Source: a virus
Lineage: Duplodnaviria > Caudoviricetes
Reading direction: 5' to 3' (one strand)
IMG/VR virus record: IMGVR_UViG_3300037067_013225
Location: 64,001 to 128,000 of that record
DNA: 64,000 bases
Shown here: positions 1 through 64,000 of the stretch, piece after piece
How the letters are laid out: each line of letters opens with the position of its first letter
How positions within the stretch are numbered: position 1 is the first letter of the stretch
The notes under the pieces: generated by a model
The model's input: only the letters and a program-made list of their open reading frames with translations
Database searches by the model: none
Told to the model about the DNA's origin: nothing
Made by a program: the position numbers and the translations under genes

Positions 1-341
1 CTATGGCAATTAATGCTGCCAAACAGCACTTCTCGTCAGCCATAGATATCACTAGCTCTAGTTTAGCATTGCTTGATTGGTTTCATGCGCGAAATATCTA
101 TCCATATATCAAATGTAAAAAAATCAAACCCGGCGTTATTTATACAATCAGATTTCATACCATCGATATGAAAATATCCCTATTAAATAGCATTATCCCA
201 TATCTGATCGTTAAAAAAGATCAAGCAGAATTATTGCTTAAGTATGTGATAGAGTATACGTCATTAGATCGTATTTGTAGAGCGACCACAAAGAATAGCT
301 TATCCCGGCTGAAAAGCTACGGTGAGATATCGCATGGATGA
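1..341 (+). CDS. LAGLIDADG-type homing endonuclease, C-terminal part (probably truncated by the window edge)
   Basis: The segment IIPYLIVKKDQAELLLKY resembles the C-terminal helix pattern of LAGLIDADG endonucleases. The N-terminal LAGLIDADG motif is not visible. Confidence 0.55.
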   Translation, partial: MAINAAKQHFSSAIDITSSSLALLDWFHARNIYPYIKCKKIKPGVIYTIRFHTIDMKISLLNSIIPYLIVKKDQAELLLKYVIEYTSLDRICRATTKNSLSRLKSYGEISHG

Positions 342-1173
342 ATGCTGGCAATATCGCTTGCGCAAACAATATCTGGAATCCGATATCGCGGCTCTCGGAT
401 TTAATGCGGATCAATTATCGCAAATGCGCGTTAAAGATTTCGTATTCGCAAACGAATCGCCAAGTAAAGAAATCACCGATTTTATTTTGAAATATGAATG
501 GCTCGGATCGATGGCCCAACAGACATCGCATTGTTTTACGGCTAGATATCGTGGTATATTGGCGGGGGTAATAACTCTAGGCACACCGAATACTTTTAGT
601 AAAATTCTCGGCCCGGAAACAAAAAAAATGGAGCGTCTGATATCGCGAGGTGCTTGTGCATCATGGACACCCAAAAATTTAGCCTCGGCATTAATAATGT
701 GGTCATTGCGTTGGATGGTTAAAAATACACCTTATCGAGTATTTGTGGGATATTCTGACAGTGAGGCCGGTGAGCAGGGTACGATATATCAGGCTTGCTC
801 ATTTTATTATTTGGGAGACGATTTCGGTACGGGATATTTATGCCTGTATAATGGTAAGTGGATTTCGCCAAGAAGCTTTACAACATTTGCATCGTTTAGA
901 AAATACGCCAGAAAGTACAATCTGCCGTGGGAACCAGAATGGAAACGATGTCATCCTCAAGGTATTAATGTTATTCCTAAAGAATTAAAAGATCGTCTGA
1001 TGAAAATTGGGAATGAACTGAGAGATTCTTGCGAAAAGAAAAAAATCCCGCACAAAAGAAAATACGTATGCGTGTTGGGTGCGAATAAATCTGAGGCTCG
1101 TTCACTGGTGCAGGCTCTACTAAAATACACCCCTCGCGCCACTAAAAAATATCCCTTGACAAAAACACTCTGA
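322..1173 (+). CDS. Mom-like / GNAT-fold DNA modification protein
   Basis: ISRGAC..PKNLAS.LI...L and V.YSDSEAGEQGTIYQAC.FYYLG match the conserved core of phage Mom-like acyltransferases. The start may be the ATG at 334. Confidence 0.6.
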   Translation: MRYRMDECWQYRLRKQYLESDIAALGFNADQLSQMRVKDFVFANESPSKEITDFILKYEWLGSMAQQTSHCFTARYRGILAGVITLGTPNTFSKILGPETKKMERLISRGACASWTPKNLASALIMWSLRWMVKNTPYRVFVGYSDSEAGEQGTIYQACSFYYLGDDFGTGYLCLYNGKWISPRSFTTFASFRKYARKYNLPWEPEWKRCHPQGINVIPKELKDRLMKIGNELRDSCEKKKIPHKRKYVCVLGANKSEARSLVQALLKYTPRATKKYPLTKTL

Positions 1174-1184
1174 CGCGGTATACT
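1156..1184 (+). promoter_or_regulatory. sigma70-type early promoter, probably producing leaderless mRNA
   Basis: TTGACA (1156-1161), 17-nt spacer, TATACT (1179-1184). The ATG at 1190 lies only 5 nt downstream. Confidence 0.8.
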
Positions 1185-1189
1185 GAGGT

Positions 1190-1546
1190 ATGTCTAAGTA
1201 TTATGACGAGTTTACGATAGAGTCGCTACGCACCATGTCTCAGGAAGTATGGGATATGTGTGTCCAGCCGTATACCGACTGGACACGGACAGAATGGTTG
1301 AGACTTGAGCCACGTACAGATTATATATTTTATAGAGGGGGTTTGGTGGGGAGTATAAATGCTGTGACCGATGGTTGGCGATTAGATATTTATGATGGTA
1401 GACTTTTGGAACACATTGGTGCTACAGATATGGCATATGGTTGCTCGTTAAATACCTTTTACATAAATTCGATCAAGCGTCTAAAAACATTTCTTGACAT
1501 ACAATATGAGAATCTAGATAAACAGTTTGTGATGATCGATTTCTAA
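1190..1546 (+). CDS. Hypothetical early protein with C-terminal IDF tag (ends FVMIDF)
   Basis: 118-aa ORF directly after the promoter, TAATG-coupled to the next ORF. Confidence 0.75.
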   Translation: MSKYYDEFTIESLRTMSQEVWDMCVQPYTDWTRTEWLRLEPRTDYIFYRGGLVGSINAVTDGWRLDIYDGRLLEHIGATDMAYGCSLNTFYINSIKRLKTFLDIQYENLDKQFVMIDF

Positions 1547-1914
1547 TGGTTAGAAATAACATAAAAATTGAGTTGCTTCAGGATTTACCAGGGAAGATTT
1601 TGCGGACGTTTTCTGCGTGGGATCATAATCACTGGATTGAATATAGTTGTGATAATTTCGAAACCAACGTCTGTATATTCGAAAACGATAGATTTTTAGG
1701 TTTGATTACCTGTCGCGATGCAATTTTCAAATCGGTTTCTGACACTCTTTGGGTTTTTGACGCTATTTGGTATGAAAAATGTGAGTTATATCTTTTGATT
1801 AGCGATGTTACAGTCATAGAGAATACGACTGTGTATAGTCGTGGTACATTTGACGAATTATTATCCTTTCTGGTCGGCACAGATATGTGTTTGATGACCG
1901 AAATCGATTTCTAA
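1546..1914 (+). CDS. Hypothetical early protein with C-terminal IDF tag (ends MTEIDF)
   Basis: 122-aa ORF with overlapping stop/start. Confidence 0.75.
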   Translation: MVRNNIKIELLQDLPGKILRTFSAWDHNHWIEYSCDNFETNVCIFENDRFLGLITCRDAIFKSVSDTLWVFDAIWYEKCELYLLISDVTVIENTTVYSRGTFDELLSFLVGTDMCLMTEIDF

Positions 1915-1915
1915 G

Positions 1916-2230
1916 ATGCATGGTACATATACTGAGCATTGCGGATATTTGGATCAGCCTCCGAATTCTATCACGAAGCAGGTTTTTGTTTATTTGCCGG
2001 AATATTTACATCAACGCACGAGGATGTATTCTGCCGGAGGGCGTATTGAATTTATATTAATGGGGGATTCGGGTCGTTGTAAATGGTATTTCACGGGGCG
2101 TTATGACTTTGATGTATTTGAACATGGTCTAAATTATGGAATACTTCGTGAACATCGTGCAAAATGGTTCGCGGCAATGATTCTGTGTGCATATGATGAT
2201 GAGAGAGAATATTGTATGGTGGATTTCTGA
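1916..2230 (+). CDS. Hypothetical early protein with C-terminal VDF tag (ends YCMVDF)
   Basis: 104-aa ORF in the same operon. Confidence 0.7.
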   Translation: MHGTYTEHCGYLDQPPNSITKQVFVYLPEYLHQRTRMYSAGGRIEFILMGDSGRCKWYFTGRYDFDVFEHGLNYGILREHRAKWFAAMILCAYDDEREYCMVDF

Positions 2231-2270
2231 TGTGCGTGATTAAGAGTGCAAATCACTTGAAGAGCAAAAT

Positions 2271-2849
2271 ATGTATGTGATTACAAACGAAAACATGAAC
2301 AATGATGGTTTGTGGGAAATCGGCATAAAACGTTCCGGTTTTGCTTACGCCAGCCCGGAGCTAGCCGTGCTTGTGCAACTCGCATACGAGAGATTCGAAC
2401 ATTTCAGGATTTTCGAAGCATTGGGAGAGATGAACCATCCTATACGTTCTAACGGTAAGTTTACACTTTTGCGAGAGACCTATGTGCCGGAATTCTCCAC
2501 AAATCAGCGCATTTGGTTTGCGATTCAATGCGCGCTAGCCGTGTGTGATGATCCTGTGTTCGTGTCGTGGGCGAATGCCTGGATTGATGGGACTGATCGA
2601 AGCGTTGAGGCTGCCAAAACTGTTCGTGAGAAGCTTTGGGCCGATGCTATTGCTGATGCTGCTGATGCTGCTGCTTATTATGCTGCTGCTAGTGCTGCTA
2701 GGGCTTTTGGGCCTGCTTTTTATGTCGCTTATGCCGATTATTATGCTGCCGCTCATGCTGCGCACGCCACTCCAAGCATAAATTTCACTGATATCGCCGC
2801 CACCGCTCTGAACTTTGATTTGAGAGAATTCCAAGAAATTGATTTCTGA
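2271..2849 (+). CDS. Ala-rich helical (Imm5-like?) phage protein with C-terminal IDF tag; paralog of 23382..23984
   Basis: 192 aa with an AADAAAYYAAA low-complexity tract, ending FQEIDF. DNA is nearly identical in blocks to the minus-strand copy. Confidence 0.75.
   Translation: MYVITNENMNNDGLWEIGIKRSGFAYASPELAVLVQLAYERFEHFRIFEALGEMNHPIRSNGKFTLLRETYVPEFSTNQRIWFAIQCALAVCDDPVFVSWANAWIDGTDRSVEAAKTVREKLWADAIADAADAAAYYAAASAARAFGPAFYVAYADYYAAAHAAHATPSINFTDIAATALNFDLREFQEIDF
2330..2386 (+). repeat. 57-bp exact repeat, inverted copy at about 23863-23919 (part of a longer paralog homology)
   Basis: acgttccggttttgcttacgccagcccggagctagccgtgcttgtgcaactcgcata occurs here and as its reverse complement near 23.9 kb. 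Confidence 0.9.
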
Positions 2850-2851
2850 GC

Positions 2852-2880
2852 TTGACAAACGTACTGGATTGTGGTAGTAT
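2852..2880 (+). promoter_or_regulatory. sigma70-type early promoter with extended -10, probably leaderless
   Basis: TTGACA (2852-2857), 17 nt, TG-n-TAGTAT (2875-2880). The ATG at 2886 is 5 nt downstream. Confidence 0.75.
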
Positions 2881-2885
2881 GGAGT

Positions 2886-3209
2886 ATGAGCGAAGCTGAG
2901 AACGAGTTTGTGGCGCTAACGAATAAGGCATTTGGCCCAAAAGTGCGGCCCGCGCATGACTTTTATCCAGATATCGCATTACCGGCAGATTTGCAAGATG
3001 AATGTATGGAGGCATATATGCGGGGCGATTGGAGAACCGCATGTCTTCTGACAGATATCGCTAGCTGTTATAAGACGGTTTGGGAAAATGGTTCCGTTAA
3101 AGATATCCTTGTCAAACCGGATCGTCTGAAATATTTGTATGAAATTCTATCGCAAACACGATCTCGTGCTGCACAAATATGGATGTATGGAGTACATGAT
3201 GGGACTTGA
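2886..3209 (+). CDS. Hypothetical protein
   Basis: ORF track 2871..3209. Start moved to ATG 2886 because the GTG at 2871 lies inside the promoter. Confidence 0.65.
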   Translation: MSEAENEFVALTNKAFGPKVRPAHDFYPDIALPADLQDECMEAYMRGDWRTACLLTDIASCYKTVWENGSVKDILVKPDRLKYLYEILSQTRSRAAQIWMYGVHDGT

Positions 3210-3597
3210 TGCGTATGTTTGTTATCGAGTGGAAGATCCAGAAATCAGTTCTTGGCACAGATATCCCCTGCTTAATGATTATATGTGGGATCTATATCAG
3301 TTAAAATTGGAATATATCGATGAAGATGCAAACGATAACGATGATTCCTATTATCTTGATAGAATGCGTCGCGATGCAAGTTGGTATGACTTTGAAGTGC
3401 CGCTTAATTTGGTTGATGTGGATAATTTAGAGGCTACTATCAAGGGTGGATTATGGCCTAGGCGGGAAAATTGTACAGATGAGCGTTGGGTTGAGGAGTT
3501 GAAGCGGTTGAATACCTCTCGTGATCTGGAACTGGTAACTGAAATGCGCAAGGTTCTACTTGATGGTAAGAAAATTTATTATCGAGCGGCAGGATGA
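3199..3597 (+). CDS. Hypothetical protein of the MGLD.Y N-terminus phage family
   Basis: MGLDAY start with GGAG at 3189-3192; ORF track 3139..3597. Confidence 0.65.
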   Translation: MGLDAYVCYRVEDPEISSWHRYPLLNDYMWDLYQLKLEYIDEDANDNDDSYYLDRMRRDASWYDFEVPLNLVDVDNLEATIKGGLWPRRENCTDERWVEELKRLNTSRDLELVTEMRKVLLDGKKIYYRAAG

Positions 3598-3791
3598 GAT
3601 ACGATTGTCATTATGTAGTTTCTTGCACCAAAACGCTCCTGACTATGGGCGAAAAACCATATCAGGAAATTGTTGCGGTTTTTCATACGCAAGATGAGGC
3701 GAAAAAATATATAAAATCTCAACCTACCGGTATTATTGGGATATATGATGTCTCTTGCTATGATTATGTTCAAATAGAGAGTGAGGAATAA
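3594..3791 (+). CDS. Small hypothetical protein
   Basis: 65 aa, ATGA-coupled to the upstream gene. Confidence 0.55.
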   Translation: MRYDCHYVVSCTKTLLTMGEKPYQEIVAVFHTQDEAKKYIKSQPTGIIGIYDVSCYDYVQIESEE

Positions 3792-3865
3792 AAGATGAAT
3801 GATATATCTTACAATATGCAAGCTAAGGGAACGACTATTGTATCCGATATTAACGCTATTAAGTA

Positions 3866-4321
3866 TTACCAAATTATAGATCTTTGTAGAGCCTTGGCTG
3901 CTCTGATATCAGCCATATCTTTTAGAGTTTTCTTTTTATGGCAATTTTTACAAAGCGTTTGTAAATTAGACAAACTCCAATACGATATATCGCGTGGTGC
4001 CAACGCTAACGGGACGATATGATCCATATCCCAATCTATAACAATCTTGCCGCAATGAGCGCATCGGCCCTTATCTCGCTCTCGCACACGACATCGTAAC
4101 CATGCTGGATCTTGCATTTCTAATGCTCTCAGATATTGTTCACGGCAATCTCCATCGCACCAATGGCGCGCCAAGTTAGGAGTGCCGTCTTTTTTCGGCA
4201 GCATCTTTCCGCACAAATGGCAATAACCAACAGGATATTTTTCCGATTTAACTAGCTCGATAATCGGATGCGGTGGCGGTGTTCTATGAGTTGCCCGTTT
4301 TTTAGCCTTGTGCCTTGACAA
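3866..4321 (-). CDS. HNH endonuclease
   Basis: VRERDKGRCAHCG...DMDHIVPL...NLQTLCKNCHKKKT, plus an N-terminal CxxC zinc motif. Confidence 0.85.
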   Translation of the reverse strand: MSRHKAKKRATHRTPPPHPIIELVKSEKYPVGYCHLCGKMLPKKDGTPNLARHWCDGDCREQYLRALEMQDPAWLRCRVRERDKGRCAHCGKIVIDWDMDHIVPLALAPRDISYWSLSNLQTLCKNCHKKKTLKDMADIRAAKALQRSIIW

Positions 4322-4343
4322 TGGACCTTCCCTGTGTTAAACT
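4315..4343 (+). promoter_or_regulatory. sigma70-type promoter
   Basis: TTGACA (4315-4320), 17 nt, TG-n-TAAACT (4338-4343). Confidence 0.65.
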
Positions 4344-4375
4344 GTAGAGGCTCTAAAACTATACCCAGGTGGATC

Positions 4376-4624
4376 ATGAATAACGAGATATATGATTTTT
4401 CAGGATGCGCTCATAAATGGATTGACGATGGTGTTTACAAAGATGATGGAAATACTCCCACATATACTTATCAAAAATGTTCTATATGTGGAGCTACCAG
4501 AACACTGGATATAAATGGTGATTGTGTTCAAGGATCGTTTATCTTAATGGACGATATATTGTTTTTACGCGATTTAATGGAAAAAGATATCGAACCGTTA
4601 ATGGAATCCGGAGATATGCGATGA
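4376..4624 (+). CDS. Small hypothetical protein with CxH..CxxC possible metal-binding motif
   Basis: CAHKW...KCSICG. Start placed at ATG 4376 downstream of the promoter (track 4334..4624). Confidence 0.55.
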   Translation: MNNEIYDFSGCAHKWIDDGVYKDDGNTPTYTYQKCSICGATRTLDINGDCVQGSFILMDDILFLRDLMEKDIEPLMESGDMR

Positions 4625-5352
4625 GATATCTAATAATTTTATTGCTATTTTTAACATCGTGTCCGCATAAAACTAGTTCTTTTGATTGGGGAAGTCAGCC
4701 ATATCAGAATATTGTTCCGCCGCCCATCGGTAGATGGGCTGCAACTCCCACGATATCATACAATGGTGAACTTTTCTCATCGCAATCTATTAGGCCCGAT
4801 TGGGCCTTAAATAGCGCTACATCAACGTTTCAGGAAGAATTGATAAATATTTCTAAGTGGTGCGATGGGATCGGTTACAAGATTGGTTCCGGATCTGATA
4901 TAGATGTCTATTTTTATTATGAGCCATATACAAAGAAAACATCCTCTATAGGCGATGATTGTCTAGTCATAGTAGAGCCACCGGGGAAAGCTACAAGCAC
5001 GGCTTCTCCGCCCGCGCCCGGATCTAATTATTCCGGTGTAGCGATTGTAACATCCGATAATCGTACCATTAGTCATGTCGATGTGTGGTTGAATATCAAT
5101 AAATATCAGGTATTTTATGACGAATATAAAATCCGATATCCTAAAGCATCTGATAAAGAATTAAAAACGTGGGCTGTCAAAAAAGAAAATGCGATTTTTG
5201 CAAGGATTATCTGGCACGAGTTGGGTCATGCCCTGTTTGGACTGTCCGATGACAGTCAAGGCTCTACTAATGGAACTATGGTATACGCAACCATGACAAT
5301 ACCATATAATACGGAAGAAACCGCAGTTATCAAATGGATGTACGGATTATGA
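4621..5352 (+). CDS. Lipoprotein zinc metalloprotease (zincin/metzincin-like)
   Basis: Signal peptide with lipobox MRYLIILLLFLTSC, HELGHALFG zinc motif and a downstream Met (GTMVY). Confidence 0.7.
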   Translation: MRYLIILLLFLTSCPHKTSSFDWGSQPYQNIVPPPIGRWAATPTISYNGELFSSQSIRPDWALNSATSTFQEELINISKWCDGIGYKIGSGSDIDVYFYYEPYTKKTSSIGDDCLVIVEPPGKATSTASPPAPGSNYSGVAIVTSDNRTISHVDVWLNINKYQVFYDEYKIRYPKASDKELKTWAVKKENAIFARIIWHELGHALFGLSDDSQGSTNGTMVYATMTIPYNTEETAVIKWMYGL

Positions 5353-5693
5353 GATATAATCTCCACAACATACCCGGTAAAAGGTTTGGCCCAGAATATT
5401 TTCCCCATGGTCTTGCATCTTGTGGAGGTTCACGTATCTTTGACAAAATGGCTGGAGACAGAATTCCGTATTTAAGAGGTATGATCTGCATATATAGTGG
5501 TATCGATGATCGTTTAGTTTTTTTATTTTTACCAGATGATTATACCATAATTAGCGTGCAAAGCGATATAGTGTACGAGAACCTTCAAGAACATCTCAAT
5601 GGAGAGGATTTTAGACGATCTCAAGATGAGGTTTGTAATTTTATACTAGATCTTCTAGCCCAGACATATGAATTAACGGAGGTTGATTTCTAA
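5349..5693 (+). CDS. Hypothetical protein with C-terminal VDF tag (ends YELTEVDF)
   Basis: ATGA-coupled start at 5349; TAATG-coupled to the protease gene. Confidence 0.7.
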   Translation: MRYNLHNIPGKRFGPEYFPHGLASCGGSRIFDKMAGDRIPYLRGMICIYSGIDDRLVFLFLPDDYTIISVQSDIVYENLQEHLNGEDFRRSQDEVCNFILDLLAQTYELTEVDF

Positions 5694-6220
5694 TGACATG
5701 TATTGTTGCGATCAAAACTAAAGATGCCATATTTATGGGTGGTGATTCTGCTGGTGGCAATGCTTACGGAATCCAATCTAGATCCGATCCTAAAGTTTTT
5801 AGAAGTGGTGGATTTGTTATCGGATACACCACTAGTTATCGTATGGGGCAAATTCTACAGCATGGTTTTGAATTTGTTACACCTGAAGGCGATCCTGACG
5901 CGTATATGTTTTCATTGTGTAACGCTGTGGCTAGTAAATTAACTGATTTAAATTATGCAAAATTGGAAAATAATGTTATAGACGGTGGTACTTTCCTTAT
6001 TGGATGGAAAAACCACTTGTATGCAGTTTATGATAATTTTCAGTATGCTCGGTTTAGGGACAATTATGCCGCAATCGGTTCCGGGGAGGAATATGCACTG
6101 GGATCGTTGTTTTCAACTCAAAGTATAGACGATCCCATAAAACGAATCACCATTGCATTAGATGCAGCCACGAAGTTTTCGTCTCTTGTTGCAAAGCCAT
6201 ATATTTTTGAGCATACATAG
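5693..6220 (+). CDS. Proteasome beta-subunit / HslV-like N-terminal threonine protease (Ntn hydrolase)
   Basis: M-T-CIVA N-terminus (Thr1 nucleophile), GDS at 16-18, Lys near position 33 (DPKVF), AIGSG.EYALG motif. Confidence 0.85.
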   Translation: MTCIVAIKTKDAIFMGGDSAGGNAYGIQSRSDPKVFRSGGFVIGYTTSYRMGQILQHGFEFVTPEGDPDAYMFSLCNAVASKLTDLNYAKLENNVIDGGTFLIGWKNHLYAVYDNFQYARFRDNYAAIGSGEEYALGSLFSTQSIDDPIKRITIALDAATKFSSLVAKPYIFEHT

Positions 6221-6229
6221 AGATAATAT

Positions 6230-6913
6230 TTAATCTTTTATGAGGATAAATCCTAAATTTTTAATATTTCGATACCAAGACGATACTCGATCTGAAGCGT
6301 TGCCCTCAACTGTCCAGATAACAGTATCGGATACAACGGCTCTAACAATACCCGTATGTTTAAATCCAGTAGGACCACCCTTTACTACGAACAAACATCC
6401 AGGATAAATATCTTTAATATCCTCAGTATAGAGCTTGAGTTTGTCGGCTTCTTTTTTTAGACGAGAACTTGAGGATTTTTCTTTTATGGGAGGTTTGTTG
6501 GGTGCTGCTGCAAGTCTGAGGCAGTAATTTAGAGCGAAGTATGCGCACCACGGATATTTTTCACCCTCAAATCCACCGGTATACTTTTTTACAAATGGTC
6601 CGCTATTCGGACCACCGATTTCTTTTGCGCCAGCGGCTAATTCTGTTAGTGCTATTTTTAATAATCTCTCAGCCAAAGATGGATATGCGGAAGTTTTGGC
6701 TTTTGGCAGATTTTTCACCGCAGTTATCAATATGGGGAGTGTTTTTTCACCAACGATGCCATCGATTTCAAGATCATAATCTTTTTGGAATTCTCTCACA
6801 GCGTGTTCTGTGGCGGGTCCGAAAACACCATCTATGACCAGATGTGATCCGTATTTGTCTAGTAGTTTTTGTAGAGCCTTGACTTTGGTTCCTGTGTCGC
6901 CGTTTTGTAACAT
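6230..6913 (-). CDS. Endolysin: peptidoglycan-binding domain plus CHAP amidase
   Basis: DGVFGPATEHAVREFQ...DGIVG (PG_binding_1); PWCAYF, HTGIV and TVEGN (CHAP catalytic Cys/His). Confidence 0.9.
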   Translation of the reverse strand: MLQNGDTGTKVKALQKLLDKYGSHLVIDGVFGPATEHAVREFQKDYDLEIDGIVGEKTLPILITAVKNLPKAKTSAYPSLAERLLKIALTELAAGAKEIGGPNSGPFVKKYTGGFEGEKYPWCAYFALNYCLRLAAAPNKPPIKEKSSSSRLKKEADKLKLYTEDIKDIYPGCLFVVKGGPTGFKHTGIVRAVVSDTVIWTVEGNASDRVSSWYRNIKNLGFILIKD

Positions 6914-6942
6914 ATCTTCTCCGTTTATTGGCTGTTAATATC

Positions 6943-6965
6943 AGCTTACCCCTTGAATATACCCC
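6943..6965 (-). promoter_or_regulatory. Candidate late-type promoter elements GGGGTATATT and GGGGTAAGCT upstream of the endolysin
   Basis: The same GGG-TAnnnT motif precedes the neck, sheath and baseplate genes. Confidence 0.45.
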
Positions 6966-6981
6966 GTTTTTGTGGTACAAT
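6953..6981 (+). promoter_or_regulatory. sigma70-type promoter of the glycosylation operon
   Basis: TTGAAT (6953-6958), 17 nt, TG-n-TACAAT (6976-6981). Confidence 0.65.
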
Positions 6982-7004
6982 ATAGTGGCAACCAGACCGA
7001 GACC

Positions 7005-8927
7005 ATGATATACGACTGCTTTAGATTTCTAAATGAGAATGATATGTTGGAGATACGTTTCCAACAGCACTCGTTTGCGGATAAATTTGTCATCATCGAA
7101 TCGGATCAAACCACATCTGGATTATCCAAGCCATATAATTTCGATGTGGAGCGATTTAAGAAATATACTGATAAAATTATCTATTTGCAAATCGGTCCGA
7201 TAGATATCGCAAGAGAGAAATATGAATATTTCGAAAACAATATCGAACGATGGAATAGAGAGCTTGTTCATCATGGTGCATTAAAGCAAATATTACCCTT
7301 GCTCACTAATCGTGATATTATTATGTGGTCTGATGTCGATGAAATGTTGAAAAGTCCCCCCATATATGGGAATATAAGATATATTTCTGGATTATATTAC
7401 TACTACTTTAATAATCGTCTATATGATAGGAAAAATAATAATTTCTTATCTTGGAAATATCAGGTAAGTTTCACAAAAAAAACATTAGAGAAATATAATC
7501 CGTTTCATCTTAGGAATAGTAACACTATCAAATGGGATATACATGAGGATGCCGGTTGGCATTTTGCATATATTGGCGATGTAGAAAAGCTTAAATATAA
7601 GCTTGAGGCGGCTGCGCACCAAGAATACAATACCGATAAAGTCAAAGAACAGCTATCTGAGAAGATTAAGCAGGGTGTGGATTTTGCTTCAGACAGATAT
7701 CCCGGCAAACAGACACCAATTAACGAATTACCACAATGTATTATTGATAATCAAGAAAAATATAAGCCATTTATTCTGTTGGATCGTCCGATAGTGGAGA
7801 ATATCTCAGTAAAAGAGCGTAGGATGAAGGATTTGCGTAATTTGCGTGTAGCACAGCGCGCAGAGGCTAGGCGAGTACAAGAGGAATGTAGATTGGAGGC
7901 ACTGCGCAATCTGCATGAGGCTAAAAAGGCAGAACTGCGCCGCATACAGGCGGAAAAGGAGGCCAAAGCAAACGCGGCACAACGTAGGTTGCGTAAACGT
8001 GACAGATATACCGCCCCTCCCATTGTCTCACCGGTTGCTTCCGTTAGCAACGTGGATGAATTTAATATTTTAATGCTTGGATCTTTGGGAGATGTCATAT
8101 GTAACTCGGTAGTTGTCAATAATATTCGCCTATCATATCCAGATGCTAAAATTACATGGTGCATAGCCAAGAAATATCTCAAAATTTCATCCAATATCAT
8201 TGGAGTGGATGATTGGATTGTTGCTGATGATATCGTAGGTCACGATATACACGAAATAGATAGAGAGCAACCAGCATTTAAGGAAATATTTGCGTCAAAA
8301 CCGAATTTAATTGTTTTACGTGACTGTTCCAGTCCATTATACGGTAGTAATTGGACCAATACTGGTGCAAATCTAATGGAAACTGCGATTAGAGATCTGG
8401 CAAGATTTGTATCGGTTCCAATCAGAGAGAAGAAAGGTACTTTTACTATCTTTAGGGACGATATAATTAAATGGCGTGACTGGGTGAAGGATAACGATAA
8501 GTATATTTTCTGGGAATTTACCCCCATCAGCACAACGCCTTTAATGGTGCCGGAAGAATATTTTGCTCTTGCGGACAAATTATATAAAGATCTGCGATGT
8601 AAGTCTATATTCTCATGTTCACCAGAAAATAGGGATAAATATATCTCGTACAATTCAAAAAACATCCGAATATGCGACCTATCGTTAGCTCAAGTAGCAG
8701 CGGGAGTTAAACAGCAAGGCTCTATATTTATGGGATGTACATCAGCACAAACCTGGGCTGTATGTGAGACATCCAATGTCCCAATTTTAGAGCTATTGAA
8801 TCCGGCAGTTACAAAAAAATTGCGTGGAATATCGGTTAAACAATCACACTATACTAATCCTAGCGAAGTAATAACGGTAAAATCATATCAGGTAATAAAA
8901 GATGCGATCACGTCACTACAAAGATAA
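7005..8927 (+). CDS. Bifunctional glycosyltransferase: GT17-like N-domain, charged coiled-coil linker, GT9-like C-domain
   Basis: MIYDCFRFLNE...DKFVIIES...SDVDE...AGWHFAY (GT17-like); LGSLGDVI....NIRLSYPDAKITW (GT9/heptosyltransferase-like). Confidence 0.75.
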   Translation: MIYDCFRFLNENDMLEIRFQQHSFADKFVIIESDQTTSGLSKPYNFDVERFKKYTDKIIYLQIGPIDIAREKYEYFENNIERWNRELVHHGALKQILPLLTNRDIIMWSDVDEMLKSPPIYGNIRYISGLYYYYFNNRLYDRKNNNFLSWKYQVSFTKKTLEKYNPFHLRNSNTIKWDIHEDAGWHFAYIGDVEKLKYKLEAAAHQEYNTDKVKEQLSEKIKQGVDFASDRYPGKQTPINELPQCIIDNQEKYKPFILLDRPIVENISVKERRMKDLRNLRVAQRAEARRVQEECRLEALRNLHEAKKAELRRIQAEKEAKANAAQRRLRKRDRYTAPPIVSPVASVSNVDEFNILMLGSLGDVICNSVVVNNIRLSYPDAKITWCIAKKYLKISSNIIGVDDWIVADDIVGHDIHEIDREQPAFKEIFASKPNLIVLRDCSSPLYGSNWTNTGANLMETAIRDLARFVSVPIREKKGTFTIFRDDIIKWRDWVKDNDKYIFWEFTPISTTPLMVPEEYFALADKLYKDLRCKSIFSCSPENRDKYISYNSKNIRICDLSLAQVAAGVKQQGSIFMGCTSAQTWAVCETSNVPILELLNPAVTKKLRGISVKQSHYTNPSEVITVKSYQVIKDAITSLQR

Positions 8928-9873
8928 CACTGATTATATTCTGATCGTGTTATTGGGTGCCGTGGGAGATGCCATATTGGCCTCGATTGTATTAAAGAAT
9001 ATTCGTGCATGTTATCCTGGATCTCAGATACATTGGCTTATTTTAGACAAATATTTCAGTGTTGTGGGGAAGAATATCTCGGATGTGGATCGTTGGATTA
9101 TTGCCGAAAAAGAATTGCCCAGATTCGATTTTTCTGGGACGGCCTATTACTATAAACAGCCGCAAATATTAAAACAATTTTTATCAATATGTAATACGAG
9201 ATATCGTGCCGTTATAAAATTAATAGGTATTGAGAGAGATGAAATACTGGACATTAAGACGAATTATGATGGTCATCAGGCGGAATGTTTTTTAGAGGCA
9301 TGCAATCGTCAATTACCCATTACAAAGGATATCAGATGTGGTTCGTATGCACTGATTGACGAGGATCGTTCTACGTGGAACGGTTGGGTTGACGGGAACA
9401 TTGATCCTAGCAAACAGTATATTTGTTCCGAGTTGTTCGCTAGATCTGCCGGAAAAACTATCTCCGATACAGAGAGGATATTTTTGGCAAGATCCATGCA
9501 CGATATATTTGGTATTCAGACCATATTTATGCATGCCAAATCGGATACAGCTAAAGCACATGAGTTTTATAACGGGATTGTTTTCGGTAGAGACGATAAT
9601 CCATATATTATGTGCGATCTTCCTTTAGGTGCTGCAACTTACGGTGTCAAGGCTTTGGGGAGATTATTTATAAGTTACTGTACTGGACAAAGCTGGGCTG
9701 TTTGTGCTACAAGCCAGCAAACACCGATATTGGAAATTATCAGTCCCACGTTATCCCAAATACATCCCAAAATTGGCAACATATATAATCCATTCGGTGC
9801 AACAAATATTACCTCTTTGGTAACTTGCGATGTCAACCGTATACATGATTCTCTAAGGGAGATGTTATCTTGA
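8902..9873 (+). CDS. GT9-like (heptosyltransferase-fold) glycosyltransferase
   Basis: LLGAVGDAILAS...IRACYPGSQIHW N-terminal motif; similar to the C-domain of the upstream gene. Confidence 0.65.
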   Translation: MRSRHYKDNTDYILIVLLGAVGDAILASIVLKNIRACYPGSQIHWLILDKYFSVVGKNISDVDRWIIAEKELPRFDFSGTAYYYKQPQILKQFLSICNTRYRAVIKLIGIERDEILDIKTNYDGHQAECFLEACNRQLPITKDIRCGSYALIDEDRSTWNGWVDGNIDPSKQYICSELFARSAGKTISDTERIFLARSMHDIFGIQTIFMHAKSDTAKAHEFYNGIVFGRDDNPYIMCDLPLGAATYGVKALGRLFISYCTGQSWAVCATSQQTPILEIISPTLSQIHPKIGNIYNPFGATNITSLVTCDVNRIHDSLREMLS

Positions 9874-10778
9874 AAATAGCCGTTATCGTTCCATTTTCTG
9901 GTGGCGATATCATATTATCGCAAAAATTGCTTGCGGGGTTGAAACACGATCATCATCAGGTAGACTTCTATACTGATGATCAATTTAAGAATATCGTGGA
10001 ACTTAATCCACATATAGACAAACTTATTACATGTAAGCGAGATATGTTGCCAACGCATCAAGATAAAACTCGTTACGAATCGTTGCTTGCCATTGCCAAC
10101 AATTTATACGATCAATGTCCCAAGGCATCTTATGACAAAGTATATAATTGTCATTCGCTACAATATCCCGGAGATGAGTTCTGGCATAAAATTCGTGACA
10201 AAAAATATACATTGTTTGATTTTGTCATGGATAAGGTTGATATACCCGTTGCTATTGAAGATGTAAATAAAATATATGTGAATGAAGACGATCAGCGTCA
10301 GGCAATGACATTTCTTAATGGTATTCCTAAACGCAAAAATATATGTATAGATTTGATCGCTAAAAGTTATCCATATGATCTCAATAAATTGCCATCGCTC
10401 ATTCATCCCATTGCGTTGCATTCCGATTGCTTTAATTTTATCTTGAATAAGTGTCAAATAGAACAACTGCCGCATGATAGCATATTCAAAAATGCATTTA
10501 ATCTAGATAACGTTTTTATTATCGATAATTATACATGGCGCGAATGGTCTGAGACAATAGCGAGAGCCGATTATTATATCGGAATAGATAGTGGGATATC
10601 GTTTTTAGCTGGATTGCATCGTAAGAAATCGATTATCGTTCGTAGCAATATTTTACCATTAACATATAGTGGATGGCATTATTTATTCGGGCATGATAAC
10701 GCATTGGAATTAAATATTGAAGATGTTGCTCTAGATACTCAATTTAACAATAGGATCGGAGAATGGATAAAAGAATAA
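9870..10778 (+). CDS. GT9-like glycosyltransferase
   Basis: GGDIILS, VELNPHIDKLI and IARADYYIGIDSGISFLA motifs. Confidence 0.75.
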   Translation: MKIAVIVPFSGGDIILSQKLLAGLKHDHHQVDFYTDDQFKNIVELNPHIDKLITCKRDMLPTHQDKTRYESLLAIANNLYDQCPKASYDKVYNCHSLQYPGDEFWHKIRDKKYTLFDFVMDKVDIPVAIEDVNKIYVNEDDQRQAMTFLNGIPKRKNICIDLIAKSYPYDLNKLPSLIHPIALHSDCFNFILNKCQIEQLPHDSIFKNAFNLDNVFIIDNYTWREWSETIARADYYIGIDSGISFLAGLHRKKSIIVRSNILPLTYSGWHYLFGHDNALELNIEDVALDTQFNNRIGEWIKE

Positions 10779-11920
10779 TTGGTTTAGCTACAGTGGACAT
10801 TACTGATGCGGAAATAGATGCCGTAGCCAAGGTTCTGAAAAGTGGAAAAATTTCGCCAGGAAGTGTTCAGCGCGAGTTCGAAGATTACGTAGCGAATAAG
10901 CATGGAATGAAATATGGAACGTTTGTTAATAGTGGTCAGAGCGCGCTTCATCTCTCCTTCGAGGCTCTAAAATATGAAAAGGATTATCAATATATCGTTT
11001 GTCCAGCTACCACATATATATCTACTGTTTTTGCCGCTTGGAATGCGGGGCTTGGGGTCAAACTGGTAGACGTTGATTCTGAGACATACAATATGAGGGA
11101 TTTCTCTGATATCAATGATAAAACAGCAATTATGTGTCCGGTTAATTTAATGGGGCTGAGCGCCAATCATCCTAACTATTTCAATATACCATCAGGTGTG
11201 GCTCCGGTGGTGGAGGATAATTGTGAAAGTATATTCGCTCCGTTTAGTGGATATGGCGATTTTATGTGCTTGAGTTTTTATGCTGCGCATCAGATTACTA
11301 CTGGTTCCGGGGGTATGATTTGTACTAATTCTATAGAGCGGGACCGATTGATAAAAAGTATCTGTAATCATGGACGTGCTGATTCCACCAATCTCTATAC
11401 TGCTGATCGTAATGAATCATACGACAAGAGCAAAAAGTTTATATTTGATAAGGTCGGATTTTCTTACAAAATGGGAGATTATATGGCCGCGCTGGGATTG
11501 GTACAAGCGCAGAGATCTGCTGAGATTATCGGTAAAAAGGTAGAGGTTGCCCACAAACTCATAGACAGATTATCTATACATTCTGAGCGCATTCAGTTAC
11601 CAACGAAAATCGGTAACACTTTTATGAATTTCCCCATAGTCGTCAAAGGTAGAAAAACTGGCCTAGTCAATCATCTAAATGATTGGCAGATCGAAACACG
11701 AGATCTTATGCCAGTATTGAATCAACCGATAATTCAAAAAGAATTGCAAAAAAATATTTTCCGTATGGTTCACACCAAGAATATTATTCATCGGTGTAGA
11801 GATTTATCTGTTTCGGAGAGTCTTCTAGACAGTGGATTTTATATCGGATGTCATCAAGGTATGACCGATGAAGACGTAGAGTATGTGGGGGAGGTTTTTG
11901 ATGCCTATTTCCAAGCCTAG
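10763..11920 (+). CDS. DegT/DnrJ/EryC1-family PLP enzyme, ColD-like (GDP-4-keto-6-deoxymannose 3-dehydratase type)
   Basis: VNSGQSAL, VEDNCES and SFYAAHQITTGSGG, with His at the position of the usual PLP lysine. Confidence 0.75.
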   Translation: MDKRIIGLATVDITDAEIDAVAKVLKSGKISPGSVQREFEDYVANKHGMKYGTFVNSGQSALHLSFEALKYEKDYQYIVCPATTYISTVFAAWNAGLGVKLVDVDSETYNMRDFSDINDKTAIMCPVNLMGLSANHPNYFNIPSGVAPVVEDNCESIFAPFSGYGDFMCLSFYAAHQITTGSGGMICTNSIERDRLIKSICNHGRADSTNLYTADRNESYDKSKKFIFDKVGFSYKMGDYMAALGLVQAQRSAEIIGKKVEVAHKLIDRLSIHSERIQLPTKIGNTFMNFPIVVKGRKTGLVNHLNDWQIETRDLMPVLNQPIIQKELQKNIFRMVHTKNIIHRCRDLSVSESLLDSGFYIGCHQGMTDEDVEYVGEVFDAYFQA

Positions 11921-12605
11921 ATTATTGATTCTGGGTAGCGGTCCTAGTGCGCCCACCATACAGCCATATCTGGGACATTTTGATTGTACGCTGGTTATTA
12001 ATGGAGCTATTAAATTGGTGCCAGACGCAACCCATATGATTGTACAGGATCGCGCTGCCGACAAGCAAGATTGGTTTTCCATTCCTACACCGAAAACAGA
12101 GCGTTATATCGATTATTTATTATCTGAAAAAGATCCACAACCCCATATCAAGTGGTTCCCTCAATGGTCTGCCCTGCCAGAATATGAAAAAGAAGCTATA
12201 TCGTATGTTCATTTTAAAAACAATCCGGATAAATTTGTTTTAAGTAAAGATTTACTTCTAAATAATCGTCATCATAAATATTTATTTGGACACTTTTCAT
12301 GTGTGACATTCGCACTTGACTTAGCGTATACACTGGGTTATACGGATGTTTGCATGTGTGGCATCGACATGTGTGATAAGGGTAGAATCTATTATGAGGG
12401 GCTGGGTGAGGATGAATCAATTTATAGTGTTAAGGATACTGAAAAATTCAAATATCCCGTTACAGAATATCAATATTATTGTATCTCTATGCTAAATGCT
12501 ATGACAGATATTTATTCTTCTGAAATGAAAATCGTTGATTTGTCCGATGGAAATCTCAACAAAAGTATATCTGCGGAACAATATTTCAACCATAAGGATA
12601 TTTAA
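11901..12605 (+). CDS. DUF115/Maf-like (sialyltransferase-fold) glycosyltransferase
   Basis: LLILGSGPSA N-terminal motif and ALDLAYTLGY..V...GIDM motif. Confidence 0.6.
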   Translation: MPISKPRLLILGSGPSAPTIQPYLGHFDCTLVINGAIKLVPDATHMIVQDRAADKQDWFSIPTPKTERYIDYLLSEKDPQPHIKWFPQWSALPEYEKEAISYVHFKNNPDKFVLSKDLLLNNRHHKYLFGHFSCVTFALDLAYTLGYTDVCMCGIDMCDKGRIYYEGLGEDESIYSVKDTEKFKYPVTEYQYYCISMLNAMTDIYSSEMKIVDLSDGNLNKSISAEQYFNHKDI

Positions 12606-13879
12606 TGCTATATAGTAAGATCATTAACGATTTATGGGATACAAGACGGGATTTAATTTCGGACGGTTACGATAGTGCGATTGATTATCTGCAATCATTG
12701 CTGCCGGATTCTACAATACATTCCTTCCACACCGGATATCGAACTAATCACTGGACGGTTCCTCCAAAGTGGGTGCTGAAACAAGCATATATACAGGATA
12801 ATCTAACTCAGGAAAAAATTATCGACATATCTAAGCATGGATTGCATGTTATGTCATATTCGCAAGCTGTAGATATTCCTCATGCAACATGGGATTTTGT
12901 GAACAAACATTTGTCAGATAATGCGAAATGTCCCAATGGTATACCATTTAAGTTTTCCTACTATAAGGATGAATGGGGATTCTGTTGTTCCACGAAGGAC
13001 AGGAGAAAATTTTCTCGCGAGAAATATGATGCAGATTTCTCCATCAAGATAGACTCTGAATTTCTGCCAGGTGAACTAAAGGTTCTCGAATATGTTGTGC
13101 GTGGTTCTAGAGATAAGGAAATACTTATCATGGCTCATTTAGATCATCCATATCAGATTAATGATGGTTTATCCGGTGTCGCAGCATTAATAGATATTGC
13201 TTTGTCCATTAAAAATCCGAAATATACTTATAGATTTTGGATATTGCCCGAAACGATTGGTTCCATATGTATGCTACACAGGTTCCCCCTTCCGAATATC
13301 GATAGCGCAATCTTTCTAGATATGCTCGGTGCAGACGGACTATTGGTTTGCCAACTTCCCAGTCCCGTCATGTCACCACTGCTTGGCTCTATAAAAAAAT
13401 ACACAATGACGACAAAAAATCTACGTTATATAGGTAATGACGATAGAGTTTTAAATTTCGCCGGTATACCGTGTTATTCGTTTAATCGGATTAATCATCT
13501 TGACAATGCTTTTGGAGACCCATATAAGGAGTATCATACCAGTGAGGATAATGTTTATGGTACGAAAAATATGGATGATGCCATTAGTACGATTTCAAAC
13601 ATACTAAATTATTATGAATGCGATGAAACAGTTAGATGTTTTACTAACGAGATGCCGTGTTTATCCGCAATAAACAGTTTATCTACACAAGCAAATATGT
13701 ATAATTTTATGTCGGATATTTTTTCGTCGTCAGAGAAGGAACAAATATTATCTATATGTCGCGATGATTACATGGAAATTAGAGACTTGTGCGAATTATT
13801 CACTAAAGATTATAGCGATATGTTATTGTTGTTGCAGGAATTTGCAAACAATGGGTTGGTGGTGATTCGCAATGTTTAA
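12605..13879 (+). CDS. DUF4910 / M28 aminopeptidase-like protein typical of polysaccharide loci
   Basis: WTVPPKW, LHVMSYS, SYY...WGFC, AHLDHP, NDGLSG, PETIGSI, EYHTSED. Confidence 0.8.
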   Translation: MLYSKIINDLWDTRRDLISDGYDSAIDYLQSLLPDSTIHSFHTGYRTNHWTVPPKWVLKQAYIQDNLTQEKIIDISKHGLHVMSYSQAVDIPHATWDFVNKHLSDNAKCPNGIPFKFSYYKDEWGFCCSTKDRRKFSREKYDADFSIKIDSEFLPGELKVLEYVVRGSRDKEILIMAHLDHPYQINDGLSGVAALIDIALSIKNPKYTYRFWILPETIGSICMLHRFPLPNIDSAIFLDMLGADGLLVCQLPSPVMSPLLGSIKKYTMTTKNLRYIGNDDRVLNFAGIPCYSFNRINHLDNAFGDPYKEYHTSEDNVYGTKNMDDAISTISNILNYYECDETVRCFTNEMPCLSAINSLSTQANMYNFMSDIFSSSEKEQILSICRDDYMEIRDLCELFTKDYSDMLLLLQEFANNGLVVIRNV

Positions 13880-14993
13880 TCGTAATAAACAGCAGCAATT
13901 ATATGATGAGACATATTTGGAATTATATAATCAGGACGATGTTAGGAGATCTCAGGCATATATTGGAGAATTATCTCGCATAAAGAATTTTGTTCCATCG
14001 TCTGGTGCTGTATTGGATATAGGGTGTGGGACTGGTAGTTTTCTCGCGACAGATAAACATTCTATCAAAGTCTTCAAAAACTATACGTTATTTGGTATAG
14101 AGATATCTAAAATTGCGTCGGAATTGGCCGCAGAAAATGGTATATCTATTATAAACGAATGCGATATGGTTGACGATACCTATGACGTTATTATTATGCG
14201 TGGTGTCATTCAACACCTACCCAATCCATTAGACATGATATCTAAATGTTATAGATCATTAAAACCGGGTGGTAGGCTTATATTTTTAGCTACACCAAAC
14301 AGTAATTCGATTTATTATAAATTATGGGGAACGTTGCCTATGCTCAACCCCAAATATAATTTTTTAATCCCCAGCGATACAGAACTGCAAAATATTTTGG
14401 TTAATTTCGGATTCCGGGTTGATGATATAGTTTATCCATACGAAAAACCATATGCTCGACCAACAGATTATATTAAATTTGTTGCAAAATTATTGGGTGC
14501 GAATCTACAATTCGCTTTTCCTCATAACATGATGGAAATATATGCGACGAAGCCAACTCCTATAAAATATGATAAATATTCGGTTATAACATCATTGGGT
14601 GACTTAATAGACTCGATGGAGACAATTCACTTAAAGTTGGAGCATCATAAAGATCCGACAGTATTGGATCGATTAGAAGAACAACGTAAAGTCATAGCTA
14701 TGTCTATTAGGCTGATAGAAAATGGTTCGTGTGCTTTCCTCTCGTTTCCTAAATATAAGGTATATGATGCCGACATAGATATTCCATTTATGGGTTATGG
14801 GGATGCCGTGAATGAACTCAAAAAAACAGTTAGGGATTTATGGGATTTGCAAGAATTTGTCAATCTTAAAAAGTATACCTCAGCTACCAGGGAGGATATG
14901 TTGGCATATATTGCGGAACTAGATTCACTAAACAGAAAGCGAAATTACCTCATAGATAGAATCAACACCATATTTAAGGACGAACATCAATGA
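13872..14993 (+). CDS. Class I SAM-dependent methyltransferase with helical C-terminal extension
   Basis: VLDIGCGTG, YDVI...VIQHL.NP, LKPGG. Confidence 0.85.
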   Translation: MFNRNKQQQLYDETYLELYNQDDVRRSQAYIGELSRIKNFVPSSGAVLDIGCGTGSFLATDKHSIKVFKNYTLFGIEISKIASELAAENGISIINECDMVDDTYDVIIMRGVIQHLPNPLDMISKCYRSLKPGGRLIFLATPNSNSIYYKLWGTLPMLNPKYNFLIPSDTELQNILVNFGFRVDDIVYPYEKPYARPTDYIKFVAKLLGANLQFAFPHNMMEIYATKPTPIKYDKYSVITSLGDLIDSMETIHLKLEHHKDPTVLDRLEEQRKVIAMSIRLIENGSCAFLSFPKYKVYDADIDIPFMGYGDAVNELKKTVRDLWDLQEFVNLKKYTSATREDMLAYIAELDSLNRKRNYLIDRINTIFKDEHQ

Positions 14994-16027
14994 ACGCTCT
15001 AGTAACGGGTATTTCGGGTCAAGATGGGAGTTATCTGGCAGAATTACTTTTAGACGAGGGGATTTCTGTCATCGGTATGTATCGTCGTTCCGCTGCACCA
15101 AATCTATGGCGACTCAAAAATTGCATCAATCATCCCAATCTGCAATTAATCGAGGGGGATCTAACTGACACGCAATCAGTCAACAACATTATTAAAAACG
15201 TTCACCCGACATATCTATTCAATTTGGCAGCTAACTCGTATGTTGCGTCATCATTTATCACACCAGAATCCGTCATAGATATCAATGGAACCGGTGTGGT
15301 TAGGCTACTAGAGGCTCTAAAAAACTATTCACCAGACACCATATTCTATCAAGCTAGTACATCAGAACTATATGGATCTAACTCATCCATATATTCACCA
15401 CAGGATGAACAAACGCCATTTATGCCAGCAAGCCCTTATGGGCTTGCTAAATTATTAGCATATCATGCCGTAAAACATTACAAGAATGCTTATGGGCTTA
15501 AAACATATCAAGGTATACTTTTCAATCACGAAGGTCCGCGCCGTGGCATTAATTTTGTTACAAGAAAAATTTCTCATGCTGTCGCGCAAATGGTATCTGG
15601 CAAGACGGAATGTATGTTACTTGGCAATCTCAACTCGTGTCGCGATTGGGGACATGCTAAGAGCTATGTTAAATGTATGTGGAAGTTGGTCAATCAGGAT
15701 AAAATAGATACCGTTGTAATCGGAACCGGTACCACACATACCGTGAGGGAATTCTGCGAATCAGCTTTTAAATCCGTAGGTATGCATATAAAATGGAGTG
15801 GAGACGGAATTAATGAAATCGGATATGATGATAAAGATATCGCCAGAGTAGCCATTGATCCGAAATATTTTAGACCGGAAGAAGTGGGATATTTGTTATC
15901 TAGGCCGGATTTAGCTAAATCAGTTTTGGGTTGGAATCCACATTCGATTGCTTTCGAAGACATGGTGAGCGAAATGGTGTTTACCGATCTCTACAGGATT
16001 GAACACGGAGTGTTGAATGAGTTTTAA
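14990..16027 (+). CDS. gmd: GDP-mannose 4,6-dehydratase
   Basis: ALVTGISGQDGSYLAELL, YQASTSELYG, SPYGLAK, GILFNHEGPRRG.NFVTRKI, RDWGHA, FRPEEV. Confidence 0.95.
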   Translation: MNALVTGISGQDGSYLAELLLDEGISVIGMYRRSAAPNLWRLKNCINHPNLQLIEGDLTDTQSVNNIIKNVHPTYLFNLAANSYVASSFITPESVIDINGTGVVRLLEALKNYSPDTIFYQASTSELYGSNSSIYSPQDEQTPFMPASPYGLAKLLAYHAVKHYKNAYGLKTYQGILFNHEGPRRGINFVTRKISHAVAQMVSGKTECMLLGNLNSCRDWGHAKSYVKCMWKLVNQDKIDTVVIGTGTTHTVREFCESAFKSVGMHIKWSGDGINEIGYDDKDIARVAIDPKYFRPEEVGYLLSRPDLAKSVLGWNPHSIAFEDMVSEMVFTDLYRIEHGVLNEF

Positions 16028-16958
16028 GGTGGATGGGATCATTGTTTTGGCTGGCGGAGAAGGAATGCGATTACGCCCATTAACATTTGATATGCCGAAA
16101 ATATTAGTGCCATTTATGCACTACGATACATATTTGCGTTACTTATTAGCATATCTGGATATGTCATTGCCGGGTATTCCTGTGGCGATTTCTGCCGGAT
16201 ATAAAGCCGATCAAATACAGGGACTTTGTTTTCCAGGGAACCCTATGGTGGTTGTGGAGGACGTGCCATTGGGTACTGGTGGGGCAATTGTCGAAGCCAT
16301 TAAACAAACAGGATTTAAGTACCCTCTAATTATGAATGGTGATTGTTTGATGGACGATATCGATTTAGACTATTTCGTGGCAAGCGCTCAAGAAAGAGAT
16401 TGTTGGTGTACTATTTTGGGAGTTTGGAAACATAATGCATCCAGATATGGAAATATTCGGGTAGATGGCGATATCATTAGTGAATTCGTAGAGAAATCCC
16501 CCATACCATTATCGACAATGGATCATAGAGGTCTTATATCGTCGGGTATTTATATTATAGATGCTAAAAAATATCTCGATGTTACATCGCATTGTAATGG
16601 GCGTTTTTCTATAGAAAAAGAGGTATTCGAAAAACATCATGATATCGCTATTGGTTATGATAAATATATTGGATCTAGCGATCTAAATACTTATGTCGAT
16701 ATCGGAACCATAGAATCATATCGAGACAGTCAGGTGCGTTTGGCTGGTGGTAATCCGGTGATTCACAAGACGGCCATTATTGGTTCGACTACCTTAATCG
16801 ATAACAGTATTATACATGAAGGTGTACATATCGGAGATGGTTGCTTAATAGATAGATGTATTATTGCTAGAAATGCCGTTATTGAGGATAATTGTGAGTT
16901 AAAAAATGTATGTATCGCTGCCAAATCAATAATTAAACGAGGTACTAGACTATGTTGA
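16017..16958 (+). CDS. Sugar-1-phosphate guanylyltransferase (mannose-1-P or heptose-1-P type) with C-terminal hexapeptide repeats
   Basis: VLAGGEGMRLRPLT..PK, PLGTGGAI, MNGD, FVEK, DIGT; left-handed beta-helix tail. Confidence 0.85.
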   Translation: MSFKVDGIIVLAGGEGMRLRPLTFDMPKILVPFMHYDTYLRYLLAYLDMSLPGIPVAISAGYKADQIQGLCFPGNPMVVVEDVPLGTGGAIVEAIKQTGFKYPLIMNGDCLMDDIDLDYFVASAQERDCWCTILGVWKHNASRYGNIRVDGDIISEFVEKSPIPLSTMDHRGLISSGIYIIDAKKYLDVTSHCNGRFSIEKEVFEKHHDIAIGYDKYIGSSDLNTYVDIGTIESYRDSQVRLAGGNPVIHKTAIIGSTTLIDNSIIHEGVHIGDGCLIDRCIIARNAVIEDNCELKNVCIAAKSIIKRGTRLC

Positions 16959-18214
16959 TGTTAGGTACAGCCGGTGCTCGATGGGATTCTGATATAAATG
17001 ATAATGAAATAGATTTTCTCATACTAAGATTTTATCGATATATTTGTGAACAAAGAAACAATTATAAATACATTGCTGATAAAATTTATGTTGGTTTTGA
17101 TGCTCGACCGCAAAGTGCCGTTTTAGCTAGAAGGATAAAGGCATTAATAGATATTGCGCCAAACGACGACAGGATACATTTGGTTAATGGTGTTCCGATT
17201 ACAACGCCCATGTTGTGTCGTATCTGCCAAGAACATAGGGCTTATGGTATGATGTTTACTGCTTCGCACAATCCCTCCAACTATGTTGGTGTTAAATTTA
17301 TTACTCCGGACGGGACTTTATTTGAGAGCGGCGATGTTTCACGTATCAATGGATTGCATGTAGGATTGGATGTGGAATATCATCCGGTAATGGAGTTCTA
17401 TCGACTTTTCGATCTGGTTAAGTTTAAAAATAAAGAATACTCATTCAGTACATTGGGCGGGGCTGCAAGGGGATATATAAGGGATATTTTTCAGGGTGGA
17501 ATTGAGGAAGATAATACACCGGCATTGGGTAATTCTTTAGAGCCAAGGGAGAACAATGTTGTTTTGCCGAGACAGAATGGAATAACGTTCGCATTGGATG
17601 GTGATGGTGATCGATTGTTGGTATTCATTGATGGTCAGGCGCTCACACCCAGTGAAACTTTCATGTTATTTGTCAAGGCATCGATGAAATATCGCGCTTT
17701 GTCTCATGCTATAGCGGCATACAATATGTCTAACACAATAGAGCAATATTGTACAGAAAATTATATATCATTTGAATGGAGTAAAATAGGATTCCAGCAT
17801 ATAACCCCCAAATATAAAGCTGTATCTGGTTTTGTTGCTGCTGGTGAGGAATCCGGTGGATTAGCTTTGCATCCCGTTTTCAGTGATCGGGATGGTATAG
17901 CAGCGGCGATAATCCTGATGGAATATAATGAGAATTATGGTCTGCGACATGAATTGAGCTATATTCGCAACAGATTCGGACGTATGCGATATAATAGATA
18001 TGATTTACGCAATCAGACTATATCCGACATTACCAAGAAAATTCCGGAACTAAATTCATTGATGCAGAATATTGATGGAGAAAAATATCTGTTTGAGTCT
18101 GGTTGGATGATGCTTAGAGAATCTGGAACGGAGCCGCTAACTCGCATATATTGCGAAACATATTACGATGATAATTTTGATCTAAAACAATTTATCGATG
18201 GCAGAATATCTTGA
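16952..18214 (+). CDS. manB: Phosphomannomutase/phosphoglucomutase
   Basis: TASHNP phosphoserine loop, DGDGDR metal loop, GEESGG, RESGTEP. Confidence 0.9.
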   Translation: MLMLGTAGARWDSDINDNEIDFLILRFYRYICEQRNNYKYIADKIYVGFDARPQSAVLARRIKALIDIAPNDDRIHLVNGVPITTPMLCRICQEHRAYGMMFTASHNPSNYVGVKFITPDGTLFESGDVSRINGLHVGLDVEYHPVMEFYRLFDLVKFKNKEYSFSTLGGAARGYIRDIFQGGIEEDNTPALGNSLEPRENNVVLPRQNGITFALDGDGDRLLVFIDGQALTPSETFMLFVKASMKYRALSHAIAAYNMSNTIEQYCTENYISFEWSKIGFQHITPKYKAVSGFVAAGEESGGLALHPVFSDRDGIAAAIILMEYNENYGLRHELSYIRNRFGRMRYNRYDLRNQTISDITKKIPELNSLMQNIDGEKYLFESGWMMLRESGTEPLTRIYCETYYDDNFDLKQFIDGRIS

Positions 18215-18945
18215 TATCTATAGTAACGCCCATACTTGGTAGGGCGGAATTTATACCTATAATTCGTAAGATTGTCGCATCGCAGAAATATGATAGTTTT
18301 GAATGGATTATTGCCGAAGAGAGAGAAAGTTTCAACGCGCATCAGACCAATATACCAGAAGCGAATTATATAATTGTAGACGGTGGAATGAATATCGGTG
18401 ATAAAAGAAATCTCCTAGTAGAACGAGCAAGTGGAGATATCATTGTAAACTTTGACTTAGATGATTATTATTCACCATCATATCTATCTGCCGCAGCACA
18501 ATTAATCTGCAATTATGCGGCTGTGAATCACGATCCGCTATATCTGTATTCATTGCGGAATAGGACTGTACAAAGAGCCATACGCAGGCCGTATTGGGGT
18601 TCTGGAGCCGTCTATACACGCGATATCTGGGCCAAACACACATATCCTGCCGCAACGGTACGTCAGGGCGAAGACACTGTTTTCTTTCGTAGGATCGCTG
18701 AATTGTACGGTCTTAATCGTGTAGGGGGACTTTTGGCAACCTCACAATTATCGGCGCTGATGTTAGCGATACGTCACGGTGCTAATACTACGGTAGATAA
18801 ACGCCGTGGAAGCGTGATACCGGACAATAGTGCTGAGTTTCTAATGGGGCGGGTTCAAGACAGGGATATTTTGGATTTTTATATGGTTAAAGGAGGTTTT
18901 TCTCGATCAGTGCCTTCAACCGCACGAAGTCGTCGGGTGAGATAA
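18211..18945 (+). CDS. GT2-family glycosyltransferase
   Basis: MISIVTP, IGDKRN.L...ASGDIIVNFDLDDYY, GED. Confidence 0.85.
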   Translation: MISIVTPILGRAEFIPIIRKIVASQKYDSFEWIIAEERESFNAHQTNIPEANYIIVDGGMNIGDKRNLLVERASGDIIVNFDLDDYYSPSYLSAAAQLICNYAAVNHDPLYLYSLRNRTVQRAIRRPYWGSGAVYTRDIWAKHTYPAATVRQGEDTVFFRRIAELYGLNRVGGLLATSQLSALMLAIRHGANTTVDKRRGSVIPDNSAEFLMGRVQDRDILDFYMVKGGFSRSVPSTARSRRVR

Positions 18946-19078
18946 GATTGGCACGTTTGGTTGCAATTTCCGTAATCACAGCATTATAGAACACCGTCAA
19001 CAACTCCTTGGCTCTATAAAGATCGTCTATTTTTTCAATAGCATTTAGAGTATTAGTTTCGATGGGTGTTTTAGACAT
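18887..19078 (-). CDS. Small hypothetical protein
   Basis: 63-aa ORF starting 2 nt after the TlpA stop. Confidence 0.5.
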   Translation of the reverse strand: MSKTPIETNTLNAIEKIDDLYRAKELLTVFYNAVITEIATKRANLISPDDFVRLKALIEKNLL

Positions 19079-19079
19079 T

Positions 19080-19529
19080 CTATTCCCTTATTTTATTCAG
19101 TTTAGAGATAATTTCATTGCGCTGCAACTCACCCACATTTCTAAATTCGGTAGTTTTATCTTTGTGGATGAATACCGTTACAGGAATCGTTTCTGCATCA
19201 TATAGGGATACGGCACGATCTGAAAAACCAAATATCCAGGGATATTTCTGATCATGGATATATTTTACGGGATTACCTTGTTTGTCTACCGCGATACTGA
19301 TAAATGTGATATCTTTATAATCCGGATATATTTTGTTTAGTGTTTTTAATTCGCTCAAGCAATACGGACACCACATCGCGAAAAAATTTAACATTATAGG
19401 TTGGTCATAGTCGGATAATTTTGACTCATTCCCATTAAACGTAATAAAATCGAAATCTGGGGCGATTTTAGTTGCGCTAACTAGGAGAAGGGATACCAAT
19501 ACAGTTATGATTAGATATATTTTCCTCAT
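19080..19529 (-). CDS. Exported TlpA/ResA-like thiol-disulfide oxidoreductase
   Basis: Hydrophobic N-terminal signal, APDF, NFFAMWCPYC..E, cis-Pro motif TIPVT. Confidence 0.85.
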   Translation of the reverse strand: MRKIYLIITVLVSLLLVSATKIAPDFDFITFNGNESKLSDYDQPIMLNFFAMWCPYCLSELKTLNKIYPDYKDITFISIAVDKQGNPVKYIHDQKYPWIFGFSDRAVSLYDAETIPVTVFIHKDKTTEFRNVGELQRNEIISKLNKIRE

Positions 19530-20202
19530 GAATATATTTTGCCCAACTACACATTGAAATTGGGTAAAGGGATTTCAAAATTTTATAGATTTCTTTAGCA
19601 TATTGACGGATTTCATATTGCGCATGATCGTCTAGGCGCAATTTTAAAAAGCGAATCCAATTGAATAAATTGGCACTGATATATGCTGAGGTATAAATAT
19701 TCACAGGCAACACACATCGCGCTAATTCTTTGGACGTACCCATATCAATTAGCGTTTGATACGAGGATAGAGCCTCGTTAGAGGCAGCAATTAGTAATTC
19801 ACGAGCACCATGCGCCACCGATGCGTCTTTGATTGCGCCTTGGGCTTGTATGGAGGTCTTAGACTGCTCTATTTGTAGGCGTTCCAGAGTGGGGATGTAG
19901 AATTCGTTCCAGATTTTCGAAGAAAATCTACCACTAACGAAATTGAAACTCTGAGTTCTGTGCCTGGTCCACTGATTTGCTACAAAAAGCGGCATTTTGA
20001 CGCGGAAAGTAACAAAGCACTGCTCAAATGGACCGGAATGCATGTTTGCGGCCAAATATTCCAATAATTGTTCATCCTTGGCTCTACTAAATTCGGTAGA
20101 TCGCCGTCCAGCCTCAACACTAACTCGTGCGGCATCACAAACTAACTCATCGCTGCCAACACACTGAATTAACTCTATAGATCCATGATCTAGAACATCC
20201 AT
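19477..20202 (-). CDS. thyX: Flavin-dependent thymidylate synthase
   Basis: AARVS, HSGPFEQ, RHRTQSFNFVSGRF (RHRx7SxR), KELARCVLP, LRL..HAQYEIR. Confidence 0.95.
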   Translation of the reverse strand: MDVLDHGSIELIQCVGSDELVCDAARVSVEAGRRSTEFSRAKDEQLLEYLAANMHSGPFEQCFVTFRVKMPLFVANQWTRHRTQSFNFVSGRFSSKIWNEFYIPTLERLQIEQSKTSIQAQGAIKDASVAHGARELLIAASNEALSSYQTLIDMGTSKELARCVLPVNIYTSAYISANLFNWIRFLKLRLDDHAQYEIRQYAKEIYKILKSLYPISMCSWAKYIHEENISNHNCIGIPSPS

Positions 20203-20205
20203 ATA

Positions 20206-20505
20206 TCATCCCCACAAAAATAACACTAGACGCGCAAATGGATTGCGTAATGTATTGTTGCTAGATAGTTTAAACCCCACATAGCAGACAATTTCTAGAG
20301 GGTTATTTCTATCTGCACGAACAATCATATCATATCCTTGTAATTCATTGCTACATTGATTATAATATACTTCCGTTCCACGCACAGATCCGACATGTAT
20401 TGCGTTTTTGGCGACGTCTTTGTAAAATAATTCCGGATCTTCACCAATATTAAATTTCGTCATTACCTTTTCTGCGCCATCGACGCACATGATTTTATAT
20501 TCCAT
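20206..20505 (-). CDS. Hypothetical protein
   Basis: 99-aa ORF with AAGGAG ribosome-binding site. Confidence 0.6.
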   Translation of the reverse strand: MEYKIMCVDGAEKVMTKFNIGEDPELFYKDVAKNAIHVGSVRGTEVYYNQCSNELQGYDMIVRADRNNPLEIVCYVGFKLSSNNTLRNPFARLVLFLWG

Positions 20506-20543
20506 TGTTTCTCCTTGGGTATAATATTTTGCTACCTACCGTT

Positions 20544-20562
20544 GCCCGCGAAAGCGGGCTTT
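20544..20562. terminator. GC-rich hairpin GCCCGC-GAAA-GCGGGC followed by TTT on the + strand
   Basis: Perfect 6-bp stem with a GNRA loop, next to the stop codon of ORF 20561..21019. Confidence 0.55.
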
Positions 20563-21019
20563 AATTTAATTCCAGTTTGAAATTTTTGCCATCATAAGAT
20601 TGTTGCAAAGATATCCTTTTCACATTTAGCGGAGTATAATGTTCATCATTCCGCATAAATCTGATATATTTTGGAGCATTTTCTATAAATACGCATGTTT
20701 GATTATCTTTATCAAATTCAACGTAATAAAATAGCATTTCGATTCTAATAAATGGGTTGCTAATTGTTACTTCCGCTTCCTGCCGTGCCTGGAAACCGCG
20801 TACTCTTGGTTTGGTTTGGCAATCCCACATCTCCGCTAATTCCATCTTACTGTTAGCTACAGCGATATGAGGATATTGACGTTTGAGCCAAGCACGGATC
20901 TGCTCTCCATTAATAAGAAGCGCAGCACTTTCAGATGCCTCCATGGAAAGGGCTAGCGTTATATATTCCTCTTCGTCATAGAGAAAGCTAAATGTATATG
21001 GTGTTTTAACAACAGTCAT
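20561..21019 (-). CDS. Hypothetical protein
   Basis: GGAGG RBS and ATG at 21019. The track start at 21061 lies inside the promoter. Confidence 0.65.
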   Translation of the reverse strand: MTVVKTPYTFSFLYDEEEYITLALSMEASESAALLINGEQIRAWLKRQYPHIAVANSKMELAEMWDCQTKPRVRGFQARQEAEVTISNPFIRIEMLFYYVEFDKDNQTCVFIENAPKYIRFMRNDEHYTPLNVKRISLQQSYDGKNFKLELN

Positions 21020-21040
21020 GTGTTCCTCCGAGAATAACCA

Positions 21041-21069
21041 ATTATACCACGCGCGCTCCAAAAAGTCAA
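21041..21069 (-). promoter_or_regulatory. sigma70-type promoter
   Basis: TTGACT (21069-21064), 17 nt, TG-n-TATAAT (21046-21041). Confidence 0.8.
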
Positions 21070-21089
21070 GGTGTGGGTATGATATTCGC

Positions 21090-21245
21090 GTGGCAAAAGA
21101 AATACGGATTTGTTATGCGAAGTCAAGTAGAGCCTGGGTGTGGGAAATCTGGGACGATGAAAGTCTACTGGATGAGGGGCTGGAGGACGAAATAACTGAT
21201 GCCTTTGAAGCCGCCAGGTTTGTTCTAGAGAACGATGATGACTGA
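21090..21245 (+). CDS. Small acidic hypothetical protein
   Basis: In frame with track ORF 21018..21245. The GTG at 21090 follows GGGTATGAT (21075-21083). Confidence 0.45.
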   Translation: MAKEIRICYAKSSRAWVWEIWDDESLLDEGLEDEITDAFEAARFVLENDDD

Positions 21246-21744
21246 CAAACTTCTTGTTTCATCGATTCCAACAAGAGAATGGAGCTATGCGGATATTCTC
21301 AAGTGGTTGTTTGAGATACGTAGGTCTTGGAATATAAATAATGTTGTCGCAACCACACCGGAACAACTAAGAGATAAGTTAAAAAAGACTGAAGTTCTAG
21401 CTTATATTTATGAGCATTTTTACACAGCAGAACAAATTAAATTAGCAGAGCTAGAGGCTCTACCAAGATACGATTGTTACGATATAATGTATGTAGGGTC
21501 TGATGGCGTTATTAAGATTACTCATAACGGACAGTATGCTATTTTCGCCAAAGGCGTCCTGTATACTTTTTACGATGTTCATGACCCGTTAGTGCAAGAA
21601 ATACTAATCAATTATGTTGATCAATTTACGATATCGGGGCGTAATTATTATTCATACGAAAGTAATCTTATCGATATGAAACACAAAATGCATTTTAAAG
21701 AAAAAGATAAGATATCATCGGATCGATTTTTCCAGGTATATTAG
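21235..21744 (+). CDS. Hypothetical protein
   Basis: 169-aa ORF overlapping the upstream stop. Confidence 0.6.
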   Translation: MMTDKLLVSSIPTREWSYADILKWLFEIRRSWNINNVVATTPEQLRDKLKKTEVLAYIYEHFYTAEQIKLAELEALPRYDCYDIMYVGSDGVIKITHNGQYAIFAKGVLYTFYDVHDPLVQEILINYVDQFTISGRNYYSYESNLIDMKHKMHFKEKDKISSDRFFQVY

Positions 21745-21751
21745 GAGACAT

Positions 21752-22141
21752 ATGGTAGAGCAACGGCAATGCCGTAAATGTAATACGTTTCGTCCAGTGA
21801 CCGATTTTTATGGAAATGCTCCGATTTGCAAATATTGCAACAGGAATAAAGCCAAAGATCGCCGTGTACAATCCAGAACCACAAATCTTAAACGGGTGCT
21901 GGAATATTTGTTAGCTCATCCATGCGTTGATTGTGGCGAAAAAGATCCCGTTGTTTTAGAATTCGATCATATTCGCGGTGAAAAACGATTTACTATCGGG
22001 AGCCATTTATGGTTTCCGTGGAATAAGATTAAATCCGAAATAGATAAATGTGATGTTAGATGTTCCAACTGTCATAAGCGTCGTCACGCTAGAGAAAATT
22101 GCACATCTATGTTCAAATTAAGCAACGGATATAAAGACTAG
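21752..22141 (+). CDS. HNH-type endonuclease with zinc fingers
   Basis: CRKC...CKYC; PCVDCGE.DPVVLEFDH...EIDKCDVRCSNCHKRRH. Confidence 0.8.
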   Translation: MVEQRQCRKCNTFRPVTDFYGNAPICKYCNRNKAKDRRVQSRTTNLKRVLEYLLAHPCVDCGEKDPVVLEFDHIRGEKRFTIGSHLWFPWNKIKSEIDKCDVRCSNCHKRRHARENCTSMFKLSNGYKD

Positions 22142-23079
22142 ATATCTATTTCATATTTGGCGAAAGTTTGTTCGTTTGGATTTGCGTCGGGTCTCATTTT
22201 ATTAAATCGTGGATGTCTTATGGTCCCAGATTTAAACATCTCTTGTCCCGATATTTCACACACTTCGCCGATATATTTTCGTGTATTTAGATCTTTGTAA
22301 AATGTATGACGGTATTCGTCCGTTAATCCGCCACAACTACAACAATGACATAAATTTCCATTGCGATCAAAAAGACCAAGTTCTAACGTCGCGATGCCAT
22401 TACCTAGGAATTTTTTAGATGTACTTGCGGTGTAATCCATTATAACGAAATCCCATGTTTCTACGGCTTTCATTTTTGCCCATGATAAGTGGTGGTATAA
22501 ACCGCATTGAGCTTTTACGATAATACCCTCTGCACCATCTTGTCTGGCAATTTCGAAGGCCATTTGCGAATTATCGGCTCTTATTGTTGGGCATAGTTTG
22601 ACAAATGGATCATCTATGGCTAGCGATTCTAGAAGAAATCTTCTTTCCGAATATGGATGTTTTCTTAAATCTATGATATCAAGATTTCTATACTGTATGA
22701 TATCGAAAATATAATACTTGAGCGGAGCCGTTTGCTGTTGTAGTTCGATGGCTCGTTCTGGAGAGCTTCCAATGATCGAAGTTACCATATTGCTTCCGCC
22801 AAAATCAGACATCAATTCTCCGTCAAAAACGATATCTTTCCCCAAAGATTTCATAAAATTATTTAATTGTGGGCAATGTTGAATTTTATCCAGCATTTTA
22901 TCGTTATAGACAGATCGCCTACGTCCAGTTAGCCGAATATTATTATTGATTTTGGACAATATTTGCCTAGCGCCGTCTAGCTTCACTTCATATGAGCATA
23001 CACCCATTTTCTCCACTCTCTCAACTTTTCCTCCAACTGGGATCGGAGTGAAATCTAGTGGGTCTATCCATTCTGTCAT
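22138..23079 (-). CDS. ATP-dependent DNA ligase (compact type)
   Basis: Motif I EVKLDGAR, motif III FDGEL, IFDII, EGIIVK, and the OB-domain motif IRHPRF..MRPD. Confidence 0.9.
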   Translation of the reverse strand: MTEWIDPLDFTPIPVGGKVERVEKMGVCSYEVKLDGARQILSKINNNIRLTGRRRSVYNDKMLDKIQHCPQLNNFMKSLGKDIVFDGELMSDFGGSNMVTSIIGSSPERAIELQQQTAPLKYYIFDIIQYRNLDIIDLRKHPYSERRFLLESLAIDDPFVKLCPTIRADNSQMAFEIARQDGAEGIIVKAQCGLYHHLSWAKMKAVETWDFVIMDYTASTSKKFLGNGIATLELGLFDRNGNLCHCCSCGGLTDEYRHTFYKDLNTRKYIGEVCEISGQEMFKSGTIRHPRFNKMRPDANPNEQTFAKYEIDI

Positions 23080-23382
23080 TTAAAAATCCACTTCCTTGAA
23101 ATCTTTGTAAGCGGAACAAAACCAATCCAAAGCCTCTACAAAAGAACCACATTCAATTACAGGTGTACAGTTATTCATTTCATCCCGATGATATCTATAT
23201 ATGGAACATTTTGGATTGCACTTTTTATCATAAAGTATATATTTATCAAACAAGATATATCCAAGATATTGTTCGCCCATAAATATGTTTGATTCGTGAT
23301 CTCTACCGTCAGCGCGATATTGTGTGCGAAAGGATCTGTAACGCGGTTCTTCATACGATATCATTTCGTAATCTGTATACAT
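23080..23382 (-). CDS. Hypothetical early protein with C-terminal VDF tag (ends FKEVDF)
   Basis: 100 aa; abuts the ligase start. Confidence 0.7.
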   Translation of the reverse strand: MYTDYEMISYEEPRYRSFRTQYRADGRDHESNIFMGEQYLGYILFDKYILYDKKCNPKCSIYRYHRDEMNNCTPVIECGSFVEALDWFCSAYKDFKEVDF

Positions 23383-23984
23383 TAGAAATCGATCTCCTGG
23401 AATTCTTTTAAATCAAAGTTTAGGGTAGCAATGGCGATATCAGTGAAGTTTATGCTCGGATTAACTTCCGCTGCATAATAAGCAGCATCAGCAGCAAGAA
23501 TAGTAGCGTTAGCATAAGCGGCACGAACAGCAGCATCAGCAGCCCAAACAACAGAATCATTAGTAGCACGGGCGGCAGTCCGAAGCTTGCTTGAGAGATC
23601 TCTTGCGGTTTCGAAGCTTCGATCCGTTCCATTGATCCAGTTCTCCGCCCACGACACAAATATAGGTTCGTCACACACGGCTAGCGCGCATTGAATCGCA
23701 AACCAAATGCGCTGATTTGTAGAGAATTCCGGCACATAGGTCTCTCTTAAGAGTGTGAACTCACCGCTAGAGTGTAGAAAATCATTTCCTTTGCCAGATG
23801 CTTCGAAAATCTTAAAATGTTTGCCAGATGCTTCGAAAATCTTAAAATGGTCGAACGTATCATATGCGAGTTGCACAAGCACGGCTAGCTCCGGGCTGGC
23901 GTAAGCAAAACCGGAACGTGGTTTCCCGATTTCCCACAAACCATCATTGTGCATATTTTCGTCTGTGATCACGTACATGTTCAT
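23382..23984 (-). CDS. Ala-rich helical phage protein with C-terminal IDF tag; paralog of 2271..2849
   Basis: 200 aa, ends FQEIDF, has an internal 10-aa tandem duplication. Confidence 0.75.
   Translation of the reverse strand: MNMYVITDENMHNDGLWEIGKPRSGFAYASPELAVLVQLAYDTFDHFKIFEASGKHFKIFEASGKGNDFLHSSGEFTLLRETYVPEFSTNQRIWFAIQCALAVCDEPIFVSWAENWINGTDRSFETARDLSSKLRTAARATNDSVVWAADAAVRAAYANATILAADAAYYAAEVNPSINFTDIAIATLNFDLKEFQEIDF
23791..23850. repeat. 30-bp tandem duplication (HFKIFEASGK x2)
   Basis: ttgccagatgcttcgaaaatcttaaaatg occurs at 23791 and again at 23821. Confidence 0.95.
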
Positions 23985-24262
23985 CAGAAATCAATTTCCG
24001 TTAATTCGTATTCTTTACATTTTATTACCGGTATGCCCCATAATAGATGAGGTATCACTGACATTTTTTGGATTATCTCACATTGTTTTGGTTCCGCGTT
24101 TATTACGATTTGGGCGTTATTGTTCTGATTTTTTATAGAAAGAATTTGTGAACATATATTTGCGAATATTTCATTTGCGGTCATGCAAAGAGGATCAACA
24201 TACACCGTGTTTATACCGTCTGATACACCATCATCCAGCCTCGGCTCTAAGAAATTTTCCAT
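23984..24262 (-). CDS. Hypothetical early protein with C-terminal IDF tag (ends YELTEIDF)
   Basis: ATG at 24262 is 7 nt after the -10 box. The track start TTG at 24298 is the -35 box. Confidence 0.7.
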   Translation of the reverse strand: MENFLEPRLDDGVSDGINTVYVDPLCMTANEIFANICSQILSIKNQNNNAQIVINAEPKQCEIIQKMSVIPHLLWGIPVIKCKEYELTEIDF

Positions 24263-24269
24263 CCGGGAC

Positions 24270-24298
24270 ACTATACCATATCTAAACGAGTTTGTCAA
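24270..24298 (-). promoter_or_regulatory. sigma70-type early promoter, probably leaderless
   Basis: TTGACA (24298-24293), 17 nt, TG-n-TATAGT (24275-24270). Confidence 0.8.
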
Positions 24299-24303
24299 GC
24301 GTT

Positions 24304-24313
24304 GGGGTAAGAT
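24304..24313 (+). promoter_or_regulatory. Candidate late promoter GGGGTAAGAT heading the structural operon
   Basis: Motif shared with 49480, 58972 and 6952(-). Confidence 0.5.
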
Positions 24314-24367
24314 GGGATTGTGAAAGATAACATTCTCAGAGATGGCAGGAAGTAAGGAGATTCTACA

Positions 24368-25096
24368 ATGACGTTAATTCCAATTGGTGCAACACTTGGG
24401 TTGCGGTTCGGAAATGATGCCGTAGTTTCAAGAACCGAAATAGAATATTGCACATTAGATCAGATTAAAACATATCTATGGAATCTAGATCTGGATCTAA
24501 AAGGGATCGATGGAGATCCCGAAGATGAAATAAAACGCACATTATCATCCGTAAAAGGGCAAGTAAACGGATGGTGTAAAAACGATTTCAACTATGTGCA
24601 ACGTAGCGAATGGCATGATGGTAGAGCGCAAGATACCATTGTATTGCGATATGCTCCCGTGGTCGATTTAGAATACGTTCGCGCATATAATATCGATTAC
24701 CAGCAATTTTATCAATACACCGGCGACGAAATGATTGTAAGAAATCGTACAGGAATGATTCAGTTCCCCCCGCTATACATTATGAGCAATCCTTATAGAG
24801 CCATCGGCGCATCTTTGAGCGGATTTACCTTTTTCCCCGGTAAAGCTAATATCCAGTTTTTATACACGAGTGGTTTTATGGATTCAGAAGTCCCGCCGGA
24901 GTTTTCAGATGCGGTGGCAAAATGGACGGCGGGACAAATACTGCGCCACGCGGAACTAAAACTCTTTGAAGGCATGCGGCAACGAATCGTCAACGGCACG
25001 CAAGAAACGGGCGGTGGATATAGTAAAATGGGTGATCAATATATCGAGGAGGCGAAGAAATCGCTCCTGCAATTTAGAAGGATCACAATTTGGTAA
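24368..25096 (+). CDS. Head-tail adaptor / neck protein
   Basis: First gene of the structural operon. E.HDG...IVLR..PV and FPGKANIQFLYTSGF..VP.E...AV resemble head-tail connector proteins. Confidence 0.65.
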   Translation: MTLIPIGATLGLRFGNDAVVSRTEIEYCTLDQIKTYLWNLDLDLKGIDGDPEDEIKRTLSSVKGQVNGWCKNDFNYVQRSEWHDGRAQDTIVLRYAPVVDLEYVRAYNIDYQQFYQYTGDEMIVRNRTGMIQFPPLYIMSNPYRAIGASLSGFTFFPGKANIQFLYTSGFMDSEVPPEFSDAVAKWTAGQILRHAELKLFEGMRQRIVNGTQETGGGYSKMGDQYIEEAKKSLLQFRRITIW

Positions 25097-25752
25097 AAGA
25101 AAAATATTGCGCTGGATGCGATAAGGTAAAGTCATATTCTGAATTTGGCGTGTGCCGTCGCAATACAACGGGTATTCAAAGTAGATGTCTCGAATGTCAA
25201 GCGGCATATCAGAAAAATCGCTGGGCCAGAATGACGCAGGAAGAGCGCAATATGGAATATGCCAAAAATAGAGACAGACAATTGCAATATTATAAGGACA
25301 GGCGCTTAAAGATGACGGAATGCGATTACGAGAGAGAACGAGCACAGGATCGAGCCTTATATTGGGCCAACCCTGAAAAGTTTCTCACCAAAGATCGTGT
25401 ATATTACCATGAGAATCGTGAAAAATCTATCTCTAGGGTTAGAAGATGGCAAAAGTGCAATCCCGACAAGGTTAAAATTTATTCTCAATTGGCCTACCAT
25501 CGTCGTCACGCACATGGTGGAATTAATTTTGATGATATAAGATATCTAATAGAATCGCAACCATTATGTCCGTATTGCAACGATCTCCTTACCGAAGATA
25601 ATCGCTCCATAGATCATATCGTACCTGTTGTTAAGGGCGGAACGAATGATTTGTATAATTTAACCTTGTGTTGCAAGCCGTGCAACTCCTCTAAGAATAA
25701 GAAAACACTATTATATTGGTTGAATATTAGATCTGATGCGATCACGAGATGA
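25090..25752 (+). CDS. HNH homing endonuclease inserted between neck genes
   Basis: CAGC...CLEC zinc finger; CPYC...SIDHIVPVVKGGTND..NL..CCKPCNSSK. Confidence 0.85.
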   Translation: MVKEKYCAGCDKVKSYSEFGVCRRNTTGIQSRCLECQAAYQKNRWARMTQEERNMEYAKNRDRQLQYYKDRRLKMTECDYERERAQDRALYWANPEKFLTKDRVYYHENREKSISRVRRWQKCNPDKVKIYSQLAYHRRHAHGGINFDDIRYLIESQPLCPYCNDLLTEDNRSIDHIVPVVKGGTNDLYNLTLCCKPCNSSKNKKTLLYWLNIRSDAITR

Positions 25753-26345
25753 ATATTTTTTCTTTCGGTATGAAATGCGCTACGACATCCATCGGAATGA
25801 TATTTGCCGTTCCGATATCGGACAGTGTAAGCGAACTCTCCACCATCCAAGGCTCTAAAATTACATCATTCGCAGCGCGTGTATATGATACTCGTGTGCA
25901 TGGTAGGAGATTGTTACGTTTATGTAATCGACGCGGTAAACCATGCTATTATTATTCCGCATATTATGTATCTCCGGATAGGAAAGATCCATATACTGGA
26001 ACGATAAATTTATCTGGAACATTAGTAGAGCGAGAGCTGAGCAGTGGGCGCATAGATTCGGAGTCGAATCCCCGTGTTGGATATATGCCGCCCGTGTTTA
26101 TGAAGATTTTGGAGCCAACATACAACACGCAACGTATTACTGATGAAAAAGGTGAATCTGCCGTGGAAGAGGCTATGGTGACGTTTCCTCCGGTATTTTT
26201 GCCGCGCCGTTGGGATCGTTTTAAAATCGGTGTATTTAATCATATCGTAGTAGAGGAACCAAAAGTAATGTACGATAATAAAGGGTTTGTCTTGGGATAT
26301 CTATTGCGTGTACGATCTCTAACGCCTGCCCTGATAGAATATTAA
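25749..26345 (+). CDS. Probable head-closure / neck protein
   Basis: Position after the adaptor, plausible size and beta-rich sequence. Confidence 0.4.
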   Translation: MNIFSFGMKCATTSIGMIFAVPISDSVSELSTIQGSKITSFAARVYDTRVHGRRLLRLCNRRGKPCYYYSAYYVSPDRKDPYTGTINLSGTLVERELSSGRIDSESNPRVGYMPPVFMKILEPTYNTQRITDEKGESAVEEAMVTFPPVFLPRRWDRFKIGVFNHIVVEEPKVMYDNKGFVLGYLLRVRSLTPALIEY

Positions 26346-26890
26346 TGTTAGATTATAGTTTTTTGCACAGCTTTAACAACAATATTAGAACCGCTGCTGC
26401 CAGACAGAAGGTTAATGAGATCATTCGATCTGCCGAATTAAAGGCAAAATTTGATATTTATTTGCGGGGTAATAGATTTCGTACTACGGCATCCATGATA
26501 GCAGATAACACTCTACTAAAATTACGCAATATGATCTATTTCCACTATCAAGATACGGGAATCATGGCATACAAGATTCCAGATTTGGGTATCGAGGACG
26601 ATTTTTCTTTCGAATTTGTGGGAAATGAGGAATATGAGAGTCGGGTGTTCGATAAATTCTTTGAACGGGGTAGAATATATACGAGTCAGGATAAATCGAT
26701 TATCCCCACTCCGAGAGAAGAGGCACGCGGTGAAACCGGATTGCGTTTCCGTACATCCAAGGGTGAAACAATATTGGGTGATCCGTTTATTGATGAATTC
26801 ATTCAAGATGAAATGGCTTTAGGTTCTCAATTTTTGGCTTCAGCTTATGAATACGATGCACACATATTCCTTCAAATGGCGAGTTTATAA
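26345..26890 (+). CDS. Probable neck / tail-completion protein
   Basis: Synteny only. Confidence 0.35.
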   Translation: MLDYSFLHSFNNNIRTAAARQKVNEIIRSAELKAKFDIYLRGNRFRTTASMIADNTLLKLRNMIYFHYQDTGIMAYKIPDLGIEDDFSFEFVGNEEYESRVFDKFFERGRIYTSQDKSIIPTPREEARGETGLRFRTSKGETILGDPFIDEFIQDEMALGSQFLASAYEYDAHIFLQMASL

Positions 26891-26892
26891 AA

Positions 26893-29800
26893 ATGTTTGA
26901 GAAGGTTAACCTACAAACCGGCGCGAATATTTCTGCCTTATGTCTAAACAACATACAGAAATCGTTCGACATATATCTAATAAATCATCAACATGACGGC
27001 GTGGAAGCTCCGCTGATTGATGCAAGATATGTGGATACTGTCGGGTTAGACATCAACCCATTTAATCAGAGTCTCTATGATCATGCACATGACTATTCGA
27101 TACATTCTGCGCACACCGATACGTCAACCAATAATGCAGGTTCAGATAAATTAAGCGAATCCGATTATGTTGAGATCAATCTCATTGATGACTGCAATCA
27201 ATGGACGTTTAACGGATTGTATTGGGAAACATATGTTCGCTTGGGTGAAGCATACGGCGAACCATACATGGTTGAACTACAACCAGTATATGATGGTAGT
27301 TATAGCGATTTTTTCACCAATCTAAATCCAGGTTCTAATTTCGCGAATTTAGATGGTGTTGTTCCCCTAAACAACACCTTGTTAAATATTCATTTAGTAC
27401 CGTGTAATCTTACTTCCACGGGATTCAGTGTCCGCTTATATGCGATAGGTAAAGGGACTCGGCATCAATTAGTCTCTTATGATGAAACTTTGTTCGCCAA
27501 CAAACGCAATGTATATGTTGGCGAGGATATAGCTTTGCCCGTAGTGGGGAATCTTTCCGACGGCGAATTTGAGATCAACTATAAGGGTGGTTTCTCATAT
27601 CTGCCAAAATCTGGAACACTATCTATACGGGTCGATCTGATGCTGAATATTTCAGCAGCCGTTACTGCCAATCGTCGCGAACTTCTGACCGGTGATAGTG
27701 TACAAGCGTTGCCGTTTAATATTGGGCATAATGAATTTTATGCATTTTCCAGTTCTGTCGGTGCATCTTCTGGTATTAATAATGAAGAATTAAAACAATT
27801 GGGATATCTGACTGCGAAAGATATCGAAGTTGTATCGGATTATGGGCTAACTTATCTGGGCGAACAACAGCTAAGAAATATCTCTTTTGACGAGAATAAT
27901 CAAGTTTCCTACAAACAGCGCACATTCGATATCGTGGATCGTTTTAATCAGGAACTATATACGGATGATCTGATTATTCTTAAATCCGATCCATTAGCTA
28001 AAACGTTCATAGTTAATATTACAGAAACAGAGTTTACTCCAGGCTCCTTGGCTCTACAAAAAATACGTAAATTTAGCTTAGCTTTCGAAGATGTAGAGAT
28101 CATATCTAATAATGTTATTAAGGTTAAGGTTGCTGGTGGCAATCTCGTTCCACGTTTAGTTGATGGTTTCGGGAACATCGAATATAGTAATGTTTATCTA
28201 CAAGGTGCCTATGAGGTTGTGGATGATGAACACCTGATTGTTAAAAATGCCACATTTAACGGTATTTCTGCCAAAGATCTATATTATGAACCATCAGAAA
28301 ATGTCTACGTAACTATTGCTGAGGGTGATTCTGTTTATTTAGGTGATGAATCCCCTGTGTCGATTTTCTACGATGATCATAAAATATTGGCAGAAAATCT
28401 TCCCAATATGCCGTCATCTCATTTATTCAATGAAACCATTCAATACAAGACATTAGAAAGCAATATTGCGTCATATCCCAATCTTAGTGAACAATTTGAC
28501 AATTGGGATCAACAATATGCATATGCTAAGAAAAATGTTCGTGGTGCGTTATGCACGAGAATAAAGATCCGTCCCAAATTCTTTAGTATTTCTGAGGGTA
28601 CGACGTTTTTTATTCCTGGTGGCGTTTATATTCGTTTGAAGAAAAATATTATATTGATGAAAAAGGATATCATGACCAATTATGGTGGAACACAGGATCG
28701 TTTCATCATGGATGAGGGACTGAAAACCAACATCAATAAGGCTGAATGTTTCAAAACCCTAAACAGATTAACTTATCATAAACCGGATCAGGCGAGTCAT
28801 TTTTACACCTATTTGAAATATCCCCACATAGATGGCTCATATGAGGAAGCATACGCGGAGATATTTAACAATAACGTCATTAACTATTTAACGAATGATG
28901 TTTTAGATTTCACCAAAAATAGATATCTGGATCGTTATACAATCGGCAATAAATTTGATGGAGCATTCAGCACATATAATGCGTTATCTGGAACACTGAA
29001 ATCTTACCTAGATACCGTAACGAAACGGCGTGTTTATTATATTGAGAGTTTAGAGCCACCCTCTGATATGATTGTGTCTGGTGGCAATAATCCCGATATG
29101 GGGAGCCGTGTCCGAATATTGAGTTATAAGAACCGTCCACTGAATTATTTAGATTCATCCATTGAACCGCAAGATGTTGCGATGGTTTTTGATGATACCG
29201 ATACACCACCTTATGGGGCTTGCAACGATTTATTTCCGGTTTTTGGCACAGTTAAAAGTATTGTAGAACAATCAGACGGTATATGGAATATTAACTTATT
29301 TAGTCCCGCCGATGTAGACGGTGTGAATATTTTGTGGAGTGATGTCGTTTGTCTTAACGATATTCTCAATTCAACATTATTACCGGCAGATGCGGTGAGT
29401 TTAAATGGTGAACCTACATTCTTGTGGAAGAATCCGAAATCGCCCACTATAATTCAACGTGTGTATTGCTCCCTGTCTGGTACATCAACTACGAACAAAA
29501 TCCAAACATTGAACCATAAATATGGCGATATTCCATTTGGTCTGCAACTTTACGACGAAGACCCGACAGCAGATACAATTGAACATTATATGTACATAGG
29601 ATATAGCGTTCCATTCAATTATATAAAGTTTGTTATCGGAACGATACTTAGTGATCTTTTATTGCTTGGTTCCGGTGGCGTGGGGGATTTGGAATACGAG
29701 TATTTGAGTGCTGCCGGATGGTTGCCGATACAATTCCTATCTTACGATATGAACACCAATTGGGATGGCAAGGATTCGAATAGTATAGATTTCGTTGCCT

Positions 29801-32800
29801 TCTCTCGTCCAGATATGAGTGACGATAATCGGTGGTTGTTGTCTACGATTCCTGAGAATCCGAGTGAAAATAAATATTGGATTAAAATCAAAATTCCCGT
29901 TGAATCACATTCCGTTCTGTCATATGAAGATCGTAAAGATCTATATCCCTCATTCCGAGATATAGTCGTTGGTTCCGTATTCGAGGGGGAATGTTCCTAT
30001 ACGGATGGTACCATAACGTATACGTCAACTGGCACAACAACAGGGGAGATTAGGATTGAGGGGCAGGATTTCACAGCATCTTTGTGGGATTATGTTAAAC
30101 AAGGCGATACGATATTCTGGACGGAAGATACAACAGGTGTACGGCGAGTTGGCACCATTTCGGGAACATTCGTTGTTAGTCCCGATGGTGTTTCTATCGA
30201 TGTAAATACACAAGCAGATCTCTCAAGCCATACCATCAGTGAAATATCGATTAGGCGCAATCCATTCGCATTTGTCAAGAATACTAAGTATACTATAGAT
30301 AGGCACGTAAATACTCAGGATGCCAGAGAAAATAGAGCCAATCCGTTCGATCCAGTGGATAGTGCGGGATTTAAACGGAGTCCGGCATATTCAATCAAGA
30401 AACAGCAATGGCTCTTTTATTCGGATGATGCAGCACCAGATGTTTCTGCAACGGCTTTCCCCGCGATTCGAACGGCATATGATCAGTATGAGGTTGGTCA
30501 CTCACCCCAAGGCTCTACTGATATTGATAAACTATTCTTTGATGCTAATTTCATATTTACTTCAGTCAATCCATCAATAAAAGCATCTCGTGTAGACGAT
30601 ATTGTATCTAGTGGTGATACAGTGCGTCTAAATCAACGTCTCTGGATTAATCACTATGCTCCGGCGAACTCTCCATCTAACGATTTGGAACTTTACTATT
30701 ATATTTGCCGACCAGTTGATGAAGACAGATATTATTTAACCGTTATAGCCAACGATCCGTCTTTGCTACCGAATAGCGAGGAGGATCTGAGTGCTTGGAA
30801 TTTAGGTGCATTCAACAACAAATATGGTTATATTTGGAATGAAAATGTACCAATCTTATCCAGATTATATCCATACGAATTACCATATGGTTCGCCAGAT
30901 ACATCTTATAGTTATGATAACCATAGTTTAGATTTCAATCAGCGAATTGAACGATATCATAAAAATAAGAGTGATTCGTTCGGTGGAAACGATGTCATTG
31001 GGTTTATATTCGATACGAATGATATTTTTGAATCATACGATCTGAATAGGCCGGATTTCTACGGACTCACTTACACTCCGAATGGTCAGTTATGGCCCTA
31101 TACCACACCTGGTACGATTAATTTTGATACTGGTGGTTATTATCGTGTGGTTCTACCTATTCATGTAACGAGTTTTGGTGACATTTTTGATAATTATTAT
31201 GCTGGTTCCGGAATACATGGGGGGTTTTATTATTCAAAGCCACGAGCGATTATGACGAAGGAATATGCCATAGATAGTAGCGCTTATCGTGTCAGTTTGT
31301 TGGAATTCCTGAATTCAGCGACATCATATAAGCACGTTGATGATATCGTTAAGGAAGATGCTGATTATGTTATGTTGTTGGATGACACTGATAGATCTGC
31401 CGATATCAATAATATTAGACGTATCTATAATGGTGAATATGATGAATGTTCTCTCGTTATAGATACCAATAATGAACATTATCTGGACATGAGGATTGCA
31501 TATGGCAGGACGCAGGATGATTCGTCATCTATAGATCATTTTTCCGACTTATTAAACAATTTGGTTCCGAAATTTTTAGCGTCAAATAAGGAAGTAGACC
31601 TAGGGAAGAATGCGGATCTAAATGCGAGTATTAGCTATGAATCTCCAGTAGAATATACTATATCGGCGAACAGTAGTGCTAAATCTCTAGCCAATCTAAG
31701 CTTAGACCTGGGTGATGGTTTATATTGTTTTAGCGTTCCGTTGCAGAATATAAAGCATTATAATCCACTCTTGGCTGGAACTCTGTATGGTGTTGATGCA
31801 CAACTTAGCGATTCATATAAACCTGTAGACGATCTATTTAGTGGTGTTAGCGGATGTTATGAAATTACCGGCAAACGGGATTGGATACATCCGGAGAACA
31901 GTCTTATTTGGGCTTTTGGTAAGTTCGGTGGTCGTGCTGGATTATATCTCGCGAACTGGGGCGCAACTGCCGGATTGAATTATGTCAATGATACTTCGGA
32001 CTGGCATTACAAGATGCCCACGCTAACTTATGGCTTGTTAAACAAATTCAATGCCGTTGGTGACGGGACTGAGGCTTCTCCCGGTGATTGGAATATAGAG
32101 ACTGATAAGGAAATTGTAAGTTTGGATAAACTGATTGATTTCCTAAAAGGTGCCAGCGTCTTTGTCCGGGTTTATCGTTATGATAAATGGAATACATCGG
32201 ATGGTTGGCTTAAACCGGAACAAAATGAATGTTACGATGAGCGTTTTATCGGAATCATAGATAATGCGGAACCGATGCCTGTTGGCAATACCAGTTCGGC
32301 AATTGCCAAGCAATTTAAGGCGTTGCGAGTTAAAACGTCAGATCTCGCCAGAATAGATGTTTTGCCTATTGAGAGTATGACTACTCCGTTTGCTTTGGCG
32401 GATGATACGAAGAACTATCTTTTCCCGCCAGGTATGGGAGCTTATGACGGCTCTGCGGGTCGCGAGAATTGTATTGCTTGGGGACAGGGATCGGGTAACG
32501 GGTGGACATTCCAATATCCCATGCATGGTATGCAGGTATTGATCGTAGATGAGAACAAAATTTACACATTTGTTCGCAGCGGTGTTGCGGGGCAACATAT
32601 TTATAGCGATAACGGGAACACATCTCATTATACAGATCCGATGGGTTGTTGGACAACGGGTATTGTAGTTGATGATACATCAAATGACGCAGATTTAATT
32701 AGTGATGTTCTTCTGACATTCAAAGAGGAAGCTAGCTCTATTTGGTCGCGCACCGAACCGCACACCAAAGATGGCAATATTGCATACGATATAATCAAAT

Positions 32801-35800
32801 ATCATCTCCATGATTCTATGTACAGTGCGAATCAGAATCATTTGCGTGAATTAAACTGTTGGACGGAGACCACAGCCTCGGCTCTAAAAACTGATATTGT
32901 CACAATTCCCCAGATAGCTACAACTGCCGGTTTGACAATAGACTATCCTGTATTTGGTATCAAGCATGCAACTAGCGGATTTGCATCATCGGGCTATAAG
33001 GCCGATGGTACATTGGTTAGTTTTGATTATGCTAAATCACTAGATACGTATGGAGATATTGCGTTACCTTGTACAGATTTATTTAGCAATTTTGTGCGTG
33101 AGCACGGAGTATTCAGACTAATTCGGAACTCGTTTGATCGCGCATTAGATTATGGTATTCGGACAAGTTCTACAACTGATGGAACGCCGAATGTATTGGG
33201 AAGTGGGAGTTTTCCACTAGCACCGCGTAATGCTGGATCTGTTCCATATTTCATTCCTACCAATATCGAAGACCGTGTGTATGATGAATCTGGTTTTGCT
33301 AATTATGGGCATTTGAGTCATCATTATATTTATGAACTTGTTTTCAGAAAGGCAAAAGATGACGTATATAATGTTATTAATATTCTGGAAGATCCTGCTC
33401 GTGCGGAATTAATTACGTCTACGCCAGCACCCAGAATTTATAGCGCTAATTTTGGTGCCGGGTATAATGTGGAACCATATGCTAATACGGCCTATCACTT
33501 TAGTTCTCACATTCCCTCATATAATAGAGCCAACGCCAGATTATTAGTCTTCTTCTATAAGAACCAAGATACGGTAAGTATCGAGAAGTATGCGATTCAG
33601 GCTAAGGGATTGGATGCATATTACAGTGCGACATTAACCAGTTTGGTGGGAGATATTTCCAAACATAATACTTATGAAATAATGTCCTCAGATAGCACAA
33701 ATAATCAAATTACGATCTTAGATACCACAGATATAGTTTGGGAAGACGTATCTCGTCAATCTACAGATGCATATAATGTTATATTCGTTCCATATGGAGC
33801 ATCTGCCGCTGAATGTCCGATTTATCCCGGACAAGCGATTGTAGATCAATATAGTCCGGATAAAAATATCTATGGCTATATTGATAGCATCGAATACTTC
33901 GGTTATACATACAATAGCTCTGAAAGTCCTGGTGTTGATGCTGGAAGATATTATAAATTGAACCTATCCAATGGAAAGCATCTGAATGCTGGTACTTATG
34001 ATGTAATATTTACAGATATTCCCTTAATAACAAAAGTTCCCGAAGACTACACCAGACATGTATTTTATACGTGCGATTATACAGCCGATACAGTTTGGAT
34101 GAACAATCTACAATTCAACTATTATACTCGCAAGGTACTTAAAAATAATAATTCGGTTCTGTATGAACGTGGGAATATTACTGTCACCAATGCGGTATCC
34201 AATACCTATAAAACTTTTGTAAATCGTCATGGTTATACCGTAAAAATTACTCGCGGATTACCGAATTTCTTTAAACCGATACGGATTGCGGATATCTCCA
34301 ATACGGTTATCGCTAGCCAAGTATTTACTGGGACTAATGGATCTTTTTATCAAATGTTCCAGCTTGTCAATAACCAGATGTTACCCGTCAACTCTCGTGC
34401 ATATCAATTGATTGGTTCATTGAATACGATGTTTTTGTGTGTAGATGACACTAAAGACAACAACATATATCAATTGTACAATCCGTCTACGAAATCTATT
34501 GGTGGAGGTATCCCCAATACAGAAATTATTACGGCAGCAAACGTTTCGGAATTTGCGCCCATAACGCAATACGCATATGAATTTGTCAATCCATCTACCT
34601 ACGTATTTAGTATGCTGGACAAGACTTATACCATTTATCCTCCAGATAATCAATTAGATGAATTAGATTTCAATAAGTTAGAACGTGTTTGGGCTGGGAA
34701 TATTGGTGATCGCAATTTCTATTTGGTTAGTCGCGGGACTAAGGGATTCGGTGCGATAGCTGGACATCAAAATGTTAGCGTTGCCGAGATTGAGAATCCG
34801 CAAGGAACATTTTCATATGAGGAAACTTATCCGCAAATTACATTACAGGGAGATGCGCTAGATAATTTCAAAACATACGTTTATGAAGCTCCATCTGGTA
34901 TTCACGTCATTGCATTGGGGTTATGGTACGGTGATTGGCTCGAATATAACAAGACGAATACTAGCAATTTCCTCACCATATACGACTCGTCAGATCAGTA
35001 TGAATTCGATTACAACCATCCTATTTTCTATAAATATGCTACGCCTATGCCACATTTGTATGAACCTTCTGTGGCAATTTTGAGTAGTAATACGTTGGGA
35101 TTGCCGCATTACAGATATGACGAAGTAACTAAAAATATTGTTCCACTATTCGCCACAACAGATAAGGATGTTGATAATAAACCAAATCAATTTGGCCGAA
35201 CTAATTTCTTCCCCATACCGGATGATTTTGAAAAGCACACACTATACTTATTCCTAAATGAAAAAGCAATTATTAATCACAATCTCTATACTTACGACAG
35301 TGTTACGGGATCTCGCGTGGGTGCGGAAACTCAAAATATTTGGGAGGTCGTTGGGAATCAACTAGATGTAGCATTGCAGGCATCTATAGATGCAGGCTCT
35401 ATAACGGAATTGGAAAAGGGGAATTATAAAGTTCTTGTATTTAATCACCTTATTTCAATGTTGAAAAGTAATCCAATTGCTACTTTTACGTCCAATATTA
35501 AATTCAATATCTCTGCTAGCACACAGATGAAACTAGCGACATTTAATCTGCCATTTAGTAGTAATATCTATTTCATAGCAGGTTTGAATAAGGGATTTAA
35601 TATCGATTTGTCACCATTTGTATCTGGTTATTTTTATAGCAATGAAGATATAAACAAGTGGAATCGTAATCAAACTTTCAGTAATCTTCCGGAGCCACCA
35701 CGTCGGGATGGGAAACCAACAGATTTAGAAATGGTGGAAAGCAGTTTATCTTATGGTATCGATAGAATGTCAAATGAAATTGGCATGCAGAGCGTATATA

Positions 35801-38073
35801 GGGGTGTGGCGGGTTATTACGCCAAGGCATTATATACTCAGAAAAATGCGGACTGGGAAACGGTTATAAACAATCTAGCCGGATTCCAACTAGGTCCAAG
35901 CAAGATATTGGGCATGACGGATGCCAACGTTGACGATTGGATTAAGCCAGAATATCTTGATCCTACCAAGTATATATTTAGAATTTCAATTATCACCAAA
36001 CAATATAACGGCAATATCACAAGAAGTTTTATCCCCTCAAATATTGCAGATTTTAACTATTTTGAGCAGACTACTCCAGCATCCGGCTCTAATATTGTTG
36101 TTAATGCGGCATTAAATTGTAACAGTGCATTATTCGATCTCAACCAGTATGAAAAGGTCAGGGTTAAACTTCTTATAGAGAACGGTTCTCAGGCAACACC
36201 CGTTACTCCATATATCACACCTGCTGCCGATTATCAGTGGGTATATCTGGATGACGTGATGCTTGAGGTGTTTGAAATTACCGATCCAGTTACGAATATT
36301 TATTCTAATGACAGAATTGTGGATCGATCTGTTGTGTTTAGCGCATTAGATTATAACAAACTTACTCGTGCATTCGATATCAGATTGGATGATGATCATT
36401 TGAGATTTGTTTCCAGTCATAATGAATTTGCCAGCACTACATCTCCGGGCGATTGGTTTGGAGGTCATATAGCATCTGCGGGTGTCAGTGATACCAATCT
36501 GTATTCTTTCGGGGATCTAGATGAATTCGATGATGATCCTAACGGAATTATTCTAAATGATGGCAATATACCAGCATCATATATTGAGGATAGGATTACT
36601 AACGAGGAACTAATTGATACCGGAGCACCCGTATATCAGTCAAAGATTAATTCCACTATCGGTGTCGGGCGACGAATTAATTATGATTTGTGGAGAACAT
36701 ATCCATATGCAGAGTATCCTTTAACTAGTGATCATAGAGTGTTTAGGGGTAATGGTTCGTCAATCATGCCCACAAGCACATATTTATATCCACTTTCTGA
36801 GACGAAAACATATTCTCTAACGCTCAAAGATACTTTGTCATTACCGGATAGCATAACATTGGATAAGGATTTCTACTATTATGGTGATACAATAACTCAG
36901 GAAGATCTGTTGTTCTATCAAACATTCCAATCCGGCTATTGTGGTATATATCACGGATTCAGACCGAATGCAATGATTGTCGGTCGTAATGCACAAAGCA
37001 ATATGGAAATTCGTCGCGGCTTATATTATTTCGCTATTCCAAATTTACCAGATTATATGAGGTTGCCAAAATGGTTATTAGATAATCCCGATGATATTTA
37101 CTTGGAATGTTGGACGAAGGATGGTTGGCAGCGTTGTCCGATAGAAAAAAGATATCGGGACATCAATATTAGAATGCCGCATTTGCGTCACACACCGATC
37201 ACCAAATCTCGTCCATTCCAGGATGTGATCTATACGGAGGTATTGCCTCTGATTCCTGACGATATTTTGCCCTGCGGACCGGGAACATCAAATCCGTTGC
37301 CATTTGATTTCGGATACACTTTGTCCAATACGGTTTATTATCCCGGTTCTAATATCTATGATATGACAAAGCCGGAAGGATATCGTTGGAGACTATATAA
37401 GCCCGCCTGGGGTACCGATGTTGCGGATTTCAGTGTCCGGCCTATTGGGGGATATTGGTTTAGATTCGTTACATCTATAGGTGGCAATTGTACACCGGAC
37501 GAATACTTTGACGGACAACCCGATACTAGTTTGGCGGAAGAAACCGTGTTATCTTATGCAGTAACGCCGCCATCCGATCCTCGTATCGGTGACAAATATC
37601 TGGTTAAAAGTTCCGCAACTGGATTGTGGAGTGGCTATGATGATGCCGTAATAGAATGGAATTATCTATATAGTAATAGTGATACGGCGGGTTGGATACC
37701 GTTATCCGGATATTCACCGAGTTCACCCGGATTGGGTTATTCGATGATTTATGTTTTGGATGAAATGGCGTTTTATTCATGGGAATCTCCTGGTGGATGG
37801 ACGCTATATACGCCTGAAACAACTGAAATGGTTCCTGTTGCGGGTAATATTGAGAGTAGTACGGGCAGAGATCTTATTTTTAGAGCCTTGCATACGACTC
37901 CACCACAGTTTATCAATATTGCACAATCTGATTGTTGGATTGACGATGTTAATATTGCTGTATTGGACGAATCCAATTATGAAATCAAAATCGTTGTAGC
38001 CGGATATAAGACTGAAAATAGTATTAAACGATTCAAAACTGAAACACACAGTGTGTTGTTGGGCAAACAATGA
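26893..38073 (+). CDS. Giant (3726 aa) virion structural/appendage protein with two DUF2793-like modules
   Basis: Uninterrupted ORF. Fibre-like N-terminus TG..IS...LN.IQ...HQH. DUF2793-like segments near 32440-32570 and 37560-37800 (PPSDPRIGDKYLV..SATGLWSG). Confidence 0.75.
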   Translation: MFEKVNLQTGANISALCLNNIQKSFDIYLINHQHDGVEAPLIDARYVDTVGLDINPFNQSLYDHAHDYSIHSAHTDTSTNNAGSDKLSESDYVEINLIDDCNQWTFNGLYWETYVRLGEAYGEPYMVELQPVYDGSYSDFFTNLNPGSNFANLDGVVPLNNTLLNIHLVPCNLTSTGFSVRLYAIGKGTRHQLVSYDETLFANKRNVYVGEDIALPVVGNLSDGEFEINYKGGFSYLPKSGTLSIRVDLMLNISAAVTANRRELLTGDSVQALPFNIGHNEFYAFSSSVGASSGINNEELKQLGYLTAKDIEVVSDYGLTYLGEQQLRNISFDENNQVSYKQRTFDIVDRFNQELYTDDLIILKSDPLAKTFIVNITETEFTPGSLALQKIRKFSLAFEDVEIISNNVIKVKVAGGNLVPRLVDGFGNIEYSNVYLQGAYEVVDDEHLIVKNATFNGISAKDLYYEPSENVYVTIAEGDSVYLGDESPVSIFYDDHKILAENLPNMPSSHLFNETIQYKTLESNIASYPNLSEQFDNWDQQYAYAKKNVRGALCTRIKIRPKFFSISEGTTFFIPGGVYIRLKKNIILMKKDIMTNYGGTQDRFIMDEGLKTNINKAECFKTLNRLTYHKPDQASHFYTYLKYPHIDGSYEEAYAEIFNNNVINYLTNDVLDFTKNRYLDRYTIGNKFDGAFSTYNALSGTLKSYLDTVTKRRVYYIESLEPPSDMIVSGGNNPDMGSRVRILSYKNRPLNYLDSSIEPQDVAMVFDDTDTPPYGACNDLFPVFGTVKSIVEQSDGIWNINLFSPADVDGVNILWSDVVCLNDILNSTLLPADAVSLNGEPTFLWKNPKSPTIIQRVYCSLSGTSTTNKIQTLNHKYGDIPFGLQLYDEDPTADTIEHYMYIGYSVPFNYIKFVIGTILSDLLLLGSGGVGDLEYEYLSAAGWLPIQFLSYDMNTNWDGKDSNSIDFVAFSRPDMSDDNRWLLSTIPENPSENKYWIKIKIPVESHSVLSYEDRKDLYPSFRDIVVGSVFEGECSYTDGTITYTSTGTTTGEIRIEGQDFTASLWDYVKQGDTIFWTEDTTGVRRVGTISGTFVVSPDGVSIDVNTQADLSSHTISEISIRRNPFAFVKNTKYTIDRHVNTQDARENRANPFDPVDSAGFKRSPAYSIKKQQWLFYSDDAAPDVSATAFPAIRTAYDQYEVGHSPQGSTDIDKLFFDANFIFTSVNPSIKASRVDDIVSSGDTVRLNQRLWINHYAPANSPSNDLELYYYICRPVDEDRYYLTVIANDPSLLPNSEEDLSAWNLGAFNNKYGYIWNENVPILSRLYPYELPYGSPDTSYSYDNHSLDFNQRIERYHKNKSDSFGGNDVIGFIFDTNDIFESYDLNRPDFYGLTYTPNGQLWPYTTPGTINFDTGGYYRVVLPIHVTSFGDIFDNYYAGSGIHGGFYYSKPRAIMTKEYAIDSSAYRVSLLEFLNSATSYKHVDDIVKEDADYVMLLDDTDRSADINNIRRIYNGEYDECSLVIDTNNEHYLDMRIAYGRTQDDSSSIDHFSDLLNNLVPKFLASNKEVDLGKNADLNASISYESPVEYTISANSSAKSLANLSLDLGDGLYCFSVPLQNIKHYNPLLAGTLYGVDAQLSDSYKPVDDLFSGVSGCYEITGKRDWIHPENSLIWAFGKFGGRAGLYLANWGATAGLNYVNDTSDWHYKMPTLTYGLLNKFNAVGDGTEASPGDWNIETDKEIVSLDKLIDFLKGASVFVRVYRYDKWNTSDGWLKPEQNECYDERFIGIIDNAEPMPVGNTSSAIAKQFKALRVKTSDLARIDVLPIESMTTPFALADDTKNYLFPPGMGAYDGSAGRENCIAWGQGSGNGWTFQYPMHGMQVLIVDENKIYTFVRSGVAGQHIYSDNGNTSHYTDPMGCWTTGIVVDDTSNDADLISDVLLTFKEEASSIWSRTEPHTKDGNIAYDIIKYHLHDSMYSANQNHLRELNCWTETTASALKTDIVTIPQIATTAGLTIDYPVFGIKHATSGFASSGYKADGTLVSFDYAKSLDTYGDIALPCTDLFSNFVREHGVFRLIRNSFDRALDYGIRTSSTTDGTPNVLGSGSFPLAPRNAGSVPYFIPTNIEDRVYDESGFANYGHLSHHYIYELVFRKAKDDVYNVINILEDPARAELITSTPAPRIYSANFGAGYNVEPYANTAYHFSSHIPSYNRANARLLVFFYKNQDTVSIEKYAIQAKGLDAYYSATLTSLVGDISKHNTYEIMSSDSTNNQITILDTTDIVWEDVSRQSTDAYNVIFVPYGASAAECPIYPGQAIVDQYSPDKNIYGYIDSIEYFGYTYNSSESPGVDAGRYYKLNLSNGKHLNAGTYDVIFTDIPLITKVPEDYTRHVFYTCDYTADTVWMNNLQFNYYTRKVLKNNNSVLYERGNITVTNAVSNTYKTFVNRHGYTVKITRGLPNFFKPIRIADISNTVIASQVFTGTNGSFYQMFQLVNNQMLPVNSRAYQLIGSLNTMFLCVDDTKDNNIYQLYNPSTKSIGGGIPNTEIITAANVSEFAPITQYAYEFVNPSTYVFSMLDKTYTIYPPDNQLDELDFNKLERVWAGNIGDRNFYLVSRGTKGFGAIAGHQNVSVAEIENPQGTFSYEETYPQITLQGDALDNFKTYVYEAPSGIHVIALGLWYGDWLEYNKTNTSNFLTIYDSSDQYEFDYNHPIFYKYATPMPHLYEPSVAILSSNTLGLPHYRYDEVTKNIVPLFATTDKDVDNKPNQFGRTNFFPIPDDFEKHTLYLFLNEKAIINHNLYTYDSVTGSRVGAETQNIWEVVGNQLDVALQASIDAGSITELEKGNYKVLVFNHLISMLKSNPIATFTSNIKFNISASTQMKLATFNLPFSSNIYFIAGLNKGFNIDLSPFVSGYFYSNEDINKWNRNQTFSNLPEPPRRDGKPTDLEMVESSLSYGIDRMSNEIGMQSVYRGVAGYYAKALYTQKNADWETVINNLAGFQLGPSKILGMTDANVDDWIKPEYLDPTKYIFRISIITKQYNGNITRSFIPSNIADFNYFEQTTPASGSNIVVNAALNCNSALFDLNQYEKVRVKLLIENGSQATPVTPYITPAADYQWVYLDDVMLEVFEITDPVTNIYSNDRIVDRSVVFSALDYNKLTRAFDIRLDDDHLRFVSSHNEFASTTSPGDWFGGHIASAGVSDTNLYSFGDLDEFDDDPNGIILNDGNIPASYIEDRITNEELIDTGAPVYQSKINSTIGVGRRINYDLWRTYPYAEYPLTSDHRVFRGNGSSIMPTSTYLYPLSETKTYSLTLKDTLSLPDSITLDKDFYYYGDTITQEDLLFYQTFQSGYCGIYHGFRPNAMIVGRNAQSNMEIRRGLYYFAIPNLPDYMRLPKWLLDNPDDIYLECWTKDGWQRCPIEKRYRDINIRMPHLRHTPITKSRPFQDVIYTEVLPLIPDDILPCGPGTSNPLPFDFGYTLSNTVYYPGSNIYDMTKPEGYRWRLYKPAWGTDVADFSVRPIGGYWFRFVTSIGGNCTPDEYFDGQPDTSLAEETVLSYAVTPPSDPRIGDKYLVKSSATGLWSGYDDAVIEWNYLYSNSDTAGWIPLSGYSPSSPGLGYSMIYVLDEMAFYSWESPGGWTLYTPETTEMVPVAGNIESSTGRDLIFRALHTTPPQFINIAQSDCWIDDVNIAVLDESNYEIKIVVAGYKTENSIKRFKTETHSVLLGKQ

Positions 38074-39839
38074 GCGTTAAAAATCTAAAAATCACAAAGT
38101 ATATATCTACATTTACTCAGGAATATATGAGGAACGGAGGTAATAGCTGGTTGTCTGTGGATCAGGATCACTATATCGAATCTTGTGGTCCAAATCGTCA
38201 ACGACTGAAGAAAGTTCGCTCTCTTAATATCAATAGGGGAAGCCTTTATCCAAATTCTCTTAACGACTCGAATATTGTTTTGCAGAATTCCAACGATACA
38301 TATATTACAACCACAGTTCTCGAATCTTCCAGATTAACGAGCAATAATGTTATTATCTCTTTTAGTGCGAGTGCTTATGAGGTATTTAATATCAATGATT
38401 GGTCTAAGGCATGGCTTGATGCATCTTTGGATTATTTTTATACAGATCTACAGCAATACAATGGGGCTATTCCGCTATATGATAAGCCGAGGGATTTCGA
38501 GATCGTTCGAACGAGTCCATATGAAATTGAAGATGTTCTTGATACAGTATTGTTGGTATTTATAGGCTCTGGTTGTATTGAAATACTTACCAGGAAATCG
38601 GAAGATATATATGGTAATCTTGCCCTAGGAGAAGTTTTTCACAGATTTCTCTCAGAAGGATGGGAGTCTAAATATGGCGTAGAGGCTCTAAAACAATACT
38701 ACACGGATATCAATATAGGGGATAATGCGAGAGACTTTATTCAGAGCAACGAAAATAGAAACTCTGCATTGTCTGCTATAGCGCCGGTAGTTTTGGAGAA
38801 TAGCGGATTCGATGTCGGGAATATTTCCAATGCGATATTAGATAATATGAAATTTTACTATTATACTAAACCTTTACAATCGTCATCTCCATATGCATTT
38901 ACAACGATATATTCATTTGATGGTGTATCTGGATCAACATATAGCGAGACGCAATATCAAGAGATATGTACAAAGAATATTGCATCTATCATTAACGACA
39001 GGCAAAACGTTTCACCCACGTTATCTAATATTTTCTTTGAAGTACCTCAAGTTGACGATTTCGATTACCTGTATTTTAAATTTGATTTTTCTACACTTTT
39101 GAACCTCAAGGATTCTAGAAGATCCATTACATCATATATCAACAATAACTATACTGGTGAAAATTTTGACGAAGATATTGCTCTTACCAAGGTAGGTAAC
39201 GTGATATTCGATTCTATCGGTTTACTTGATTTGCGTTATTATGATCAGAAACTTAACAAATGGATGAGTACAAATATTGTAAACGATACATATTACGCAG
39301 ATCTATATACCGGCACTGGCGAATTATATGATCCATTATTAATTGTTCGTTCTTGTGTTGAGGCTGATGGATATACAAGCGCGACTATATCAACAGCACC
39401 GGATAATTACAATCCATTTTACGACTATGAAAATTCCCGACTAACCATTTATAGTAATACGGATGGGAGTTTAGATTACAAAAATGTTATTTTGAAACTA
39501 GCGGTTAAAGACGGATTTAAAACGCTTATCGTACATGATAATATCGCTTGTAATGAAAAAACACGTCTCAATTATGCTATTGTGGCGATAGATCAACAGT
39601 TTGAAATAGAGGATAAATCGGTTTTCATACCCGAAACTTACGGTAAAAAACTCCTATGGTTGGCAGTTCCGCCTATTGTCCAGCATGTTAATGCTAGTGG
39701 TGGTGTAAGTTTGGCGCAATTCAAGATTGTGGATGATGTTTTCGGTCCCTCTGAATTGACTTTGGCTTATGGCGCGCCACTTTACGGGAAGTTCCCCCTG
39801 GATATTTTTAGAACCCTGAAGTCTATGTGGATTGAATGA
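38070..39839 (+). CDS. Hypothetical virion protein
   Basis: 589 aa, coupled within the structural operon. Confidence 0.6.
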   Translation: MSVKNLKITKYISTFTQEYMRNGGNSWLSVDQDHYIESCGPNRQRLKKVRSLNINRGSLYPNSLNDSNIVLQNSNDTYITTTVLESSRLTSNNVIISFSASAYEVFNINDWSKAWLDASLDYFYTDLQQYNGAIPLYDKPRDFEIVRTSPYEIEDVLDTVLLVFIGSGCIEILTRKSEDIYGNLALGEVFHRFLSEGWESKYGVEALKQYYTDINIGDNARDFIQSNENRNSALSAIAPVVLENSGFDVGNISNAILDNMKFYYYTKPLQSSSPYAFTTIYSFDGVSGSTYSETQYQEICTKNIASIINDRQNVSPTLSNIFFEVPQVDDFDYLYFKFDFSTLLNLKDSRRSITSYINNNYTGENFDEDIALTKVGNVIFDSIGLLDLRYYDQKLNKWMSTNIVNDTYYADLYTGTGELYDPLLIVRSCVEADGYTSATISTAPDNYNPFYDYENSRLTIYSNTDGSLDYKNVILKLAVKDGFKTLIVHDNIACNEKTRLNYAIVAIDQQFEIEDKSVFIPETYGKKLLWLAVPPIVQHVNASGGVSLAQFKIVDDVFGPSELTLAYGAPLYGKFPLDIFRTLKSMWIE

Positions 39840-39840
39840 T

Positions 39841-41253
39841 ATGTTTAAAGAATTTAAAGATATCGAAAGCGGAACAAGGTATGTTTTTACCGTAGACGAT
39901 TTTCAAGATTTACAAGATTATTATATCAAGAAGATTATTCGACACACACATACGAATATTCCCGCTAACTACGTTAAAATTGCCGATCAAACCGATTTAA
40001 CCAATCCAGTGGGATTAGATATCCCACTGGATGATGATGTTTTAACATTCCAGGATCACGTCACCATAGATCACAGTCTAAATATCCCATCTGGTAGATT
40101 GTTGGCTCGCGGCTGGACTGTTCCGACCAAAGTTCGGTGTGTCGTGACAACGCCCATACACGATACCACAAGTAATTTGCCATTTCCCACTTATAATATG
40201 TCACCATTTAGTATCGAAAAAGATATAAATGGTCTAAATGACCGTACTATTGTGCCTTCGAATAGGCATAATCCTGCCACATATTCAAATTATCGACATT
40301 ATTTGTGGATCATGCCAATGAATGGTGTTTCTTATATCCATCCGAGTCATAAAGCTATTGTGGAGAACCAAACTTCCGCTATTTTTGCCAAAACTCCACT
40401 ATTTATTCATCCATCTAATACAGATTTTTTGAAAAAGATTAATTCTGCAACGAATACTCCAAATTTTAGAGCCTTGTCGTACATTCCAGACTATGCCGAG
40501 GAGAAAGTTTGGTCACTAACTGAGGATTTCACGTGTTGGATGTCCGGATATAAGAGTATTCTAACAAACAATGATATTTCTTTGTTGTTTAACGATTATT
40601 ATAATGAATTCGCGCAAGTTTTATCAACAATTAACTATGAGGAGCTAAACAGAGAGTATTATTTCAGATTAGAAAAGGCCGCTGGTAATTTAATGCGTTT
40701 GGATTGCAATTATGTATCAGATATTACGCGATTAATGGAGGCCAAGGCTCTAGATACAATGGATATTAGTGCGGGCGGCGGGTTAGCTAGAGATTCTATA
40801 GAAAAGCGTATTTTTTCATGTTCCACAAAGGATTATTGTTACAATGTGGATAGAAAAACGCAACGTCTAAAATCCACGCTCTTGGATTCATGTATGGAGA
40901 AGAATGGAAATAATATCACATTTTTCACTAATGGTTTGGCTAATTTTGCAACTATAAACGATACAATTATTGAAAATGAGATTGCGATACCAAAATATTT
41001 TGATAATGGTTATCGTCAATGTCTAGTTATCAATGGTGAGTACGGCACTTCTAGAAAATCTTTCAAAAAACTACATCGTGGCAGAGTTATGTTGGTATAT
41101 CAGATTATTGATGGATTTATGTCGGTTCCTTACGAAATATACTCCTCCGATACAGTAATTTCCAATCGTTCAGCGTCCACTTCCCTTCAAGGCTCTACTA
41201 CTCAGAGGAATTACATTGATGTTCAGTTAATGGGTGATATCGGACTTGACTAA
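39841..41253 (+). CDS. Hypothetical virion/fibre-like protein
   Basis: N-terminus with Q.LQ....HTH resembles those of 26893 and 47143. Confidence 0.55.
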   Translation: MFKEFKDIESGTRYVFTVDDFQDLQDYYIKKIIRHTHTNIPANYVKIADQTDLTNPVGLDIPLDDDVLTFQDHVTIDHSLNIPSGRLLARGWTVPTKVRCVVTTPIHDTTSNLPFPTYNMSPFSIEKDINGLNDRTIVPSNRHNPATYSNYRHYLWIMPMNGVSYIHPSHKAIVENQTSAIFAKTPLFIHPSNTDFLKKINSATNTPNFRALSYIPDYAEEKVWSLTEDFTCWMSGYKSILTNNDISLLFNDYYNEFAQVLSTINYEELNREYYFRLEKAAGNLMRLDCNYVSDITRLMEAKALDTMDISAGGGLARDSIEKRIFSCSTKDYCYNVDRKTQRLKSTLLDSCMEKNGNNITFFTNGLANFATINDTIIENEIAIPKYFDNGYRQCLVINGEYGTSRKSFKKLHRGRVMLVYQIIDGFMSVPYEIYSSDTVISNRSASTSLQGSTTQRNYIDVQLMGDIGLD

Positions 41254-41626
41254 ATTCAAAACATCCCCATTAGGTCCACGCCCATGTGGGAAACCATGTG
41301 GCCGTGTTACGCCACCATTACTAGAGCCAAAACGTAGAGAATATTTCGATCCGGTATTTCAATTGGAGGAGGATGTTTTAACCGATTGTCCGCCGGAAGA
41401 AGAACTTATGGCTCCCACTAATGTACGTTTTAATGGAGTTAATTCTTTTTCTTGGAGTCCAGTAGATGGTGTTGTCGGTTATGAGATATTTAGAGACAAT
41501 CAGACCGAACCGATAATGTTGCTGGATAAATCTGTAACTAACTTTTCCGATATAGATACAACTACGCCGTACCAATATTGGATTAGATCCGTCTATTATT
41601 CGCGTGTATGGCCGCTGGAGGAATAA
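41234..41626 (+). CDS. Small protein with an FN3-like C-terminal domain
   Basis: APTNV...FSWSPVDGVVGYEIFRD...FSD..TT..YQYWIRSV. Confidence 0.65.
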   Translation: MISDLTKFKTSPLGPRPCGKPCGRVTPPLLEPKRREYFDPVFQLEEDVLTDCPPEEELMAPTNVRFNGVNSFSWSPVDGVVGYEIFRDNQTEPIMLLDKSVTNFSDIDTTTPYQYWIRSVYYSRVWPLEE

Positions 41627-42378
41627 TGGATATTAAACAGGGCGATGATTATGCTGCAAGTTATGCTCAGACTACCGGTGATGCACTTAATGATCGTGAT
41701 ATGTCGTTTTCAAGGACATTGAATAAAAAAAAACGACAATTAAGTGATCCTGTATTAGATTTGGAGGATGCCGATTTATCACCGGAGATTCAGGGGAAGG
41801 TTTGTTGCGATGGAGACGTATTGTTTAGTCCATATCAGGTGCCTGGACTACGCAATCCTAATACACCGCCGATTGCCATACTGGAAGTTGGTAATACAAC
41901 ACCCGTTCAAGTAACTTTTGATCTGGATATGATTTATTATGTGGAATTGCCGTCCGCTCCCGGTTATCAGTGGGGATATTTTTCAGGTACTAATTTTATA
42001 GAATATCCAACAGGCACAATTGTGACCAAGGATGGAAATACCGATTATTTGATAGATTTGGGCATTATGGGCGGATTGCAACCAGTGTTAGTATTGAGCG
42101 CAGAACTAACAACATCTGATTATGGAATTGACAAGATATATTTCCGGTTAAAATATCCACCGCCCGGTGTTATTCCGATTGAAATTAATGGACAACAAAT
42201 GACCAATGTGTTTCAAGATTTCGGTATGCAAACACTATATATCAGATTGCCTCGCGCACTGGGTATAAATGATTATGTTTTTGAAATGCGAGCAGAAAGC
42301 ATGGGACAACTTAGTTCTGTAATCAGTACGGATATTATTAGATATGTTGTTGGTCCATGGAATGGGATTCCATATTAA
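41626..42378 (+). CDS. Hypothetical virion protein with Ig/PKD-like strands
   Basis: TAATG-coupled start; NTPPIAILEV resembles the PKD repeat starts of the next gene. Confidence 0.5.
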   Translation: MDIKQGDDYAASYAQTTGDALNDRDMSFSRTLNKKKRQLSDPVLDLEDADLSPEIQGKVCCDGDVLFSPYQVPGLRNPNTPPIAILEVGNTTPVQVTFDLDMIYYVELPSAPGYQWGYFSGTNFIEYPTGTIVTKDGNTDYLIDLGIMGGLQPVLVLSAELTTSDYGIDKIYFRLKYPPPGVIPIEINGQQMTNVFQDFGMQTLYIRLPRALGINDYVFEMRAESMGQLSSVISTDIIRYVVGPWNGIPY

Positions 42379-45300
42379 TGGCTACACCTAACACGATTAC
42401 GGTTAATCCGCAGCAAAGCGTTCTCTTTAACGGGGCCAAAAGTTACGACAATGATTACGGAGATCGTGTTGTAAAATACGAATATTTAGTCGGCTCTGTC
42501 GCTCAGGGATTATTTAATACACAATGGATAGATCTGATACCAGATCAATGGTATAATAATGGAAATGTTGCCACATGCGAAATTAAATTTATCGCATCTG
42601 GCACTTCATATGTTTCACTTCGCGTGACAGATTTTTATGGCGCAAAATCCATACCCGATACTATAACGGTAAATATATCTGGTGAACCCTGGGTTAATCA
42701 ATCGCCCGTAGCGAATCTAGTTTCGGATATTTATTCTGGATTCGCTCCCCTTATAGTACACTTGGATGCATCTGGTTCCACACCACCAACGGCAGATATT
42801 AGTTATGGCGATTCTATTGACAGATATGAATTCGATAGTGATATGGGCTTTTCATCTAGCGTTACAACATCGCCCACGGCAACCTTTTCATTCCCCGTGC
42901 ATGGTACTTTTCATCCGAGTGTCAAGGTTTATGATTCTTTTGGGTTGACTGATACGACCAGCATTACCATTGAAGTGTATGAGAACCACACACCGGTTGC
43001 GAATTTGGTAGTTTCTCCCAACAATGTGTCAGCGCCGCAAACGGTCACTTTAGACGCTTCAGGCTCTACTCCTCCCGCAATAGACATCCCTTATGGTGAT
43101 TATATTGCGAGGTATGAGTTTGATGTTGATGGATCGGGTTATGTTGATTATGGGATCACAAATATCATTACGCATTATTATGATATCTCAAACATTTATC
43201 ATCCGAAAGTTCGTGTTACAGATTCTATGGGCTTGACGGATGAATTTACCGCTACATTGAATTTATATCCCGCTAATATAGCTCCCAATGCGGTGATAAC
43301 AACCATACCAGCGCCACCAACAGGTACAAGTCCGTTAGAAATCGTATTCGATGCCTCCAGCAGTAATGATACTGATGGAACAATAGTTAAATATGAGATG
43401 GATTTTGACGATGGTGCGGGTTATAGGGATTTCGGCTCCAATGATGGTTCTGATGGTAGTATCCGTCATACTTATATAAATCCATCTGGGCCAATTTCTA
43501 TCACATATACGGCTGTTTTGCGTGTTACGGACAATGGCGGTTTAACTGATACTGCAAGCGTGATGATTGTTGTTGCGCCGGTAGTCAATACTCCCCCTTC
43601 GGCGATCTTGACATCCGATGTTTCATCCGGTTTGGTACCACTAACGGTAACATTTGATGGTTCAAAAAGTTATGATACTGACGGATATATTGTTTCATAT
43701 CAGTGGGATTATGAGAATACTGGTGTTTTCGGTTTACCTACTGATTCTATTACATCTTATACATATAATGCCGCAGGAACATACTTTGCATTGTTAAAGG
43801 TTACTGATGATGATGGAGCCACAAGCGTAGCTTTGCTTACAATTACTGTTAATACTGATACTAATTTGTCACCTGTGGCAGATTTGCATATTTCACCATC
43901 ACAATCCAGTGCAGTAGTTCCATTTGCTGCACAATTAGATGCGGGTTCTGGTCCTTGGGGTGTCGGCTCATATGATCCTGATGGTACGATAGCAAAATAT
44001 GAGTTTCAGACTGGTGATGAGGGGGATATATGGCATGATCAGGGTACAACACCCATTTATCCTTATACTTATTTAAATGCGGGTATTTTTACAGCCAAAG
44101 TGCGTGTCACGGATAATGATGGTGCTCAATCGATAGCCTCTGTAAGTGTTCAGGTTGGTATTAGAAGCGTTGCAGGTACTTTTTTGGCGACGAAAACAGA
44201 GCTTTCCGGGGCTGAATATCACTATGTAGTTAACCAGGATCTAGATATTTTACTCGGTCCCAATTCGGATTCGGGGAATCCAGTAAAATTTCACGAAATT
44301 ACCAGTTCTGGATATTGGAAAATTATAACGTTAAATAATATCGCATCCCTAAGATATACCTCAAATTTTAATAATTATCAAACGATTCCATTAAATTTTA
44401 TCAATAATGGTGCTCGATATACACCAAATTCTGGAATTATTATCGGCAGCGCCACTTATATGTTCGTTTTGCTATCTGTACCGGGATTTTCTGGTAAAAC
44501 TTTTATTACGATCCCTGGTGGCTGGTCTAAATCAATTTGGGAAGTTTTGAACGTTAACAAACAGTCCGGATACGAATTTATGTTCCCTCGTAAACATGGA
44601 AATAGAATATATCTGACATGCAAAATTAAGGCTGGGGATTTATCTAGCGGATTTAGTGGATCTGATACATACAAGATAGTTGCATTTTTGGATACAGGTT
44701 TATCCAATACCTCTGTTCCCATGACCATAGATTGCACTCTTAAATGGCCTTACAAAAGCCTGAGTCCGTTTTGGAAGATGCCTGTAGGTGGGCAGCGTGT
44801 TAGAGCGACAGATGCATTGGGTAATTTTTATACCAATAGCGATATAATGTATTCTGATTGGTCAGAATCTTATCATAATAGTAACATGACTATTTGTTAC
44901 GATACCGATGGTGCTTATAAGTGGCATTTTGATTTGGCACAATATTATTATGATTATTATGCAGCATTAGGTATACCGGATGGTGAAAATCCCATAAATC
45001 ACTACTACAATGGGGTTGCCGATGTATATAGCTTTAGAAAGGAAGATAGGCGCATACACGACAGAAATATCTCCAATATAAGAATCACTGCATCGGGAGA
45101 CATATTAGTTTATGGGATATCTTGGTGCAGTTCGTTTGATGTTAATGAGGTAAATTCTATTTATGGACCATACAAATTAGTAACTTATTGTTTGAATCCA
45201 GACGGTACCCTTAAGTGGATTTCTGAGCATGCATCATTCTACAGATATGATCCCAGTGCATATCCTGACGTTAATGCCTCAAAAAGAACCGGTGCATGGG

Positions 45301-45728
45301 GATTTATGACATCCATGGATATTAGTGGGACTGGAATATATAGTGAAGTTTTCATAATGGCCTATAGCGTTAGACCATACGCCAATAGTACGGAATATTA
45401 CAACTATGTCATCTGTATCGATCCTAGCAATGGAAATATCATATGGAATCGAGAATATACACGGAATAGAGGATATAGCAATTATTATTTTAGTGGTTTT
45501 AACCTATATTACAATAATGATATTCCATTTCTCCTAGACAATCAGAATATAACGGGATTTTTTAATTTAAGGTCCGAAGATGGAACTAATCAATACTTCA
45601 TAGGGTTAGATCCGAATAGTGGATTGGAAGGCAGTATCATTAATATTGGCGCAAACGATTTTCCTATTCCTTATTATGCACAATATTATAACACATCTCT
45701 TACGCCATTCGAAGATGGGTATTTATGA
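42378..45728 (+). CDS. PKD-repeat surface/adhesin-like virion protein
   Basis: Six PKD-like repeats (N.sP.A.l...lDAS.S.D.DG.I..YE.D...VTD..G) followed by a propeller-like C-terminal region. Confidence 0.85.
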   Translation: MATPNTITVNPQQSVLFNGAKSYDNDYGDRVVKYEYLVGSVAQGLFNTQWIDLIPDQWYNNGNVATCEIKFIASGTSYVSLRVTDFYGAKSIPDTITVNISGEPWVNQSPVANLVSDIYSGFAPLIVHLDASGSTPPTADISYGDSIDRYEFDSDMGFSSSVTTSPTATFSFPVHGTFHPSVKVYDSFGLTDTTSITIEVYENHTPVANLVVSPNNVSAPQTVTLDASGSTPPAIDIPYGDYIARYEFDVDGSGYVDYGITNIITHYYDISNIYHPKVRVTDSMGLTDEFTATLNLYPANIAPNAVITTIPAPPTGTSPLEIVFDASSSNDTDGTIVKYEMDFDDGAGYRDFGSNDGSDGSIRHTYINPSGPISITYTAVLRVTDNGGLTDTASVMIVVAPVVNTPPSAILTSDVSSGLVPLTVTFDGSKSYDTDGYIVSYQWDYENTGVFGLPTDSITSYTYNAAGTYFALLKVTDDDGATSVALLTITVNTDTNLSPVADLHISPSQSSAVVPFAAQLDAGSGPWGVGSYDPDGTIAKYEFQTGDEGDIWHDQGTTPIYPYTYLNAGIFTAKVRVTDNDGAQSIASVSVQVGIRSVAGTFLATKTELSGAEYHYVVNQDLDILLGPNSDSGNPVKFHEITSSGYWKIITLNNIASLRYTSNFNNYQTIPLNFINNGARYTPNSGIIIGSATYMFVLLSVPGFSGKTFITIPGGWSKSIWEVLNVNKQSGYEFMFPRKHGNRIYLTCKIKAGDLSSGFSGSDTYKIVAFLDTGLSNTSVPMTIDCTLKWPYKSLSPFWKMPVGGQRVRATDALGNFYTNSDIMYSDWSESYHNSNMTICYDTDGAYKWHFDLAQYYYDYYAALGIPDGENPINHYYNGVADVYSFRKEDRRIHDRNISNIRITASGDILVYGISWCSSFDVNEVNSIYGPYKLVTYCLNPDGTLKWISEHASFYRYDPSAYPDVNASKRTGAWGFMTSMDISGTGIYSEVFIMAYSVRPYANSTEYYNYVICIDPSNGNIIWNREYTRNRGYSNYYFSGFNLYYNNDIPFLLDNQNITGFFNLRSEDGTNQYFIGLDPNSGLEGSIINIGANDFPIPYYAQYYNTSLTPFEDGYL

Positions 45729-47146
45729 GCCAAGTTATAGTTCCGGAAAACTGTCCCTGCCCCAAACGAGTCAAGTTTAGTAATTTTGTTGCACCTAGTG
45801 GAGTTGTTAGTCCATGCGATGAAAAAATATATGTATGCGTGTATCATTATGTTAGGGACATCGATAATACGGCTAATTTTTATGCACAGGTCTTATACGC
45901 TATATGCGCAGATGGTAGTTTGGCGTGGAAGCGTATTTATACTTCGACAAATTGGCAAAACGACGATGGTTCAACCTATTACGTAGTAGAGCCTGACAGT
46001 ATGACTTCGTATAATGATGTGGGTATTTTTACGACCGGGAATAGTTCTCATATTTATTTGGCCGAAGATCATATTATCGGTGGTGAGGCGACGGTAAGTA
46101 ATGGCTATTTCAGATACCAACAAGCTCTACCTATGGGTAATTTTGGTTCATTGTTCTACAACAATACATTAGACATCAATAAACGATTAATTTGTATTGG
46201 CCCATACACGACTGACAATCAAGATAATATTATTATTGGAGCGACGGAAGGCGATGACAGAATACAGACCTTGTTGGGTTGTGAGTTGGGAGGAGTTTAT
46301 TCTTTTAGGAAAAATTTATCTATTAATTTTACGGCATTGCCCTTATCTTGGTGTGAATCATGGAGTTCCGGCCCTGTAACGGATAACACGCAAATATATA
46401 TCGGTTCTGATGGGATTTCAGTAATACCATCTGGCGTATTTACTTATGGTATTCTAAAAGGACGGCTTCTGGCATTCGGGCAAGGTGGTAATTTAATTTG
46501 GAGTAAAGATATTAATGATTGCGCGGAAACAGATGTGTATCCGGCAGTTAGAGGATTACGGACATATCCTGTTTGGTCTTCTCCAGTGATAGATGCAAAT
46601 AATAATATTTATATTGCTGGACGAAATAAATTATATGCATACACCCCAACAGGTAGTTTATTGTGGGATTATACCATCGGTGAAAATAGCTTATGGGCGG
46701 CTACAGATACAGCGTCAATTGATGATAACGGCATCATATATATCGGGGGCGCTACTACAAATGTCTATGCAGCATCGGATAGTTCTCTTTTATTTAACGA
46801 ATTCTCTCCTTCAAAATTCACAGCCCTCACCCCGCAAGGCTCTACTAAATGGGTCTATGACGCTCAATCCGGTATATTCGGTTCTGGTATAGGGTCTGAT
46901 GGTTCGATATATGTGCAGGAATTTGGTGGTGATTACAACAACCCAGCCAAACTACTTAAACTCAATCCTGATGATGGTAAAGTAATATGGGAATATGTAT
47001 TTGATGTATTTTTCCAGGATTATTCAGATATTTGGCAAAGCCTATACTTGCCTAGAGAAAAAAGCTCCATCATGAGTAATGCGGTGGCAATAGAGGGTGG
47101 TCAGTGGTATTTTACCAAGGATCATTGCAGAAGGACTAAACTATGA
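45725..47146 (+). CDS. PQQ/BamB-like beta-propeller protein
   Basis: Repeated SSP.ID..G.IYIG...LYA...G..LW.Y blades. Confidence 0.75.
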   Translation: MSQVIVPENCPCPKRVKFSNFVAPSGVVSPCDEKIYVCVYHYVRDIDNTANFYAQVLYAICADGSLAWKRIYTSTNWQNDDGSTYYVVEPDSMTSYNDVGIFTTGNSSHIYLAEDHIIGGEATVSNGYFRYQQALPMGNFGSLFYNNTLDINKRLICIGPYTTDNQDNIIIGATEGDDRIQTLLGCELGGVYSFRKNLSINFTALPLSWCESWSSGPVTDNTQIYIGSDGISVIPSGVFTYGILKGRLLAFGQGGNLIWSKDINDCAETDVYPAVRGLRTYPVWSSPVIDANNNIYIAGRNKLYAYTPTGSLLWDYTIGENSLWAATDTASIDDNGIIYIGGATTNVYAASDSSLLFNEFSPSKFTALTPQGSTKWVYDAQSGIFGSGIGSDGSIYVQEFGGDYNNPAKLLKLNPDDGKVIWEYVFDVFFQDYSDIWQSLYLPREKSSIMSNAVAIEGGQWYFTKDHCRRTKL

Positions 47147-48702
47147 GTATACCTAATAAGCAGATATTTGTAACTGGCGATTCGGTAACAAATACCAGCT
47201 TGAACACGTTTCAGGATAACTTTACATCGTGGATTGCGAATCATCATCACGTTAATTCTAAGATTCCCGTTCTGACCATCACATCAGATACTAGATTGGA
47301 TGAAATTATCTCTGATAATGATTTTTTATATAATTTCACAAATAGGATTATAAATAGCGCATTAGATATCGAGGATTATGATCCGGATTATATCGTTCTA
47401 AATCTGGTCAGTCTGAGTGAACTTTATAATAAATCTATTTTACTTGGTAAAGAAAATACTGTTATTAAGAATCTCATTTATAGCTATTCGTCATCGTATA
47501 AAATCGATACAGATGGGAATTATAACTTTATTTTCAAGAATCCCACATTATCTGCCGATGTATCAAATAATATTCTCATTACCGTTCCAGCTATTACTGG
47601 AACGGGTGGATTTACTTTTGAATCAGCATATTATTATCAGAAAGCTCAAACGATACAAATAAACAAAAATATTATCTCAGATTTCGCATACAATGCGACA
47701 ACTAAGGTTCTCACATTAGATATAGAATTGTTGGAGAATGTTTTTACAGGTATTCCATCGTTACCAATATCCGCGCACTCTATTGTCGATGCGGCAAATG
47801 TGAGTGCGGCAACACATATTGCGGATACATCAAAACATTACTCTACATTCGCTACCGAGGCGGGTTTGATGGAAACCGCCAAACAATATAAGTTCGCTTG
47901 TCCGAATTGGTCAATAGAGCATCCCCTGTATACTGACGGTAAATATTTAGTATCTTCCAACGATATGACATTGGCATTGAACATTATTAAAAACGAAACA
48001 AATAGCAATCTAGCTACACAGCGACGAACGGAAGATAACCCTCTAGATGCAATGTTCAGGGGCAATTCTCAGAAATTATCTTGGTTGAAAACTGAGTATT
48101 ATTCTACCGAAACTCGTCGCGATGCATCCATTTTGTCTGGCGAAATTGACGACGCATATAACTATGAATTAACTGCCAGTGAGACATTTCACGCGGCTCA
48201 ATCATTTAAAGTTACTGATTTAATACCGCGCAAACAGGTTACTGGATCTGCCTCAACATATTATAATAAATTTAGTTCTGAGGATCGTGTTAGTCGTGTT
48301 ATTAGAAACAGTAATACTACGGTTCAGGAAGGAAATTCTCTACATCAGTTGCCGGTAACGTTTAGATTGGCACCGAATACGCATGTCAAATCGTACTTTT
48401 ATACGTTTTATTACGGAAAATTGGCGCGCGATCTGGGCGAATCATACTTGGGCAATTATCGCGGCTCTAGTTTATATTATTCTCACCGTACAGCATTTGA
48501 ATACAATATTTCCAAAAATCTATATCTGGAAAAAATTATACTTTTGGGTTCACCATACGAACCATTTAATTATGGCGCAGAACACATTTATACGAAGAAA
48601 ATTAAAAAGGATTTTTCCAATCCAAATGCATCGTTTGAAGGTTACTATATTGATGAGGAGAATCTTGCGCAAATTAAACAATATGAGACGAGGTATGTTT
48701 GA
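47143..48702 (+). CDS. Hypothetical virion/fibre-like protein
   Basis: FVTGDSVT..SLN.FQ....NHHH N-terminus; HIADTSKH motif. Confidence 0.55.
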   Translation: MSIPNKQIFVTGDSVTNTSLNTFQDNFTSWIANHHHVNSKIPVLTITSDTRLDEIISDNDFLYNFTNRIINSALDIEDYDPDYIVLNLVSLSELYNKSILLGKENTVIKNLIYSYSSSYKIDTDGNYNFIFKNPTLSADVSNNILITVPAITGTGGFTFESAYYYQKAQTIQINKNIISDFAYNATTKVLTLDIELLENVFTGIPSLPISAHSIVDAANVSAATHIADTSKHYSTFATEAGLMETAKQYKFACPNWSIEHPLYTDGKYLVSSNDMTLALNIIKNETNSNLATQRRTEDNPLDAMFRGNSQKLSWLKTEYYSTETRRDASILSGEIDDAYNYELTASETFHAAQSFKVTDLIPRKQVTGSASTYYNKFSSEDRVSRVIRNSNTTVQEGNSLHQLPVTFRLAPNTHVKSYFYTFYYGKLARDLGESYLGNYRGSSLYYSHRTAFEYNISKNLYLEKIILLGSPYEPFNYGAEHIYTKKIKKDFSNPNASFEGYYIDEENLAQIKQYETRYV

Positions 48703-49478
48703 TGCTTAAACTGGTTAGAGATCTGAATGGGCCAGACGCAGATATCACGGATGTAGCGCTAAAAGCAGCAGACGGCTCTACTAATATTACTGATTTTCGT
48801 GAAACAGGATTGTTACTAATAGATGAGACTATGTGCGATTTTTTTAGATTAGCATTTTCCGATCAAAAACGCCTAGAAGATCATATTCATATCGGAGAAC
48901 CACGAGTAAATTTTGATGTTCCATCCATCTATGTGCGTGTACCTACAGTTCAGTACCGATCTTTTATCGGTAATAAAATGGGGCATAATTTAAAGAAGGA
49001 TAATGCTCTAGTATTGACGGAGCAATATGATCGAGACGGTAACGTTATCGGGCGTACCAGTAATATTGCGCAAAAAGACGCACCAGTGCAATATTTGGGT
49101 CATTTGGCCGTGGCGAATGCGACAATCCAATGTTATTCGGATAATTTCGATGTAATGAGAAATCTGGGTCACACCGTTTATAGTTTATTGATGCACAATT
49201 GTGAATATTACTTAAATGCCAGATCATCCGACTATAATGATACAATTAAAGAGAATCAGAATCCCGAATTCGGTGGTTTTTATCTAACGGGGCATCGAGA
49301 AAATTTTCACGACCAGATAGCGGGTGTAAAAAATGTCTATTCGATCTCTTTTGGATGTGTTATAAACTATATCATTCGCGTTCCAAGGTATTTTACATAT
49401 ATTACAGGCATCGATGTGACTGAGACTGTAGAGACACAAGATGGTGAATTTATAAAAACGATCCAAACAACCATTTAA
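48702..49478 (+). CDS. Probable tail terminator / completion protein
   Basis: Directly upstream of the sheath; size and PSIYV pattern are plausible. Confidence 0.45.
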   Translation: MLKLVRDLNGPDADITDVALKAADGSTNITDFRETGLLLIDETMCDFFRLAFSDQKRLEDHIHIGEPRVNFDVPSIYVRVPTVQYRSFIGNKMGHNLKKDNALVLTEQYDRDGNVIGRTSNIAQKDAPVQYLGHLAVANATIQCYSDNFDVMRNLGHTVYSLLMHNCEYYLNARSSDYNDTIKENQNPEFGGFYLTGHRENFHDQIAGVKNVYSISFGCVINYIIRVPRYFTYITGIDVTETVETQDGEFIKTIQTTI

Positions 49479-49479
49479 C

Positions 49480-49489
49480 AGGGTAAGAT
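49480..49489 (+). promoter_or_regulatory. Candidate late promoter AGGGTAAGAT upstream of the sheath gene
   Basis: Intergenic copy of the GGGTAAGnT motif, followed by a GAGG RBS. Confidence 0.5.
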
Positions 49490-49517
49490 AATTTTGATAA
49501 AATCATGAGGGTTTACA

Positions 49518-51641
49518 ATGGCTAATCAGGCGAATCGGAGTGTACCATCGGTTTATACACAGATTATAAGTAAGATTAATTACAATACTGCACCTCTAAG
49601 CGATGTGATTGGTATTGTTGGTCCAACGGCTAATGGCCCTCTAGAAACAGTAACTACCACAAGCAATCCCACCGATGCGCTCAATACCTTTGGCGCTTGT
49701 CGTTTGACGAATCAGGCATTTGCAGCTTGGGCGGGCGGCGCAGGGACTATTAAGATTGTTCGTATTGGTGGAACTGTTTGTTTTGATTCTGTCCTTTACG
49801 GTGATAACGATTCTCCAGACGCAACGCTCTATAATATTACCAATTTTATGTGCCGTCGAAACGATATGTCCTCGTTATATGATTTCTATGATACTGTAAG
49901 TGGACAATTTTCTCCTTCGATGGTGGATGCTTTTGGTTCCATTGTATCCGATCATGGCGATGTTATTTTTGCGATTTCTAACACCATGTTTGATACTCTT
50001 GATTTTGTATTTCCTACCGCAGTCCCATCTGGTACGATCATTCGTATAGCATATTATAACGCAGATACGCTACAAACTGCCAATCAATTTGCCGGATATA
50101 CTGCTATTCCTGGAATAACGTTAGATGATGTTGCTCAGTTAAACAATGCACTAAATATTTCCGGTTTGACATCCACTCATATTGAATGGGATGTGGCTGA
50201 TATGCCGGATTGGGAGCAGGCTACATTTACAGATTCCGATGGACAGACGCATTCCGGATATGCTGTGGCTATTTGGGCAGATACCACTTCCGCAGGAGAT
50301 GAATTCGATATTAGCCGGATTTGTCAGCGTATTGGTGCGGAGGGTTCATATCATGCATGGCATCAGGCAACATATGCCTCCAGTGGCATTGTTAATGGTG
50401 CAACCACCAATGAAGTATTTATGCTTACTAGCAAAAATGCATCTTCTGACGCTATTACTGTTGAGACACGTCTTGTTGGGCCGAAAATCTACCTTACTGT
50501 TACTCGTACAGATTCATTAGGTGTTGTAACCACTGAAGAATATACGGTATTGCCGGTATTTGATGCACTTACATCGACATATTCCTATACCACGGAAGAT
50601 CTAATCGACGAGATCAATGAAACATCCGTAATTGTAACGGCAACAGATCTCAGCACCACTTTCGCAATGTTTGGTTGGGCAACACCCACAACTGCGGTGA
50701 CAACCACATTGTTGGGTGCTAGTGCGTCACCCTCATCCATCACCTTGAAGGACTACGCTCGCGGATTGGCCCTGATAGCTCGTGAGGCTGATATTTATTG
50801 GGTTCTTCCTTGTATTGATGATAACTCTATTCAGAATGTTTCCGGTTATACTGATAATGCTAAATTCCTAGCCATCATGCAGTTGTTTTATACGCATGTT
50901 ATCAATATGTCTGTGGGGCTGAATCAGAAACCACGCGTATTGATGTCTTGGTTGAGTCCTGGGTATCAGAATGTAGGTACTATCGGTAACTCGAATCTAA
51001 ACATTAAATCTGGTAGTTCCAGGCGCATTGGTGCTAGTGAACGTAACGTATATTTCGTACAGAAACTTGGATTCTATGAACTTGAGGCAAGCGGGTCTCT
51101 GACATATCGGAGAGAATATTTGGCCTCATATACTGCCGGATTGCTGTCTGCATTGAATGCTGCCGATCCTGCTACTCGCGATTCTCTAGGTGTGGGTAGT
51201 GTTGATTATGCTTATGATGCGGATGAAATGGAGATCCTAATTCGCAATGGTGTATTTGCATATCAGGATGTTCCGGGTATTGGCGTGTGTGTTGGTAAAG
51301 CCATCACCTCAAAATTGAGTGATGCACGTTCCGCCGTAACTACGACTCGTGTAGCGGATCGAATTGCCATTGATATGACTGCGTTATTGGAACGACGTTA
51401 TATTGGTCGTGCGCGCGAAACCGGTGTTACTGAGGAAATTAAGCGTGATGTAGCTTCATATCTGACTTCCAAGATTGCTCCTGCCGCGATTGGCGGGCTA
51501 ATTGATGCTTATGATAGTATTATTTGTTACCCTGATAGTAACAATGCAAACAAAGTTATTTTGTCTTATAAGGTACAAGTCAAGGGCGATCTTGATTTTA
51601 TTGATCAGACGGTGTATCTGACAACTAGCGTTAGCAGCTAA
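49518..51641 (+). CDS. Contractile tail sheath protein
   Basis: PSVYTQ...IGIVG.TANGP.......P.DA.NTFG N-terminus; C-terminal L..NGV, R..D.I...YIG and V.G..DFI sheath patterns. Confidence 0.85.
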   Translation: MANQANRSVPSVYTQIISKINYNTAPLSDVIGIVGPTANGPLETVTTTSNPTDALNTFGACRLTNQAFAAWAGGAGTIKIVRIGGTVCFDSVLYGDNDSPDATLYNITNFMCRRNDMSSLYDFYDTVSGQFSPSMVDAFGSIVSDHGDVIFAISNTMFDTLDFVFPTAVPSGTIIRIAYYNADTLQTANQFAGYTAIPGITLDDVAQLNNALNISGLTSTHIEWDVADMPDWEQATFTDSDGQTHSGYAVAIWADTTSAGDEFDISRICQRIGAEGSYHAWHQATYASSGIVNGATTNEVFMLTSKNASSDAITVETRLVGPKIYLTVTRTDSLGVVTTEEYTVLPVFDALTSTYSYTTEDLIDEINETSVIVTATDLSTTFAMFGWATPTTAVTTTLLGASASPSSITLKDYARGLALIAREADIYWVLPCIDDNSIQNVSGYTDNAKFLAIMQLFYTHVINMSVGLNQKPRVLMSWLSPGYQNVGTIGNSNLNIKSGSSRRIGASERNVYFVQKLGFYELEASGSLTYRREYLASYTAGLLSALNAADPATRDSLGVGSVDYAYDADEMEILIRNGVFAYQDVPGIGVCVGKAITSKLSDARSAVTTTRVADRIAIDMTALLERRYIGRARETGVTEEIKRDVASYLTSKIAPAAIGGLIDAYDSIICYPDSNNANKVILSYKVQVKGDLDFIDQTVYLTTSVSS

Positions 51642-51652
51642 GAGGGAAAACA

Positions 51653-52084
51653 ATGGCTTTAACATCGTATCCGGTTTCTGGTAGTCAGGTAGAAATAACC
51701 TACGAGGGAAATATCGTTGCCTATGGACAGGGTTTGAAACTCGATCTAAAAATCGACTATCAGACCGTTAGGCGACTAGGTAGTATTTGGCCTGCTACAC
51801 TGATTGCGACTTTTGCTACTGTTAGTGGTGCATTTACCGTTCTAGATACCAAGAGTGATGGTTGGCTTCGGATCATGAAGGCTCAAATAGACGAATCACA
51901 ACTGAGTTCCGATCCTAGTCAATGGCCGCAAGTAACTTTGCGCGCTGTTGCAAATAACAACGATGCGCCAACTTACAGTGTTACTAGTGTTCGATTTATC
52001 GATCTAAGTCCGACAGTGGATATTAGCGGTAATGCTCTAGCTACCACGATAACGTTCTTGGGATTGGGTTTGGCTAGCGAGTAA
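51653..52084 (+). CDS. Tail tube protein
   Basis: 143-aa beta-rich protein immediately after the sheath. Confidence 0.7.
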   Translation: MALTSYPVSGSQVEITYEGNIVAYGQGLKLDLKIDYQTVRRLGSIWPATLIATFATVSGAFTVLDTKSDGWLRIMKAQIDESQLSSDPSQWPQVTLRAVANNNDAPTYSVTSVRFIDLSPTVDISGNALATTITFLGLGLASE

Positions 52085-52087
52085 CAT

Positions 52088-52453
52088 ATGTCATTGCTGG
52101 AATATGATTCTGGTGTTAAAAAATATGAGATTTTGATCCGAGACGATGTTCTGACTGTTGGCGATCTAATTCGCATAGGTGTATACGCAGATCAAATCAT
52201 CGAATATGTTGGTGGAAATCCCGAAAAATCATCTTTGGGTGTAAGAGAATTCGTTAGAAAAATCGCTAAAGCATTTATCGTTGTTAAACGAGGGTTGTTT
52301 GTAGATTTATTGTCTAGCGATACAATGAACAAGGTAATAATCGAAAATCTTCTGCGATTACCATTAAGTTTGGTTGAACAAATCGTTAAAAATTATAATG
52401 AGAATGCCGAAAAACCTATCGTTTCTGATTCCGATGATGCTAAAAAAAAATAG
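52088..52453 (+). CDS. Tail assembly chaperone (gpG-like)
   Basis: Follows the tube gene and ends in a run of nine A before TAG. Confidence 0.7.
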   Translation: MSLLEYDSGVKKYEILIRDDVLTVGDLIRIGVYADQIIEYVGGNPEKSSLGVREFVRKIAKAFIVVKRGLFVDLLSSDTMNKVIIENLLRLPLSLVEQIVKNYNENAEKPIVSDSDDAKKK

Positions 52454-52662
52454 CTAAATATCCACTATTAAGATCGATATTGGATTTGGCTTATTATCGG
52501 AATCTTTTGCCATTCGAATGTTCTAGCTTGTATAATATGCGAGTGGATCATTATCGTTTATATGTGGCACATAACAATTATATGAATAATTATCTGGAAG
52601 AAAAGAGGAAGCAAGCCGCCATTGTCGCACAAAAAAGACAACAAATGGCCCCACATAGATAA
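52442..52662 (+). CDS. -1 frameshift extension of the tail chaperone (gpGT-like)
   Basis: Slippery A-AAA-AAA at 52442-52450. The -1 frame is open as IAKYPLLRSILDLAYYR... to TAA at 52662. Confidence 0.7.
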
Positions 52663-54170
52663 TGTCAGATATCGGGACTAGCGTTCATATCAATATTTTT
52701 AGTGATTTGGGGAGCGTTTTCTCTCAAATTGAACTTGCCCACACACCCGACAAACAAGATTTTGAAAACATTTCAGATAAACCCGATATTGCAGAAATAA
52801 ATGCGGTTCCGACGATAGAAAAACCATCTTCTCCGGATAAAGAATTATTTATGCAGTTTTTGAATAATTATCAGCAAAAAGAGTTAACATTCTCCGATAT
52901 ATTACATTCTGGATTATTTCATGGTCCAGAAATCGCACAAATCAATCAAATTCAGCCACAATCATCGCTCTTTGAAACCGCCGCCATATCTTTGCCAGCC
53001 TTAGAATTCCCAATTCTGGATAATATGATTCTAAAATCAATAGAGCCACCCGATATAGAATTGGCTGTGTCGGCATCATCCGAACCAACAGATATAGCTT
53101 ACGATATTCCCAGTCCAAGTCCCAGAACCGATTTTGTTATCCCAGAAATGCAATTCCCCACATATGAATTCCAATTGCCGGAATTGCAAACCAAAGATAT
53201 CCAACTTTCCTTGCCAGATATCCCAGAACATAAAGATATATCATTCGAGGAATTTCATAGTCAGGAATTTTCATCCTTTGAATATGAAATACCGCAATAT
53301 GTTAGCCACGATATCAATTTAGATATCGTTAAATCCGATATCGGACAATCCTCAACTATAGATATTGCCGAGACGATATCTCATCAAACAATGGCGTTTG
53401 AATTGCCGGAAACGGGATTCCGACCATTAGAATGGGAAACATCCGATATAGGCAGGCAATCAGATCGTTTACCATTTGATCTACCGATATATAATGCCGA
53501 AAAACTATCATTTCCAGAAATATCATATCAGACACCCGAACTAGGGATATCTATACAGATTCCAGATATCCAATCGCGCGAATCCCTTGAATTACCGAAG
53601 GAAACTATTTCTAACGCAATACCCGATATATCTATCGGAACGCCCATAGAATATGCAGTGGAAAATTTGCCAAATATATCTGGCAACGAATCGTTAACGT
53701 TTAATTTACCGATAATAGAGCCAAGAACAGTTGTACCAGACCTGAATATTGCAGAACAACAAGCAAAGTTCGAAGCGACAATTCCGGAGACGCGTTCGGA
53801 AACGTATGCTTTTGATTTACCAGAATTCTCACAGCAAGCGGTCATTCCGGAGCTTTTACAGCAACCACCAGCCCAGGCTCTACAAATAGAAACACCAGCG
53901 GAACAAATATATGCCCAATTAGAGTTTGATATTCCTCGTGCAGAGTACCAGAGTAGTGAATTTGAATTACCGTTAGTCAGTTTTGAACCGATCATGTTCA
54001 ATACACGATATAATCCGGAATTTCCGTCTTTTAATCCCGATTTAGAAGTTGATCAAGGTGAGTTTAAACGTCCAGACGTATTCGATAGTGGATTGCATCT
54101 AGATATGCATGCGATATCCTATGATAACAATCCTTCGCTAAATAGTGGCGGATTGCAGGTGTGGTCGTGA
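52662..54170 (+). CDS. Acidic Pro/Glu/Ile-rich repetitive protein occupying the tape-measure position
   Basis: Directly after the chaperone pair; recurring F.(L/I)PE units. Confidence 0.55.
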   Translation: MSDIGTSVHINIFSDLGSVFSQIELAHTPDKQDFENISDKPDIAEINAVPTIEKPSSPDKELFMQFLNNYQQKELTFSDILHSGLFHGPEIAQINQIQPQSSLFETAAISLPALEFPILDNMILKSIEPPDIELAVSASSEPTDIAYDIPSPSPRTDFVIPEMQFPTYEFQLPELQTKDIQLSLPDIPEHKDISFEEFHSQEFSSFEYEIPQYVSHDINLDIVKSDIGQSSTIDIAETISHQTMAFELPETGFRPLEWETSDIGRQSDRLPFDLPIYNAEKLSFPEISYQTPELGISIQIPDIQSRESLELPKETISNAIPDISIGTPIEYAVENLPNISGNESLTFNLPIIEPRTVVPDLNIAEQQAKFEATIPETRSETYAFDLPEFSQQAVIPELLQQPPAQALQIETPAEQIYAQLEFDIPRAEYQSSEFELPLVSFEPIMFNTRYNPEFPSFNPDLEVDQGEFKRPDVFDSGLHLDMHAISYDNNPSLNSGGLQVWS

Positions 54171-55939
54171 ACAGGGGTAGTTATTTTGTTATTATGGGGG
54201 CTATTATAGTTCCAACAGTTACCAATATCACTGTACTAAAGAATATGATGAACTTTTCGCCACGAAGCATTTTGAGCATTTCTTTGTCGGGCGAAGGTGG
54301 GCAGATGCCCATGGGATCATGCACCATTCACACTCGCACCAATGTGCAGGATTTTTTTAAGATTAATGATGTTTTGATGGTTATTAAGCGTGCTGGTTCT
54401 GCCGCAGAAATAGCGCAAGCCGTTGCAGCGTTATCTTATATGGGTGGTATCCGGTACAATGACTCTACCGCACAAGCCAAATTGCTTGCCATGGTGAGTG
54501 CTGGATATTTACCTGTGTTTATGGGTGCGACAGCAGGTTTTCACTCTGTGTGGGTCTCTAATGCGAACTACACGGGCTATGAGTACATCGTGAGTGCTTA
54601 TGATTTTACCGCCTATCTAAATAACACAGTAATGAACCTAACTATCAATGACGAACCAAAAGTTCGTTATAATGCAAGTATGATTGCGGAAAAATTGCGT
54701 AAATCCAATAGTGCATATATTGGCGAAAAAACAATAAATAATAAACATGTCGAAACATTAGTGGGCAGACAGGCATTTATAAATTCCGGCATAGATCTAT
54801 TTTTAAATCATGAAAAACAATACAAGGGATATAAAAACAATCTCAACCTAACACCACGCGATATTTTGCCGGGAGCGGAAGGAAATCAATTCGATGTGAG
54901 TCGTATGGCTGAAGCTGGGTTGATCAAACAATGTGCTACGTTTAAGGTACCTAGTTCTTTCGAGGCAAAACAGGAAGCCGTACCATATAAACTCCTAGAG
55001 TCTTTATTCCGGGTTGGTATGGTTACGGATAGTAACCGCATCGATAACTTAAATTGGATACATATTTTGGAAAATTTAGCTCCCGCGCCATTTTATGAAT
55101 CATTTGTTAGAGAGGACACGGGAGAATTCGTTTGTCGTCGTGCAGGCTGGATTAATAAGAAAATGGGCGCTGTGAGACAAAAATATCAAAACCCATCTCT
55201 ACCGATATATGCCCCATTAAATAATATGATTGATTATGAGAAATTATCCGGATTAAAGTATGGTTCGACACCTCTTGTTAACACTCCGGGTCAATATCAG
55301 TTCAATCCTAGCAAATTGGGATCTGTTTCTTTCGATTTGGGAGAGCAAAATCAGTTACGTTTTGGGAAAAGCAAAATATCGCAGGATTATTCCTTATTTA
55401 GATCTGTTCACACTATGTTTAGTAAGGGATCACCAAGCTTAGAAAATCGCGACAATGCTTTTGTTTTTAGTGATTTATTCTTTTCAGACAAACATTACAC
55501 TGATGATGTTTATCCGCTAAAAAGCAACTCAAATATATCATATGATGATGATGAATTGCGCACTAGAGCTGAGACAACTGCCGAGAAAATGATGTCTTGG
55601 TTCGCTAAATACTATTATGGGATGAATTATGCGCTTTGGGTCGGATTTAGCACCTATTTTGTAGCTCCATTAGGCGCGCCCATGCAATTAACTGTTCCGG
55701 CTACGCAAGCATCCGTATATGGTACGGCAGTGACAGGATTGGCCGCAATAGAGGTGGCGACAAGGAATAGTGGGATATTTTCTGGTTCTACTGACGCATT
55801 TACCTCATTTGAGGCGTTAAGTTCCTATCCCATACTGGGTAAGACACTATCTGTGGCCGTGAGAGAAGATGGATCATATCAAGAGGAATATCATTTGTTG
55901 TTGGGACATACCGCGCCGGGATTTAGGTTAGATCAATGA
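54161..55939 (+). CDS. Probable baseplate hub protein
   Basis: Synteny plus hub-like motifs (AYDFT.YL, PFYESFVRE..G....RR). Confidence 0.5.
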   Translation: MVVNRGSYFVIMGAIIVPTVTNITVLKNMMNFSPRSILSISLSGEGGQMPMGSCTIHTRTNVQDFFKINDVLMVIKRAGSAAEIAQAVAALSYMGGIRYNDSTAQAKLLAMVSAGYLPVFMGATAGFHSVWVSNANYTGYEYIVSAYDFTAYLNNTVMNLTINDEPKVRYNASMIAEKLRKSNSAYIGEKTINNKHVETLVGRQAFINSGIDLFLNHEKQYKGYKNNLNLTPRDILPGAEGNQFDVSRMAEAGLIKQCATFKVPSSFEAKQEAVPYKLLESLFRVGMVTDSNRIDNLNWIHILENLAPAPFYESFVREDTGEFVCRRAGWINKKMGAVRQKYQNPSLPIYAPLNNMIDYEKLSGLKYGSTPLVNTPGQYQFNPSKLGSVSFDLGEQNQLRFGKSKISQDYSLFRSVHTMFSKGSPSLENRDNAFVFSDLFFSDKHYTDDVYPLKSNSNISYDDDELRTRAETTAEKMMSWFAKYYYGMNYALWVGFSTYFVAPLGAPMQLTVPATQASVYGTAVTGLAAIEVATRNSGIFSGSTDAFTSFEALSSYPILGKTLSVAVREDGSYQEEYHLLLGHTAPGFRLDQ

Positions 55940-58026
55940 GAATTCATCTACAGCGAGTAATTTCTTCGAATCCGGAAAAGCAAACCGTTGATTTGTTCGA
56001 TGAAAAATTTGCCGTATGGAATGCGCAGGAAACGTCAGATAACCCAACGATTATTCCTGACGTTCCGTATTTGTCGCCGTTAATTAACGACTATAACTTG
56101 TCTTATATCTGGGGACATTATGAATATTTAAAATCGCAAGGAAATCTTTTGCCAGGGTTCATAGATCCAGAACCGAATGGTGGGAAATCGCTACTAGATA
56201 TTTATGGTCCATCATTTCTATTTGGTCGTAATTTTAATCCGGCATACTTAAAGGATATCCATGAGAAATATTACAAGGGGAAGGGAACCAATCCGAAAGT
56301 CGTTTCTGGCGGCATGTCTTATCGTCCGCCGGAGGGATCTCTAGCTATATGTGTACATACTGAGTATGAAGGCTCTAATATTATTTTTGTTATAGGGTTT
56401 GTTAGTTTATCCGCCTTTTATGCGCTATATCAAGACATAGATGATTTCGAAGCGCCGAAAACGCAGGGATCTACGTTTAGTCCGGAATATCAAAGCGAAT
56501 TATATAATGAGACCGGAGATAATATTGGAGAAATCATTGGCGTTTCTCATGACAGTTTTGGTCACGGAAACATTCCCTATGATTATGGTGAGGAAGACGA
56601 AAACCCGATAGATCAGTTTAATAAAACGTCCCTAATAGGAAAACATTTTCCCGTTTCTGGTAGTCGTGTGGTGTGGCAAATAACAACACCCGCGCATGTA
56701 GAAAATCTCAATACGGAATTTATCCGTTTTAAGCAGAACGAGATTAAGCGTATAGGAGATATTTTTAACCTTGCGACATCGGGCGACCCCAACAAGGCTC
56801 TATTAAAAACTACAGCCGAGGATTCATCCACTGATACTAAATACAGACTATTTTCTAACTGGAAACAATACAACCCAGACAAAACAACGCTATCTATAAA
56901 TAATATGGCATTAGATGATGTCAATATTTTTGATAATTATGTCAAAGATAGCACAGAAACATCTGGATTTGCAAAGGAATTCGCTTACGAGGAACCCGTT
57001 CATATTGCGCCAGAATCAGGTATCAAGATGTGTCGCGATGGGAAATTGGTTTTTTATGCCGATGTTTATGATTCGTTTGCGGATTTTAATAAACCGACCA
57101 ACTATGATGAATATTTTAAGGAAACTAGCACTTTTTATAAAAAGACTTTTGCAAGCGGAAAGTCTGAATATATCAGTAATCTTGACAGTCAATACGCCAT
57201 ATTGAATGGCGCAAGCGCATCGGAGACATTTAAATACTATTTTAGACAGTATAAGATTGATAACCCACACGAAGAAGATAGTCGTTATATTGATGCGTTT
57301 AATGACCGTGGTGCATATATGGTTATTGATCCATCTTATGTGGAGTTGTCATCCGATTCTAAAAAGGGGGGGTATCTTTTAGAGAAATCATCAAGAAAAT
57401 ATAGTAGAGCCAGGGAGTATGAAAAAAAGGTGGTTTATTCGGAGCAATCCGTTTATCGCAGATTGTTGTTGGATCAAACTGTCACATTCGATCATGATCG
57501 AGCTTATGCGTGGGAACTTTATGGCGATGAGAATATTAGAGAGGGGACATATTCCGTAGACGCTCCTCTAACAATATATAAGAGTTTTAGAGAATATCAC
57601 AATGTATTGGAATCATCCGTTACTGAGGTTAAGGGATTAAAAAACGATATTTATGCTGGATTGTTTATGGGTCGTATGTCGGAGCAGGGTTCTGATACTG
57701 ATGATGGCGGCTGTATTATGCTACGTGCAGGGACAAATACCACGGTGGGTGGTTCTTTGGGCGCAGCCCAAACTAGACCGGAAGAGAATAAGGGTGGCCG
57801 CATTGTTCTGGATGCGCATGAGATTGTGCTTAACGCTAATCGCATTATGTTGGGGCAGATTAGAATAGATCAGCGAGACAAAATGGACGAATTAAATCTT
57901 GGCTCGATTCTCCTAGCTATTGTTCCAGATCCGGCAATAGAAAAAATTGCGCATTTGTTATTTACCAACAATCCCATAAATGTTCGCAAGGCTCTAGCCA
58001 ATTTTTCCAAGAAAGTAAATAAATGA
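55936..58026 (+). CDS. Probable baseplate central spike (gp5/VgrG-like)
   Basis: N-terminal OB-like RV.S.NP...TVD...VPYL and P.EGS motifs; beta-repeat C-terminus. Confidence 0.45.
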   Translation: MRIHLQRVISSNPEKQTVDLFDEKFAVWNAQETSDNPTIIPDVPYLSPLINDYNLSYIWGHYEYLKSQGNLLPGFIDPEPNGGKSLLDIYGPSFLFGRNFNPAYLKDIHEKYYKGKGTNPKVVSGGMSYRPPEGSLAICVHTEYEGSNIIFVIGFVSLSAFYALYQDIDDFEAPKTQGSTFSPEYQSELYNETGDNIGEIIGVSHDSFGHGNIPYDYGEEDENPIDQFNKTSLIGKHFPVSGSRVVWQITTPAHVENLNTEFIRFKQNEIKRIGDIFNLATSGDPNKALLKTTAEDSSTDTKYRLFSNWKQYNPDKTTLSINNMALDDVNIFDNYVKDSTETSGFAKEFAYEEPVHIAPESGIKMCRDGKLVFYADVYDSFADFNKPTNYDEYFKETSTFYKKTFASGKSEYISNLDSQYAILNGASASETFKYYFRQYKIDNPHEEDSRYIDAFNDRGAYMVIDPSYVELSSDSKKGGYLLEKSSRKYSRAREYEKKVVYSEQSVYRRLLLDQTVTFDHDRAYAWELYGDENIREGTYSVDAPLTIYKSFREYHNVLESSVTEVKGLKNDIYAGLFMGRMSEQGSDTDDGGCIMLRAGTNTTVGGSLGAAQTRPEENKGGRIVLDAHEIVLNANRIMLGQIRIDQRDKMDELNLGSILLAIVPDPAIEKIAHLLFTNNPINVRKALANFSKKVNK

Positions 58027-58463
58027 TAATTGTGCAGAAAGTTGATCATAGCGAGGAACTTTATCTGGAATATGCTCAGGTAGCACAATTGGTCGGTAAA
58101 AATAAATATTTGGTTGCGGATGTCTCATCTCTCAAAATGCATCCACAGGGAGCGAAATTAGCCAATCTGGTGGTTGAGGGATACGTTTCTTTAGCGTCAG
58201 ATGGAACTTTTGATGGATTACAGTGGAAAAAGAAGATATATGACTTTTTTTCATCATCTGCAATGCCAATAGATCAGTTTTTAATCTTGTTTTCTCCAGC
58301 CCAAGGCTCTACAAAATTAATTGCAAGATCCGTAATAGACGAAATAACCCTAACCATGGATATTAGTCAACCAACCGTACTTAAATATCAGATCAAATTC
58401 TTAGCTAGTCCTTTTGCGAAAACAGCACAAGGTATAAATGATGCTTATTGGGTGTCGCGATGA
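58023..58463 (+). CDS. Probable baseplate/tube-initiator protein
   Basis: Synteny and tube-like size. Confidence 0.35.
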   Translation: MIIVQKVDHSEELYLEYAQVAQLVGKNKYLVADVSSLKMHPQGAKLANLVVEGYVSLASDGTFDGLQWKKKIYDFFSSSAMPIDQFLILFSPAQGSTKLIARSVIDEITLTMDISQPTVLKYQIKFLASPFAKTAQGINDAYWVSR

Positions 58464-58972
58464 CAGATTATATTCAGGTAGAGTTATCTTATGGCGGCAA
58501 AACATTTCTCTTTCCATATCCGCAGAAATTGATTGTTGCGCGTAAGTTTTTGTCATTCAGATCTGAAACCATAAGTACGCCAGTTGCCACCGCCTTTAGA
58601 CCATCATTCGATATTATATCTGTGGATTGTTTAGAGCCGTTAGACAATCCGAATCAAGATGTGTTGTGGGATATTTTCGATCAAATCGGTAAAAATTCCA
58701 AAGTGGAACAATATTCTGTTTTGGGTGATATCGCGGCGGGTGGGATACAATCTCAACCGTTCGCAACATTGCGCATCACATATAAGGATCAGGGAATGTT
58801 CTTTTATTATGTTATGCCGGAATCCTACAATATGAGCTATACCACTTCGGTACGAGGTGCGTTAAGCACATTTAATTTTGTTGGTTGTGATACTTTATCT
58901 GCATTAAACACATATACACTTATGGGTTCACGCGAAATGCCACCCATAACAAACGGAAAGTTCAATATCTAG
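58460..58972 (+). CDS. Probable baseplate/tube-initiator protein
   Basis: Synteny; F.FP.PQ.L motif; ATGA-coupled start at 58460 (track 58448). Confidence 0.35.
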   Translation: MTDYIQVELSYGGKTFLFPYPQKLIVARKFLSFRSETISTPVATAFRPSFDIISVDCLEPLDNPNQDVLWDIFDQIGKNSKVEQYSVLGDIAAGGIQSQPFATLRITYKDQGMFFYYVMPESYNMSYTTSVRGALSTFNFVGCDTLSALNTYTLMGSREMPPITNGKFNI

Positions 58973-58981
58973 GGGTAAGTT
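58972..58981 (+). promoter_or_regulatory. Candidate late promoter GGGGTAAGTT, 5 nt before ATG 58987
   Basis: Motif copy with leaderless-type spacing. Confidence 0.45.
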
Positions 58982-58986
58982 AAAGC

Positions 58987-59391
58987 ATGAACACCCAACT
59001 AGAAAAAATCAAAACCATCTTTGATGAAAGTGTTGCGGCTGGTTCTACTGGTAGTGATGAATATTATACCATGATAGATCAGCAGGCATTTTATAAAGGC
59101 GATGTTGCGTTGTCTGGGGTTGTCATTGATGAGACTAGTCCGGATTATATTGATTATTTGGATTTAGTTGTCAAGTATGGGAAGGTGAAGGCTGCATTTA
59201 TCGATCAGCCTCCTAACAAGATCCCTGTGCGCATGATAGATTTTGCTTACACTAAGAATTCTCTCCAAATAGCTAGAGAGAATTGGGGAAGTGAGAATTT
59301 TATTGGCGAATTATACCAGATTAATGCCGTAAATAGCGATTTTGAAATGTTGAGTCGAGGTTTGATACTCTTAAATAACAATGGCAGTTAA
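58987..59391 (+). CDS. Probable baseplate wedge protein with a degenerate LysM-like C-terminus
   Basis: SLQIARENWGS....ELYQIN pattern; synteny. Confidence 0.4.
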   Translation: MNTQLEKIKTIFDESVAAGSTGSDEYYTMIDQQAFYKGDVALSGVVIDETSPDYIDYLDLVVKYGKVKAAFIDQPPNKIPVRMIDFAYTKNSLQIARENWGSENFIGELYQINAVNSDFEMLSRGLILLNNNGS

Positions 59392-60040
59392 TTTAGCGGG
59401 AAAATTGGTATCCGATCTAAATATAGGACTCGCTTCCAAAGAATTAACTCAATTAATTTTTACCACGAACGTTTCAGATGCCGATCCAACATTGGGAACA
59501 CTTACGATTTCTATACCTGAAGCACTAAATGTGGTATTTCAGATTGGTAATGAACGTATGTTTGCCAAATATTATAAAAATAAGACGTTTTATAAAATAA
59601 CTCGTGGCTATTTATCCACGCCAATCGAAAAACATCTGTCTGGCGATTTGATTTTCTTAGTAGAACCCATCAATGTGAAAAAATATGATAGTTTTAGCAT
59701 TTATGACGTAGAGTTATCTGATGAGGGATTGGTTTTAGATGGAAACTACAATATTTCATTGATTCGCGGCATAGAGGCCATAACACAAGACGTAAGGTTA
59801 CTTTTTGAATCTGTTGGTAACTATATTCTTAACACTTATTCTCAACTTGAATCATTAGACAGTGAATCTCTAACAATTCAATACAATCAACATCTCTTTT
59901 CAAACAGATTTGTCCAGAATATCGAAATAACCAATATTACACGTATTGATGATCGTGCCACAGTGACCGCCAAGGCGACCATCCAGGGTAAATTGTATGA
60001 AAATATTACGTTTGCACTTCCATATGCTGCGAGACTCTAA
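59381..60040 (+). CDS. Probable baseplate wedge / sheath-initiator (gp25-like) protein
   Basis: D..L...G.I.LI.GIEAITQDV.L pattern; precedes baseplate J. Confidence 0.5.
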   Translation: MAVNLAGKLVSDLNIGLASKELTQLIFTTNVSDADPTLGTLTISIPEALNVVFQIGNERMFAKYYKNKTFYKITRGYLSTPIEKHLSGDLIFLVEPINVKKYDSFSIYDVELSDEGLVLDGNYNISLIRGIEAITQDVRLLFESVGNYILNTYSQLESLDSESLTIQYNQHLFSNRFVQNIEITNITRIDDRATVTAKATIQGKLYENITFALPYAARL

Positions 60041-61374
60041 TGTTAACATTTTCTGAGCTTTTAAACTATTTCCGAGATGCATTGAGGGCCTTTTCTCGTT
60101 ATCCGCTCAATTATTCTGAAAACTCGTTATTTTATAGTTTGGGGCAATCTGTTGCATCACTAGCCGCCAAAAACGAAGCAGCTATCGAAAATATGATCAC
60201 TAGATTATCTCTCACTAGTGCTGTGGGGACCGATTTAGACAACTTAATGGGGAATTTTCAGATTTATCGCAAACCAGAGTCTCAATCCATTGGTTATGTG
60301 AATATTTATGCCACTACACTTCCCACCACGAATATTTTTCTGTCGGCGGGTACGGCATTTGTTGATGAAAATGGACAAAGCTTCGTTTTGACTCAAACTG
60401 CTATTATTCCCAGCAGCACATCATATTATCCTCTAGATATCGTTGGATATATGAATCCCAACTACTACGCTTTACCTTTGGCGAGTAATTTATCAGCTTT
60501 TACAATAGCTGGTCTTTCTGTCGAGGAAATTCGGCAACAATTACTCAGTACCACTAAAATTTCATCCAGATGTGATGTAGCTGGTTTGAGTGGGAATATC
60601 GGTGCAAGGCAGATTAATGCGACGAGAGCCGGAAATATCAAGATTACAAATCCAGAACAATTTAGTGGCGGGGCGAATGCGGAAAACGATGAATCTTTCA
60701 GATCCCGTGGTTTATCCATTATACGGGGTTCGCAGAGTAAATTTACCAGCGAAGCACTCAGGGGATATTTATTGACACAACAGGGGGTCATGGATGCAAA
60801 AATTATTGAAGATACTGGTTGTATTACTATAGCGCCACCACCGTCAGGTCATATATATGCGATAATAAATACCAAACTTATGCCGGAATACCAAACGTCA
60901 TATGCGTCATACCCAGCCTTGGCTCTAAACTCCGATCTATATCAATTAATACGCAATTCAATAGAGATTGACGGTTATAGACCTTGTGGTATCGGTATTA
61001 CTGTTAGAGAGGCAGATATTATTAATGCGGGATTTACAAGCGATGCTGGTGATTATTTGACAATTTATGTGGATAGTTCTATCGTACCGTCCATTGCAAA
61101 AGTAGAGTTGCAAAATATGATATTCGATTATTTTGTTAGTACCAAGATCGGTCAAAGCATATATCCTATAGATATTTATAATTTGATTAAAAGTTATTCG
61201 GGTGTTGTGACTATGGATAACTTTACATTTCTACAAACAACTGGTTTTGATTCTGTTGGTGCGGATATTACATCCGAGGTGAGCTTTCTGAATGCGGCTT
61301 GTAATCAGGTATTTAGGATCAGAGGCCCAGAATATGTCAATTTAGAGGTTGAATATGTCAGTACGACTAGCTAG
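60040..61374 (+). CDS. Baseplate J-like (gpJ/gp47) wedge protein
   Basis: AVGTDLDNL.....IYRK, GT.F, G..GNI....I, ITNPEQFSGGANAENDESFRSR, RPCGI. Confidence 0.9.
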   Translation: MLTFSELLNYFRDALRAFSRYPLNYSENSLFYSLGQSVASLAAKNEAAIENMITRLSLTSAVGTDLDNLMGNFQIYRKPESQSIGYVNIYATTLPTTNIFLSAGTAFVDENGQSFVLTQTAIIPSSTSYYPLDIVGYMNPNYYALPLASNLSAFTIAGLSVEEIRQQLLSTTKISSRCDVAGLSGNIGARQINATRAGNIKITNPEQFSGGANAENDESFRSRGLSIIRGSQSKFTSEALRGYLLTQQGVMDAKIIEDTGCITIAPPPSGHIYAIINTKLMPEYQTSYASYPALALNSDLYQLIRNSIEIDGYRPCGIGITVREADIINAGFTSDAGDYLTIYVDSSIVPSIAKVELQNMIFDYFVSTKIGQSIYPIDIYNLIKSYSGVVTMDNFTFLQTTGFDSVGADITSEVSFLNAACNQVFRIRGPEYVNLEVEYVSTTS

Positions 61375-62038
61375 AAATTTTGACACCATTACATACGAAC
61401 CGCTTGGTGAAGCGGCCATATATAGCCCTGATGCGAACAACAGTATTAGAAGTTTTGGTTTTATGGCAGAAGGCGGTACAATACGGCAGAGCTATTTCAT
61501 CAATTCTATTTCTGCCGCACCGTTTAATATCGAGCATATCCATTTATATCAGCCCGACATTAACTATTATTCAACAAATGTGCAGGTTTTTGGATCATTC
61601 AAACTTCCATTTGTAACACCTTTGGGTACGCCCAGAATGCGATTTTATTTGTGTTCGCCAAGTACATCCAGTAGGGTTGCCACGATTGAACAAGATGAAA
61701 ATGGCGACGATATTCTAGTGCAGCATCTAACTTTGGACGAATATATCAACGATACCTATAACGCTATAGATACGCTTCATGCTGACGGACCGGGCGTTAA
61801 TTATGGGACTCATAAATTGGATAATTTTTTGCAATCTTTTGATGTTATTTGTAATATCGGTACATATACTTTGGCCGGTAATCTAACATATTACAATCTT
61901 TATTATAACGATCCAAATAATGTTGCGCAAAGACATAAATATGATTTGCTAGCTTATGTTGAGCTGCCATATAACAATATTAACACCTCTACGTCCGATT
62001 ATACTATCGATGTAAGCGAGACGACTCTGCCACTGTAA
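61349..62038 (+). CDS. Hypothetical baseplate-associated protein
   Basis: 229-aa ORF after baseplate J. Confidence 0.5.
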   Translation: MNMSVRLARNFDTITYEPLGEAAIYSPDANNSIRSFGFMAEGGTIRQSYFINSISAAPFNIEHIHLYQPDINYYSTNVQVFGSFKLPFVTPLGTPRMRFYLCSPSTSSRVATIEQDENGDDILVQHLTLDEYINDTYNAIDTLHADGPGVNYGTHKLDNFLQSFDVICNIGTYTLAGNLTYYNLYYNDPNNVAQRHKYDLLAYVELPYNNINTSTSDYTIDVSETTLPL

Positions 62039-64000
62039 TGTATGATTTAATCAACTACGATCAATATGTATATGATGCCGAAGGGCAGTCATTTGACTTT
62101 CGCATCGTGTGCCGGAATAAAACTACCGGTGGTGATCGTACTGTTCGTGGAGTAAATTATCTAGACTATAGGCGTAGCTATCAAACATATATCCATTCGC
62201 TTAACGATAACTCCGCTGGTGAATTGGCGCGAGATTCTACCAGATTATATGGATACGCGGTATCTGCGATAACAGATAGGGAAGAAACTAAAAACAAAAT
62301 AGATCTGCCGTCACAATATATCATATATGGTGTGACAGATTATGGTGATCGTATTCCGATAATGACTTTAACATTAACTTCATTCAATTATAATTTACGT
62401 GGACGGGCTACATTTAGTATCAGTGACTACTATGCTACGGGAGAAATCGTTTCGCAAACATTGGAAGATGAATACGATATAAGTCCCAGTTACCTGTATA
62501 GGCAGGTATTGCGATATACTTATTATGATCACAGCGGATATCATGAGATGGAATATGCCGGTACACCTAGGCAGATTATAAATTACCTAATTGGTGGATT
62601 ACCGTTTGCGACAGAGCTTTTAGTAGAGCCTGCATTTGTGGGAGACGCTTTAAATGCTATAGCTTACGATCAAGATACCATAGATAACGAAGGTAGTTTG
62701 TATTCTGATGATAGATTGCGTCCAGGGGTATATTTTACCTCTATATGGCAGGACTATTACGATAATTCTCAGTTTTCGACCATTGCTTTAGTTCCAACTG
62801 AAATTGAATTTGTAGACAGTAACAATGCACCAATATATGCGCTTATTAAGAGTGTTGTATCTACTGTGGATATTGTATCTCAGAGGATATTTAGGGCATT
62901 CGATAGCTTTTTTATTAAAACTATTAACTTATTGGATTATAAATATTGGACCACGGTATTGGATACCAAGATATTCAAATATTCGTATCAGGAAAATAAA
63001 ACAACTACAATTTCGGCGATTAATTATAATGTTTTGAATCAGCTTGAGTCTATTGAGGTTGCAGATGCCACTCGCTGGCCTGATTTCGCCATGGTGTTGA
63101 TCGATCAGGAGCTAGCACAATTTACCAGTCGGATTGGGAACATCCTGTATATTGATGAGGGGAATAGGCATATTGATGGTGTTCGTAATATGCCATTACG
63201 GGTTGGACAAACCGTGAAACTATATGGAGATGTGAGATTAACAGAGAATCAAGATGCATTCAGATCGCGATTGATGTCCTTTTTGGGCGAAAAAGAGACG
63301 CCCAAGGCTCTAAATAATGCCCTGCAAATTTTATTACAAAACTCTGAAGGTGCAACTGGTGAAGTATTTGATTTCCACAGTTATGACTACCTAACATCAG
63401 AAAATATCAGATGGGCATTTCCTAAACGCGAAATTGGTTGGTTTGCTGGTGGAAACGGGGATTATTCGTTAAAATCCGCCACCTGCTCATATGTGGCAGC
63501 TACAAAAACACTCACATTGAGCAATTTGTCGAACAGTCTAGGATATTTGACATCTGGAGACACCGTTTATGTAAAATATGGTGGAGATGACGAGATATCT
63601 ATCGGGTATGTTTATTCTATCGATGCGATTAATAATACGGTTGTTTTGATAGACGCATTGACTGATTCTGACGGCGTTTTGTTGGGGAATGTTACGGGAT
63701 CGGCATCATTTTATGCACTTGGTTCATCGCAAACAAGGATTAAGGAATCCGATATCGGTGACGCATTCGATTTTGAAGACGAGACGATTTTAAATCATTC
63801 GCTAGAGACATTGGGATATTTCCACAATACACAAGATATTAAGACCATCTATTACGAAACTATCACGAACCAAGGCTCTACTACTTTACCGATAGCGATT
63901 GCGTCTGAAGATACATCCCAATATGACGAAGCTATTTATAACATTGCTGGGATTACCGGCACAAATAACCAATACAACTATACGGGTAAAATTTTATCGT
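62038..64000 (+). CDS. Large baseplate wedge (gpI-like) / fibre-anchoring protein, truncated at the window end
   Basis: Absent from the ORF track, consistent with no stop before the window end. TAATG start at 62038 reads MYDLINYDQY. ENQDAFRSRL...ETPKALNNALQILL near 63240-63340 resembles gpI-type motifs. Confidence 0.6.
   Translation, partial: MYDLINYDQYVYDAEGQSFDFRIVCRNKTTGGDRTVRGVNYLDYRRSYQTYIHSLNDNSAGELARDSTRLYGYAVSAITDREETKNKIDLPSQYIIYGVTDYGDRIPIMTLTLTSFNYNLRGRATFSISDYYATGEIVSQTLEDEYDISPSYLYRQVLRYTYYDHSGYHEMEYAGTPRQIINYLIGGLPFATELLVEPAFVGDALNAIAYDQDTIDNEGSLYSDDRLRPGVYFTSIWQDYYDNSQFSTIALVPTEIEFVDSNNAPIYALIKSVVSTVDIVSQRIFRAFDSFFIKTINLLDYKYWTTVLDTKIFKYSYQENKTTTISAINYNVLNQLESIEVADATRWPDFAMVLIDQELAQFTSRIGNILYIDEGNRHIDGVRNMPLRVGQTVKLYGDVRLTENQDAFRSRLMSFLGEKETPKALNNALQILLQNSEGATGEVFDFHSYDYLTSENIRWAFPKREIGWFAGGNGDYSLKSATCSYVAATKTLTLSNLSNSLGYLTSGDTVYVKYGGDDEISIGYVYSIDAINNTVVLIDALTDSDGVLLGNVTGSASFYALGSSQTRIKESDIGDAFDFEDETILNHSLETLGYFHNTQDIKTIYYETITNQGSTTLPIAIASEDTSQYDEAIYNIAGITGTNNQYNYTGKILS

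Follow-up and report, generated by a model that had tools for sequence, protein, structure and literature searches.

The window analyzed here, a 64,000-nucleotide stretch (positions 64,001 to 128,000 of IMG/VR record IMGVR_UViG_3300037067_013225) from an uncultured jumbo phage, carries 52 exact copies of the non-palindromic heptamer GGCTCTA, 33 as GGCTCTA on the + strand and 19 as TAGAGCC, spread across genes and intergenic positions as follows.

1113..1119 (+), GGCTCTA copy
3887..3893 (-), GGCTCTA copy
4349..4355 (+), GGCTCTA copy, intergenic
4973..4979 (-), GGCTCTA copy
5260..5266 (+), GGCTCTA copy
6338..6344 (+), GGCTCTA copy
6872..6878 (-), GGCTCTA copy, left edge of the longest minus-strand gap (10.7 kb)
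8718..8724 (+), GGCTCTA copy
10963..10969 (+), GGCTCTA copy
13385..13391 (+), GGCTCTA copy
15313..15319 (+), GGCTCTA copy
17538..17544 (-), GGCTCTA copy
19010..19016 (+), GGCTCTA copy, intergenic
19768..19774 (-), GGCTCTA copy
20080..20086 (+), GGCTCTA copy
21128..21134 (-), GGCTCTA copy, intergenic
21456..21462 (+), GGCTCTA copy
24243..24249 (+), GGCTCTA copy
24796..24802 (-), GGCTCTA copy
25851..25857 (+), GGCTCTA copy
28050..28056 (+), GGCTCTA copy
29051..29057 (-), GGCTCTA copy
30333..30339 (-), GGCTCTA copy
30511..30517 (+), GGCTCTA copy
32880..32886 (+), GGCTCTA copy
33525..33531 (-), GGCTCTA copy
35395..35401 (+), GGCTCTA copy
36085..36091 (+), GGCTCTA copy
37881..37887 (-), GGCTCTA copy
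38684..38690 (+), GGCTCTA copy
40467..40473 (-), GGCTCTA copy
40746..40752 (+), GGCTCTA copy
41191..41197 (+), GGCTCTA copy
41322..41328 (-), GGCTCTA copy
43062..43068 (+), GGCTCTA copy
45987..45993 (-), GGCTCTA copy
46838..46844 (+), GGCTCTA copy
48463..48469 (+), GGCTCTA copy
48774..48780 (+), GGCTCTA copy
53041..53047 (-), GGCTCTA copy
53716..53722 (-), GGCTCTA copy
53876..53882 (+), GGCTCTA copy
56371..56377 (+), GGCTCTA copy
56796..56802 (+), GGCTCTA copy
57405..57411 (-), GGCTCTA copy
57990..57996 (+), GGCTCTA copy
58305..58311 (+), GGCTCTA copy
58632..58638 (-), GGCTCTA copy
60921..60927 (+), GGCTCTA copy
62624..62630 (-), GGCTCTA copy
63306..63312 (+), GGCTCTA copy
63874..63880 (+), GGCTCTA copy

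The observation made in the sequence-only reading, that the heptamer is iterated at least 52 times on both strands, is confirmed, with every copy at the coordinate it had been given. Dinucleotide-preserving shuffles of the window gave 3.73 +/- 1.85 copies with a maximum of 9, and the earlier rough estimates of about 5 expected copies and about 37% GC are close, the window being 37-41% GC. The whole 202,677-bp genome holds 186 copies (109 +, 77 -), about one per kilobase. The reading frames that had been named (K-A-L, G-S-T, L/I/V-E-P and R-A) hold genome-wide, with 52 copies as x-A-L, 36 as G-S-x, 36 as [VLI]-E-P, 40 as x-R-A and 20 intergenic, while the two frames that would create stop codons are empty or nearly so. 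The extension of the word, earlier given with C or A as the last base, is also real, as at least 42 of the 186 copies read CAAGGCTCTA(C/A/T).

Selection on the DNA and strand-wise spacing

We ran the refutation test that had been proposed beforehand, and the finding survives it. With synonymous codons shuffled within each gene, genes hold 166 copies against 25.3 +/- 4.8 (maximum 42; z = 28), GGCTCTA remains the most over-represented 7-mer and no other 7-mer comes close, and with codons permuted the expectation is 14.8. Together with the spread over frames, this rules out a peptide or codon-usage artefact. Of all synonymous placements, 23% are realised, and residues under the sites are less conserved against the relative than the background (38% vs 49%). 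One-off variants are neither depleted nor generally enriched. Avoidance of restriction sites explains only the absence of G before the word, because GGGCTC is a forbidden GRGCYC site with zero copies, and does not explain the 14-fold excess.

The description of the copies as spread fairly evenly understates the case, since spacing is significantly more regular than random and each strand carries its own series. The CVs are 0.64 (+) and 0.73 (-), while none of 343 control word/strand sets reached 0.73 or lower, and shuffling strand labels over the same positions gives P < 5e-5 for the + strand and for the two strands summed, and 0.03 for the - strand. Copies average about one per 1.8 kb on the + strand and one per 2.6 kb on the - strand, with median gaps of 1.7 and 2.2 kb and 86-87% of gaps within 0.5-6 kb. 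Close same-strand pairs are missing, as gaps under 200 bp number 2 against 11 expected and 0 against 5.5. Divergent pairs lie closer than convergent pairs (585 vs 1002 bp, P about 0.001-0.01). Orientation is 59% + in + genes (74/53) and also in - genes (23/16), so it follows the DNA strand and not transcription. The copies are spread uniformly along the genome, also after re-origining at the relative's genome end, and no polarity switch is seen.

Of the 186 copies, 166 (89%) lie inside ORFs, 90 sense and 76 antisense. A promoter of the phage sigma factor is rejected, as there are as many antisense as sense copies and no conserved element at -35 or -10 distance. Terminators, or operators built from inverted pairs, find no support either, since there is no excess of inverted partners within 50 bp (15 upstream against 13 downstream). 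With its weak flanks the word reads roughly C-C-W-A-GGCTCTA-N-N-A-A-A, and weak sequence preferences extend over about 19 bp, including an A-tract. Intergenic copies in the early region show a longer consensus and lie beside TGCTATAAT promoters, and phages with scattered asymmetric operator sites are known. It is therefore possible, though we consider it unlikely, that the copies are high-affinity monomer sites on double-stranded DNA for a phage-encoded nucleoid-organising, silencing, regulatory or packaging-related protein. However, an architectural protein should not need each strand's series to be regular on its own, yet the per-strand CVs are lower than the CV of the merged series. The location of most copies inside genes in either sense, the lack of inverted partners and the lack of a conserved element at promoter distance also speak against it.

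Relatives, host and gene content

Scans of IMG/VR and of JGI metagenomes for closer relatives returned only one sizeable relative (G001). A protein search showed a 96%-identical terminase on a 16-kb contig and a 54%-identical one on a 134-kb contig. The relative lacks the word but has a weaker related one (3-5 fold), GCTCTTYA. Only 1 of 50 aligned sites is GGCTCTA and 4 of 50 are GCTCT in G001, so the sites were made after the split. GGGTCW in the relatives was rejected as an analogue, because 94 of 157 copies lie in a single frame and so are codon-driven. Three IMG/VR scans with 15-18-base versions of the word found no other enriched phage, and the few contigs with 5-9 copies had the wrong flanks and a different top 7-mer. 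The phage itself is present in two metagenomes (landfill and groundwater), as assembled contigs.

No host carrying the word was found among the genomes searched. A genome-collection scan with an 18-base extended pattern gave at least 120 loci with one match each, none of them rich in the heptamer, a sample of 401 genomes of one Firmicutes phylum had at most 17 copies of CAAGGCTCTA each, and no enrichment was seen in 10 other genomes. Searches with the capsid, portal, RecA and DnaE gave no host signal, and no paper in the literature searched contains the word in a relevant sense. A host-wide word (USS/DUS-like, or spread by a biased repair or recombination process) that the phage shares with an unsampled host lineage is suggested by the density, the use of both strands and the weak AT-rich flank, all of which resemble uptake sequences. 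We regard this as unlikely, somewhat more so than a duplex-binding protein, given the searches above and one-off variants being neither depleted nor generally enriched. Regular spacing on each strand separately argues for selection on direction and not for a neutral drive, and a lytic-type 203-kb phage with its own replication machinery is a poor target for an uptake-driven process.

The phage encodes RecA, a Rad52-like protein, Mre11/Rad50-like proteins, RuvB and a PD-(D/E)XK nuclease. A Chi-like signal, which would switch off or redirect a helicase-nuclease tracking along DNA from a break (host AddAB/RecBCD or a phage enzyme), limiting degradation of cut phage DNA and feeding it to the phage's RecA, is the strongest of the rival readings but still an unlikely one. 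Both orientations and strand-wise regular spacing suit an enzyme that can enter from either side. The density matches that of the Chi-rich phage LLS, one per 1.86 kb. The genome is under extreme restriction pressure, with many 6-bp sites at zero copies, so breaks should be frequent. The relative probably has another host (31.7% GC) and has another word, as expected if Chi tracks the host. On the flip side, Chi recognition is only partly efficient, so clusters should help, yet close same-strand pairs are missing here.

A D12-class adenine methyltransferase, a radical-SAM protein, a dNMP kinase and many glycosyltransferases are also encoded, and the word could be the recognition site of a DNA-modifying enzyme, a self-mark that protects or labels phage DNA. 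This is the least likely of the readings considered. Modification motifs are not normally enriched, and the D12 enzyme is better explained as a GATC methylase, since this phage tolerates 930 GATC while the relative lacks the gene and has zero GATC. Wholesale avoidance of restriction sites suggests largely unmodified DNA.

No DnaG-type primase was found (no DnaG zinc ribbon or Toprim domain). The one recognisable primase is a predicted AEP Prim-Pol at genome 163,420-164,337 (L006:15420-16337), with matches to Pfam AEP-TOTE (7e-17), to the PHROG 'DNA primase' and, as its closest solved relatives, to the CAPP Prim-Pol domains 7nqd/7nqf in the PDB (6e-12). It is 44% identical to its counterpart in the relative.

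Interpretation and comparison with known systems

The earlier interpretation is partly supported. Its general claim holds, in that this is a selected, DNA-level, genome-wide cis signal of a phage that is not driven by peptide sequence, but Chi, KOPS, DUS and HIP1 were listed among several possible roles without a choice, several of these fail, and the reading that we rank first was not among them. We tentatively propose, at less than even confidence, that GGCTCTA is read on one strand and in one direction by the phage's own replisome, as the preferred start site of the AEP-type primase-polymerase, working with the phage's DnaB-like helicase and DnaE polymerase on single-stranded template. In this model the 3' A would be the uncopied 'cryptic' base, the primer would begin pppA-G-A-G-C-C, and the genome would have evolved to offer such a site at Okazaki-fragment intervals on whichever strand becomes the lagging template. 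Prim-Pols start with two purines on a 3'-R-Y-Y-5' template (PMC10345425), and GGCTCTA read 3'->5' is A-T-C-T-C-G-G (A|TCTCGG), which fits, while the complementary strand does not. This match was noticed after the fact, and a random heptamer meets the rule in one of its two orientations about 1 time in 4. The weaker enriched words of the related phages, GCTCTTYA and CTCTA(AA), share the same pyrimidine run followed by a 3' A. No primase with a 7-base requirement has been described, known primases needing only 3-5 specified bases. The weak flank preferences could equally come from a duplex-binding protein, the relative's word is much weaker, and the model does not predict the closer spacing of divergent pairs. 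What our analysis establishes is the word, its selection at the DNA level, its strand-wise regularity, its independence from transcription, the gene content and the fit to the published initiation rule, whereas the identity of the primase as the reader and every step of priming at the word are inferred, with no direct evidence that any primase touches it.

A broader reading, which we consider possible but somewhat less likely than not, is that a phage replisome or another direction-reading phage DNA machine depends on a private 7-base word, and that the genome has been re-coded, partly at the expense of protein sequence, to supply it at regular kilobase intervals on each strand separately. This would be a 'self-addressed' genome in which replication priming, or another strand-tracking step, works efficiently only on the phage's own DNA, with related phages carrying drifted versions of the word. 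Short words that shape whole genomes, such as Chi, KOPS, uptake sequences and HIP1, are few, and each has revealed a DNA-handling machine. This one appears private to its lineage, and we did not find its strand-wise regular spacing described for phages in the papers searched. If it is a primase start signal, it would be the first case of a primase specificity long enough to sculpt a genome, and would give a simple sequence read-out of Okazaki-fragment spacing and of self-specific replication. If instead it is a Chi-like signal, it would reveal the Chi of an unknown host and a phage that combines its own recombination genes with dense Chi.

HIP1 (GCGATCGC) of cyanobacteria is likewise a hyper-abundant short word imposed on coding sequence, but it is a palindrome of host chromosomes, while GGCTCTA differs from its reverse complement and the phage has zero copies of CGATCG. 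KOPS and SRS, the guides of FtsK and SpoIIIE, are strand-skewed towards a terminus, whereas here the split is 59:41 with no switch. Stoperators of Cluster A mycobacteriophages, asymmetric 13-bp repressor sites, are also scattered over a phage genome in many copies, but they are mostly intergenic, number about 25-30 per genome and are oriented with transcription, unlike the copies described here. DNA uptake sequences (Neisseriaceae DUS, Pasteurellaceae USS) share a density of about one copy per kb, both strands, location inside genes, a core plus weak AT-rich flank and spacing more even than random. They are properties of bacterial chromosomes of competent species, whereas this word is in a phage with no matching host found among the genomes searched and its regularity is per strand, not only on the merged series.

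Chi sites in Chi-rich lambdoid phages (LLS, MD8; also P1), read by host RecBCD (PMC12315714), are similarly short, non-palindromic, the most abundant word of their length in the phage, at about one per 1.9 kb (one per 1.86 kb in LLS), and are read in one direction by a translocating enzyme, as the word here would be under a Chi-like reading. Those phages lack recombination genes, carry the host's Chi and have 20:3 (LLS) or 32:0 (MD8) orientation with clustering at one end, while in this phage recombination genes are present and orientation is 59:41 and uniform. A host Chi mimic is thus not excluded, but it does not look like the known Chi-rich phages. Priming sites of bacteriophage T7 gp4 primase, 5'-(G/T)(G/T)GTC-3' plus a 3' flank that contributes to site choice, are a further close comparison. 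Under the proposed model both would have a strand-specific template word with an uncopied 3' base, a purine-purine primer start is predicted, and usable sites lie 1-6 kb apart on both strands, T7 Okazaki intervals being 1-6 kb (PMC12839067). T7 needs only 5 bases, and its KGGTC sites occur about every 340 bp per strand, are hardly enriched and are not regularly spaced (CV 0.86-1.0), whereas here 7 invariant bases are enriched 14-fold and spaced regularly, and the putative reader is of the AEP and not the DnaG/T7 type.

The phage genome and its gene content

The window is bases 64,001-128,000 of a single 202,677-bp virus record which CheckV rates 91% complete, and the virus is a tailed jumbo phage. 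Near-identical DNA occurs in one landfill and one groundwater metagenome, and no isolated phage is close to it. Recognizable structural genes include the portal, the large terminase, an HK97-fold capsid and baseplate J. Genes for DNA metabolism include a DnaE-type polymerase, ribonucleotide reductase, a DnaB-like helicase, a DnaC-like loader, an AEP primase, RecA, a Rad52-like protein, Mre11/Rad50-like proteins, RuvB and a PD-(D/E)XK nuclease. A sigma-70-type factor and a D12-class adenine methyltransferase were also recognized. The loci referred to here are as follows, including comparisons with G001, the one large relative that could be retrieved:

Window 6972-18945 (+): block of eleven sugar-metabolism genes, including GT17-like and GT9-like glycosyltransferases, a DUF4910/M28 peptidase-like protein and a phosphoglucomutase-like protein; apart from its last gene (33%) it is among the best conserved parts against the relative (46-71% identity), and it is inverted and relocated in G001
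Window 26893-38073 (+): single 3,726-aa ORF, probably a giant virion or tail protein, with a 4,550-aa counterpart in G001 (34% identity over 1,729 aa)
Genome 163,420-164,337: AEP primase
Genome 170,407-171,624: DnaB-like helicase
Genome 151,876-152,613 (minus strand, outside the window): D12-class (Dam-like) adenine methyltransferase
Genome 32,577-34,109, 2,381-3,811 and 200,486-200,558 (outside the window): a Ro60/TROVE-vWA protein, an arginyl-tRNA-synthetase-like protein and one tRNA-Lys(UUU), the first two of which are absent from G001
Genome 7,932 and 19,104 (outside the window): two early-region intergenic copies of GGCTCTA

Avoidance of restriction sites is extreme in this phage. GGATCC, CGATCG, CTGCAG, CAGCTG, AGTACT, TGGCCA and GRGCYC are absent from the whole window (1-64000), and the 203-kb genome has zero copies of CGATCG (41 expected), AGGCCT, AGTACT, CAGCTG, CTGCAG, TGGCCA, CGTACG, CCGCGG, CGGCCG, CCCGGG, GTGCAC, GGGCAC/GTGCCC and all four GRGCYC forms, with one copy of GGATCC. 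Non-palindromes such as CTCGGG (1 against 38), CAGCTC (6 against 48), GCTCGC (5 against 37) and CTCTTC (29 against 80) are also depleted. While this phage carries the D12-class methyltransferase and tolerates 930 GATC, G001 lacks the gene and has zero GATC in 220 kb (615 expected). These look like two alternative escapes from a GATC-cutting host enzyme.

Abundance, anatomy and spacing of GGCTCTA

The sequence-only reading had listed 52 copies of GGCTCTA in the window, and this observation holds: all 52 lie exactly where they were placed, 33 on the + strand and 19 on the - strand, whereas dinucleotide-preserving shuffles give 3.7 +/- 1.9. Its interpretation, a genome-wide cis signal analogous to words such as Chi, KOPS, DUS or HIP1, is partly supported. 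Genome-wide there are 186 copies (109 +, 77 -), with 4-13 in every full 10-kb bin, against about 13 expected from a second-order Markov model. It had been proposed beforehand that the enrichment would be refuted if it disappeared under a codon-preserving shuffle or if similar 7-mers were equally frequent. Shuffling synonymous codons within each gene gives 25.3 +/- 4.8 copies in genes (maximum 42) against 166 observed, and permuting codons gives 14.8. GGCTCTA has the highest z-score of all 7-mers (28), and the next ones are its own sub-words. A second over-represented word at the DNA level is CGATATC/GATATC (209 against 79 and 292 against 147 under the synonymous shuffle; 170 GATATC-strand hits in the window), but its spacing is not regular (CV 1.08).

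GGCTCTA lies in sense frames 0 and 2 (G-S-x 36, x-A-L 52), in antisense frames 1 and 2 ([VLI]-E-P 36, x-R-A 40) and between genes (20), and only the frames that would create a stop codon are empty or nearly so. Of 716 places where the present protein sequences would allow the word synonymously, 166 (23%) carry it. Residues under the sites are less conserved against the relative than the rest of the same proteins (38% vs 49% identity). Some sites were therefore bought with amino-acid changes. The word is a DNA-level feature under strong selection.

While the seven core bases are invariant by definition, the flanks carry weak information in every frame class, with C at -4 and -3, A or T at -2 and -1, A at +3 (74%), A at +4 and +5, and a C-rich, G-poor stretch back to about -17. 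G never precedes the word, which is explained by a different force since GGGCTC belongs to GRGCYC, all four forms of which have zero copies in the genome. Among one-off variants only CGCTCTA and GCCTCTA are enriched (about 3-fold), and the rest lie at 0.5-1.7 times expectation with no consistent enrichment or depletion. This gives no sign of a mutational process that converts near-matches, nor of mass decay of sites. The two early-region intergenic copies at 7,932 and 19,104 lie in near-identical 60-nt contexts (...AATTTAAC..AAGGCTCTATGAAT...GTGCTATAAT) just upstream of an extended -10 promoter, and several other intergenic copies share CTAAC.GCAAGGCTCTAWGAA. The word may have a second, regulatory use there.

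The key new result is the spacing. The merged series is more even than random (CV 0.80, P about 0.001), and each strand on its own is more regular still, with a CV of 0.64 (+) and 0.73 (-). None of 343 control word/strand sets of similar abundance reached 0.73 or lower (mean 1.03). Re-dealing the strand labels over the same 186 positions gives CVs of 0.85 and 0.88, and the observed values are reached with P < 5e-5 for the + strand and for the two strands summed, and with P = 0.03 for the - strand. Short same-strand gaps are missing, with 2 gaps under 200 bp against 11 expected and 0 against 5.5. Median same-strand gaps are 1.7 and 2.2 kb, and 86-87% of gaps lie between 0.5 and 6 kb. Strands alternate more often than chance (runs z = 2.8). 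Pairs arranged TAGAGCC...GGCTCTA lie closer (median 585 bp) than the opposite arrangement (1002 bp; shift-null P 0.001-0.01), which we cannot explain. Orientation is 59% + inside + strand genes (74/53) and equally inside - strand genes (23/16), and it therefore follows the DNA strand and not transcription. There is no preferred position within genes and no polarity switch along the genome. Two independent regular series, one per strand, are what a signal would look like if it is read on one strand in one direction by a machine that can travel either way.

Related phages and the search for a host

The relative G001 (220,861 bp, terminal repeats, 31.7% GC) shares about 100 genes with this phage at a median 37% identity, but has just 10 copies of GGCTCTA. 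Under the same synonymous-shuffle test it has its own, weaker DNA-level words, namely CTCTTTA (199 against 58), CTCTTCA (136 against 49), GCTCTTTA (63 against 12) and AGGCTCTT (33 against 7). GCTCTTYA (118 copies) is spread over several frames and is moderately regular per strand (CV 0.77 and 0.83). GGGTATAAT occurs 46 times in G001, 43 on the + strand and mostly intergenic, and is a promoter-type word (extended -10). A 21.5-kb piece of a third relative shows a mild excess of CTCTAAA (23 against 6) and six GGCTCTA. A protein search also showed a 96%-identical terminase in a close relative. Sites are not conserved in position: of 50 GGCTCTA sites in alignable orthologues, one is GGCTCTA and four are GCTCT in G001. 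The clade thus shares a taste for GCTCT plus pyrimidines, then A, which this phage has sharpened into an exact heptamer built anew after the split.

No genome or other phage with the word was found in three IMG/VR scans with 15-18-base versions and follow-up of the richest loci, in a partial GTDB-wide scan, or in 401 sampled genomes of one Firmicutes phylum. As these searches are incomplete, a word shared with the whole host lineage is weakened as an explanation but not excluded.

Possible mechanisms and comparison with known genome words

We tentatively rank a primase start signal first, although this remains less likely than not. The phage has no DnaG-type primase but has one AEP Prim-Pol related to the structurally characterized CAPP enzymes, and this gene is conserved in G001. 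A review of Prim-Pols states that all those examined start with two purines opposite pyrimidines and are stimulated by an uncopied purine on the 3' side, giving preferred templates 3'-R-Y-Y-5' (PMC10345425). Read 3'->5', GGCTCTA is A-T-C-T-C-G-G, meaning a cryptic A and then four pyrimidines, which on a template such as 5'-CCAAGGCTCTACAAAA-3' predicts a primer pppAGAGCC. The complementary strand does not fit the rule, and the relatives' words have the same build as GGCTCTA. The rule match is, however, post hoc, with a chance of about one in four, and no primase with a 7-base requirement is known. The per-strand intervals match Okazaki-fragment sizes; for T7, a recent study finds about 26 strong sites, defined by the pentamer plus a 10-nt 3' flank, with effective intervals of 1-6 kb (PMC12839067). 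The T7 pentamers themselves are common, barely enriched and not regular. While the selection on the word and its strand-wise spacing are shown by the analysis, recognition by the primase and priming at the word are inferred, and without biochemistry the finding cannot yet be assigned to primase sites.

A Chi-like signal is second and is considered unlikely. It fits the directionality, the density and the heavy restriction pressure, but the known Chi-rich phages lack recombination genes and have one-sided, end-clustered sites (PMC12315714), the opposite of this phage. The lack of close pairs is also unexpected for a signal that is recognized only part of the time. A site for a duplex-binding protein, a host-wide word and a modification mark follow in this order, each less likely than the one before, and the remaining probability covers causes we have not thought of.

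We found no paper describing a phage-private heptamer with strand-wise regular spacing. A similar strand-wise spaced word, core GTCCGAAA, in an unrelated 127-kb phage is unchecked and is not independent evidence, though it suggests a recurring phenomenon. GGCTCTA works like the small class of direction-read genome words, but it fails defining features of KOPS, of HIP1, of stoperators and of the pattern seen in Chi-rich phages.

Follow-up and report, generated by a model that had tools for sequence, protein, structure and literature searches.

Short docking tails shared by several proteins are known for a few replisome or protease clients. The acidic, Phe-ending tails of SSB (DDDIPF) and of T7 gp2.5 and gp4 are disordered, and their carboxylate and Phe are recognised. 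ClpP is docked by I-G-F loops, the known C-degrons of ClpX, Lon and FtsH are non-polar rather than acidic, and the cargo peptides of encapsulins are short and C-terminal. A structure of the RB69 gp43 tail bound to the gp45 clamp places it in a hydrophobic pocket that contains two basic residues (PMC3012046; PDB 1B8H). T4 RNase H also binds the gp45 clamp through short motifs (PMC3012046), and in T4 this clamp activates late transcription (PMC2988020). The hexameric motif read by the bacterial beta clamp is Q-phi-x-[L/M]-x-[F/L], and the C-terminus SEQVELEFD of Pol III alpha and the phage-display peptide LQLELDF have been described with it (PMC11139829).

Here, we describe a tail in the 202,677-bp genome of an uncultured phage, in which 49 ORFs end in [LFYWM]-x-[EM]-[IV]-D-F-stop. 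The sequence-only reading of the window (the 64,000-nt stretch of this genome that was analysed) had likened the tail to known docking tips, an apt comparison; the polymerase tail of RB69 (...KKASLFDMFDF-COOH in NC_004928, ending SLFDMFDF) matches its register better than the other known tails. Like the tag, it lies at the extreme C-terminus, and five of its last six positions are of the same class, namely -5 and -2 (both hydrophobic), -3 (Met, where the tag has E or M), -1 (Asp) and 0 (Phe). The T4 family offers further parallels in the basic pocket residues that meet acidic groups and in the use of one hub by several proteins. Unlike in the T4 family, the polymerase of this phage is DnaE-type rather than family B and no gp45-type clamp was detected; moreover, the T4 clamp serves a handful of clients, all of them engaged in DNA or RNA transactions, compared to about 49 small accessory proteins here.

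Other systems share fewer features with the tag. Beta-clamp motifs often stand at a free C-terminus with acidic flanks, end in E-L-[E/D]-F (nearly E-I-D-F), dock a hydrophobic pair in subsite I of the beta clamp and serve a hub with many partners. However, a large hydrophobic residue replaces the Gln of position 1 in 49 of 49 tails, the tag has I or V where the motif has L or M at position 4, and the phage polymerase itself carries a canonical beta-clamp motif, QLNLW. The SSB and T7 tails are likewise acidic stretches that end in [I]-x-F-COOH, but SSB, an OB-fold protein with the tip D-D-D-[IL]-P-F, has Pro at -1 where the tag has an invariant Asp, and its logic is reversed, since there one tail has many readers and here many proteins carry the tail. 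The ssrA tag, the ClpX-binding peptide of SspB, the HslU C-terminus and the HbYX motif are also short C-terminal peptides on otherwise unrelated proteins, in their case read by one machine, although these tails of AAA+ proteolysis belong to another sequence class and no cognate unfoldase was found in this phage.

Extent and composition of the tail

Genome-wide, 46 of 283 gene calls (about 17%) are tagged. The number of gene calls with terminal [IV]DF, 46 of 283, is far beyond chance when counted against the 0.11 expected from composition, whereas internal [IV]DF is at background level (18 observed, 25.8 expected). The full six-residue motif occurs 45 times at a terminus and never internally. 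The eight ORF ends on which the sequence-only reading was based are all as it gave them, and the eight genes lie where it placed them, but the tag is not restricted to that region: the window holds 8 of the 49 tagged ORFs and the rest are elsewhere in the genome. Tagged proteins range from 48 to 474 aa and are mostly small.

The tail consensus is [D/E]-[K/R]-E-[L/F/Y/W/M]-[Q/V/T]-[E/M]-[I/V]-D-F-COOH, and positions -5, -2, -1 and 0 are each confined to one residue class in 49 of 49 tails. Position -5 is L in 18, F in 17, Y in six, W in five and M in three, and is never Q. Position -4, which corresponds to the aliphatic position 2 of the beta-clamp motif, is mostly Q (15), V (14) or T (10), with M in three tails and I in one. 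Position -2 is I in 42 tails and V in seven, Asp at -1 is invariant, and Phe is found at position 0 in all 49. No tagged relatives were found in the collections searched, and a syntenic relative with a 48% identical DnaE has the tag on none of five small genes. In the searched literature we found no description of a label covering about 17% of a genome and including an anti-defence protein.

Protein bodies and codons

BLAST sorts the tagged bodies into 38 clusters at E<1e-3 (36 at E<0.1). At least three kinds among them are unrelated to one another, namely a homolog of the anti-Thoeris protein Tad3, a radical-SAM enzyme and a nine-member alpha/beta family. The first of these, encoded at genome positions 187115-187513, is a predicted Tad3 homolog, with a match to PF25185 of 1.8e-27 (95.2 bits compared to a gathering cut-off of 27) that covers model positions 1-102 of 119 and ends before the tail. 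Tad3 binds a host defence protein directly (PMC13728456). The radical-SAM enzyme has 474 aa (Pfam Radical_SAM, 1.3e-12) and is encoded outside the window; within the window, as had been claimed, no metabolic or structural gene carries the tag. The description of the eight proteins as mostly unrelated also stands, as only the products of 2271-2849 and 23382-23984 are paralogs, and descent of all tagged proteins from one family is contradicted by the tags on the Tad3 homolog, the radical-SAM enzyme and the grafted family alike.

The nine-member family shows where the tail begins. In its alignment, the tagged paralogs continue with the eight-residue tail [KR]EFxEIDF, while two untagged paralogs in the same genome stop before it (with the ends QALAWQE and QALSWQE). 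Eight homologs from other sources also lack the tail and stop exactly where it starts. No relic of the tail was found behind the stops of these untagged paralogs and homologs. In an AlphaFold2 model of the 2271-2849 product, which has a mean pLDDT of 85.7, residue 181 closes the last helix, and what follows (182-192) is coil outside the fold with pLDDT 50-61. Linker residues are not enriched just upstream of the tail: G, P and S are under-represented there, and A, L, D and E over-represented. The tail therefore follows the terminal helix closely, which weighs against the address-label reading given below. The clusters, the alignment and the model, with the strictly terminal position and the codon variation, support the view that the tail is a portable, strictly C-terminal module grafted onto unrelated bodies.

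The codon variation that had been taken to point to protein-level selection is real, affecting wobble positions and stop codons alike. Over tag-ending ORFs of at least 30 aa, E is encoded by GAG (21) or GAA (15), I by ATT (22), ATC (17) or ATA (4), D by GAT (46) or GAC (4) and F by TTT (28) or TTC (22), and the stop is TGA (24), TAA (23) or TAG (3). Across the last four codons of all tails there are 1661 synonymous compared to 840 non-synonymous codon differences, and in the tails of the nine paralogs 97 compared to 38. Synonymous sites are thus free to vary, which argues for selection on the peptide.

Tagged genes and promoter-like sites in the window

Three promoter-like sites accompany the tagged genes of the window (Table 1). 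The sequence-only reading had placed these genes in three clusters driven by sigma-70 promoters. The three sites are present and near-consensus, whereas the number of promoter-like matches per region is not above shuffled expectation, so that only near-consensus sites count. The first of them lies so close to the ATG of gene 1 that its transcript would be leaderless or nearly so. For gene 8, the most likely start is ATG 24262, as the end coordinate of the sequence-only reading implies; the alternative in the ORF list, TTG 24298, belongs to the promoter -35 hexamer. Tagged gene 7 contains an internal tandem duplication of ten residues (HFKIFEASGK, twice).

Table 1. Tagged genes, selected neighbours and promoter-like sites, in coordinates of the window
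Feature	Position	Strand	Description
Sigma-70 promoter-like site	1156..1184	+	TTGACA-17-TATACT, 11/12; ends 5 nt before gene 1 ATG
Tagged gene 1	1190..1546	+	118 aa, without known family; tail ...LDKQFVMIDF-stop; stop overlaps next start (TAATG)
Tagged gene 2	1546..1914	+	122 aa, without known family; tail ...DMCLMTEIDF-stop
Tagged gene 3	1916..2230	+	104 aa, without known family; tail ...DEREYCMVDF-stop
Tagged gene 4	2271..2849	+	192 aa, nine-copy family; body pLDDT ~90; last 11 residues FDLREFQEIDF are coil
Sigma-70 promoter-like site	4315..4343	+	TTGACA-17-TAAACT, 10/12, TG extension; upstream of the operon with gene 5 and the HslV-like gene
Tagged gene 5	5334..5693	+	119 aa, without known family; tail ...AQTYELTEVDF-stop
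HslV-like peptidase	5693-6220		Start overlaps stop of tagged gene 5
ATP-dependent DNA ligase	22138-23079		Next after tagged gene 6
Tagged gene 6	23080..23382	-	100 aa, without known family; tail ...SAYKDFKEVDF-stop
Tagged gene 7	23382..23984	-	200 aa, paralog of gene 4; tail ...FDLKEFQEIDF-stop
Tagged gene 8	23984..24262	-	92 aa from ATG 24262; tail ...KEYELTEIDF-stop
Sigma-70 promoter-like site	24270..24298	-	TTGACA-17-TATAGT, 11/12, TG extension; ends 7 nt before ATG 24262

Consensus TTGACA-N17-TATAAT promoters precede the tagged clusters, and the tagged genes lie in operons. The tag is absent from the genome blocks at 39-64 kb, 70-87 kb and 88-140 kb, and from the structural and sugar-synthesis blocks. 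This arrangement suggests that the tagged genes would be of an early expression type, under host-type sigma-70 promoters.

Possible readings of the tail

On balance, we favour reading the tail as an address label in the form of a short linear motif specific to this lineage. The pattern of conservation makes it likely that the label is read by one shared receptor. Such a receptor would read the carboxylate at the free end together with the invariant Asp-Phe and two hydrophobic anchors upstream (-2 and -5); with beta-branched residues at -2 and -4, the tail may lie in a groove as an extended strand. Many accessory proteins would in this way be gathered at one place or handed to one machine.

Judged by sequence, the leading candidate class for the receptor, itself a doubtful one, would be a replisome hub such as a sliding clamp. 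This would presumably be the beta clamp of the host, since the DnaE-type polymerase of the phage carries QLNLW and no phage clamp was detected. Searches of the genome for clamp families (PF02916, PF09116, PF00712 and PF02767, covering DnaN and gp45) gave no match at E<=1, a result that a very divergent clamp could escape, and a 224-aa ORFan considered as a phage clamp does not look like one. Two observations sit awkwardly with a clamp: there is no evident reason for an anti-Thoeris binder or a radical-SAM enzyme to be on it, and about 49 tagged proteins would compete with the phage polymerase for its pocket. No SSB domain was found among Pfam matches in the phage genome. I-D-F-COOH fits the PDZ class II ligand pattern phi-x-phi-COOH, and neither PDZ family searched (PF13180 and PF17820) has a match in the phage.

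Among the alternatives to an address label, a handle for proteolysis is the strongest, although we regard it as unlikely. The tail would act through the ClpP-like or HslV-like peptidase of the phage or through a host AAA+ protease, either as a C-degron that sets when early proteins are removed or as an SspB-like tether with which tagged binders hand over host targets. The ClpP-like peptidase (genome positions 187811-188431, PF00574, 4.3e-22) is set among six tagged genes, and the HslV-like gene overlaps tagged gene 5; however, when 17% of genes are tagged, any given gene can be expected to have a tagged neighbour by chance. In a distant relative (L036), the gene that overlaps the ClpP-like gene from just upstream ends in ...YDISDIEF, and a relaxed form of the motif did not otherwise occur in 2268 genes taken from unrelated loci. 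The HslV-like family is common in phages, yet recurrent DF tails were absent from 80 viral loci with HslV-like homologs. The ending [IV]-D-F recalls the I-G-F loops and the HslU and HbYX tails, and an adaptor role would suit Tad3, which binds a host defence protein directly. Against this, the tag differs from the non-polar C-degrons, and no ClpX-, ClpA- or HslU-type unfoldase was found in the phage, whose AAA+ proteins are RuvB-like, RecA and MoxR-like.

It is considerably less probable that the tails bind each other or their own bodies, through a common sheet or condensate or by helix capping, with no separate receptor. The position of the tail directly after a predicted terminal helix, with no long linker, is consistent with this, and the alternating hydrophobic and acidic residues would permit strand pairing. 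However, a single intramolecular site cannot be common to bodies that are unrelated, the AlphaFold2 model leaves the tail unpacked against its body, and the invariant Asp-Phe at a free end speaks for a defined pocket that recognises the carboxylate.

Still more remote is a role in capsid loading, in which the tail would resemble an encapsulin cargo peptide or a T4 capsid targeting sequence and the proteins would be injected with the DNA. The phage has an HK97-type major capsid protein (Phage_capsid), the tail is short and C-terminal as in encapsulin cargo, and an injected anti-defence arsenal would be useful to a phage whose tagged set includes Tad3. The tagged genes, however, stand behind host-type early promoters with none in the structural blocks, a cargo of about 49 species, one of them a 474-aa radical-SAM enzyme, would be unprecedented, and no cleavage-site pattern was seen beside the tail.

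The least credible reading, that a DNA or RNA element at gene ends is conserved (a recombination site, a regulator site formed by the near-palindrome GAAATCGATTTC or a termination-reinitiation context) or that the tail descends from one ancestral family, is already largely refuted. In one copy (gene 1546-1914) the codons GAA ATC GAT TTC form a perfect 12-bp palindrome, but it is not maintained, since every wobble position varies, as does the stop codon, with codon usage close to that of the genome. Overlaps with the next start (TAATG or TGATG) are found in many tagged genes, but several lack a coupled gene downstream (2230 to 2271 and 2849 to 2871 are examples); and the bodies differ in fold and length, with outside homologs that lack the tail.

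Returning to the address label, a broader reading that we hold as possible, and more tentatively than the label itself, is that large phages have repeatedly evolved private labels, and that here an EIDF label leads early and anti-defence proteins to one hub, either a clamp or a phage-directed protease. The accessory arsenal would then be localised, delivered or cleared collectively. For most small early phage genes there is neither a known function nor a handle for study. With a strict common tail on 49 proteins, one peptide pull-down could place a sixth of the phage proteome in one pathway, and the same experiment could reveal a new host or phage hub. If the label reading holds, the tail would also serve as a portable engineering tag, and, if the hub reading is true, the EIDF receptor would be a single control point for about 49 orphan proteins.

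Abundance and composition of the tag

The phage genome is a single contig of 202,677 bp with 39.9% G+C, whose bases 64001-128000 make up the window, and for which a greedy gene call gave a set of 283 genes and displaced three further tagged ORFs in favor of overlapping calls. The eight ORF ends on which the sequence-only reading based its C-terminal tag, [E/M]-[I/V]-D-F-stop, are all exactly as it wrote them. Counted over the whole phage proteome, as it had proposed, [IV]DF-stop termini are found in 46 of the 283 gene calls, compared to 0.11 expected from amino-acid composition. Genome-wide, [IV]DF ends 48 ORFs when the minimum length is set at 50 aa and 50 ORFs when it is 30 aa; one of these 50 is a 43-aa out-of-frame ORF within the gene at window 1546-1914, and its ending is probably due to chance. 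Internal [IV]DF was observed 18 times in the gene calls, compared to 25.8 expected from composition, and the six-residue form [FLWYM]-x-[EM]-[IV]-D-F occurs 45 times at the terminus and never internally. The terminal excess and the lack of any internal six-residue copy indicate that the tag is real, highly non-random and requires a free C-terminus.

Residue counts at each position of 49 tails (position 0, last residue)
Position	Residues	Remark
-8	E12, D11	
-7	K14, R8	
-6	E24	
-5	L18, F17, Y6, W5, M3	large hydrophobic in every tail
-4	Q15, V14, T10	
-3	E36, M11	
-2	I42, V7	
-1	D49	
0	F49	

The alternation of beta-branched residues at -2 and -4 with acidic ones suggests that the tail may be an extended strand with the F, I/V and V/T side chains facing one way. 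AlphaFold2, run on the alignment of a nine-member family, predicted a confident body for the 192-aa product of tagged gene 4 (mean pLDDT 85.7, pTM 0.85), in which the last helix extends to residue 181 and is followed by coil at residues 182-192 (FDLREFQEIDF; pLDDT 50-61). The 14 residues preceding the tails are depleted in G, P and S, enriched in A, L, D and E, and generally not linker-like. The tail is predicted to be a short free end straight after a terminal helix. Three small proteins at genome 3879-4115, 5497-5739 and 16435-16695 end in ...LDLTDI, ...PDLTYI and ...DTFTDI; they could be paralogs of one small family, or this ending could be a second terminal motif, a minor one.

In principle, a shared gene end could stem from an element in the DNA or RNA, or from the context for translational coupling. 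The tail codons (GAG 21/GAA 15, ATT 22/ATC 17/ATA 4, GAT 46/GAC 4, TTT 28/TTC 22) vary at wobble positions at about the rates expected for the phage genome, and the stops that follow are TGA (24), TAA (23) and TAG (3). Differences between codon pairs number 1661 synonymous versus 840 non-synonymous at the four final codons when all tails are compared, and 97 versus 38 over the eight tail codons of the nine paralogs. A nucleic-acid-level cause is excluded because synonymous sites and stops vary, the 12-bp palindrome that can encode EIDF, GAAATCGATTTC, is perfect in only one copy, and a coupled downstream gene is absent after several tagged genes.

Tagged proteins and the grafting of the tail

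Stripped of their tails, the tagged proteins form 38 clusters by BLAST at E<1e-3, or 36 at E<0.1: there is a family with nine members, another with three, a few pairs, and the remainder are singletons. They are 48 to 474 aa long, with a median of 113. Only three Pfam families, Tad3, Radical_SAM and Fer4_12 (0.00033), were found among the 49 tagged proteins, and none of the eight in the window had a PHROGs match. Tad3 is a published inhibitor, which binds directly to ThsB of Thoeris (PMC13728456). The Tad3 match extends to position 102 of the 119-position model, stopping short of the tail, and the Tad3-like protein had no match among PDB sequences.

Distant homologs of the nine-member family occur in other metagenomes, and the phage genome itself has two untagged paralogs, at 10098-10685 and 197646-198353. 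In the family alignment, the homologs and untagged paralogs end at the last helix (...AKQALAWQE, ...ATKALEY and similar), and the nine tagged copies run on past it with [KR]-E-F-x-E-I-D-F. No tail relics were found beyond the stops of the two untagged paralogs. The sequence-only reading proposed that the tag plugs diverse early effectors into one shared receptor, and raised the alternative of a tail inherited within a single ancestral family. That alternative does not hold, as homologs of this family elsewhere lack the tail and end ahead of it, and the interpretation as a modular tag is supported. Tagged gene 7 (window 23382-23984, minus strand) encodes HFKIFEASGK twice, an exact ten-residue tandem repeat that is absent from its paralogs and is a recent 30-bp duplication.

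Genomic setting and relatives

Tagged genes are found in small-gene runs located near 1-2, 11, 22-30, 38, 65-70, 87-88, 145, 153-159, 164-168, 177, 184-190 and 193-199 kb of the genome; the head, sugar-synthesis and tail blocks contain none. The tail/baseplate block starts with a single ORF of 3726 aa. Near-consensus TTGACA-N17-TATAAT promoter-like sites, often with a TG extension, precede the tagged runs. Since some end just 5-7 nt before the ATG, several early operons would begin with leaderless mRNA. The ORF at 23984-24298 had been listed as starting at TTG 24298; this TTG belongs to the -35 hexamer of a near-consensus promoter, so ATG 24262 is instead the most likely start of tagged gene 8. 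Judging by the strong AAGGAG ribosome sites and the near-consensus promoters, the host probably uses classical sigma-70 and Shine-Dalgarno signals. The heptamer GGCTCTA is over-represented and dispersed across window 1-64000. A second promoter-like class, GGCTCTATGAA-N15-17-GCTATAAT, has this heptamer as its upstream half. This class precedes several small-gene operons and resembles an arrangement in which an activator box takes the place of the -35 element, as at T4 middle promoters.

Coordinates of features (L003, L009, L011 and L122 are stretches of the phage genome; L123 is a distant relative)
Feature	Location	Strand	Remark
Tagged genes 1-5	window 1190-1546, 1546-1914, 1916-2230, 2271-2849, 5334-5693	+	
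Tagged genes 6-8	window 23080-23382, 23382-23984, 23984-24262	-	
276-aa protein	window 4522-5352	+	lipoprotein-like N-terminus, zinc-protease HELGH motif
HslV-like N-terminal-Thr peptidase	window 5693-6220	+	phrog_1040, 3.8e-20
ORF of 3726 aa	window 26893-38073	+	
Ro60/TROVE protein with vWA domain	genome 32577-34109 (L003:12577-14106)		
Conserved replication module	genome 154976-163036 (L122); L123:151-6334		
DnaE C-terminal region	L009:14979-15698	-	SQLNLWE, canonical beta-clamp-binding pentapeptide
Tad3 homolog, tagged	genome 187115-187513		Pfam 1.8e-27
ClpP-like peptidase	genome 187811-188431 (L011:7811-8428)		
Radical-SAM enzyme, tagged, 474 aa	genome 193460-194884		Pfam Radical_SAM 1.3e-12
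TG-extended consensus sigma-70 promoters	window 1156-1190	+	5-7 nt before first-gene ATG
	window 24298-24262	-	5-7 nt before first-gene ATG
Further such promoters	genome 24241, 38016, 147973		5-7 nt before first-gene ATG
Second promoter-like class	upstream regions of genome 5802, 7991, 16435, 19162		outside window

The phage encodes a DnaE-type polymerase, RecA, RuvB-like and MoxR-like AAA+ proteins, two DnaB-like helicases, ribonucleotide reductase, a Ro60/TROVE-vWA protein, and ClpP-like and HslV-like peptidases. The HslV-like protein begins MTC, so the residue freed at its N-terminus would be Thr2. The protein is one of a large family (1160 matches, 436 IMG/VR loci), had no match among PDB sequences, and has no partner ATPase encoded in the phage. 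The gene for the 276-aa HELGH protein immediately precedes tagged gene 5 and the HslV-like gene. The ClpP-like gene is far from the head genes, adjoins RecA and has six tagged genes around it, one of which is the Tad3 homolog.

No close relative was found in the phage, IMG/VR or JGI collections: megablast against phages gave no match, tblastn matched only a distant huge phage, and the terminase had no close relative in IMG/VR. Pattern scans of IMG/VR returned 0 matches to EFQEIDF-stop and 6 to EFxEIDF-stop, none with more than one tail, and the 10 matches to KEFxEIDF-stop in JGI metagenomes were one SGNH-lipase family plus chance. Scanning genome contigs for a host family ending in the motif turned up scattered matches among which no family predominated; 19 of them lay in frame at the end of an ORF.

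Single genes led to two distant relatives. The replication module consists of a MoxR-like AAA+ gene (516 aa), a 224/231-aa ORFan, a 549/520-aa protein, two small genes and DnaE (lengths in the phage and in L123, from Logan). L123 keeps this order from the ORFan to DnaE (48% identical), with no tail on its small genes; it begins just before the ORFan gene, and the MoxR-like gene was seen only in the phage. L036, a 5.3-kb JGI contig, encodes HslV-like (46% identity), ClpP-like (37%), RuvB-like (38%) and Ro60-like (30%) proteins, and its Ro60/TROVE homolog adjoins the HslV-like gene. One gene of L036, which overlaps the ClpP-like start, ends in ...YDISDIEF, a relaxed form of the motif otherwise found in 0 of 2268 genes of unrelated loci. 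As a single case, this is at most a hint.

Candidate readers of the tag

A sliding clamp could read the tag, as suggested by its resemblance to known clamp ligands. The clamp is a classic hub that many proteins reach via one short, often C-terminal motif (PMC11139829). The RB69 DNA polymerase ends in ...KKASLFDMFDF (NC_004928), which lines up with the tag at -5, -3, -2, -1 and 0, and a solved structure shows this tail on the RB69 sliding clamp, where two basic residues flank the hydrophobic pocket that it occupies (PMC3012046). The ends of hexameric bacterial beta-clamp motifs, Pol III alpha SEQVELEFD and the phage-display LQLELDF (PMC11139829), are almost the same as that of the tag. The phage polymerase probably uses the host clamp, given the canonical QLNLW near the DnaE C-terminus. 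However, the Gln that defines the beta-clamp motif occurs in 0 tails, and there is no evident reason for anti-defence or radical-SAM proteins to ride on a clamp. For these reasons we rank the clamp as the leading candidate, and not as a finding. No Pfam match to DnaN N-terminal or middle, gp45 N- or C-terminal, SSB, PDZ_2 or PDZ_6 domains was detected in the phage genome.

For the HslV-like peptidase, the 80 loci examined, out of 436 in IMG/VR with HslV-like genes, showed no recurrent DF tails. A complex prediction of three HslV-like chains with the 192-aa tagged protein (score 0.00, mark 0.32) has no bearing either way.

The 224-aa ORFan was considered as a phage clamp. It is located between DnaE and the MoxR-like AAA+ gene, whose product has a weak match to the clamp loader phrog_168 (3.3e-4), and this synteny with DnaE is conserved in L123. 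Its model (pLDDT 79.5) gave 0 Foldseek matches at E<=0.001 and a best Z of 4.5 in VIA-align against 48,161 chains; when the 1000 top-ranked Foldseek chains were looked at again, the best Z was 3.6 and no clamp was among them. We rejected this assignment because neither Foldseek nor VIA-align gave a clamp-like match, and as modeled the protein is without a clear PDB match. A MoxR-vWA reader was also rejected, as every vWA match is the one Ro60/TROVE protein and the MoxR-like AAA+ gene has no vWA neighbor.

Known shared docking tails, such as clamp motifs, the SSB tip, T7 acidic tails, degrons and SspB-type tethers, each serve a handful of functionally related clients. The tag differs from these in that it is carried by about 17% of the phage genes, on unrelated folds. 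The papers searched on EIDF, shared C-terminal motifs and phage degrons contained no description of a strict label at about 17% of genes on unrelated folds. In kind the tag would be a short linear docking motif, deployed at an unusual scale.
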